DNA of 63,311 bases, taken from Aplysia californica (taxonomy: Eukaryota). Of this stretch, positions 1 to 63,311 are shown one piece after another (positions within the stretch are counted from its first letter, which is position 1; each line of letters starts with the position of its first letter). The notes beneath the pieces are model-generated. The model saw nothing but the letters and a program-made list of their open reading frames with translations, made no database searches and was not told the origin of the DNA. Both the position numbers and the translations under genes were made by a program. The stretch spans positions 3,689,961 through 3,753,271 of the forward strand of contig NW_004797274.1 of the NCBI RefSeq assembly GCF_000002075.1, given 5' to 3'.

Positions 1-16
1 CATCTCTGCTTCTTAA

Positions 17-256
17 CCCTATCCGTACTCGTGATTTACCATCGTATCCATACAATGTGGGCAGCTCTGTGCCCCCACTTTCCAAAGAGGAAATTTACTC
101 TTTAATCCGATCTGTATGCTTTGCATAGCAGTCTGTCAAAATGATTTTTTGAGAAATACTGAAAGTTTCAAAAATATCTTCTCATTAGAAGTGTTCTAAA
201 ATGTGAAGAATACAACATCGGGGGTACAAAAGTGACCCCACGGCGTACGGATAGGG
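17..256. mobile_element. piggyBac-like MITE, copy 1
   Basis: TTAA on both sides (13-16, 257-260); TIR CCCTATCCGTAC ... GTACGGATAGGG. Confidence 0.88.
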
Positions 257-786
257 TTAAATGTTTTTACGAAGTTGAAGGTAGCATTTAACCTGTACAA
301 TTACTAATACATGTACCTGTACATTCGAAATTGTTGAAGATTAGATGACTATCCATTGTTAAGGGGTAAAACAGCTGTTTTAGACAGGAAGGTGTTTTAT
401 ACAGTGTAATTTTACTGTAAAAATGTTTTTAAACACAAGGAGGGAAATTGGAGTTGACCGTTTGTTACCAGTTTGTACAGGTGATTGTCTTATATAGGTG
501 GCTGTTACAGCAGGTTTGCCTGTATTTCTATTTTGACCACAGCTGGGCTTGCTGTCTGTTTTAAACAGTTATGTCGTTTGTCAATTTATCCAAGTGCATG
601 GTTGATGGGTGCTCTGGTTTTGTGGTTTGCTCCTCCTTTCCTATCAAACAGCTTTCGTCCATATTGCTTCTCCTTTTGTGTGCTTGTTACTTTCTTGTAA
701 CATCTCGAATCTTCGGCACTTATATGACCTATTTTTGTTGCAAGTGCCATAAAACTGACTAAATCATGAAACAAAATTCGCCCATG

Positions 787-808
787 TTTCCTTGACTGCT
801 GTGTCCAG
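787..808 (+). promoter_or_regulatory. U12-type (minor spliceosome) branch point and 3' splice site
   Basis: TTTCCTTGAC at 787-796, branch A 13 nt from the AG, no polypyrimidine tract. Confidence 0.75.
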
Positions 809-890
809 TATCGGTCAAGCGGGTGTGGATTGCCACTGCAGCCACGAGTCGGACGTGTCCATCATACAGATCCTCTTCCTGATCAATGAG
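809..890 (+). CDS. STXBP5: tomosyn exon w1 (IGQAGVDCHCSHESDVSIIQILFLINE)
   Basis: ccag| acceptor, |gtgagt donor, 82 nt. Confidence 0.93.
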
Positions 891-3800
891 GTGAGTTCTT
901 TTTTTTATGGACCCTTTGTTTTGTGTGTCTCAGTCAGTTTCCCATCTGGCTTTCAACTGACCTATCTGTGTTGTAAGTGCGGTAAAACTGTTGTTTGAAA
1001 CTGAAGATTTCCCATCTACAGTCTTTCTCATCTCTCCCCCTGCAATACAAATTATCCCTACTTAACTATATATGCCCTTCTCTCCCACAGACGTTGGGTG
1101 GTTAGCGGGTGCTCTGGTGTGGTTTGCTCCTTCTTTCCTGTCAACCATTTATCGTCCTTATGTCTCCTGCTTTTTTTGTGTTTGTTACTCTCTAATAACA
1201 CCTTTGATCTTCGGCGCTTATAACACCCTATTGTGTTGCAAGTGCCTTAAAACTTTTACTAAGAGATAGACTTGAACCCACAGCTCACCCACGCAGTATA
1301 GACTTGATCTGATTCAATAGCCGGTTCACTTATCTATCTCAGAATACCACTAGACACCCCTCCCCCTCCCATCCCACCCCTGCAACAAAACGCTCTTAGT
1401 TTATTGCCCTGACATCAGGCCTTTAAAAAAAAAAAAGTACCATGTCAGTGGAATGAATGTAAGCCCACCTTGTAGGTTGACATTTTTGTGCCTGGATATA
1501 TCTGTACTTTCAGAAGGAAGTTATTTGGATAATTGAGGGCATTAATGTGGTTTTGAGGTCTTTACAATACAAATAGCTCACCGTGGCTCATTAGTTGTTC
1601 CTTGTACTTTTCTCCAGAAAGCACAAGGACTTTACTTGTAATACTGTGTGTGTTGGAGACTTTTGCTTTTAAGATGTCAGGGGGAGCTCACACAGGGCTC
1701 ATTGTCTCACTTTGCACTGACTAATGTGTTGTGCTAACACTCTCTNNNNNNNNNNNNNNNNNNNNNNNNNNNNNNNNNNNNNNNNNNNNNNNNNNNNNNN
1801 NNNNNNNNNNNNNNNNNNNNNNNNNNNNNNNNNNNNNNNNNNNNNNNNNNNNNNNNNNNNNNNNNNNNNNNNNNNAAATGGAAAAAAAATGATTTGAACT
1901 TTTTCTGTTATACTTTCTTGGTCTTAGGGAGCCCTGGTGACAGTGACCAACGATGATCACCTCCACTTGTGGAATTTCCGACAGAAACAACCTAGCATCG
2001 TCCACTCGCTCAAGTTTCAGAGAGAAAAGTAAATGACTGTCGTTTAAACTGTCTTTTTGTTGAGCTGTTTCATTTATATCTACTGAGTGTGTCTGCTATC
2101 GGTTACAGACCTCTGCATTTGCTGTTCTAAACTTGGTTTACCGAGATGTCATGCTAAGTAATTTGCATGATAGATTTTTTGTACCACTACTTAAATATTA
2201 TACTTATTACATTTTGTTTCTGTCACAAGAATAATGATTAGTTGCATTTGACAATGCTGTTCAAGAGAGAAAATTACAAATTAGGGTTATTCTTTTTTTT
2301 CTTCTTTTTTACATTGGTGGTGCATTAAAAAAAACAAGTTTCTAAGGAGAAAAATCTCATATGACCTCTGAAGTGGTGTTTGAATGCGCTTTGTTATAAT
2401 TCTTGTCACTATGAAAAGCCAAGTGTCTGTGCTGGTGGCATGTTTTGCATAATTGGAACATAATTTCCCCTGTGAGAAATGAACACACTCTTGACTAGTG
2501 GCTAAACAAACAAACAAAAAAAAAGGCCATAGTCTGCCACAGTTTTCCTCCTTTATAGATATTATGAACGCATCTTTGTTTTCAGCTTTGTTATTTTGAT
2601 GGCCTGCCTGATATAAATATTGCAGTTCAAGTCACCATGAAAAATCAAGTGTCCATGCTGGTAGTCACATATTTTGCCTAATTGGAGTATAATTTCCTCT
2701 TTGAGAAATGAATATATACTCTGCGCAAGTGGCAAGCAAAAAAATTTTTTTTTAAATGAAAGCATTTTTGTCTGCCCCAGTTTTTCTATGATTATGGCAA
2801 TTATAAATGCATCTTCATTCTCAGTTTCCTCATTTTGATGGCCTGCAACACATACATAATTTATGGTTCCTGGTTGAAATTACTCAGCTTCAGAGGAGTG
2901 TTTGCACAGAATAATATTTTAGTTTCTTCGATTTGAGAATGGTCTGTAAAGCTTGGAGCTCGTTCAGTTTCAAAGGTCTAGGCAGGATGTCAAAGCAGCA
3001 TTCGAACAAAAACTTCAACAGAAAGTCTTTCCCCTACCAATCCATCTCCTCCAGCAAATTAAAGGATAATTGTTACTATTTTCAGACAGAGAAACAGATG
3101 AAAGAAATGAAAGTATTAGAAGCTACTGCTTTCTGTACTGTATCTCTGAAAAAGACACTGTAGGCTACCTTGTTTTTCTAGACCATCGTACTTGGAANNN
3201 NNNNNNNNNNNNNNNNNNNNNNNNNNNNNNNNNNNNNNNNNNNNNNNNNNNNNNNNNNNNNNNNNNNNNNNNNNNNNNNNNNNNNNNNNNNNNNNNNNNN
3301 NNNNNNNNNNNNNNNNNNNNNNNNNNNNNNNNNNNNNNNNNNNNNNNNNNNNNNNNNNNNNNNNNNNNNNNNNNNNNNNNNNNNNNNNNNNNNNNNNNNN
3401 NNNNNNNNNNNNNNNNNNNNNNNNNNNNNNNNNNNNNNNNNNNNNNNNNNNNNNNNNNNNNNNNNNNNNNNNNNNNNNNNNNNNNNNNNNNNNNNNNNNN
3501 NNNNNNNNNNNNNNNNNNNNNNNNNNNNNNNNNNNNNNNNNNNNNNNNNNNNNNNNNNNNNNNNNNNNNNNNNNNNNNNNNNNNNNNNNNNNNNNNNNNN
3601 NNNNNNNNNNNNNNNNNNNNATTTTGATCTCTAAATCTCATTTTCTGTGTGGAAGTTAGATTTGAGGTAAACCTCATGCTGAGAAAAAAAGGGAACTAAC
3701 TTGTGAGCTTCTGTTTGTTTCAGAGTTTCCCGTTGCCATCTGCCTTTTCAAAGTAAATGGCTGTATGTGGGCACGGAGAGAGGGAATGTCCACATGGTCA

Positions 3801-6800
3801 ACATCGAGTCTTTCACCTGCTCGGGTTATGTCATCAACTGGAACAAGACTATTGAGCTGTGAGTACCTTCCTATTCGAGCAGAGAAAGAGACTGGGTGGT
3901 TGAAAGGTGCTGTTGGGAGGTTCTACTGCTTTATTGTCGTTCTGTTATTTCTGTCTGTCTATCTTAATTTTTCCCTTCAGTAAATGTGATGAGGCATGGA
4001 GACATTTGTGCCTCAATTATCTCTACTGGCGTAAGCTGACGAAACGCCTTTTTTTCTTCACAGCAGTTTCGAGAAAAAGAGTTTTTTTGGTCAGTATATC
4101 CATTTAAATTTAGAGTGATTCTGAAATCTAAATTAATTTCTAATTGATTCAAAAACTTATCACAGTTTCACTTTGATTTTTTTCACACTAGTAGGGTAAC
4201 TGATCAGGCTTTCGATTTAGATCTAGTGAATAAAACATTTTGGTACCAAAATAAAAAAGGCATTTTGTCAGCTTACGGCAGTCTAGTGAATGGATTACCG
4301 TCCTCTTAAAAAAAATGATGGTTTTCATGTGGACATGCTATTCTTTACTCAAACAAAGAATCCATAAAGAGAAGCCGAGAGTACAGATGCTGTCCACTTG
4401 AACTAGTCTTTCATCACAAGTGGTGTCTGTGTTTTTGTCTTTAATGTTGTTGGTGGGTTTCAAAATCTTCATTGTGGGTGGTTGAAGAGTGAACTAAGTA
4501 ATTAGTGCATTTTGATTGTTGCAAAATAATATGAGAACTTTCTGTTAATATTCTCCACTGATATGTGTGTTTGGGGAAATTCTCATTGAAAAGGTTGAGG
4601 ATCTGTTAAACATCACTGCATGTTCACCATTGACGATAAGCCATCAAACTAAGTAAATTTATTTTTCATGAAAGTGGAGTTAGACATGCATTTGGAATAA
4701 GGACCTTGAGTTTCATGTGTCATGCATGCTTTTTTATATTGTCAAGACATAGTGGTGTTGTGCAGACTATGAATGTTCTTTTGATCTGTGACTAAATTGA
4801 GGGGGCTTCTTTTGCGTAAAGGTTAAATTTTTTTGTAGTTGCTTGGGGTAGACATGTGTTTCAATCCCATTTGGGGAAGATAACTTCTTGAGTGTCTCTG
4901 TATTTCTCTGCTGAGATGCTGTTTTTGCCCCCTCTCCTTATGGATAAATATTTTGTAGTTGGGATGGAAAGTGGTTGCAAAATTACTTTTTTTTGGAAGT
5001 TGCAAATTCATGTTTTTTTCTTGTTCTGTCCTTTTTTTTTTTTACTTAGGTCCAGAAAAACCCATCCAGGCCCTGTAGTTCACCTGAGTGACAATCCTGT
5101 GGACTCCACAAAGGTAATGAACCGTAATGTTATTGTTCTGTTTGAAGTGCGTCTACCATAGATGGCATTTGTGACTTAATGTTGGCTCTCTGTTCTAAAT
5201 GACTCGTTAAAAGAATTTAACACATCTAAGATGGATGGCTTAAATGATTTGTCGATGGCTCCCCCATGTCTACGTTGGTTCATTTTGTTTGTTCTTGTCC
5301 TCTGTGGGACATGCGCTGTGGATGTAGCTGTGCCAGTCTTGCATAATGGCTGTCACTCACATAAACCTGTTGCCAGATGTGTTGTGTCAAAAGTGAAGCT
5401 TGTATATGTGGTCGATAGGCTCTCTACTAGTGTCTGTTTCTTCTGCTTTTTCATTTTGTAGCTTTTATAATTATAATAATATAATCCCTCTTTAATATGT
5501 GGCGTTAGTGGTTAGGTTGTTGGGCTCATAACCAAAAGATCATGGGTTCAGACCTTATCAGGGGCCTGCAAAAGATGTGGAGATGATGTTGTAATTTGAC
5601 TTTCTTGCTTATTTCATGCAGGTGGTTGGAGGGCATTATTTGCGTTTTCCTATTTTCATTCTTCCTGTCTGTCTTCTTTTTTCATGTGCAACAAATGACC
5701 GTTTTCATGTTAATGCATCTCTCTTTATTTAACCTAGCAAACAAATCTTGAGTTCATGAGTGATGATGATATCATAGACTCCTACTTCACGCTTTACCCC
5801 CTTGGGCAGTGCTACTGACTGAAGTGTCTTTAGGCCATTCCCAAAGGGGGGACACTAACATGTTCTTATGCACAGTAGAATTGTAAATGGGCCGATTCAT
5901 CAATGTCATGCTCATAACTGTGCCTGAACTGCAACAGGGAACGGCTTCTTTTTCTTTCCTAATCCTTACTATCGTCATTTTTCCTTTACTTCTTTTGTAT
6001 GTTTTTCACACTCTTGTGACCTGCTATTTCCGGGGTGCCTTGATAGTTGAAGCAGACCTTGTGCTGTTGAAGCTAAAGAGGTGAGCAGACTAAGCCTGAT
6101 TCCCTGTATGGACTTTTCTGTTGACATCCACCCCTTGGCGCTCATATGACCTTATGCAGTTGCGAGCACCATAAAAACTCTACTAAAACTAACTTAAAAC
6201 TCTACTAAAAAAAAACCAACAGAAAAACTTCTCGCTTTTCTCTTCCCCAGCTTCTGATTGGCTTTGAATCAGGCGCCATTGTCTTCTGGGACCTGCGTTC
6301 CAAGAGCCCAGATTATAGATACAACTCCCAGGAGGTCAGTGTTAATGTGTCCACCTTTGCTCAGTTTCTTAGTTACCAGAGAAGTATGGGTTTGTTGGAT
6401 GAATACAGTGGAACCTGCTCTAATGGCCACATTTATAAGATAATCACCTGTACAAACAATCACTATTCACTATTCATTTCCCCCTGCATTTTTTTTTTTT
6501 CATTACAATGGCATCGTGTGAGATGGTCACGCTTTTAAATTAGCTACTTTTCCCCTCTACAATGGGTGGCCATCTGAGACAATTTCGACTATGGTTTACA
6601 ATAAAAATATAGTGGTCTTGAAAGATTGGGTTCTTGGGATAGTTAACATTGAAATACGTTATATTTTTCTTTTACTGCTTTTACTGTGGTCTTGAAGAAT
6701 CTAGAGTTACAATAAGAAGTGAGGTGGAAGTTGAAATTTTATTGTTCTAATTTATATATGGGTACATAAAGTTGGCTTGCCAGTTGTCCCAGTTTTGAAG

Positions 6801-8241
6801 AGGTCATGTCTTATGTGACAAGTAGGAGCTAAGTGTACTTGTCTTGAATTATAGTGCCATTGCCTGATAATATAATATATTTTATATGATAACATATTAG
6901 TTGCATGATAACTTAACTCTTGTCTGATGACATTATCTGTTTTTTGAAAATGTACTTGTCGCCTGAAAATGTATATATTGTCTGATGATATGTCTATTGC
7001 CCTTGTAATATCTCTATTGCCTGATAAAGTATCAGTTGCCTGAAAACATGACTTTTGTCTGATGAAGTGTAAATTGTGGATGTTTTGCGGGTGCTCATGT
7101 AGTTTTGCTCTTTCTTTCCTTTCAAACATCTACTGTCTTTATCTCTTCTCCTTTTCTATGTATGTTGCTCTCTAGTAACACCTCTTATCTCTGGCACTTA
7201 TATGACCTATTTGTGTTGCAAGTGCTGTAAAACTCTTTTAAAAGACCCAACCTTAATGCCATTGTCTCTCTTTCACCCATGGTGATGTGTGCAGGCCCTG
7301 CGGTCTATATCGTGGCACAATGAAGGCAAACAGTTCATGTGCAGTCACTCAGACGGCAGTCTCTCCACCTGGAATGTCAAGGCCCCACAGAGGCCTGCCT
7401 CTGTCACTTCACCTCATGGTGAGTCCTGCCCTACAATTCAACATTTGCCTTTTTGTATGTCTTCTTTGAGTTGTTTACTCCGTGAAGAGATTAGTGTGGG
7501 TAGTTGGTGGGTGCTCTGGTGTGGTTTGCTCCTTCTTTTGTATAAAAAATATATTGTCCTCATCTCTCTTTCTTTTTTTTTTTTTTTTTGTTACTTTCTT
7601 GTAACACCTTTAATCTCTGGCTCTATTATGACCTAGTTGTGTTGCAAGTGCTGTAACGCTCATACTAAAACAAACAAACCTTCAGTTCCACCTTTGCCTT
7701 TCCATTTGTCTTCTTTGAGTTGTTAGCTCTGTGAAGAGGTTAATGGAGTATTGTATTCAATTGTGGGCTGTCTTATTGTCTTGAATGAATGGCATAGAAA
7801 TGTCATTATGATAATAAATTGTGTACTGTCATATAATGCGTTCATGCATTATCCTCCTTTTAAAGAGATTAGAGTATGTATATTTTTACCTTAAAAAGAA
7901 TGGCAAAGAAGTGCTGCTGAAGATTAAAATGATCACTGTCATTTTTTTACAATATAATATATGTATGGGTTTATATTTTGTAGTCAACTGCTTGCTACAA
8001 ATCTTCTTCTGTGATTTAGATTTATTTTTGTGAACAAATAATGAAGTCTGTTTCTTTGTGTTCAACATGAACCTTCGTTTGTTCATTCTGAATTACATTT
8101 TCTATTAGAGGCTGTTTAAGAATGAAAGAAATTTGCTGTTCTTTTGGTCTACAAAAAATTTATGTAACATTTGTGCTTCTCTGTGCTTGAGTGTGTGCAT
8201 GAATGCCTGCACGCATACATTTATACACAAGCATGCGCACG

Positions 8242-8276
<35 letters not shown>

Positions 8277-10210
8277 ACGCACACGCACACACACAGTGAT
8301 TGGTTGGCAGGTGCTCTGCTGTGATTTGCTCCTTCTCTGTCAAACATCTATCGTCCTTATCTCTCCTTTTTTTTTGTGTTTGTTACTCGCTTGTAACACC
8401 TCTAATCTTTGGCACTCGTATGACTTTTTTGTGTTGCATGTGCTGTTAAATGCTTNNNNNNNNNNNNNNNNNNNNNNNNNNNNNNNNNNNNNNNNNNNNN
8501 NNNNNNNNNNNNNNNNNNNNNNNNNNNNNNNNNNNNNNNNNNNNNNNNNNNNNNNNNNNNNNNNNNNNNNNNNNNNNNNNNNNNNNNNNNNNNNNNNNNN
8601 NNNNNNNNNNNNNNNNNNNNAACTGTTCACATATTTTGTATTTGATTGATGTATTTTGTTTGTTTATGTGTTATTTTTTTATTCTTTTATTTCAGCCAAA
8701 ATTGGTCCAGATGGGAAACCAGACCTGTGCAAACCCATTGCTAAAGTGGAGTGGAGATCTACTCGAGCTGGGTATGTGTCAATTAGCTGTTGATCTTTGA
8801 GGAACAAGTTTTATATCTCACCCCATCTTTAGCTGTGATTCTGTGAACGTTTATTATGTTTGTCCGAAATAAGAAATCTATGTTGTAGATGATGAAAGCT
8901 TCTAAAGATTCGTCGACTGCTCAGTGTAAGACTTTGTCATATGTCACTTTTTAACCTTATCTGTACGCCCTGGGGTCATTTTGTACTCCAGGGGTTGTAT
9001 TCTTCACATTTTAGAATACTTCTAGTACGAAGATTTCTTTAAAGCTTTCAATATTTCTCAAAAAATCATTTTGTCAGACTGCTTTGCGAAGCGTACAGAT
9101 CGGATTAACGAGTAAATTTCCACTTTGGAAACAGAGTTCCCCATGTCGTATGGATACGATAGTAAAACACGACATACGGATAGGGTTAAAATGATTTCTG
9201 GTGGAGTCTAACACTAACCAATCAAGGTGTAGATGAGAGTAGTGAACAGTTTGAAGTGCAGCTTTAGGATAAGAAAATGTCTTTAATTGCTAGAATAGGA
9301 TACTATATTTATATATTATACCTAGTATAGATTACTTTTACCCTACAGTACAATTTGCATAGGGCACTAGTATACCTAGAATAGTGTACTTTATATCAGT
9401 ATTGTTATTGTAGAATACGATACTATAATATACCTGTGTATCTGTCAGTGGTACGCCTGGAACAGAGCACTCTCTTCCTGTGCCTCTGTATTATACCTAG
9501 AATGGGGTACTTTTTACCAGGGATTGGAGTATACCTAGAATAGGGTATTTTGTTTCTGTTTGTCTGTGGTAGGGTACTTTGTATCTCTGTATCTGTAGCA
9601 TGCCAAGAATAGGGTCCTTCATACCTGTGTGTCTGTAGTAAACCTGCTCAAGAGGTTTGAACGTTTTATTTTAGTTTGTCACCCCCACTGCATTGTTCAG
9701 ATTATAACAGCGAGTGGTTGGAAGGTGCCCCTGGTAGGTTGGCGAGTGCTCTGGTGTGGTTTGCTCCATCATTCTATCAAACAACTATCGTCTTTATCTC
9801 TCCTCCGTCTTTATTATGTTTGTTACTCTCTTGTAACACCTCTAATCTTCAATGACCTTATTGTGTTGCAGGTGCTGTAAAACTCTTCCTTAAAAAACTC
9901 TTCTCCACTCAGATGCTTTTTAGTAACCAGGTGTTTTTATCCTGTCTACCAAACAAATTAAGAGCACAGGGAAAATGCCATTTTTCACAATTTTTCGTTT
10001 TTGCCCGTTTTTATCCTTTGAGTTGTTTTGTTTGTCTATCAATATCATGTTTATCAAAATGACTGTATTCATCTACTTATGACATAATGCACAACAGTCC
10101 CACTTAAAAAGGATGGCTGTAGTCATATAAATAAAGGCACATTTGCTTGTTTAACACAATCCTCCGCCATTGAATTCTGCAACGAGAATGTGTGTGTGTT
10201 GTGGAGCTGT

Positions 10211-10281
<71 letters not shown>

Positions 10282-13200
10282 GTGCGCGTGCATGTACGTG
10301 TACATGTNNNNNNNNNNNNNNNNNNNNNNNNNNNNNNNNNNNNNNNNNNNNNNNNNNNNNNNNNNNNNNNNNNNNNNNNNNNNNNNNNNNNNNNNNNNNN
10401 NNNNNNNNNNNNNNNNNNNNNNNNNNNNNNNNNNNNTGCGCATGCTTGTGTATATGCACACGTGCGTTGTTAAATGGTCTCACAGTTTGCTTTTTCTGTC
10501 CTTTGATTCGTCAGTTAAGTTGAGTGAAAATTATGCATTGCATTTGCTTAGCGCTTAGGGCCTTCTTGGGATTTGACGCTATGTAAATTCTCATCATCAT
10601 TATTATTACTATTATATTATATATGTAAATGATTTTGTGGACCCCCTCAGGGAGGCCATGGTGGTGTTCTCCGGTGGAATGTCCTATGACCGAGCGGGCC
10701 GCACGCCGAGCATTACTGTGATGACGGGCAAAAGCACCACGGTGCTGGAGATGGAACACAACGTGGTGGACTTTGTCACCCTCTGTGATACTCCCTGGGT
10801 TAATGGTCAGTTTGTTTGTTTGTATAGATATTTTCGGTAACAGTCGCATACTGCTGAAGTGCGAAATTAGGTTTGATACACCCTGGGTTAATGGTCAGTT
10901 TGTTTGTTTTTGTAGATATTTTTGGTAACAGTCACATACTGCTGAAGTCCGAAATTAGGTTTACTTTTAAATTTTATATTGAAGTGATCATTTGGAAACA
11001 TGCTTACATCATGTCTTAATATAGTGCAAGTGTAAGTCGAGAAGATGATGGAATACAACATCAGAACAAAACATGTACATCTGTTGTTTGGCATGCTTAA
11101 TACAAGTTCATTGTTTTTCTTAAAAGTTTTAGTTTGGGACATTTTAAGTTTTGCAACTTTTACCATTGATATGTTTAGGACACTGTCGACACTGTTTGGT
11201 CTTGTAAGCGTCACATTTTCATTTTTTTCCCTTCCTAGCATCATGTTATGAATTATTGTCACACTTCATGGTATGCCCTGGGTTACGGGTCAGTTTTTAA
11301 GTTAGACCCCGCGGGGCAGTGCCACTGACTGTAGTGTCTTTAGGCCATTCCCAAAGGGGGGACATTTCTCGTTCAAGCATAGTAGAATTGTAAATGGGCT
11401 GATTCATGTCACGCTCATAACTGTGCCTGATCTACAACAGGGAACTGCTGCTTTTTCTTTCCTGATCCTTACTATTGTCATTTTCCCCTACTTGTTTTGT
11501 ATGTTTGTCACTCTTTTGTGACCTGCTATTTTGGGGTGCCTTGATAGTCGAAGCACACCGTGTGCTGTTGAAGCTAGAGAGGTGAGCAGTCTAAGTCTGA
11601 TTCCCTGTAAAGAGTTCTCTGTTGACATCCACCCCTTGGCGCTTACATGACCTTATTCAGTTGCGAGCGCCGTAAAACCCTCTACTATTAAAAAAAAAGT
11701 TTTAAAGTTAGTTTGGGTATATGACTTACGGCCACAGTTCATGGTCAGTTTATTAGTGTATATGTTTTATTGCTTGGGTCAATGGCCAGTTTATTGGTTT
11801 ACAAGTGTACATGTTTAATTTCCTTGGTTAACGGTCTATTTAGTTTGTCGGTATGCATATATTATTATGTTTAGAGGCCTGGGATTAATAGTCATCATAG
11901 TTTGTTGGATTAGTTTACATAAATGTTTTAAGGCCTGGATAAATGTCAGTTTGTTAGTTTGGGGTATATTTTTTATGGCTTAGGTTATCAGTCAGTTTGT
12001 AAGTTTGTTAATGAAGTCCCATGTGTTTTTGTTAGAAACAGAGAACAAAATGCTGACCTCACATACTTGGATGATATTGCTCTCTTACTCATTTTAGATA
12101 ATGTCAATGAAACTAAAAAGTCAGCATGAACTAGAAATATTAGAAAGTAGAGATGGGTTATTCTTATGTGTCTTCTCCCATCATTTAAATTAGAAGATTC
12201 ATTTTCTTTTGCTTGTGTGAAAAACTTTTTACTAATTAGTTACCCGGTTAGAGCATAACACTATTGATGTACATGTCCAACCTGCTCTTCTCTTAAGCCA
12301 GTGCTTTCTGTTTGTTTCAGATTTCCAAGATCCTTATGCCATTGTTGTACTGCTGCAAAATGACTTAGTTGTTATAGACCTCACAACACCGGGGTAAGAT
12401 CTCACTACTGTTCTCAACTACTCTTTTCCACACCTGGGCATGCTGTTAGTTCTGTTGATATCATGCTGGGCTACGGTACTCATGACTCTGGATTGAATAC
12501 CCAATGGGGCCTTCTTGAACTTAGGTTATTTGAGGGAGTTTTCAAGGTCCAACCGCTTTACTTAGTCTTATGGGAGATACTTGCTTAATTTGGAGGTCCC
12601 TCCTCGTACATAACCTTACAGTGCTGAAAAGGGTGTTAACCCAAGCAATATTTTTGTCAATGATGGACAGTGCCTCTACCTTGCTGTCTGCATGCCAGAA
12701 GGCTTTGTAGGTAGTGGAGACTGCTCAATCAGACGAACAAACTGTTTGGAATTTGGGGGAACAGTAGGGGGAATTGTAAGGCTGGCGGAGCTAAACGGAC
12801 GGTTTGACCTTGGGACTTTAGAGTGATGGGCACTGTATTCTGGCAACAGTACGGCATTGTTTTAAGGGTTCCACTGTTAATAGTCTCTACTTCTCTTCTT
12901 CCCTTCTATAGTTTCTGCGAGTCTGTCTTACTCTTCCTCCTGCATTTTATGACCATTATTTACTAATTGTGCTTCTATTTACATAAACTTGACAATACAC
13001 AGCGCTTGCTCCTTTGTGATAGTCTAGTAAAGAAAGCTGAGATGCACTTAGGCATTAACTTGTTTCTCGCTGAGGTTGGGAAAAAAAGTTCATATTTGTC
13101 TCATGTTTTGCTTTTCTTTTGCAACTGATTTTCAGACTCCTGTGTGTTTTAATGGTTTGTCTATTTGTAGTTGCATATTGAAGACATGAGACTGATTCCT

Positions 13201-15851
13201 GCATGAGGAAATTATTTCATAGAGTATCCCCATCCGTTGGCTGTCATACTGGGTTAGCTTTGACAGACATGGTTGACATATTCTGCTTCCTAAATGATCT
13301 TAAATGTATTGATAAGATGTGACATTTACCATTATTGTTTTCAGCTATCCGTGCTTTGAGAATCCTTATCCGATGGACCTGCATGAGTCCCCAGTGACCG
13401 CCTGCCAGTATTATGCTAACTGCCCCATGGACATCATCCCTGCACTCTACTCAACCGGCAAAAATCAGAAGAAGACTGGGTTCAGTGAAAAGGTGAGGGC
13501 AAATAACCCTCTCATAACACGACATATTGTAGCTTTTGTTCACACCATATATCGTCGGTCGCCTGATAAAACCGTGAATTCCACACATTTTCGAAAATCG
13601 TTTTTTTGCATATTTTGATAGTGCTCGGTGAGATACATGTCCCTGTAAAACAATTTTTCAATTATCTCAACTCAAACGTGTAATCTGACGTAATAAGAAA
13701 ATCGTGAATAAACACCGTGCCCCAAAAGTCGCCTGATGAAACCGTGAATCCCACACCTGTGTGGAATTCACGATCTCATCCGTTGGTTTATGACTTGTGA
13801 GGCTGACCGTTGGCGCCGTGAACGCCTCTTTAAACCATTGAAATATGGACGACTGCGTTGAGCAAACATAATGGTCGGTCAGTATTCATGGTTTCCAGGC
13901 CAAAGATTAAAATTTATGATGTTGACTGCATGCGTTTTGCGGGAAAACCTCTCTGTCACATAATTAAAATGCCTATTTCCTAGATGCAGGACTGGTACGT
14001 TTCACAACGACTGTGAAATTCGAATGTGTGATGTGTGTGCCTTTCTAGTAGTGGTTATACAATTTTGATCTTGCTCATTTGCAAAAAAAATTTTTAAAAA
14101 TTAAATAACAAATTCGAAAATTGACGTTGTCAAGTATAAATTACAAGTATATTTCCGTGTGGTATCACAACCCAAACTTGTATGACATTGAAAGCTCTTT
14201 GATTTGACATCAGAGTTCCCTAACGAGAAAAGGAATTTTGAGAAGCCGAGCAATGTGAACCATTTTGGGCATCAGAGAAAGCTACAGAAAATACAGCACG
14301 GAAATAGTAGAAGAACCAGACTTCAATGAAGAAAAAGTATCATTCAAAGTACACGGTGTGTTGGAACAGATCAACGGTGCTTTTTTAACCTACGAGAGAG
14401 TAAAAGAGGATGAGAGAGAGAGAGAGGGAGAGGGAGAGGGAGAGGGAGAGGTGGGGGGGGGGGGGGGAAGCAGGCAGCAATTTAAGCAATACAAATCAAG
14501 AGATGGGACAATTAAAAAAAACTAATGAACTGAACCCCAGATGTGATTGCTCAACCAAATCAATGGACTACTCACTATTAAAAAACAACGCCAGAACAAC
14601 TATCTGAACAACTATCTCTGTCTTTGTTTGGACTTTGACACGGGGAGACAGAAAGTCCTAGGTAAACGGTAGTCTCAACTCGAAAGAGTACAATTTAAGG
14701 GAAGGCGATACACCAAGCTGAAAGATGCACACTTGGGTTTTTTGTCTGAAAAAGAATGACCAGATCAAAGTTTGCAGGATATTGATATCTATGACCGGGC
14801 TCACCCATTGTAAACTGCTCTAGAAGTGCCCATGCCAGTTTCATCATCGTCTGGCTCACCCGGAACAGACAAACACTTTCCACTATTCCCTACCCTGGAC
14901 TAACTTCTTCACATTTTTCAAATGTTTTTCCAGTTTTCAGTTCATCATTTTCTGCGACTTTTCTACAGGTCCCACATGGTCTTCCCTTGATCTTTTAAGC
15001 TGTTGACTCCAAATTAAAACTTTTTTGTTATGTAGCTGCCTGATTTCCAAATGGTCTGCTCAGTCCAATCCATCTCCACTGCTTTCTTCTGCGCGAAAAT
15101 TTTCTGGTCATAACTCCCTCATTGGTGACTCTGTCCATCTGATCCTGAGAAACTTCCTCAGGCACTTGTTGATGACAACCTGGATCTTCCAGAACTTTGT
15201 AAAGGGTGCTTTAGAAGAGCGCAGCCCAGCTGCACCACCAATCAATCCACAAGCCAAGGAGTTTCTGCTCACATCTGTGGACATGTTTCTGAAGGTTCCC
15301 TCTCACTCTTGCCCGCAAATCTCTGAAAAACTGTATCTTGATCCCTGATTCTGTAATCTGTCGGAGCTTGAAACAGCCTGCACTGGTCAGGGACAATCTG
15401 CCTTTTATGTCAGGCTACTCAAATATGTGCAAGATGAAAAGAATATGTCGATCTATGAGTAAAAAAAAATCAATGTGAATTGTGCGTGAGTTTTGAGTCT
15501 TGACAGCATCAGCCAGACTAAGTGGGAATCTCACATGTCAGAAAAGAACATGACAAAGAAAGGGCACACAATGGTTAAAACCTTTGCTCTTAGGCAAGAA
15601 GACCTTGTGATGATTTGCCTGAATCTTCAGGGTGTACTTTTGTCATTGTCTATTAATTCATCCAGCTCTTGTTACAGAAACATGAACATAATCTTCAATG
15701 CAACCTTGTATGGTGCCATCTTTTACTTATGAACAAAAGGCACAAGGTGGTTTGATTGCAAACGAATTCACAAGTTGTTCGATGGACTTTTTTTAACGTG
15801 CACAAATGCATAGAAGGTTATAACAATATATTATTATACAGCTACGGGTGC

Positions 15852-15897
<46 letters not shown>

Positions 15898-18800
15898 TGT
15901 GTTTGTGTGTATGTGTATTGTGTGTGTTTGTGAGTGTGTGTGTAGATCAGGTAGACAAAAAGAAGACCAAATTGTTAATGCAGTATGAAGCCTCTGATAT
16001 ACATAAGGAGAAATTCTTTGCTGACTGAACTCTAACGAAGAGTGGGAGAGTCTTCTAAAGTCCTGAGACAAGAAAAACTTAACAAACAGTTCCCCACCAC
16101 TGAATCATTCATCTGATTAACAGTCCTTCAGGGGGTATAGAATTCTGACATAAATCAAGTTCTCAACCCATCCACCACCCCCTCCCCAAAGGAAATACAC
16201 TTACTTACAATTGGAGAAAGAAGGATAGAAAGAGAGAAAACACTCAAATGAAGGAGTATGATTTCATAAATCACATACAATATCCCATTCATGTAAGAGT
16301 GAGAGATGTTTATAGTGGTAAAATAATGAATAGCACTCAGTCTGTAATTTCATTCTCAGTTTTAAATTGGTCTTTTAAATTCTTTCTTATAACAGTATTT
16401 CGTGCTTTCATATATTTTTAAACATACCAGGGCTTCAAATAAGAGAAAACACAACGCCTAATAACCGCGAATACAACACCGCGTTCCCAAAAGCCTACTG
16501 ATGAAATCGTGAATTCACGACCGCATCAGGCGAGATTGGAATATGAAAATCGTGAATCCCACACTTTTTCGAAAAAATGACCATATACGGTAAAAAATGT
16601 ACTACAGTATTATTTCTAAATGGTAATTGAATAGATTTATCCATTTAGTTTATATCTTGGACGCCAAATGACGGAGAAAATCTTTTCCCTCTCCTGTAAA
16701 ATTTGCATCGTGTGGAATTCACGATTTCATCAGGCGACCTACGATATGCCACGTTCTGGTAAGTTGTGATATGAAAAAAGCTTAAGTTTCACCTAGTGGT
16801 AGTTTAAAATTGAGGATAAAAAGTTGGAAACTCATCCTTTTAACCTAAACTTTTGTTATAAGCATGCTTTTCTGGGGTCAGTAAAACTTTACTTCTATGG
16901 TCCATGTTAGTACAGGCAATATCTCATGACAGGTTGGATAGTCCTAGCTAGCTTAAGTAAAGAGTTTGCCAATATTTGAGTGAGTATCATTACGTTTACC
17001 AATGTTTAAATGAGTGTCATTTCTGAGTGAGGAGTTTTGGAGTGGCATAACTGAGTGAAGAGCTTGCCAATTTTTGAGTGAGTGTCATTACTGAGTGAGG
17101 AGTGTGCCAATGTTTGAGTGAGTGTCAATACTGATTGGCGAGCTTGCCAATATTTGAGCGAGTGTCATTACTGAGTGAAGAGTATGCCAATGTTTGAGTG
17201 AGTGTCACTACTGAGGGAGGAGTGTGCCAATGTTTGAGTGAGTGTCATTACTGAGTTTTACAAATGTTTGAGCGAGTGTCATTACTGAGGGAGGAGTGTG
17301 CCAATGTTTGAGTGAGTGTCATTACTCGGTTTTACGAATGTTTGAATGAGTGTCATTACTGAGTGAAAAGTGTATCCAGAACTTTACCAGTGTTTTAGTG
17401 AGTGTTATTTCTTAGTGTATCACTCATCCTTTATGCTCTTTTTCAGCCATGGCCAGTCAAAGGAGGGTCTTGGGGCTCCAGCACCACCAGCTACCCAGAG
17501 ATAATTATCACAGGGTAAGATTTGTTTTTTTAATTGATTGTGAACCTGTGGATGTAGTTGAAGGTGTGGGTTTTTACACCTACATCGACTACAATTTAGA
17601 TGATTTAGGAGGCAGGCTTCCGACCCTGAGTGTCCGGGCCTACTCGGGCTGAGAGGGATACAGTATCCCAGCTGAAAGATGGATATACTTGATAAAAGTT
17701 TCTCCCCTCTTGGGAATTGAACTCGGGTCTCCTGCATGTGACAAGGAAGCGCCTAAATGCTATACCACAGAAGCTGGTTCACAGGATATTTAGCAACTTA
17801 ATTTCAGGTTGATTAGGGAAACATAAACACTCAGCTATGCTGAGTTCCTAGTGTACTTTAGACAACTGGTTTTGTGTGAAAAATTATTTCATCTTAAGAA
17901 ACGGCCAGTCTATCAGCCCTTAACTTCACATTTATTGTGGAAATTGGGTGGTGCAAATGCCAGACCATAAGTTTGTACTATGGTATTAATATTGTTTTTC
18001 TTACTTTATACTTTTCCTAACTTAGGAGGATGAAGACTATGTAGTCAGTGGTAGTAGTGGCGGCGGTGGCCTTGATCTTTCTATGTTATTGCTCAAAGCT
18101 CAGTGAAATGTATATATTGCTTTCACTCCTTTATCTATGTAAACAGCCTTCTAAAGTTGATAGATGTATCATGAAACCTGTCTATTTTCCTTTTCTTTCA
18201 GTCACGCTGATGGTTCTTTGAAGTTTTGGGATGCCTCTTCAGGTAAGTTGAATTCCTTTTTTCCCCAGCAGATTTCAGAAAAACAAAAAGAGCAGTATTC
18301 AGCAATTCAAATTTACAATAATCCAACAATGAAAATGCAAGTAAATTTGAATTCTATACCTAAGAAGAAGGGGGGGTGGGGGTGGTATGTAAACTGTCTC
18401 TTCCCATTTCTAAATGATTTGGCTGGAAAGATCTTATGGTCTGCTTTTGTATAGTATAGCCATTTTATGTTTATATAAAGTACTTGTCAAAGTCAGATTT
18501 GATGCGTCCTGTCACAGATGGGGTGTAAGTTTAAATTCTTTGTGTGTCTAGTTCTACTCCCAACTTGTCGTATGCTGTTCATTATGTCTTTTTGTGTAAT
18601 GTATATTGTTCTTTCTCTTGTCATGTTCCTCTGCCTGTTTTGTTCTATTCCCAATGTGTTGTGATCCATTATGTATCAAACTCTGTTCCCCTTTTGTCAT
18701 GTTCAGTTCCTCATGTGTTATGTGTCCTGTTCTTTCTGTTCCCTATGTGTCATAATATTTCATGTGTCATGTTCTGTTTCCCCACATGCCAATGTTCTCA

Positions 18801-21800
18801 TATGTCCTGTTCTGTTCCTCTCTTGTTATGTTTCATTTTTGACATCATGTTATTTTATTGTGTCATGTTCTGTTCTTCAGATGTCACATTTTATTATGAG
18901 TCAATGATCTGTTCTCCTTGTGCTATATGTTCTCCATGTGCCTTTGTCTGTTTCTCACGTGTCATTTTCTGTTCATTTTGTGCTATTTTCTGTTTTTCTC
19001 ATGTCAAATTCTGTTCCTTTTGTCGTTTTATGGCATGGTCTTCTCCGCTGCTGCCATACACCATATTTTGTTCCTGATGTGATTGGTCCTCCTCCATTTG
19101 TCTTGTTTTGTTTATTATCATGTCGATTTGTTTCTCCTGTGGGAGTTTAGCGGGTGCTCTGCTGTGGTTTACTCTTTCTGATCTATCCTATCAAACATCT
19201 ATCACTCTTATCTCTCCTCCTTTTTTTTGGTAACTCCATGAATCTTCAGCGTGTATATGACTTAATTGTGTTGCAAGTGCCGTGGTCGGTGGTTGACGGG
19301 TGCTCTGGTGTGGTTTGCTTTGTCTTTCCTGTCGAACATCTATCATCCTTATCTCTCCTCCTTTTTTGTGTTTGTTACTCTCTTGTAACACCTCTAATCT
19401 TCGGCATTTCTATGACCTTGTGTTGCAAATGCTGTAAAACACTTACTAAAACTAAAGCTAAAGCAAGTGCTGTAAAACTGTACTAAAATGCAAAAAAAAC
19501 CCCAACTAAACTTGTTTCTCTTTACTCAGTGGGTGCCTGGCCAGTGCTCTGGTGTGGTTTGCTTCTTCTTTCCTGTAAAAAAACTATCATCCTTCTCTCT
19601 CCACCTTTTTTGTGTGTCTTACTCTCTTGTAACGCCTCTAATCTTCAGCACTTATTTGACCTTATTGTATTGCAAGTGCCGTAAACCTCTTACTAAAAAA
19701 ACCCAACTCTCCTTACTCAAACTAAATCAAATGAATCATGTCTTGTTCTATTTTTCTCCTCCAGTGAATCTTCAGTTCCTTTACAAACTCAAGACTGCCA
19801 AGGTGTTTGAGAAGCCAAAGCGGCCATCAGAGGATAAGGACGATGACCCGTTTGCCATCCAGAGCATCTTCCTGTGCCCGGAGAGCAGAATCATGTGTGT
19901 GGCCGGGCCCACCCACTGTATACTCTTCAAGTTTTCCAAGCAAGAGGTTTCCATAGACTTTGTTGTAAGTACTGGGATAATAATTATTGCTGGCTGCTTT
20001 CCTTAAACTTTGAAGTACGTACTGAGGAAATAATTATTGCCTCTTGGTTCTTTTTTCATTTAGATTTCCATAGACTTTGTAGTAATTGCAAAGGTGGTTA
20101 ATAAATACCTTGAGTTTCTTTAGTCACTCTGGTTTCCATAGACTTTGTAGTTAGTACTGAAGTAGTAAATGCTGCTTTGTAGTAAGTACCAAGGAATTCA
20201 TATTATTATCTCCTGTGTTCTTATTTCACCTGGATTTCCATAGAATTTGCAGTAATTACAAAGGTGGTTAATATCTCTGTACTTGGGTTTCCATTGACTT
20301 TGTAGTAAGCGGTGAAGTGATTAATACTGATTTTTTATTTCATTAGTTAGCTCTGAAGAACTATCAAACCTGCCCTAAACGCCACCCTGTATTAATTAAG
20401 AGGACCACTTGTCTAAAATGGCAACTTATCTCCTCGACAGTTGGTGGCTGTCTTAGACATTTTTAATGTTAGTTAATACTGATGGATTTTTTTTTGGATT
20501 TTTTAACTTGAGTTTCCATTTTTTACATGAGTTTCCATAGACAGGGGTTTTCATGGACTCTGTGGTACCAGTGTCTACGGTGTAATGGTTAAGCTCTTTG
20601 CTATTGAAAGAAGAAGACATGAGCTCAATAAGCTGTGTGGGAAAGTTATTTTACCAAAGGTCTCTGCCTGTCTGCTGAGATACCGTCTGCCTCTAAACAC
20701 TGAGTTGAAGAGGCTTGCTTTCTAGATGATCTGAATTGTGTTGATAGAGGCATTTACTGTCAATCAAAGTCAGTCACTTTATGTCTTCTGTTGTCTTGCT
20801 CTCCCCAGACCCTGGAGTTCTCTATAGTGTACGAGGTCTACGAGGAGATGGACTCACCAGAGTTTGATTTTTCAAAGCCCAGCCTCAGCGTCATGGGTCA
20901 GCACAGCAGCAGCATGGGGTCTTACTCCTCCAATGCCTCAGACAATGCCAAGGTAGGTCAATGTCTGGTTTTGGTTTGATTAAAGTTTTTTTGACACTTG
21001 CAACTGCAGAAGGTCAAGTTAATTGTTTTCATGTTTATTTTCAGGAGGGCTTGGTTTTACTCGGCGAAATCAGAATGGAAGTATCTAATAATATATAGTA
21101 AAAATTGAATTTTAAAAGCAGCAGAGTACAGACTAGTAGATGATTAAATATGTTTTGTCCTGAATATACGTGTGATTGGAGAATGCAGTTGATACTTCCT
21201 ACTTCATTTCATTCCCCCTGTTATTTCTGTCTGTTCGTCTTGCCTTTTTCCTGCTGTAATCAATTGTTATCGTGTCAATTTGTTTCTGTTTACTCAAACA
21301 CACCAAAAAATATCTTAAATGAATCATGAGACTCCCTCCTGGTAACTGCAGCAATACTGAGATAACAACTTCTTTTCTTCTGTTCTAAATGACCGTTTTT
21401 GTTTTGTTGTTCTCTTTTCTAGAACTCGTATAAGTTTCTCACAAATGGTTGGAGAATGCCAGTGGTAGATCCAACTTCTTTTCTATTCCCCCTTTGTTTC
21501 TATTATTTTTGTATTACATTTTTCTTGTGCTAGATGATGGTTATTGTATTCATGTGCTTCATTGTACTCAAGCTCGTACAAATAATACATTTTGTGGGTG
21601 GTTGGTGGATGCTCTGGTGTGGTTTGCTCCTTTTTTTTCCTGTCAAACACCTATTATCCTTATCTCTCCTTTTTTTTTTTTTTCATTTTACATGATAGTA
21701 ACACCTGTAATTTTCAGCATGTGTATGATTTATTTGTGTAACAAGGGCTTTAAAACTCTTACTAAATCTGAAGCTCAAACAAATTTTTCTCACAGTCTGA

Positions 21801-24726
21801 GACGGTGACGTCTGTGAAAGCCAAGACTGGCGCCCGGCGCTGGGGCCCAGGATTTCTGCCTGACCTAGTGTGTATCCTGTGTTGGGTGGACGGAGAGCCT
21901 CCAGGCAATATCACAGTCATGTCCCTCAACTCTTCTTACGGCCTGTAAGTAGCTATCGGGCAACATCACAGTCATATCCAGTCACGTCTCTCAACTCTTC
22001 CTAGCCAATATCACAGTCATACAGTCAAGTCTTTCCGCTCTTCCTACAGCCTGTAAGTAGCCACAGAGTCATATAGTCATCTTTTTCAACTCTACTTGGC
22101 CAATATCACAGTCATACAGTCATGTCTCTCCATTCTTATTGACGAAGGTCTTTTCACAGTCTGACAATAGTGTTTCTCAACTATGCCTGGTCAGTATCAC
22201 AGTCATATTTCTTCACTTTCCCCTGTCAATACCCCAATCCTTTAAAAGCGATATCAGAGTCATGTCTCCCCACTTTTCCTGGTCAATATCTGTCAAGTTT
22301 CTTGGTCAATATCACATTTATTTATCTTTCCACTCTTCCCAGTCTATGTGACAGTCATATCTCTTCACTCTTCCTAGTCAATGTGGTAGATTTCTTCACT
22401 CTTTCCAGTCAATATCAGTCATGTCTCTTCACTCTACAGGGAGAGGAGAAGCCGTTCTGTGTCGGATGCGACACAGATTTTACCATTAGACACATTTTAA
22501 CAGAATGTCTAGACTTTGGAGAGATCCGAAGGAAATATTATAAATGCAAGAAATTGCAGGATATTTTCTCCGTCGTTGTTCCCAGCAGAATTTTAAATTT
22601 TATAAAGGCCATTGGCCTTTATGGCGAGTTGTAAAGTGAATCTGATATTATTTAAAATTTTTATTGTTACTTAAAAGTTGTTTTAGATCACAAATGTATT
22701 TACACCGAATTTGAATATTTTAACTTTTTAGCATTTTAAAGTAAATTAGTTACCAGTCGTGAAGTGAACTTTCGCAGAGGTGAACAACTTGTGTTTCGCG
22801 CGCTCATATGACCTTAGCAGTTGCGAGCGCCGTAAAACCTTATACTACTACTACTACTACTCTTCCCAGTATCCCCCCGGGGCGGTGCCACTGACTGTAG
22901 TGTCTTTAGGCCATTCCCAAAGGGGGGACAATTCTCGTTCAAGCACAGTAGAATTGTAAATGGGCTGATTCATGTCACGCTCATAACTGTGCCTTATCTA
23001 CAACAGGGAACTGCTGCTTTTTCTTTCCTAATCCTTACTGTTGTCATTTTCCTCTACTTCTTTTGTATGTTTGTCACACTCTTGTGACCTGCTATTTCCG
23101 GGGTGCCTTGATAGTCGAAACAGACCTTCTGCTGTTGAAGCTAGAGAAGTGAGCAGAGTAAGTCTGATTCCCTGTAAAGATTTCTGTGTTGACACCCACC
23201 CCTTGGCGCTCATATGACCTTATGCAGTTGCGAGCGCTGTAAAACCCTCTACTATAAAATAAAACAAAAAACAGCTCTTCCCAGTCAACATCACAGTCTT
23301 GTCTCTTCACTAGGGCTGGGATTATACGGGTAATTTGATTCCCAGGTAATGCCCGGGTAATGAAAAAAATACCCGAGCACCCGACATTTCAACAATCATA
23401 TGTTGTTTCTTTACTGCTCTGCCTGCTTGCGATTTCATTTGGGTGTTTTCCCTTCAAATGCTTTAAGAGGCTTGAAGTTGAAGACCCCTCAGCTCTTGCT
23501 ATGCTTTTGCAGATGTTGCAGGAGGCGCTTTTTTCATCTTTTATTTTCTCAAAGTAATCCCAAGCGTATGACTTTTTAAAAAACATCTTGATAGAAACTG
23601 TGCCGAAGGGACAAAGCCAAAGAGATTTAAACCCTTTTACTTCCCATAATTCTTAGAAATTTTCCTCATCTCCGTTGGATTCTTAGAACTGCGCACAAGT
23701 TGCTTCCATATATAAGGACATTGAAATTGAAACTATAGGCCTGGCCCTACCGAAGTATCCGATTGATTCTTGGAAACTTTCTTATAACATGCCCAAATGT
23801 GGCCTTTTTTTTGTAGCGTGTTGTTTTCCTGGGAAAGGAGGGCGGTACAAGTAGTGGTGGGCACTAGTCGATATTGGCCCATATTGAGTACTGTATAGGC
23901 TGTGAGAGCTCTGTATCGATAAGTACTCAGTACTTATTAAGGTTCGAACGAAGGGGCGTAATTTAAGTGCAGTTTCTTAGCATTAATGAAGAAAGTAGAA
24001 AACCCGGGTACCCGACACCCATACCCGGGTAGCCTGTTAGGAGCTCTTCACCCGGGTACCGGGCACTTGCCCAGCCCTACTCTTCACTCTTCCCAGTCAA
24101 CATTACTGTCTTGTCTCTTCACTCTTCCCAGTCAATGATACGGTCATGTCTATCCGCTCTTCCTCTACAGTTTTTTATTGTTTATATGTATTTTATAAAT
24201 TATACATGTAGGGCCTTTACAAGTTGATGCAACAGAGAGAAAAAAATGCATAATGTTGCGTTCACTGCAATCAATGGTTTCATTTGCTTAGGTAGCCACA
24301 GACACCATCTTCACAAAATGTGAAATTTACACAAAATGTGTGAAAGAAAATTCCTTGTGAATATTTGTTATCTTTTTTCCCCTCTGTATTTTGCAGTCTG
24401 GCGTTTGGCAATGAGTCTGGTCTGGCAATTGTGGATTACCTGCAGAAGACCTGCCTGCTCAATCTGGGCACTCCAGATTTATATGGTATGCCCTGGGAAC
24501 NNNNNNNNNNNNNNNNNNNNNNNNNNNNNNNNNNNNNNNNNNNNNNNNNNNNNNNNNNNNNNNNNNNNNNNNNNNNNNNNNNNNNNNNNNNNNNNNNNNN
24601 NNNNNNNNNNNNNNNNNNNNNNNNNNNNNNNNNNNNNNNNNNNNNNNNNNNNNNNNNNNNNNNNNNNNTGGTGAGTGTTTGTGTGTGGGTGAATGTAGTG
24701 TGTGTGTGTGTGTGTGTAAAAGAGAG

Positions 24727-24766
<40 letters not shown>

Positions 24767-27700
24767 TAAAAAAACTATGTTATCGCATGTCTGCATTCTG
24801 TTGATAGTTTCATTTTGTGAAATACACCCAGTGGACTACGCATGAGTCAGCTTTTGTCTGGCATTTATTGTGAAACAATGAAGTCTCCACTACTCAGTAG
24901 GAGGTGACATTTTGTCATCTGTACAGCATAGCTGCCAACCAGTATGTTAAAAATGTATTTTATATGTTTAAAGGGGTCTGAGTACGAGGTCTAATTTTGT
25001 ATCTGAAATTATGTATTCACCGTTTTCTAGTGTTACTCCTCAAGGACTTGCTGATACTGAAGAGAAATTATGAACTTGCAATGCCCACCATCTTGACCTG
25101 TTGCATGGGTAGAATCTGTTTTTGTTAGTTTTTGAAAAGTTAGCAGGCATTGTTCTGTGTTCCGTCATGGAGGCAGGTTCTGCTGGTGTGGGTCTATTAT
25201 GTAAGACAAGATAGGGTAATGATCCTCCACCGGAAGAAATTGACAGTATGCTTTCATCAGCTTCTGCAACACACAATATACATGGAATTGTAACAATACA
25301 TCACATTCTCCCTGTCTCATTCCAAAATGTAAATTGGTATCCTTATGAAAAAAACCTCTGAGATTGGGATTGAATGGCTTCTGTGGGGATATTCAAAGTA
25401 CTTGTTTCTTTTGTTTGTGAAACTTTTCTATTACATGTTTCCTTTGCCAGGCTCCATGGATCCATATCAGAGAGCCCCACGGTCTCCTCGCTCCAAAAAG
25501 TATGCCGGTGAGGGACTTGTTCAGACCTCAGAGGACTGCAAATCTCCTACTGTGGATCAGGTGGGTGGACCAAGTTATTTTCTCACAGACAGTGTAGTTT
25601 TTTTTTGTCATGGTTTCCTGTAAATTTTGAAGAGAACATAGAATAAAAACCAGAAAAACAAAGTAACTACCTTTGATCCCGCTTTTCTCTGGGAGTCAAA
25701 AACACTTGAGCTTTTCATTTTCCTTGCAACCGCAACAAAGAGCTATGATATTTTTATAGTTTTTTAAGCTAGAACGGCAAGCCAGAATTAAAGAAAGCCT
25801 TCCAGCATCTGTGGTGTAAAAGTTATGCTCTTCACTGTTGCCAGTGTGTCAAGTATCTCTGTCTGTCTGCTGGGATGCTGTGTCCCACACTGCTGGGGTT
25901 GGCCCTTACAGACAGGATCAATGCAGTCCTGCTCCTAAATGATATAAATTGTGTTGGGGTTGGAAACATTTATATATCATCTACTAGCAAGCCTTCTGTA
26001 TGGCAGTTCTCTTTCATATGTGGCACAACCTCCTTTGAAAGGTCTTTCTGTTATTTTTAAACTATTGTTGAGCTGTTAAAAGAATACAGACCGCATCAAT
26101 ATTAAGTTAACTTCTGTTTTGTTAAACAGCTTGGTAAATATGAACCTTGAACTGTGTCCTTTGAATGAATCATTTGAGTAGATATCATCAAAGTATAGTT
26201 TTGCACTGTTGAGTTTTTTAAAAAATATGTTGGTTTTAGGTCTATGAATTTTTCTTTTGAATATGTTTTCTTTTTTAATTTGATGAGAAGAAATGTCCGT
26301 AGCTGCTTTTGCAGTTTGAAAAACTACAACATTGTAAGATAAGTTGGTTTATGTTTTTTTCTCTTTATTCATTCCTGTGAAATGTAATTACTTTACGAAG
26401 AATTTGTCAATGCCTATGACTACTACAGGAGAGTTTGACTGAATTCTACTCAGCCTTCATCAATGTTTTCTCATGATGTTCACCAGCCAGTCTTGATGAA
26501 ATAACTCCCTCTCTATTCCTACTTAATCTTGAAATATTTGGAATTACAGAGGGTGTTGTTTGTTATTTTAAAAAAGGTACTTAGTACGTCAAACCCAAAT
26601 TACTTTCTGGGATAGTTTGAGGGCCCAATTAGTAGGTCCTCCTGCTGTTTCTATCGGTCTATCTTACTTTTTCTCCTGCACTTGACTGTTTCTTTGTTGA
26701 TGTGCTTCTCTATATTCGTAAACTATCAAATAAGGCTACAGTCTTGTTGTGACTGAAAAGTTGACTGCTTCAAGGCAGATCTTGATAAGAACAGGTCAAC
26801 AACAATGACATGCTATTTTCTGTTCTCTTCTGTTCTGTTTGTCTATGGTCTTGCACAGATGAAGTTATTGCTCCTCCTTCTAGTCTGTGTGTCTGTATAT
26901 GTGTGCGTGCGTGCGCGTGCGTGCGTGCCTGCGTGCGTGCCTGCCAGCGTGCGTGCCTGCCAGCGTGCGTGCATGTCGTCCTAGTAATTACACGATCTAT
27001 TGGGGTAGTGAAGGTCTCTCCTCGTGAATAAACGTACAGTCAAACACATATTTCACTTGTGATCTGGACTGTCGTATATTCGCTCCTCTTGATGGTGTAG
27101 GGGAAGGAGCAAGGAAAACTGACATCTGTGGTGTAATGGTTAAATTTTGTGCTCAGGAATAGGGCTGGGGGAGGGGGGGTTGTAGGAGGGGATTAGAGGT
27201 TGGTACAGGACATAATATGGGCTGAAGTTAAAAGGAGAGAATACTTGTTAGAACTTTACTTTGATTAAAAGTCACTAATCTGTAGTGTTGATTTTTTGTA
27301 CGTGTAACGCTGAGGAATGTAGTCTGAGGTTCTGAACCTGTGTTGAACTGCTGAAAACCTTTGTCATTTGCTTTGTCGTATGGAGGGCCCAATGGAAAGA
27401 TGAAAGATACCACAAACTAGAATTCGTGAATGGATCAATTAAAGAAATGGAAGATTCAAAACTCCATTTCTGTTCTACTGTTAGTTGATTACTAAAGTTC
27501 AACTTCCCATTCAACTAACAATAACAATAAACCACCAGTCAAACAGAAATGAAGCTTTGAGTCTACAAGCTGTAGAAATTTATACCCTCATGATTTCCTG
27601 TTTGTGATAACGCCCATTTTTCCATTGAACCATTCCTTCTTCTCACCTAGCTTCTCTTCTGCATCATTAAGACAATGGAGTCATTTTTCTTTTCTTCTGA

Positions 27701-30700
27701 TCGGGACACTACCAACCCCCCACCAACACCCCCACCCCCTCCCCCACCTTCTCATGATACTGGGTTATTATACCCTCCTTAAGCATTTCTCCAGTCCCAT
27801 TTGTTTTCTGTTGGGTTTGTTCTGCCATATCCTGACCTCTGACCTCCCTGCGTGTCACCATACTGATATCTGACCTCTGCGTGTGTCATCAAACATAAGT
27901 CATCCTCTATTTTGGTTGTCCTTCCTGTGACCTCCGACCCGCGTCATCATGTGTTTTTTGCCCGTCACTGTTTCTCTGCTCCTTATTGGTTTCAGTCAGT
28001 CTCGTACCTAAACCCCTCTCAGGGAGTGGGATGGGGGCACCCCAGCTCCTCAGCTCCCCCCTCTCCCTGTGGTGGGCCCGGCCCCCGGCCTCCAGGTCTC
28101 GGTGCCTCTCAGGGTGGGCCAGGCCCCCCGGCCACCACTACCAGCAACACTGGCAAGTCACAGCAACAACATCATCAGCCCTTGATGAAAGCAAAGTCTC
28201 TGACACCGACTAAGTCAGCCCCACCCCCCATTACCCCGGTACAGCTGCAGCAGAGACAGGGCAAGGCATCTCTGGGCAAGGCTTTGTCTGTGGGCTGCCC
28301 CGAGTCGCCACAGGTTGACAGCCGCCAGGGCTTTCAACTGGCAGCTCCTAAGAAAGTTCCCCCTCCCAGACCTCCTAGTCCCAAGCCCAGGATTGTCACG
28401 GGTTCAAGTGGCAAGAGTACAGAAGCACCCAGTTCTCAGAGGGAAGAGAAAAGAATTTCGCCAGAACCCCTGAATCCGTTTGAGGAGAATTACTTTAGTC
28501 AAGAGGCCAGCACAGGAGTTTTGAGCTCAGAGTCAAATGTCCCGAAGGCCCCGCCTCGCTCGAGGAAGCAGCTTCATCAGAAGACGCTAGTCCACCAGCC
28601 CGCTCTCGATCTTCCGCCATCCCCTAAGAGGGAGTCCGCCAGCCCCAGCAGTATTCCCACCAGCCCCTCCGCCTTTCACTCGCTGGTGGTAGGGGAGGGA
28701 TCGGGGGCGTTATGTGCTTCCCCACCCATCCTCACGCCTGTGATATGTCTGCCCCGCTCCAGCAGCGAGAGCCGAGAGATAAGCCGGTGTCAGAAGTCCT
28801 CGTCCTGCGAGAACCCCTCCTACCTGTCACCCTCTCTGCCGGGCAAGCCCAAGAGTGTGAGCACCGGTGACCTCCCCTCCGCTGAGCCCCGGAGGTTGAG
28901 AAGTGCCTCCAGCTCCTCTGACACAGGGGCGAAGAGGGAAAGTGCGACCAAGACTTTCTCTGACCCACACAGTCGCACAGCCAGTCGGGAGAAAGTCTCC
29001 TCAGAGGCAGAAGATCCTCTGAGAAAGTCTTCTTCAGATAGTCAACTTCCGGCCTCCAAGGATGAGGCTGATGCAGCGTGTAGTACAGAGCAAGAAGAGT
29101 TGGCAGGACATCCAGAGGCTTCCAAGAACTGGCTCATGAAGAAGATCCACCGCAGGTCCAAGAAAAAGAAGAAAAAGAATGCAGAGGGAGGGGAGGAGTC
29201 TCATGATTCTGCTGCTGCTGGTGAGGGGACTACCACAACAACCGGTGAGCTGGGTGAGAAGGCAAAAGATGGCGGTGCTGTTGTAAGCTCTGACTGTGAT
29301 AAATCTGGGCTGGAAGATGGCCAGCAGGGCCAGGAGGTCACCGGACACAAAGAGGAGAAAGAAGACAGCGACGAAGCACTCTGTGACCTGGAGGGGCTGG
29401 AGTCGGTCCCGGGGGGAATGGGGGGAGGGAGGAGGAGCCCTGGCTATAACAAAACGTTTTTCCACCGCGTCAGTTTGAAGATTAAGTCCATAGGGTCCCG
29501 CAAATTGTCCAACGAGGAGGAAGATGGGAAAGAGGTGTCTGGTGGTGGTAGCAGCAGCAGCTGCGCTGGGCCGCTGTCCGCCCATAAACTGCTGCAGAAA
29601 TCCATGGACCGGCCTCCCCGGGTTAAGATTGAGGTGCTGGACATGACCGATGATGGGCCCAAGAAGCACAGCATGCGCCGAATGTACTTGACCGATGTAC
29701 TGCAGTCCAGGAAGACTGTGGGTAGGTACAGCAACAACACGTCAACATACGCAACACACCCACCTCCTCCTCCTCCTCCTCCACATCCTCCACCACCACC
29801 TCCACCTGTGGATGTGCTTCCTGTACGCACATACACACGTGTATTTAACCTTGTTTGGAACCCTCACTCACCCAGTTCTCTGTCTCTCTCAACAGCTTTT
29901 GACCATTTACTAACTGCCTGCGAATGTGCTCTGTTGTGACTCTGTGGTCGAGACAGTTTTTACTTCATATATGTCTTTTAGGTTTCGAAAACTACATTTT
30001 TTTTCCTTCTTTTTTTTTTGGTTCCTGTTTCAGATTTGTTTTCTGTTTTCTTTTCGCTGCCTTTCCCCTCAGCATCCAGAGGTGGTCTGGTTACACTTTG
30101 AGGTTTTTTTCCTCAACTGTTATTGTTGATATTTTACTTCAACCTGTTCACCCAGTTTTTCAGAGCACATTTGTCAATGAATTGAATTCTAATCTACTTT
30201 TTTTTCTTTTTTTTTTCCTGATTGCTTTTCAACTTGTTTTCCATGGTTACCACGTCCACCGGCCTGCCCCACCCTCTCCCATTTCCCAGCATGAGAAGCA
30301 TCGTTGCAGCAACACTCCAGCATGATGGCCTCATCGTTGTCTTTTGACAGGATCCAGCTCCGTCCTAGGTTCCTCATCTCTTTCTCTCTCTCTCTTTCTC
30401 TTCTATCTCACTTCCTCTCTCTCTCTCTCTCTCTCCTTCTCTCCCATAGTGCTTCCGGTAGTTTACTCCCGATTTTACTTTTCAGTGGGCCCCCCCCCCC
30501 CCCCCCCCCCATTGTCATGGAATGGAACGCCACCTGAAATATAAACTTGTTCAAACAAACGCCTCCACCTTCCGCGTCTTGCTGCCACCAACGACGGCAG
30601 TGCGTCTTTTTGACCTTGTTTTTTGGGGGTTTATTTTTTTTGGTTACTATTCATTTTATGTCAATTGGCTTGTCACAACTTACATCCTGTATGCCTCTTT

Positions 30701-33700
30701 TTCAGGGTGAGCTCAAATTGCCGTCACACTTTCTCTTGTGTGAGGATGTGAGGTTTCGTCAGGGGCACCAAGGCATGAATGCATATAGCTCTCCATTTTT
30801 CAAAAGACGTAGTAGCACTAGTCGTTTATTTTACTTATCTATTTTATCATCATTATTATTATTAATATTCTTATTCTTATTATTGTTATTATGGTTATTG
30901 TTATTATTACTATATTATTATTACTAACAGTCAGTGTCTACACTAGTTGTCAAGTCCACTAGCTCTGTCCAGTTGTTGACAAAGTTGGACTGTTTTGGAC
31001 ATGAGATGTGGCCAGTCTAGGCTTTATAGCATCATATATACGTGTGGCTTAATTGTGTTCTATGTCAGGTATGCTTGTGTATCATCAAGAAATCATAAAG
31101 TAACAGGAATGTCATCATCTAACTTTAAACTCAAGTTATCCTCTTCACGTGTTTAGTAGATTGCACCAATGATGGGAATAAATTTAGGTCCTGTGGTGAT
31201 AAAGTTTCATAGAGAGGTGGGAGGTAGATTTGAAAATGTAGAAAGAAGTTACAGAAATTCATTCATGCATTGGCTCCCTCTTGTCTCCCGTTTTGGTTTT
31301 TTCTCGTGTAATTTAAACTTAACCCTCCCGACATTTTGGAATCACTTTCTCAGTTTTTGCTTTTCCTCCTGGGTTTGATGCTGACAAGTTTTTTTGTTTC
31401 TTTCCCCCTTAGTGAAAGGTCGTGACCTTGTGACCAACTTTTTCAGTTTTTGCCTCCCATTTTTGAGTCTTTAAGTTTTCTAGTCCCTCCCGACTTTCCT
31501 GTTAGAGTCTGTTCATCTGTGCTATGCAGAATGTTTTTCTCCATTGTGGTGACTGAACATGACGTGAGCTGTAAGCATGAGACGGCTTTATCTTAGCGCT
31601 CACTCGTGGAAGCATGGGCTTGAAGTATTGCATTATGGCTCTAGAGATACAGTGTGTGTCCATTTTTAACTGTACTTAGTCCGACCTAGTTCAGTTTAGA
31701 TCATGGAATCAGTTGGACTTTTATTTTGGTCAGTTTGGTTTGTTGCATTTTGTTGTAAGTGGTGTCAAGTCTATTTTGCTTGTTAGAGCAGCAATGTTCT
31801 CCATCACTTACAGTAGGACATGTACAGCACTCACACCCACAAACACACACATATGCAATGTATGCAATTACTTTTCATAGTCACTTTTTGTGTTTTTGTA
31901 GCGTTCACAGTTCTTTTCCCAGACATCTCATGGACACAGCATTCTTTCATGGATTCTTTGGACTTAACAAAATACTGAACATGCTCATATCCTCATCTGT
32001 GGAGATATATTATAGTGGCCTTCATTTGAACTTATCAGAAGTGTGTATTCACAATTTAGGAAGCTGCATCCAGCTTAAAACCATTCTTGCCATCGCCTCT
32101 CGGGTAGTTTTGTGTGATTCTGTAAGTTTTATCCTTAAAAGTCTGTTCATGTTTACACCAAAGAAAGCTCCTGGTATGTTGTCAAAACAGCATCAGTTCT
32201 CAGCCTCAGGATTAGTTTTGAGTTTGGCATAGCAATTACTTATTCTATTGTTGGAACTTCTCTGTTCCTTGTCCCAGAAATGGGGGACCAAGTTGAACAA
32301 GAATTTAACTTTAGTGAAAAGAGTTCCTGAATGTCCTCTTGAAGTTTATTATCTCCAGAGCCCTGGCCCTAACAAATTTCTTTGGTTCCTTTTACACCTG
32401 TTCTAGTCAGTCTGTAGTGTTTGTAAAGATGTTTGTTCAATTTTCAGTTTTATCTCCGAATTCTTGATCTCATTTCAGTTTTGTCCATGTGTGTCTCCTC
32501 TTACTACCATTTTGTTTCTTGTGTGTCTTTCATTTTGATCCGCTGAGAAAAAGTACGTTTTTGACTTTGTGAGCCGTTAACACCATTTTAGGCTCTACTG
32601 TGGCATACTGGAGCGAACAACACGGCTTTGGGGACTGGCAGAGCCTGCAGGAAGCTACATGTCCTTCGCCCATCACTCGGAAACATCTCCATATACGCTA
32701 AATATTTTCTCCACTTCTTTTTACCCCCCCCCCTTCCCTCCTACACCCACTGACTGCCGGTCCTCCCTTCTGACTTTGTGTGTCCCCCTCCCCCTCTGGT
32801 CAAATGACAACGCTTGGGGTCACACTGGGAAATTGGCGGATAGATTAACGGCGACTGTCTCAGTCCAACCACCCCTGGGATTCGAACCACTAGGAAACAG
32901 CTTTCTGCTGAAACACGCCGGCCCAAGTCTGGGGCCAACAGAAAGTTGCAGAGAGTCCACAGTGTAGCCTCTATGGACGAGCCCTTCCTCAGTGCAGGAG
33001 GAGGAGGAGGAGGTGGTGGTGGTGGTGTGTGCTCTCAGCTTTACTACTATGTCCCTTCCGGCCTACATATCATATAAATACGTCCTCTTTTGGTGTCCTT
33101 TTGTGGCAAGCTGCATTCTCATCTTCTTCTGTGCGTCTGGTCGTGTCATTGGTTCCTGCAGTCGCTGGTGTAGACTCATCATTGTCCATGTGGTCATCCT
33201 CGTACATGTCTCTCTGTACTCACACACACACAGTTATTTCCCTTCTTGTGTGCACAGCTCCCTGCTCTACCTGTTCAAGTGTTATTATTTCATGGATATC
33301 TGCGCTGGTTTCTACTGTTTCTTATCCTTAGTTACTTTCTTTTCTCGTTTCACGTGTTGATTTCCTTATGGGTCGTTTCTCAATGATTTGTTATGGCTCC
33401 TCTGTCTATGATTTTGTTATGGTTCATTTCTCTATGATTTCGTTTTTGTTAAATTTTTGGTTATTGTTACTCTTGGGTTTCTTTTGTGTGACGGTGTCTC
33501 ACCCCAGACCGATCGTGCTTCTTTCATTTTGTCGTTTTACTCCTATTACCCTACTTTTTGTTTCATCAGACATTTTATCGGCAATTGTTTAAGTCAGTTA
33601 CCCAATTATTTTACAATACATTGCTCAGTTGAGGTCATATATGTGACGTGAACTGTGTATAAAAGGTCTATTCTCAAAGCTTTTACCTCCCTCCTAAATC

Positions 33701-36700
33701 ATGTTAATTGTGCATATGGAGGCGTAAAATGTGTACAGTTATTGTGTTCACAAGTTTGGTTTCTTAATGTAAAAGAATATTGTTCAATGTTTAACATTGT
33801 GACCCTGGCGGTTTGAAGAACTTGAACTGTCAATCTTAAACTTGTTTGTGGAGTTTCTTTTGAATTGAAAAAGAATGTGGACCTTTGCGGCCCATAATTT
33901 CTACCGTTATCCAAATATACTGTTATGGCTTTGAATTTTAAGAAGTAGCCTGCTCAAGAGCAGTACCTTGAAGTAGTTCTTTTGTTGCTGAGGTTGTGTT
34001 TTCATAACTTTTCTGAAGCGGGCAGGACAAGTCCGGCTTATTCTTAGTTTTTGTATACCCCCTGCCCCTACACACATATATACATAAATATCTTCGTGTT
34101 TTGAAACTTCTTTTTTTTGACAATTCACTCCATTTTTTCATTTCATATTGGAGTCCCGTTAACTTGCCAACAGATTCACATGTGTACACCCATACATGAA
34201 CATATGCGCGCACACACGTGGGTATGCACACTCATTCACATAAACGCACATGGACATATGTAATATACACCATCTATTTTAATGGCTCTTAGCCTCATTT
34301 TTTTTACGTAACTCAAACATGCACACAAACACATACACACACTCACACACTCCCACACACACACACTTGTATACACACACTCATACACAGGCACTCGCAA
34401 ACACCACCACACACCCACCCTCACAGACCCACTCACACATAGACAGACAAAGACGCACTCCCACAAACACTCAGNNNNNNNNNNNNNNNNNNNNNNNNNN
34501 NNNNNNNNNNNNNNNNNNNNNNNNNNNNNNNNNNNNNNNNNNNNNNNNNNNNNNNNNNNNNNNNNNNNNNNNNNNNNNNNNNNNNNNNNNNNNNNNNNNN
34601 NNNNNNNNNNNNNNNNNNNNNNNNNNNNACACACAGCCCACAGAATTGCCCTCAATTACATACACACTTTAATTCCGACCTGTAACCAGTGTTGACCAGG
34701 GTTCTCACCGTGTGTCCTGTTGAACTTGCCCCAGGGTTTCGCGTCCGACCACACCACCATAGATCGCTACCGTCCCTCCACATGTTCAGACTTGCCTCTG
34801 CTATGCTCACCAGTAGCTGTAGTCGCTTGCCCCGTCTGCTTGAGGAAGACGATGGTGGTCCTGAGATAGAGAAATACTTTTTTGTGCTTTCTTCTTTCAG
34901 TCACATGACTTACTTTTAGACCCTTTGGTCTTGAAATACTTGTGTGATACGTTTCTAACATGCCCGTAAACTTTTAGACGTTCCAGGATGGAATCACGTT
35001 ATTGTTGAAAGGGTCACGATTTGTTTTTGTCATTGTTACAGGTTTTGTCTTGACAGTAGAGTTTGTTGTGCATTTTTGTGTGTGTGTGTACGTGGTGGTA
35101 TGCGGATATGTGTGCGTGTGCGTGTGTGAGTTGCGACGCAACTATCCATGACTGTAATGGATGATACTTAGATAGAGTAAAAAACAGAGGGCATAAGTTT
35201 CCTAGTTCCAGTCTCAGAGTTGGTCCAAAGAGTTTCTTCACATTTCATGCTTCTTTCTGTCAGTTTTGACTTTGTTGAGAGAAAAGAAAGTCGCTGGTCT
35301 GTGCTCTGTTCTTCGCTGTGGCTCAAGTTGTTGCTTTGGTGAAATTTGTCATAAGTTTTAGCTTGCAGTCCCTGTGGTTTTGTGCACAATGTAGAATTGA
35401 GATGAATACAGGCCTTTGAGAAATGTCTTTTTAAGATTGGAATCCAGAGATGTTTTACAGAATTGTATTCTCAGTTGGGTTACAGACTCCTTTTAGATGT
35501 GTGATTTCTGTCAGAATACAAAGAGCTTTTAGAAATATGTTTTCATCAGGAATATTTACAAAATAGAGAGTGTATTTTTAATTTTAAAGAAAATTGGAAC
35601 AATTTAAAACGTTTATATTTTGTCAAATATAGTCTTTTGAGAAACATGCTTTAAGTTGAAATACAGATGAATATTTGGAAAATTTCAGTTCGAATGTCTT
35701 TTGGTACTGTTTTGAGTTTTTCTGTCCATTGATTGGCGGACCTAGGGTACTTTCTATTTGTAGTTTCTCTTAGTTCCCTGCACCAAGGATTTGTGTCAGT
35801 CTGCCCATCTGGTGATGGATTTTAATTTTCTTAAAAGTCGTTTCGACATGGATGCCAGCAATCTGGTGTGGACAACCAGAACTCTTGTAGAAATGTAGCG
35901 TGTGCTTTTTCTTTTCTCCAATGACACATTTCTTTTCGTTGTGGCTAACATTTTAAACATAGATGAAAGAACAAAATGTTGAGTGTTTATCATTCCTATG
36001 GCATAAATGTTTGATTTGGTCTATGTGTATCAGGCTGAATGTGTAGATAGATGCATGCTTTATTTTACTTTCATTTCTTGATTTTTTTCCCCGTTTCAGT
36101 TTTACACAGGCTGCTCCAAAGATCCTTCAATTACTCTCTAGCTTAAATATGATGTTTTACAAAAATCTCAGTCTATGTAACTGAATACGTGAAGCTGAAA
36201 CCAGTAGCATTACATCCAGTTTCATGGAACCTTCTGTTGCCTCCAAACGTTTGCAATGAATTTGACAGTTGTTTTGTAAAACTCTTGTCTTCAGTTATTT
36301 GTAATTTTTCATCATGTTAACATTTTCATAACACTTGTGAGGCTGGAGCAGCCTGTCTGGGTATTTTCACTTCACTCTGAGGTCATGACAAGACTAATCA
36401 CACTGCAGAGCCATGGCATGACACGCAATGATTTGATCAAGTGTCAATGTTGCTGAGTGTTTCAGATTTCTTTTCGTCTAGTTTGACCAGCTCTGTAAAG
36501 ATCTCAAACACCTGGTCTTTTTACTTCGTATAAAGATTCTTTTTTGGGACTTATCCTTTGCGGGCATTACAGTGCCCCTTGAATGACCAAAACTGTTTGA
36601 ATGGGGGTGTAAAACACTGACAATCATTTTGCATGGCATGGTTCTCATGTTTGGCAGTGTGGCTTTTTTCCCTTTTTTTTAGTGTGGCTCACGTCGTCCT

Positions 36701-38187
36701 CAGATCTGTTTATCATTTCCCTTTGTCATTTTTATTTTAGTGACTCCTGGAATGACGACTGCACTATCTGTGGGATATATCTAGATGTTTTTGCTTTTCT
36801 TTTCCACTTCTTGACATTTTTAGTGAATTTTATTTGCATTCTTGATTTATCTGCATACTTTTATGTTCCATGTGCTATCTGTATGTTGTTGCTGTAGTGC
36901 TATATGTGGATTTGCAACATTTTTGTTAATGGAACACTTCATTAGTTACGGTTGTACTTACTTGTTGGATCAGTTGCCTGTATTCTTAAAAAAATAATTG
37001 AATCTTATATTTTTGTATGCATTAGTAAAGAATGGAAGTGTCACTTTGTGTGAGACATTCTGACCTTCAAGTTTTTAGAGTAGTGCTGTGTCTGGATGCT
37101 CTGAAAAAGTCCAAATCTGAACAAAATACACACGTCTTTAAGTGTAAAGTGTGTTGGAGGAATTTTCAGTACACTTAGGCTTAGAAGGGCTAAGGAAAAG
37201 GAAGTCAAATCTCAGTTTTAAACCTGTCATTTGAGCTCAAAAGGGGTAACACGATGAATCAATTCTCAGTATTAAAACGGAACACTTAGAAGGGTAACTA
37301 TGAAGTTAATTCTCAATTCTCAGCCCCACCACTTTTATTTGGAAGTGTTAAAAGGATGAAGTCAGTCCTTAATGCGTAAGCTACTGTTCTGCAAACACCC
37401 TGCATTTTCATCATTATGATACTAAATCAATGAAATGAACATGAGTACAGATAAAATATGAACATTCATGGGATATAGTGTATGATCTCTGTCATGGGTA
37501 CAGCTAGAATATAGACATATCATGGGTACCATATAGGCGCCAAGTACATCTAGATAAGGCGTATTGAATGTTTGGGTTTTTTCCCACAAGCAGCAATGGA
37601 TTCCAGTTGATATGAATAATGATAATATGGTGCATTTATACTGAATATATCATTACTAGAAAGAAGGTTGTATTTGCTGAACAATATATTATGTGAGTAT
37701 TTGAGAGGTAAGCTCTCGTTACTGACCCACAATGCTAGGACTTGACCATACCAATGTACGAAGCATTTTTATTAATCTTTCTTGGTAATGAAGTTTTCAG
37801 TTTTGTTTGATTATGAAAGCAGAGATAAGACTTCCCCTTTATAGGCTTTGATTTGTTGATTTTGGAAGTAGTCAGTGAGTAGGAAATGTGTCCACTGTGA
37901 TGATGATGAATGTCTCTGGTTGGGCAGTGGTCACTCGTGCTGAATGTTGACCGTATATCTGGCAGACAAAGTGGACGGCTCCTCGTTCTCCCGGTCTCGG
38001 AGCTCCAGCATGTCAAGTCTAGACAACGTGACCAAAGAAGCCATCCAGTGTCTGGTGTTTGCTGACTCCTACACTCGCAAGTCAGGTCTGTACAGAGTGT
38101 GGTTGGAGGAGGACTGCTGGTAGTTCCTACTTCTTCTCTTCATCTCTGATATTTTTGTGTGCCGGTCTGTCATTCTTTTGTGTCTTG

Positions 38188-38228
<41 letters not shown>

Positions 38229-39186
38229 TACTCTGTTGCAGCACTAAATGACCATTATTGTGTTAATGTGCCTCTCTTTATCCAAACGAACAAATTAACA
38301 AACAGACAAGCAAACAAACAAACAAACAAATGCCAATGTGCTGCTCTTTCCTTAAACAAATCAAATCAAATGTAAGCTCTTCAAAGTGTTCTACTCTTTT
38401 GTTATAACTTACCTGGTTTTTATTTGTGTGTGTTTCTGCCCTTTTATGAGTTTGTGTATATATTTATATTGACTGCTCAGCGTAAGACCCTATCTACGTT
38501 ACTTTATATTTTTTCGCGAAATGCGGAGTGTTACTCTAAGTAGTCAATATTTATGTGCACGTTTTGTACGTATGTATTTCTGTATGATCTCCGTAGTGCT
38601 TTGGTAAATTGCACATTAAGGTCTTTGCTGTTACACTCTAAAGACATGAGTTCAGTTCCTGTTTTGGACGTCTATTGATGTCTCTCTGCTAGAATAGTGT
38701 CCCACTCAGCCAAGATTGGCCCAGACAGGTGAGGTCAAAGCAGCTCACCTCATAAATGGTCTAATTTGTGTTCATAGAGGTGTAAAATATTAACAATAAT
38801 AAGAGTGTGTCAACAGTGATCTGAGCAAGGAGGTGGAGAATGCCATTGTTAGGTCCTTCTTCACTCACCTTCTGTCACGTCTATTTATCTGTCTTGCCTT
38901 TTTCTATGCTGGAATGACCTTCATTGTTCCCAGTGCTTATCTATGAAAAGAAACCAAGAAAACTATCCAAAATAACCAAAGTAAGAAAACTATCCAAAAT
39001 AACCAAAGTACCTTGAGTAAGTGGGGTTTTATTTGTATCTGACATGTATGAGAGCGAAGATAGAGCTTCGTGTTTTTTTCTCTTAAGTTTTAAAAGTATT
39101 TTTAAAAAATTGATATGTGTTTGAATTCCAGCAATGATTTTCAGTAACGAGAGCTTACATCACAACTTAATTTGTCTTTGTTGTGT

Positions 39187-39242
<56 letters not shown>

Positions 39243-48200: not shown

Positions 48201-50405
48201 GTCTGCTCCACCTCCCCCTACCCCTCCATTCCCCCCACTACCAACGGAGGATGACATCTCCGACCCCCCTCCCCGGCCTGACCCGGGAAGGGCGGAGTCT
48301 GTCACTCCTCCAAATCCCCCACTAGACCGCCGTCCAATCCAGGACGGCAATCTAGAAAACACTCTGCCTCCCCCGCAAGGAGGAGTCAGAGTGTTTCTTC
48401 GAAGCTGGGGCCACTGAGCTCCAAAATAAAAACTAAAAAGTCATAATGGTGGTCCTGCAATGGAATGCCGGCGGAATCCGACCTTCCATTGCAGAATTGC
48501 AACACTTACAGGCCACACTGTGCCCACGTGTGGCCTGCATACAAGAAACAAAATTCGCCCCGGCTTCACTCATAGACTTAAGAGGATTTACTGCGTATCA
48601 TCACATTCACACGGAGAACCAGATTGCTTCCGGTGGTACCAGCAGAATTTTGAATTTTATGAAGGCCATCGGCCTTAATGGCAAATTATAAAGTGAAATT
48701 ATACTATTTAAAATTTTTAATGTTACTTATAAGAGTTTGTTTTAAATTGTAAATATATTTACACCAAATTTTAGTATTTTAACATTTTAAAGTCTAATTT
48801 TCGACCAACCGTGCAGTGAACTGTTGCGAATGCTATCAACTTGTGTTTCGCGTGCTCATATGACCTTATGCAGTTGCGAGCGCCGTAAAACCCTGTACTA
48901 AACAAACAACTCTCTAGTGGTTCCTCTAATTTTCAGCTCTTGCATGACCTTATTGTGTTGCATATACTGTAAAACTCATACTGTGGGTGGTTGGCAGGTG
49001 CTCTGATTTGGTTTACTTCTTCTTTCCAATCAAACATCTATCGTCTTTATCTGGCTCCTTTTTTGTGTTTGTTACTCTCTTGTAACACCTCTAATCTTTG
49101 GCACTTATATGACCTAATTGTGTTGCAAGTGCCGTAAAACACTTACTAAAACAAAAACAAAAACCTTAATAAAATGAAAACTAAACAATTTGTGTCTTGT
49201 TTTTTTTCATGCCAGTTGGAGAAGCCAGTGGCAAGGCTTCCAAGGGTCTGGCCAAACACATCCCAGGCTCTGGGAATCTCCAGCAGCTGCAGTACCAGGC
49301 CGCCGCCTCTGGCAACGAGTTCACCCGCACCAGAATGGTCAGTTCGAGAGCTGCTAATTCTATAATACAATTGCTTAGTGTAAGACTTTATCCCATGCTC
49401 AAAAGTGACATATGACGGTCTTACACTGAGCAGGTGAATAGCTTTTTGTCTCTGCTTGCAAAATGGTCCAACTCAGATTTGTGTCCAGCATTTTATTTTG
49501 TTTGGTAAAATCAAAACAAAAATACGCTGGCAGTCACAGAGGAAACATGCAAGACAAGTTTTACCATTTTTAGGTGATAAATAGTCTAGTTTAACATTTT
49601 TCATTTTTCTGAACAGTAGCAGAAATGAGTGTGCCATTTTGCTAGCGCAGTGACGATTTGTAGCTTATGGAAGGGGGATGATTTAAAAAAAAAATGTTTT
49701 TGCTCTGTATCCTAGATATGTGTACCGAAAAGTTAGGTGTATTTCAGTCCTCTGGTCTCTCTCTATATTTGTGTGAGCGGTTGGAGGACAGCTCTTGTAG
49801 GTCCTAATTCATTTATTTCTTTGTAATTTCTGTCTTGTCTATCATCTTTAAACAGTAAAATGCAATTATTGTGCTTACGTGTATCTCTTTTGTCAAGGTC
49901 TAACTGATATCTTTTATTTGTCTTTTTATGAAATTAATGCGGGTGTCTGGAAGGTGCCCTGGTAGGTCCTTTTTCCTTTCTTTCCCTTCTTTGTCTCTGT
50001 CAATCTTGCTCTTCTGTGCACTTAATGACCATTAAATTATTGCATAATTGTGCTATTTTACTCAAACAAACAAAAAATGAATAAACGTTACTGCAATGTT
50101 CGAAATGCCATTGCATCAGTAGTATACCAACAGAATGTTAACTAAACTCTCAGCATATATCAATATATATTTTTTCAAAATGACACATGGTAGAGTCTTA
50201 CCCTTAGTAGTCGATGCGTATTGCACCATGATCATACTATCAGCATCCTCCCATTTTTTTTCTCCAGCTGTTGTCGGAGAGGGGTGAGAAGCTGGGGGAT
50301 CTGGACGATAGGACGGCACAAATGATGAACTCGGCTGAGCAGTTTGCCCAGGCGGCGCATGGTCTGGTCAACAAGTACAAGGACAAGAAGTGGTACCAGT
50401 TCTGA
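809..50405 (+). CDS. STXBP5: Tomosyn (syntaxin-binding protein 5 family), 27 coding exons in window, 5'-partial
   Basis: Spliced translation gives IGQAGVDCHCSHES...LPFQSKWLYVGTERGN...ENPYPMDLHESPVT...GHADGSLKFWDAS...SRSRSSS...ERGEKLGDLDDRT...KYKDKKWYQF*, matching tomosyn as I recall it. All junctions GT-AG; exon lengths sum to 4777 nt (1 + 1592 codons including stop). Confidence 0.97.
1928..2028 (+). CDS. STXBP5: tomosyn exon w2 (GALVTVTNDDHLHLWNFRQKQPSIVHSLKFQRE)
   Basis: ttag| ... |gtaaat, 101 nt. Confidence 0.93.
3724..3858 (+). CDS. STXBP5: tomosyn exon w3 (VSRCHLPFQSKWLYVGTERGNVHMVNIESFTCSGYVINWNKTIE)
   Basis: ttcag| ... |gtgagt, 135 nt. Confidence 0.95.
5050..5113 (+). CDS. STXBP5: tomosyn exon w4 (SRKTHPGPVVHLSDNPVDSTK)
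   Basis: ttag| ... |gtaatg, 64 nt. Confidence 0.93.
5498..5567 (+). pseudogene. tRNA-Met-like remnant or SINE head
   Basis: GTGGCGTTAGTGGTTAGG..GGGCTCATAACC..GGGTTCAGACC; stems imperfect. Confidence 0.45.
5797..6225 (+). mobile_element. Short retroposon family B (~400 bp), copy 1
   Basis: 5' CCCC..GGGCAGTGCTACTGACTG; 3' LINE tail GGCGCTCATATGACCTTATGCAGTTGCGAGC..TAAAA; TSD ACTTC(A/T)CGCTTT. Confidence 0.85.
6251..6334 (+). CDS. STXBP5: tomosyn exon w5 (LLIGFESGAIVFWDLRSKSPDYRYNSQE)
   Basis: cccag| ... |gtcagt, 84 nt. Confidence 0.93.
7295..7418 (+). CDS. STXBP5: tomosyn exon w6 (ALRSISWHNEGKQFMCSHSDGSLSTWNVKAPQRPASVTSPH)
   Basis: gcag| ... |gtgagt, 124 nt. Confidence 0.93.
8696..8771 (+). 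CDS. STXBP5: tomosyn exon w7 (KIGPDGKPDLCKPIAKVEWRSTRA)
   Basis: ttcag| ... |gtatgt, 76 nt. Confidence 0.9.
8955..9185. mobile_element. piggyBac-like MITE, copy 2 (inverted relative to copy 1)
   Basis: TTAA flanks; internal sequence is the reverse complement of 17-256. Confidence 0.85.
9288..9640 (+). repeat. Degenerate minisatellite (TATACCTAGAATAGGGTACT core)
   Basis: About 8 decayed units. Confidence 0.65.
10651..10805 (+). CDS. STXBP5: tomosyn exon w8 (EAMVVFSGGMSYDRAGRTPSITVMTGKSTTVLEMEHNVVDFVTLCDTPWVN)
   Basis: tcag| ... |gtcagt, 155 nt; Lgl-type SGG motif. Confidence 0.95.
10787..12005 (+). repeat. Tandem array derived from the exon w8 3' end and donor
   Basis: 88-bp near-perfect duplication (10787-10874 / 10875-10962), then decayed CCTGGGTTAATGGTCAGTTT-like units at ~11277, 11772, 11822, 11877, 11933, 11978. 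Confidence 0.8.
11306..11698 (+). mobile_element. Family B, copy 2
   Basis: Full length, poly(A), TSD GTTTT(T/A)AAGTTAG. Confidence 0.85.
12321..12393 (+). CDS. STXBP5: tomosyn exon w9 (FQDPYAIVVLLQNDLVVIDLTTP)
   Basis: ttcag| ... |gtaaga, 73 nt. Confidence 0.93.
13345..13492 (+). CDS. STXBP5: tomosyn exon w10 (YPCFENPYPMDLHESPVTACQYYANCPMDIIPALYSTGKNQKKTGFSEK)
   Basis: ttcag| ... |gtgagg, 148 nt. Confidence 0.95.
13553..16743 (-). mobile_element. 3.2-kb TIR DNA transposon, Sola1-like, degenerate
   Basis: ATAT flanks; ~35-bp TIR CGT(C/A)GGTCGCCTGAT(A/G)AAA(C/T)CGTGAATTCCACAC; subterminal copies near 13725-13780 and 16495-16565; broken minus-strand coding remnants (e.g. EQFTMGEPGH). The superfamily call is inferred from the AWWT TSD. 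Confidence 0.7.
16960..17415 (+). repeat. ~41-bp minisatellite just upstream of exon w11
   Basis: TGCCAATGTTTGAGTGAGTGTCATTACTGAGTGA(A/G)GAG, about 11 units. Confidence 0.9.
17447..17514 (+). CDS. STXBP5: tomosyn exon w11 (PWPVKGGSWGSSTTSYPEIIIT)
   Basis: ttcag| ... |gtaaga, 68 nt. Confidence 0.93.
17539..17783 (-). mobile_element. tRNA-derived SINE (family C)
   Basis: Minus strand: A-box TGGTATAGCATTTAGG, GTC anticodon-like loop, B-box GAGTTCAATTCCC; tail ATCTAAATTGTAGTCGATG..GTGTAAAA shared with the 61180 copy. Confidence 0.75.
18202..18242 (+). CDS. STXBP5: tomosyn exon w12 (HADGSLKFWDASS)
   Basis: ttcag| ... |gtaagt, 41 nt. Confidence 0.93.
18560..19140 (+). repeat. Low-complexity TGT/TTC-rich decayed tandem repeat
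   Basis: Recurrent TCATGTTCTGTTCC units. Confidence 0.6.
19765..19964 (+). CDS. STXBP5: tomosyn exon w13 (NLQFLYKLKTAKVFEKP...FKFSKQEVSIDFV)
   Basis: ccag| ... |gtaagt, 200 nt. Confidence 0.93.
19945..20545 (+). repeat. Tandem array derived from the exon w13 3' end and donor
   Basis: GGTTTCCATAGACTTTGT(T/A)GTAAGTACTG-like units at ~19946, 20063, 20131, 20232, 20287, 20531. Confidence 0.8.
20809..20952 (+). CDS. STXBP5: tomosyn exon w14 (TLEFSIVYEVYEEMDSPE...ASDNAK)
   Basis: cccag| ... |gtaggt, 144 nt. Confidence 0.9.
21796..21944 (+). CDS. STXBP5: tomosyn exon w15 (SETVTSVKAKTGARRWGPGFLPDLVCILCWVDGEPPGNITVMSLNSSYG)
   Basis: acag| ... |gtaagt, 149 nt. Confidence 0.92.
22436..22859 (+). mobile_element. 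5'-truncated copy of the same LINE family
   Basis: C-terminal CVGCDTDFTIRHILTEC zinc motif ... PSRILNFIKAIGLYGEL*; 3'UTR aligns with 48692-48900; (TAC)n tail. Confidence 0.88.
22871..23274 (+). mobile_element. Family B, copy 3
   Basis: Full length, 11-bp TSD CTCTTCCCAGT (22860-22870, 23275-23285). Confidence 0.88.
23311..24079 (-). mobile_element. Internally deleted hAT element retaining a BED zinc finger
   Basis: 8-bp TSD CTCTTCAC (23303-23310, 24080-24087); TIR TAGGGCTGGG/CCCAGCCCTA; minus ORF 23389-23586 AWDYF..CNIC..STSSLLKHLKGKH. Confidence 0.92.
24397..24485 (+). CDS. STXBP5: tomosyn exon w16 (LAFGNESGLAIVDYLQKTCLLNLGTPDLY)
   Basis: gcag| ... |gtatgc, 89 nt. Confidence 0.93.
25451..25560 (+). 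CDS. STXBP5: tomosyn exon w17 (SMDPYQRAPRSPRSKKYAGEGLVQTSEDCKSPTVDQ)
   Basis: ccag| ... |gtgggt, 110 nt; internal alternative donor G|gtgagg after 25507. Confidence 0.85.
27996..29721 (+). CDS. STXBP5: tomosyn exon w18: giant (1726 nt) Pro/Ser-rich hypervariable-loop exon
   Basis: Inside the 675-aa ORF 27912-29939; phase-0 acceptor ttcag| and phase-1 donor G|gtaggt exactly bridge the phase of w17 (0) and w19 (1); GC-rich and stop-free. Alternative in-frame acceptor at 28023. Confidence 0.78.
37966..38085 (+). CDS. STXBP5: tomosyn exon w19 (KVDGSSFSRSRSSSMSSLDNVTKEAIQCLVFADSYTRKS)
   Basis: gcag| ... |gtctgt, 120 nt; SRSRSSS motif. Confidence 0.92.
39271..39387 (+). CDS. STXBP5: tomosyn exon w20 (TETSPCLWVGTSLGSVIVIVLVLQPDQRLSQPVIVSPS)
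   Basis: acag| ... |gtgagt, 117 nt. Confidence 0.94.
40590..40772 (+). CDS. STXBP5: tomosyn exon w21 (SLYRMKGVIVCMSFLDFKGGLIPALSEQWREVKD...); two in-frame donors (40736 or 40772)
   Basis: acag| acceptor; donors A|gtgagt and AG|gtgtct, both phase 1. Confidence 0.87.
41654..41851 (+). CDS. STXBP5: tomosyn exon w22 (QMSVSNSKPKISPTSSTEMNNDRQFAIICSEKQARAISLPSQ...IVGMR)
   Basis: acag| ... |gtatgt, 198 nt. Confidence 0.93.
41898..42407. mobile_element. MITE with TAGCTCGTCCAAC terminal inverted repeats
   Basis: 13-bp perfect TIR; TSD ambiguous (TA if the TIR starts at G). Confidence 0.7.
42896..43113 (+). mobile_element. Family B, copy 4 (3'-truncated)
   Basis: Matches the first ~215 nt of the other copies. 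Confidence 0.8.
43340..43448 (+). CDS. STXBP5: tomosyn exon w23 (SVCLMCYVANGHILAFSLPSLKPLFDADFLPLPDY)
   Basis: cccag| ... |gtaagg, 109 nt. Confidence 0.94.
43470..43990 (-). mobile_element. Decayed LINE reverse-transcriptase fragment (antisense)
   Basis: Minus ORF 43718-43978 resembles the pre-RT region (..QILNYL...W..KGAF....VIIFPK..); weak. Confidence 0.4.
44185..44280 (+). CDS. STXBP5: tomosyn exon w24 (VARTFCFSNNGHAMFLCSPTEIQKITYSADI)
   Basis: tcag| ... |gtgagt, 96 nt. Confidence 0.94.
44757..44881 (+). CDS. STXBP5: tomosyn exon w25 (ENLNEMLGELFLPRETPEAPKQGLFKTLFGGGVSTLDREEL)
   Basis: acag| ... |gtgagt, 125 nt. Confidence 0.95.
44924..45657. mobile_element. TTAA-flanked non-autonomous DNA transposon (piggyBac-like, second family)
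   Basis: TTAA|CTCACTGACTAC-GGT ... ACCAGTAGTCAGTGAG|TTAA. Confidence 0.8.
46351..48908 (+). mobile_element. I/Nimb-group LINE: 5'UTR, disrupted ORF1 (CCHC knuckles), ORF2 internally deleted, 3'UTR
   Basis: 10-bp TSD ACTCTCTAGT (46341-46350, 48909-48918); ORF1 ~46906-48417 with PYVPNPLRCSQCQKFGH...CPRCGKTGH; ORF2 48446-48691 has APE start LQWNAGG...CIQETK fused to the C-terminus SRILNFMKAIGL. Confidence 0.9.
49216..49337 (+). CDS. STXBP5: tomosyn exon w26 (GEASGKASKGLAKHIPGSGNLQQLQYQAAASGNEFTRTRM)
   Basis: ccag| ... |gtcagt, 122 nt. Confidence 0.93.
50268..50405 (+). CDS. STXBP5: tomosyn last coding exon, R-SNARE-like motif (LLSERGEKLGDLDDRTAQMMNSAEQFAQAAHGLVNKYKDKKWYQF*)
   Basis: ccag| acceptor; VAMP-like heptads with zero-layer R; tomosyn C-terminus KKWYQF; TGA at 50403-50405. 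Confidence 0.96.
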   Translation: MLSERGEKLGDLDDRTAQMMNSAEQFAQAAHGLVNKYKDKKWYQF

Positions 50406-53400
50406 GGGAGGGGGGAGTGGGAGGGGCGCACCGTGTGTTGCTTGTGTCATCTGTGGTCAGATCAGAACTAGGTTTTTTTTCTCCACTCCGTTGGTTCCGC
50501 CGAGTGGTCAGGCTCTTCTCCAGATTTCTCCCACTTATGGAGGCTGCTCCATGCTGATGAGTCCAAGTTTGGAATGGACATCAGACTCCCCAAGTTTGCA
50601 AATTTCTGATGTAGAGGGAGTAGTTGGCATGCTCTGTCTATCTCTGTGTGCGTGTCCATTATGTGCTAGAAGGGACCAACGCAAGGTATCTGGTAGTGAA
50701 TACCTGACGGTATGTGGTAATAAATACCAGAATGTACGTGCTGGGAAATACCATGCTTTCTTTGTACATGGGGATATGAACGCTGGCATGTTTGTTTTTG
50801 AGTGCCGGAGATAGATTGTCGTTTTCCTTCAGTGTACTTTATCAAGATTATTGTTTGCTGCCTTTCTAATTCACAGAAGTTCCAGTTGTAAGTGGATGGT
50901 CACTCATCGTCACATTTGATCATAGGAAGATTGTGAATGCTATGAGTAGTTACACTTTGGTTGTTTTTCTTTTTGGGCTGTCTGTCTTGTCTGTCTGTCT
51001 CTCTCTCTCACTCTCCACCTTTCTTTCCCCTCCCTCCCCCCTCTCTCACCCCGTTCCCTTCCTTCCCTTTCTCTCTGTCTCTGTCTCTCTGTCTTTGTTT
51101 CTTTCTCTGTCTCTCACTCACACACACGCGCANNNNNNNNNNNNNNNNNNNNNNNNNNNNNNNNNNNNNNNNNNNNNNNNNNNNNNNNNNNNNNNNNNNN
51201 NNNNNNNNNNNNNNNNNNNNNNNNNNNNNNNNNNNNNNNNNNNNNNNNNNNNNNNNNNNNNNNNNNNNNNNNNNNNNNNNNNNNNNNNNNNNNNNNNNNN
51301 NNNNNNNNNNNCACAGACTTGTCTGGCTCATGCTTCACATACTGTACATAGCCTCGTCTACTGTAGCCCTTTTTGAGTGCGAAAAGTGTGGAAAGGGTCT
51401 TTAATCTTGTGAAATTTCCAGTCAGGGTGTGGGTAAGATTTCACTGGTTTTTGCGGTGACATCAGCACAATAGTGGAACTGAGGAGCTGATTGAACCGTG
51501 ATATGACTTTTTCTGTTTGAGCATGACTAGTCTGTGCCATGCTAGTTCATGATTAGTTAGTGTGTGTGTGTGTGTGTGTGTTTGTGTGTGTGTGAGAAAC
51601 AGAACAGAATATTTTAGTTATCCTGGTTCCGAGCAATTTTAGTGAAGAGTACTGACCCCCTTGTAATCCCCTCAGGTATGAATTTCATCAAGTAACTTAC
51701 GAACACATGGACAGATAGTGAAGTAAATTTCTTTGTATACTGTAAACAACTCACCAACAGATTTCATAATTCACTTTTGGATGTGACAATGCAATTTCTT
51801 GACATGTGTACAACATCACATCTTCCAGTCTTCTCTTTCTCTACCTTTTTTTTTCTTCGAACCCCTTGTGAGCTATTTGTGGTCAGAAGGCGACCATTCC
51901 AATCATTCTCTCATTTGTCTGTCATCTTACGTCTGTCATCTGTCATCTTGCATCGGTCATCTGGCATTTTCTTAGCACCTTGCGGTCATCATTACGTAGA
52001 TGTGCTTCTTTTTGACTGGAGGGAACTAAATTTAATGTTTAGCATGTGTCATGTAGAAAAACAGTCAAGTTTTACATTCTGGCATTTTATGGTTCATTTA
52101 AGACTTGAACTATTGGTTTAGATGTGTTTAGTGGAATTCACTCTATTGCATTTAATGTCTGCCCTTATCTTACATAGGAACCTCTGTCTTCTTTTAAGTG
52201 GTGCCAGGTTAAGTGGACTTCTATAAAGAGTGTTTCTTTTTTATTTTAGATTGTCTTTGATGTTCCGTTCTTGTAATGATCAAACTGGTTCCATTTATGA
52301 ATCTCATTGTAAACTTTCATCATGGCTAAATGTTCATTATCCAGTACCATTCTCTGTTAGCATGTGCTCTGTGACCGAGGGATTGCACGATTGTCTCTTG
52401 TCCTGAAGTCAAGACTGTGGGAGAATGTGAGTGCACAGTAGCCAGGTGTTTGACAATGTGACGCGTCATGTCTGAGTTTGTGCTGTTGTAGTGTGCACTG
52501 ATGCCTGTTGAGAAGAGGGTGAGGCTGGCGCCAGTGTTTGAACTCACTGTCTAGATGATAGATGAACTCCGTGCAATGAAATATTTTTAAAATGAGATTT
52601 GTAGGAGCTGAAATAATACTAATTTACTTGTATTTTTCCAATCGAGCAGCCATCTGAGTTTGATCTCTTCAGCCTGACCTGAAATAAAACAAATGTGGCA
52701 CTTTGTTCCCTTGTTGTCTAGACTTTCAAAGAATTGGTGTTTTCCCATTTGCATTTTATTCAGAGAAACAGTGGGGGAAAACGATGAAAGTGTTTAACTT
52801 ACGAGGAAGGGGGAGGCAGTCAACATGTGGAACTGAATATATAGCTCGGTTCTTGGAAAGGGGGGTTTTGAGTCTGTTTGCACAGAAGGGAAGGGTGTCT
52901 AGGACTGATGAGGTATTGACTGACAGTGAGTGACAGTAAGAGACTGGGAGAAAGTCAAAAAGAGAGGCGTATGTTCTAAGCGAGATAGTGATGTAGATAT
53001 CTTGAGGACAAGACATACAGCAGCCCTCGCCTTGTGGCTCTTTGTACTACTGCCGTTGATGAAGTTGCTCATGAACATACAAACATGAGCAACTGCAAGC
53101 TGTACTGTCTTAGTGAGTGTTGTTTACCGAGCAAATACTGGTGTGTAATCTTGTCTTGTTGGTAAGTTGCTGAATGTCATAGCCCCGCCCCTTCCAAGGG
53201 TTTTGGAAGCTAGTGCAAACTTTCCACACAGAAATTAGTACATCATATTTTTATTGTTGTCTGTTTTCATTTCGTGCAATATCTATGTCTGAGACGAATA
53301 AGATGCAATCTTTTTATATACATTCACTCCTTTGTTCCTTTTTTGCTCCAGTTCCTTTGATTTTGATTTGTTTTTTTATTTTTACTACATTTTTTATTGC

Positions 53401-54602
53401 GTAACTTGTATTGTTTGGACTATTCCATTACTGGCATTCCATTGTGAACGTGAAAGATTGCCCTAGCCTGGTTCCTCTGATGTGTTGGGATGATAATGCA
53501 GTACCTAGACTATGAGAGAGAGTGGGGGGGTTGGCTGAAATTCTTTAGGGCGAAGCTGTGGATCTCACCAGTAAATTGCGGTGTTGTTTTCTCTCCTTCA
53601 GCAAAATGTTGATGTTGGGTACTTCTGCCAGATGAAATAACTGGAGAAATGAAGTAGTCTCTTGACTCCACAAACTAAAACTTAAGTACCCAGCATTGAG
53701 CTAAAACAGTGCCATTTGAACATGCACCTACTACACAAAGTTAACTGTATGCTAGAGTACAGTATCTATTTATGGGATGATACATAAAGTTTATATATAC
53801 ATATAGGCCTATATGAGACATTTTGTATTCAAGGATTGCTATGTAGGCAGTATATTGGTCGGTGCAAGCACTAGTAATCCCCCAACCCTGACTGCCTGCC
53901 TGAGAGTAGTGTTTTTTGGGTTTTTAAAAAAAATCTCTGCGTGTTCCTGGTGAGTTTTCACTATAGCTAGTTACTTTTGGTTCCCTGCCTGTTATGTAGT
54001 GAGCTACTGCTCGTGATATGCAGGGTTTTAAAATCGTTTTTAACCATGTTTTACAAAAAAAAAAAGTTGTGCTTTTCTTGACCCTAATGATGATAAGTCT
54101 GATGAGGTGTTTTGTACATATTCTATTATAGATTTATCTCTTAAGTAATTCAATCTATTTGTTATTTTAAACTGAAACTTTTGCAGACTTAGGCCACTAG
54201 CCACATTCCTGTACTGTGTGTCCAATATCTGTTTCAGTCACCGACCTGAGACACGTCACAGATATGTCAGGGGGGGTGAGGGGGGTGAGGGGGGTGAGGC
54301 TGCCCCTTCCCTGGCTGTGATGTACCAAACGGAGTCGAGCAAAACTGCCTGATGCCATAATCAGCAATGTTCTTGTTGTTGTTGATGATTGTGATAAACT
54401 CATTATATATTCCTTTCCTTTGTTTTATGTCATAATAATGAGATTGCAGGCTGTCTGTGTTATTATTAAAATGGTTCACTTGTTTTTGTTTTTTTATATG
54501 TTCGCTTTTTTTTCTTTTTATGTTTTGTTTGTTTATTTTAAAAGTACACACATGAATTCTTGTGTGGTGATACAGATATAATATAAATCCATACTTATAG
54601 GC

Positions 54603-55028
54603 TATGTGAGGCAGCGTGGTGAAATCGGGGGCTCGTCAGAATAATGTTATCAAGGAAATTAGCATTTTTCTGGCTTTTGATCAATTTTTCCCTGAATTTT
54701 CTTTCTTTTTATGCTCAGACCCTTCTATGTCCTTTTAAAACCACATTTCTGTGTGGATTTTACTGAAAAACGTTGGTTAAAGGCATAGAAAATTGGAATT
54801 TTCAATTTCCAAGGACTTTCAAGCTTCGGTGGCCATTTTCTCGTTAACTTTACCTACGATACCAGAACACCCCCACCTCTTTCAATCGTAAATATCTTGA
54901 CTTCTATTCAAGATAGATGGATATTTTTTTTGCCAAATGCAAGACATGTAAACAAGCTTTACGATGATACTACTAACTTCGTACGCCCAAAAATTGACGA
55001 GCACCTGATTCCATTGCGTTGTGACACA
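54603..55028. mobile_element. Degenerate MITE
   Basis: Imperfect TIRs tgtgaggcagcgtggtgaaatcgggggctcgtca / tgacgagcacctgattccattgcgttgtgacaca. Confidence 0.5.
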
Positions 55029-55074
55029 CACAAACACACACTCGTATAATATATTAAAATTATATATATTAAAT

Positions 55075-56522
55075 ATATTCACCGGCAATAGAACCTTTCG
55101 ACTCCGAGAGAAGCCTGTACTGTGCTTATTATTCAACGTATGAAAACAAAAATTGACACGCACATATTTCAAAGTATGCCAAGAAGTGTATTACCTTTTG
55201 TTTCTTGGTCATGTCTCATATGGTAGCCTGGCATTTAGCACAAACTAATAACCCTTGATTTCTAAATTTCCTGTCAGTTGCGGGTATTGTCGCCCGTTGC
55301 ATTGATGCAAACTTGGCATGTTCTGCGCTTTGGTTGAGACAATTTTGAAAAAAAATTAATTGTTGTAGTAGTTCATTCCACTCTTGAATCAATCCTTGTC
55401 CCAGTCGTTGTACAGTGTTTATGTCGTTTTGGGCGCTCACGCTTAGGCCCAAAGGGTGACGTGTCTGGCGAGTAGGCTGGCCATAGTCAAACGTACACAT
55501 TTTGCTGCTTGCTTCAGATACTGCATCTTTACACGGGCAACGTGTGGGTGCGCATTGTCTTGTTGGAATATGTGAATACGTTCATGGGTTTGAAAGAAGG
55601 GAACCAAGTACGTCTAGAGAACGTTCTGGTACTTGTTGGTGTTGACCGTGTGTTGAAAATGTGCGGCTAGGTTCTGTTGTTGGAAGATATTCAACTTCAG
55701 ACCATCACACTGCCACCGCCCCATCTGTCTGTTTCATGCATGCTGCAGTCTTCTTGTTTCTCTCTCCTTTATGTCTCCAAACTCTTTGAGAAGAGAACTC
55801 AATCCCAGACGAATGTGACGATTTGCCCCGTCAGCTCAAGCATAATTCTTGGAAAGATGGCAAACGCTAGTCATTATAGAGGCCCCTTGCTCGATGTTAA
55901 ATTGTGTTCTAACGCCGTCGTATCCTTCTTTTTCTGTTAACTCTTCATGTGTCTGTAACTGAGCTGAGCTTGTCGTTGTGAGAAAGCGATCACAAAGATG
56001 CCAGTGCAGTATCTGTTTGTCTTCTTGGGCAGTATCGACCTGTGGTCTGCCTGGTTTGGGTCTATCAGGTGTAACTCCAGTGACCTGGAACTTATCTTTC
56101 AGGTTATTGATGGTAGGATGGGAGCTGTGAAGCCTCCTCGCCACTTTACGGGCCGAAAGTACAACTTGGAGTATTCAAATTGTCCAACAGCGTTCCTCGG
56201 GGTTTAACCGTGGCACCTTGTACAGCGATATAAGACAACAAAAACCAGCTGGAATGTGTATATAACTTGTTTTTTTGGTTTTGAAATCGCTAATGTGTTG
56301 ATCTAAAGACAATTTAGACTATTTCATTTTTTCAAGTCACAAAACATGTTAATTTGAATATGGCTCATGTGGCCATGTGAAAAAATTATTGTTCAAGAAA
56401 AAGATCAGCACGGAGTCATCGTTGGGTGCATGGTGAGTGATGTGCGAAATTTCACTCACTAACTCACGTGAACAAGGGCGCAGTTACAAATGACAAAGTG
56501 GAAAGTTTCTATTGCGGCTATG

Positions 56523-56530
<8 letters not shown>
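55075..56530 (-). mobile_element. Tc1/mariner transposon relic (transposase pseudogene)
   Basis: Minus strand: HTH region ...TGVTPDRPKPGRP, FQQDNAHPHVARV (~55530-55567), WPAYSPD (~55462-55483); TIR-like GCAATAGAA(A/C)CTTTC at both ends; (TA)n at the right flank. Confidence 0.88.
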
Positions 56531-56578
<48 letters not shown>

Positions 56579-59500
56579 ACCCTTAGTTTTACTGTGCTTG
56601 TTCTGAGAGAGTTTTTCTGACTGGTTCTTTTGTAAATAATGTTTGATTTTTTTTGTTTTTCTTCCTGTCTAAGTGTTGGGGAAATGACAAAGCTTTATTA
56701 TACATTGCTGTTTGGTGGAGTTCTTGAGACATCATGCTGTATTTTACGTTTTAGTGTGTGGCTGGCTGCTTGTCTTCTGTTTGGTCTGCACTTTTTGCCT
56801 TTGAAAGGTTTAAAAAAGGGGAAGGAAAAAATTAGAGGAGAACTTTTCTGTTTCTGTAATTGATTTTGCTATCACATCATGTTACTCATTATGAGAGTCA
56901 ACACTGATATACACATTTAGATAGCATTTTGACAACTATTCTTAGTAGAGTACTGCATGGAGCAGGCTTTTGCTGTCTGAGCATTACTAGTTAGTAGTGT
57001 GCAATATTTTGTCTGTTAACTCGTTGTGAAGGGTCTCTATATACTCTGAAGTCAGAGAAAAGTTCTTGGTTACAAATATTTATGCTGGTATCGTCTCTGG
57101 AAAGCATTTTAATGAATTTAGTAGTGGGGACAGTAGTGAGTCTGTGTGTGTGTATGTTATGACAGATGGTCGATTTCTATACAGACAGAGCAGATGGTGG
57201 TTGAGTTCACGTCCACTCTGATTGTGTGAGCTAGCTGGTGGTTGGCGGGCGCCACTTGTAGGTCCTACTTCTTTTCTCTCCACTGTAGTTTCTGTCTGTC
57301 TGTCTGTCTGTCTTGCTTTTCCTTGCACTAAATGGCCATTATAGTGTCTATGTGCTTGTCTTTACTCCAACTTTACACTGTCTGAGCACCCACTCTGATT
57401 GTGTACAAACACTGTGAGATAGTGCAGTGACTTTGCCATGACTTTCTGGAGGTTAAACACAAGTTTTCACAACAGGCTGGCACAGTAAAGGAACTTTTCA
57501 GCAGCTCAGGACTGTACCCGTATAAAATGTCTGTTCTGTTCTCTTCACTGACTTGGTCTTCCTAAAGTTGAACGAAAAATTGTGATATAAAAATAGTGAA
57601 AGTAAGCTTTGCTTCCCGTGATCGTTTAGGCTTGGCACTGTGCTTACCGATACTTTAAACAGAGAAATCTAGATCTGATAGTTGCGTTGCAGGTAATCTT
57701 GGTGGGCTCCTGTCTAGATTGAAGAATGGGTAGAGGACAGTCCCATCTCACAGGTCCTCTGTATCTTGACCCATTCCTTCTGGCTCTGAATTCTCTATGT
57801 ATGTTGTGTTCCTTATGTCTCTGTCATTCTCACTGCTTTCTCTTTGCATTCTCTATCGCTGTGTGCCTGCTGCATTTCGAGGCTCTGTACAGATGCACAA
57901 ATACAAACACTAGTTTGTCCTGTTAATCCTAGAGTGTTTATCAGTTTTGTGCAATATTCTCTTTGTGATCCAGTGGGTTCAGTGTTGATCTCAATCTCAA
58001 GCGGTTGTAAATGTTTGATATCTAGTGTCTGTGTATTGAAGTTAGCATAGAGACACATATATATGAAGATGCTGGTGGTTGAAGGGCGCCGCCTCAGGTA
58101 ACTCTTATTTCTGAACTATTCATCTTTTGCTTCTGTCTGTCTGTCTTTCTGTTTCCCAGCACTAAATGACCGTTCATGGGTCAATGTACTTCTCTTTACT
58201 CATACAAACTCGCTCAAACAACACATCCTAAGATGAAGAGGAATAGAAGAAATAATGTCTATCTTTATATTGTACATACAGTTAGTGTCGAGACACATTC
58301 TGGTAACGGGATAAACAAAAGGTATGTTTGGAGTAGTTGTCATGTCCTGTCGCCACGGTCCTAAGTCATTTGCCTAAAACATTTTTTGTTGTTTAGGGAA
58401 AACTTGAAAATACAGTTCTTGCCTTACTCAAACGTACAACTTGAGCACAAATTACAATGTTTCGAAAATTACATTGTTTAAAGAAAACTTAGAAAATATA
58501 GTGCTTGCCTAAATCAACCTTACTACTTGAACACAAGGAAATTGGTATAAGAAAATAAGATTTGTTGTACATGGAACAAAATGCTGGGAGGATGAAAAAA
58601 AAGTAGCAGGCCCTTTTTCCCAACCAATTACCAGAGACCTGAAATAATTGACCAAGGGCAATTATGTCATGACCGTGACAGTGTCCACTTTTATCTGAGC
58701 CAATGGCTGGAATGGTGCCCCTCCGTAGCCTGTGTTGTGCTTGTCTTGCAAGCCGAGGGGAGTTCTGTTGATGTGCAGTCATGTGACTTGCTTTGGACTC
58801 TTGTGCAATCTTTTTCTCCAGAACAAGTCATGATGCAAATATTTATTTATGTTTTTTTTTTTCTTTCTGTAATATTCTGATAACTTTTGTTTGAAATTAA
58901 AATGAAAAGGTGACTTTTCTTTCCTTAAACGCTGTTCCTGTTTATTTTTTTTGTAAAGTGATGAACGAGTTTATGATGTACACTTTGGCAAAAAATATTT
59001 GGTATGCTTTTTTTTTCTTTCACTTGGTTTTGGAGGCACAGATTTACATCTTGTATATGTTTAGAGCTAATTAAGTTGAACTTCACACTTAATAGCACCA
59101 GGTTTCTTTCCTTTTTCCTCATAATTTCAATGACTTTGATTCTTTGCCCAGATCCAAGATAAAATCTCCCCACAGAAGAGTTAACAAAACATGGAAAATT
59201 GGCATTCATGTCTAGAAATGTTCTCATTTCAATGTCTTGAGATGCTGGAGGGAAATCCCTCTCATCATTACCTCGTTATGTGTGATTGGTTGGAAGGCGC
59301 CTCTTTTTATTTCTTCTGTTGGTTCTGTCTGTCTCTTTTTGCCTACAATAAAAAAATGTCCTCTGTGATGTGCTTCTCATTACTCAAATTAAAACTAAAT
59401 CTGTTTGAGTGTCTCCTCCCCCACAACTGCTGTCAGTGTCAGGCAGGCTAGACTGAGATGTCTGAAACGGCACAACAAAATTTTGAGACTACTTGGTTCA

Positions 59501-59904
59501 GGTGTTCACTCCCATACCCACCTACACCTCGTTATTCTATTACTATTATGAAGGGCACTCTCCACTGTAGAACATAGATGCACATCACATAGTGCCTGCA
59601 CTGTTCAATGTGGCTGGGAGTCTAGCATAGATCTATGTTAGTGTAAGAACTGATTGCACTGTGCTGTGTCCCTGTGTGAACACTGTCTCGACTCTCTCTC
59701 TCTCTCTCTCTCGCTCTCTCTCTAACCTCTCTAACCCCCCTCACACCAGTGTGATCACACACAAACTGTGCAACCTAAAACTGAAATAGTTTCTCTTTCT
59801 CCTACCAAATTATTTTTTTTTACACTTTAAAGCAATGAAATTATAGAGTAGTCCAAAGCCTTTTGCAAATATATTTAACTTGCATGCCTAGGCATACAGG
59901 ATAA

Positions 59905-60320
59905 ATCAAGATGGCAGGAGCTTGACAAGGTATATATCTAAAGATGCTAGGAATGAAACAAGGTATATTATATCTAAATTTGGTAGGAGCTAGACAAGGT
60001 ATGTATCTCAGGATGGTGGAAACGAAGCAAGGTATATAAAATATATACATATATAAATTGGGATGAAGGGAGCTGAGAATATGTCTTTCAGCTTGGTAAA
60101 TATCTCACGATGGTGGGAGCTTGGTACATATCTGAAATGGGAGCTTGTTATCTCCAGATTGTGGAAGCCAAACTTGGTGCATCTCAGGGCTGTGAAAGCC
60201 TAACTGGGCACTGTATATTGTAGGTGAGTGGGAGCCAGACTAGGTCTATATTTCAAGATGGTTGGAGCTAGAAATAGGTATTGATATTTCATGATGGTGG
60301 GAGGTGAGTATCAGGGTATC
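59905..60320 (+). repeat. Degenerate ~33-bp minisatellite (ATATCTCAGGATGGTGGGAGCTAGACAAGG)
   Basis: About 11 decayed units. Confidence 0.65.
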
Positions 60321-61178
60321 TCTCTCAGGTTAGTTTTGATTAAATTTTATTACGGAGCACCAGGCACCAAATGTTTTTTCAGCGAATGCTGACAGTTTTG
60401 CCTATTTCTCTCAGTGTAAGCGTAAGTTACAGAGATCATTTTCCTCTCTCCGTAGTTTGCTTGTGCTTTGTCTTGACTTAGCATGAGGCGACATGTCTTT
60501 GCTGTTCTTAAACATGGATACTCATTTGTGTACTTGTTTTATTCCCTATGAAAACTGCTGTACATTGGTCACACTTTGTTTTCATGAGAGTCGTTACAAA
60601 GATTTGGATTGTCACATGATTTTTTTTTTTCTCCCTCCCCCTTCTGTCTGAGAACCAGCTGAAATTGTCCAATAATTTTCGTTTTGGTTTTGATAGACGA
60701 TCTACATTCTTCTACAACTGCATGTGTATGTTTGCAATTTTCTTCATCATCTTGTCATGACCAAATGAAATCTTTCTTAACAACACAGACAACTGTTTTT
60801 AGATGAATGTTTTGAGGACCAGATACATATAATAATCGTTATTTATTCCTTCTTCTTGACATTGAATGTGATTTCCTGTATGTATGATTATAATTTATTG
60901 TCATGATGGCCTGAGTTCCCTGTACATGATGATGCGTCGAGTTACACACGGCAGTTTCTTTGTCGTCCCCCCCCTTATGTACCATCCTTTGAGGATTTGT
61001 AGCAGTTTTTTTCCTCCCTGTTGGTCAGTGTAGCTGTGTTACCGAGTAGACTCAGCTCATTGTGCGGGCTCAGCTCGCCATGCAGCGTGTGTGACACTCC
61101 CTGTTCCAATGGTGTGTGACACTCCCTGTTCCAGTGGTCAGTTACAGAGCTGTGTAGTCTACCACCAAGGGCTGCTAC

Positions 61179-61382
61179 TGGCGTCCATGGTGTAGTGGTT
61201 AGGCTCTTTGCTGTTGTACGCAGAAGACATGAGTTGGAATCCCATGTGGGGAAGTTTTTGTGTCGAGTATGTCATCCATCTGCTGTCTCCCTCTCAGCCT
61301 GGGTAGCCTTGAGTGATGGGCAATGACAGTCCGCCTCTGAAATAATCTAAGTTGTATCGATGGGGGCATAAAACGTTAACGA
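61179..61382 (+). mobile_element. tRNA-derived SINE (family C); degenerate relatives at ~20571-20755 and ~38605-38795
   Basis: TGGTGTAGTGGTTAGG A-box, GAGTTGGAATCCC B-box, tail ATCTAAGTTGTATCGATGGGGGCATAAAAC. Confidence 0.7.
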
Positions 61383-62692
61383 TCATTTGCATTCTATCGA
61401 GGGCTTGCACCAGCTCACAACAATGAGGCTTTTGTTTGAGGAGTAGGACCAGACTCTTGTTTGAGCGTCCAGGTGTTCTCTTTCTCTCTGTGGCACACTA
61501 TACACGTCCAACTCTCATGTGTGTTCACGTAATCTCCTGCACGCAGACATGGCACACACTTTCTGTTGGCAGTAGCCAAGATGGTGTTTCTCAAGTTTCA
61601 GCCTCGTGTAGGTGTGCAGACTACAGGTTCAATTCCTTGGTCCCACTCTAAAAGAATCCAGCTTTTCGAGTTTAGTTTATTTTCTTAGTAGTCTTAGACT
61701 TTAGCTAATGATATTAAAGCTGACAACTTTCATGTTGGAAGTAATGTGCTCTCGGACAAACTCATTTGATTTTGTTAAAACGAAAAACAAAACACTGGTA
61801 ACCCTTATGGAAGTTTAAAGTTGCTTTTTAAAAAAAAAGTGAGTCTTGAAATTTTTTGTTGTTGTTTGTTTAGAATCCAGCTAATGTTCGTCTGGAGTTT
61901 TGTCCCTTAACAAAGATTTGCCCATAGTTCCCTCATTTTGCTGTAAATGTTCACTTTAACAGGCTTGCCAACTGTCCCGAGTTTCGGGGATCTGTCCTGG
62001 ATTCGGCAATCTGTAATTTGAGAGGACATTATGGACACTGTACTGATACCAGTGCTACTTGATTTGATGTAATTTTGTTTCTTGGTGTGTAATTTGATAC
62101 TATAAAATTGGGTGATCATCCTGATTGGGTTTGAAAAAGTTGGCAAGCCTGCTTTTGGGCCCACCTGTACCAGAAGTTTATGATTAAAACATGAAATGGG
62201 AGTCTGTGGAAGTACGTGTAATATGCAGTCCATTCAGCGGACTTCGAGGAGAAACTTTCTCCACATCCAGTGTGGTGCAAGAGGTTGATGGAATTTCTCC
62301 TGGTCTTAGGGTCAGCTCACTTGTGGCTGAGAGGGGGGGGGGGGGGGTTGTTGTTTTATTTTCCTTTGGTTGTCTGTAGTCAGTGTTCTGAGCTTTTTCA
62401 CACACTAGCAAGGGACATTCATGGCTCTCCTTTCCATTTTACTGAATCCTGTATAAAATTGTAGAAAGAAAACCACAATTAAAATGTACAACTATAGTCT
62501 CATTTGTTTCACTGTTGATTTTTTCCGTTCGTGTCCCCTGAGAAGTTTTAATGTGGGGAGATGGAACTGAGATTGAGAGGAATCTTCCATCCCGAGTTTG
62601 GAACATGTCGATATATAGGGCCTATCAAATTTGGTTTCTCCAAGATCTGAAAGACCAATGAGGCGGATGATTAGGGGGCATGGCTGGAGGGT

Positions 62693-62780
62693 CTTGTTTG
62701 TTTTGGTAAGTAACTGAGCAGAAGGTCATATGAGTGTGCGGGACACATTAAACATTTTCAGTTTGGTAGGAAATAATTCT
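62693..62780 (-). mobile_element. Degenerate LINE 3' tail, minus strand
   Basis: Reverse complement reads TGTGTCCCGCACACTCATATGACCTTCTGCTCAGTT...AAAACAAACAA, similar to 48841-48908. Confidence 0.55.
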
Positions 62781-62994
62781 AATTTTGCCTGGGTGGCGGC
62801 TGAAGCCTACTCTTATTGGTTTTTAAAACCACCAAGGGATCTTCAACGCTCCCAACTTGCACAAGGGACTTCTGAGATTTTTCATCCTTTTTCTCAGTCC
62901 AAGTGTTAGACTTACCTACGCTAAGATCAAGGGTATGGCTGAAAGACTTCAGTAAGAAGGAGCCAAAGAGTAACAGTAGAAAGGCTGCAGAAAG

Positions 62995-63056
<62 letters not shown>

Positions 63057-63311
63057 CGTTTCTGTTTCTCTCTTTGTCTCTCTGTCTATCTATATCTCAG
63101 TCACTATTTTTGCATATTACTCTCTCTTCCTCTCTTTGTCTCTCTACTTCTCTCTGTAAGTCTATATCATTTAACTCTCAGTGTTTGTCTATTTCCCTCC
63201 TTTCCTCTGCCCCCTCCCCATCCCATCACTTTCTGCTTCTCTCATCTTTTTCTCCCTCTCTTTTCCCATCTCTCCATTTTCCTTGTCTCTCCCTGTCTCT
63301 CCCTGTGTCTG

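Follow-up and report, generated by a model that had tools for sequence, protein, structure and literature searches.

Do mobile elements settle at random within introns, or does the edge of an exon matter to where they end up? This question is raised by a 63,311-nucleotide stretch of the Aplysia californica genome (contig NW_004797274.1; hereafter the window), in which an initial annotation had noted that transposons crowd the flanks of the exons. The gene concerned lies on the + strand at 809..50404, and by the resemblance of its translation it is probably a tomosyn/STXBP5-like gene. After boundary corrections its 27 coding exons (w1–w27) join into a stop-free reading frame of 1579 residues, and w13–w18 as well as w23–w27 are reproduced by RNA-like contigs; none of the sequencing runs listed is recorded as RNA.

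Three families of short elements, A, B and D, with lengths of about 170, 395 and 135 nt respectively, were modelled by profiles and complemented by a repeat map. Every element that had been listed near a splice site was recovered in its place by these means. On the acceptor side, all on the + strand, we find an A copy at 594..776 whose tail ends about 30–48 nt before w1 (end 760, 48 nt before 809), a B copy at 5796..6225 (55 nt before w5, with its 12-nt target-site duplication (TSD) inside the w5 pyrimidine tract), A copies at 7076..7244 (50 nt before w6) and 21594..21766 (29 nt before w15), three tandem A copies at 19139..19699, the last ending 65 nt before w13, a 3'-truncated B with a D copy at 42896..43311 (D end 28 nt before w23), and an A copy at 48983..49160 whose body ends 63 nt before w26 and whose A-rich tail reaches closer. 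On the donor side, again on the + strand, are an A tail fragment at 946..993 (21.9 bits, 55 nt after w1), D copies at 3895..3986 (36 nt after w3) and 38099..38291 (beginning 13 nt after w19), and A copies at 7496..7671 (77 nt after w6) and 39466..39596 (78 nt after w20). An A and a D copy at 44317..44680 (+) lie 36 nt after the w24 donor and 76 nt before the w25 acceptor, respectively; the latter was missing from the initial list, as was a strandless repeat at 6401..6584, 66 nt after the w5 donor.

The remaining donor-side elements are of other kinds: a TIR-bounded DNA element at 13546..16750 (53 nt after w10), a MITE with TIRs at 41893..42408 (41 nt after w22) and a TTAA-flanked TIR element at 44921..45660 (39 nt after w25), none of them assigned a strand, and a tRNA-like SINE, judged by eye, on the - strand at 17570..17779 (55 nt after w11). 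Further copies on the + strand are A at 1095..1264 (mid-intron), 8296..8455 and 9732..9895, B with TSDs at 11306..11697 and 22873..23269, and pairs of D copies at 21172..21574 and, in the last intron, at 49776..50071. In total 21 of the 26 introns contain an element.

To measure the crowding, 38 blocks, including seven elements placed by hand, were shuffled 20,000 times within the 26 introns, outside which the A copy before the w1 acceptor falls. The crowding had been called non-random, and this is borne out for the tomosyn gene: 18 of the 38 blocks are no farther than 80 nt from a splice site, where 8.6 would be expected (p = 1e-4). The comparison proposed by the initial annotation, a within-intron shuffle at 100 nt, gives 18 blocks against 10.6 in the window (p = 0.002). 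Donor sides hold 11 sense and non-A/B/D elements where 4.2 are expected. A further regularity, not mentioned by the initial annotation, is that all 40 A, B and D copies in the window stand on the gene strand.

What these families have in common is their 3' end. A, B, D and a long element at 46349..48900 (+) all close with a hairpin whose 7-bp stem is paired in 83% of 77 cells, with two-sided changes at four of the seven pairs in 11 hand-picked window copies. The hairpin is followed by a short-repeat tail and then by target duplications of 8–18 nt (57 sites of A, B and the long element); TSD scores reach at least 9 in 38 of 166 full-length copies, and the TSD support for D is weaker. The long element is an internally deleted LINE with a zinc-knuckle ORF1, the start of an APE-containing ORF2 and the hairpin tail, and it is nested inside an A copy (46246-46350 / 48909-48982). 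Intact copies elsewhere in the genome measure 5.95 kb and encode an ORF1 of 507 and an ORF2 of 1226 residues, the latter with APE endonuclease (PF14529/PF03372), reverse transcriptase (PF00078) and RNase H (PF00075) domains. The CCHC zinc knuckle of ORF1 (PF00098) is found at E = 2.6e-4 in the window copy and weakly, at E = 0.07, in a full-length copy, and the Pfam search revealed no chromatin-reader domain in either frame. We assign the element to the I-group and, going by its domain layout and by published descriptions, regard it as putatively Nimb-like; among the 120 homologues listed for it there is no named Nimb reference. Because the best 40 matches to its 3' end are 99–100% identical, the LINE has been recently active, and a 5'-truncated, very young copy with 99–100% identity to an intact one lies in gene-sense orientation at 22434..22858 (+) in the window.

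The common tail suggests that A, B and D are mobilised in trans by the LINE proteins. B and the LINE both begin with ACCCC and then a G run, a likeness in the style of LP-SINE heads that was judged by eye. A classical tRNA-derived SINE was considered and rejected: A, B and D gave no tRNA (ARAGORN) or Rfam match and contain internal T runs, and decayed heads could escape such detection. A fixed target was likewise rejected. R1, R2 and Tx1-type non-LTR elements are sequence-specific and insert into a fixed target sequence; the 57 target sites collected here are diverse, with a weak YY|A signal. Side observations on the copies are tandem repeats of 1.4–1.6 kb of the 3' part in LINE copies L158, L164 and L301-L302, and unusually long flanking duplications of about 67 nt around the A copy at 7496..7671 (7430-7496 / 7679-7745) and of about 51 nt around a B copy in a dynein stretch (C804).

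Do the strand bias and the crowding hold outside the tomosyn gene? We analysed 20 dynein heavy-chain genes, over 40 kb each, together with 19 myosin genes over 20–30 kb, fixing both intron ends by spliced alignment. This yielded 432 dynein and 128 myosin introns (one myosin stretch gave none), that is, 560 introns pooled from 38 genes besides tomosyn, at alignable junctions and with junctions supported by a single reference retained. Copies next to one another were counted as a single block, introns in which N made up more than 30% were left out, and blocks were shuffled within their introns 5,000 times (p floor 2e-4); several cut-offs between 30 and 150 nt were tried. With tomosyn, the sampling thus comprises 39 genes of three kinds in one reference assembly.

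The strand bias is general in this sample. Sense and antisense A/B/D blocks number 101:24 in the dyneins, 42:7 in the myosins and 28:0 in the window, or 143:31 outside the window; sense copies are the majority in 34 of 40 gene stretches and antisense copies in four, with two ties. The ratios were the same with models trained on antisense or on genome-wide copies, and reversed sequence gave 0 profile hits; model composition or training bias was thereby rejected as the cause. The density of A/B/D is 0.39 per kb in introns and 0.13 per kb flanking kinase genes, which are mostly single-exon.

The position of the blocks depends on which end of the element faces the exon. In the dyneins, at 75 nt, 32 of 96 sense blocks lie before acceptors against 10.5 expected, and 11 lie after donors against 11.7; for antisense blocks it is the donor side that is in excess (8 of 23 against 2.0, p = 6e-4), and 3 lie before acceptors against 1.8. 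The myosins repeat the acceptor excess at the same distance (11 of 38 sense blocks against 3.7, p = 4e-4), and their antisense blocks after donors (1 of 6 against 0.4) are not significant. Pooled, the tail-facing positions hold 43 of 134 sense blocks before acceptors (14.2 expected) and 9 of 29 antisense blocks after donors (2.4 expected) at 75 nt, and both excesses persist at 50, 100 and 150 nt. The head-facing positions are at chance, with 15 sense blocks after donors against 15.8 and 3 antisense blocks before acceptors against 2.1. Therefore, enrichment occurs only where the tail of the element faces the exon.

This rule is not driven by a few genes: the tail-facing blocks come from 26 (sense) and 9 (antisense) different genes, and the strand-by-side Fisher test gives p = 0.002. 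The enrichment is alike on both strands (3.0x and 3.75x), and the counts fit two independent factors, one of about 4.6x for gene-sense and one of about 3x for tail-toward-exon that is equal on both strands. With the tails trimmed, 30 of 133 sense blocks (7.7 expected) and 6 of 29 antisense blocks (0.9 expected) still have their end no more than 30 nt from the exon. By family, the acceptor peak in the dyneins is clear for A (25 against 6.5), marginal for B (5 against 2.2) and absent for D (2 against 1.8). The donor-side crowding of the window replicates weakly in the 560 introns, where sense A/B/D blocks are at chance and other repeats number 44 against 33.4 (p = 0.024).

Other repeats in the same introns served as controls. 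tRNA-like SINEs and MITEs show no strand bias, and of the 15 de novo repeat families that have at least five members, 14 lack a strong strand lean, the exception being 5:0. The 295 blocks of other repeats are slightly enriched near splice sites (82 against 64.8, 1.27x, p = 0.005), which is not significant in the myosins alone; the 146 blocks of the 15 de novo families number 40 against 30.9 at 75 nt and 47 against 41.5 at 100 nt. This weak general excess perhaps reflects retention or undetected relatives. With other repeats included in the null, the A/B/D enrichment drops to about 2.6x (42 against 16.4 and 9 against 3.4). As a side observation, the 5:0 family (de novo family 14, in dynein introns) appears RTE-like by eye, and three of its five copies lie within 75 nt of acceptors; the copies are few.

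The pattern is thus real, replicated and family-specific. The crowding of transposons at exons is a true excess, and this genome has no depletion zone, the opposite of the usual depletion near exons, as the initial annotation had said; as a statement about transposons in general it does not stand, since other repeats reach 1.27x and one LINE-dependent group carries the signal. Its proposal that introns grow from their ends is not borne out: 95 of 163 A/B/D blocks, and 213 of the 295 other blocks, are farther than 75 nt from any splice site. Insertion beside exon edges is still the best reading.

We then asked whether the age of the copies bears on the pattern. The strand ratio of family A is flat across age thirds (33:6, 33:7 and 35:5), and its tail-facing counts, youngest third first, are 7, 10 and 11 of 28 each against about 2.5–2.6 expected; the young A copies are still 88–96% identical to the family majority. 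In family D the strand bias rises with age (14:6, 19:1, 19:1). The LINE offers younger insertions, with 30 loci whose copies are 99–100% identical; four of these were excluded for their very short flanks and one for a skew of zero. The T-rich strand is the element strand in 19 of the 25 loci with non-zero skew (p = 0.015), and of 12 informative loci, 9 have A/B/D neighbours in the same orientation (p = 0.15).

A Pfam scan that covered 50 of 104 candidate exon frames near LINE and A loci gives small samples pointing the same way. All five LINE loci outside the window with a host-Pfam exon in clear gene context are sense (L282, L284, L295, L159, L162), and L284 lies 71 nt upstream of a kinase acceptor. 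A sixth locus, L168, matches MADF and has the same orientation, but may be transposon-derived. Well-conserved A copies with Pfam support are sense in five cases (L248, L251, L253, L259, L267) and antisense in two (L265, L008), and L008, 24 nt downstream of a donor, points its tail at the exon. Near-identical young LINE copies thus already lean sense, in a small sample. Young LINEs are also found nested in other mobile elements, where six run by eye in the direction of the host element (L160, L173, L175, L293, L277, L298) and one (L172) in the opposite direction; in L298 the host is an LTR-type reading frame, and host splicing cannot select in nested copies.

The bias most likely arises from LINE insertion machinery that favours transcribed genes and exon edges, a reading we hold with about even confidence. 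LINE proteins would prime reverse transcription at a nick in the template strand of the gene, which would yield sense copies, and the machinery would prefer DNA 10–60 nt away from the boundary of an exon that lies on the side of the primer. This DNA could plausibly be linker next to an exonic nucleosome, or else a place where polymerase and splicing factors linger. A CTAAAA-type tail at an acceptor may replace the displaced branch point, so that the insertion would be tolerated. In a more specific version, which we put forward tentatively and consider rather unlikely as a whole, the LINE would be tethered to the transcribing, splicing polymerase, and template-strand priming, exon-edge insertion and a branch-point-like tail that repairs the disturbed acceptor would together make a splice-site-guided safe harbour.

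The role of the tail can be examined in part. Many tails occupy the branch region or abut the pyrimidine tract 10–25 nt short of the AG, and splicing of the exons persists. A relaxed branch-like motif, selected to match the tail, occurs in 74% of 34 tail-abutted introns and in 37% of 425 free ones. The strict branch-point consensus YTRAY is equally frequent in both (35% and 35%), so branch-point rescue is plausible but unproven; and because the tail-facing enrichment is similar on both strands, rescue alone is insufficient. As side observations, the target duplication includes or abuts the acceptor AG in A copies of myosin stretch C986 (L242) and dynein stretch C469, and the acceptor region has therefore been duplicated there.

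The evidence for targeting at insertion is weakened by the fact that all counted copies are insertions of the reference genome, already filtered by selection, and by the antisense excess after donors resting on 9 blocks; nor was a GC step seen between the flanks of mid-intron copies (n = 22). Insertion could instead have been roughly random and the pattern made later, a serious possibility that we judge somewhat short of probable: antisense copies, through purine-rich, polyA-like sequence or an antisense promoter, would have been purged except just behind donors, sense copies in the pyrimidine tract kept or favoured for a tail that supplies a branch point, and exon-side copies spared by mid-intron deletions. 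The rise of the D strand bias with age and the slight climb of the A tail-facing counts agree with this, as do the more exon-like character of antisense A and D (polyA hexamers 0.21 against 0.10), the general 1.27x of other repeats, which would be a retention effect, and the tails that abut pyrimidine tracts of spliced exons together with the relaxed motif. In humans, too, the sense excess of SINEs near exons is ascribed to selection in the accessible parts of PMC3088655 and PMC2533698, but there it sits in a depletion zone and is not an excess over the mid-intron rate. The equal frequency of the strict motif, cryptic donors that are equal or stronger in sense than in antisense A and B, the sense lean of the A/C-rich LINE down to near-identical young copies, and the lack of strand bias in the tRNA-like SINEs and MITEs of the same introns all speak against selection as the source, although selection and retention probably contribute as well. 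An antisense purge driven by cryptic splice sites was rejected separately: flipping copies in silico caused no large rise in splice signals.

A sequence preference of the endonuclease for a pyrimidine-rich, G-poor strand, aided by tail microhomology, might also read the asymmetric composition of intron ends. Its direction is right on both sides, C exceeding G in the vicinity of acceptors and G exceeding C around donors, and the 57 TSD starts carry a weak YY|A, G-poor signal; however, a target-motif model built on these sites, which captures short motifs only, predicts 49–54% sense and 1.06–1.18x where about 82% and about 3x are observed, and we regard this explanation as very unlikely. That the pattern is an artefact or chance, whether a post-hoc reading of one gene, T-rich models on T-rich sense introns or local copying, seems scarcely credible to us: the window list was indeed post hoc, several cut-offs were tried and the earliest models learned from sense copies in the window, but the result replicates in two independent gene sets, reversed sequence stays silent and antisense-trained models return the same ratios. 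Local hopping within a gene was rejected, the nearest relative lying in the same gene in 6 of 119 cases against 6.6 expected.

How does insertion near exon edges by LINE machinery compare with known systems? TRE5-A of Dictyostelium is a non-LTR element targeted 44–54 bp upstream of tRNA genes (PMC5911963, in its accessible part), and the present APE-RT system may likewise favour a certain distance and orientation relative to part of a host gene. An orientation rule and a peak are present, but 95 of 163 blocks fall beyond 75 nt. According to the same text, TRE5 reaches Pol III genes via contact of ORF1 with TFIIIB and within a narrow window, whereas here the landmark would be the edge of a Pol II exon, the peak is spread over about 5–75 nt with about one third of copies inside, and no candidate tether was found in Pfam. 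Human L1 shares a transcription-linked strand bias proposed to arise during insertion; as far as the available text of PMC5717806 goes, it is attributed to transcription-coupled repair and acts against sense, unlike the bias of about 5:1 for sense seen here. De novo insertions of the Drosophila I-element, like our LINE a member of the I-group, favour neither strand and occur in introns at random levels in the excerpts available of PMC10018349, which counts against targeting. Antisense or opposite-strand biases of LINE and LTR elements appear in other animals in the accessible portions of PMC2911107 and PMC9341512.

Human SINEs and Alus are depleted within 100–150 bp of exons and are rarer at acceptors than at donors, as the available part of PMC3088655 describes. 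The elements studied here resemble Alus in that sense exceeds antisense near exons, most strongly upstream of acceptors (PMC3088655 and PMC2533698, same parts). Unlike them, A, B and D are enriched rather than depleted, most of all at acceptors; their sense bias is intron-wide, and antisense copies are enriched after donors. Comparable by description are mollusc SINEs with Nimb-type tails and LINE-derived (LP) heads (PMC4758252, PMC11481361, PMC11203168, each in its accessible part), the LP head being about 70 nt homologous to a LINE 5' UTR. These too, known from snails and bivalves, are short, TSD-flanked elements that borrow tail or head from I-group/Nimb LINEs, and some accumulate in introns (PMC4758252, PMC11481361); the accessible parts of the three papers contain no analysis of strand or exon distance. 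Our search of the literature, which covered few subscription journals, found no report of splice-site-adjacent, sense-biased retroposons in molluscs.

By the mammalian standard retroelements are depleted near exons and LINEs are antisense-biased, and the active LINE system described here is the reverse on both counts, following a simple geometric rule that neighbouring repeats do not. If the pattern is set at insertion, it would be a new target choice for a non-LTR element, linking retrotransposition to co-transcriptional splicing or exon chromatin; if it is set by selection, it would show the tails of mobile elements put to use at acceptors across a genome. A sense copy lies within 75 nt in 47 of the 560 sampled introns, and if the tethering is true the 3' ends of about 8% of introns would have been rewritten. 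The intact, near-identical LINE copies make the question testable.

Finally, the host gene shows some features of its own. An internal exon of 1726 nt (27996-29721) adds about 575 Pro/Ser/Lys-rich residues to tomosyn; it is covered by contigs from each of four runs, one of which connects it with w15–w17. The longest intron (29722-37965, 8.2 kb) is without an A, B or D copy, in a gene that otherwise carries nearly one per kb, and it may harbour alternative exons or an alternative 3' end. Tandem repetition extends the 3' ends of w8, w13 and w15, donor sites and all, into the intron that follows (10786-10962, 19946-20333 and 21913-22207), and these repeats have produced decoy donors.
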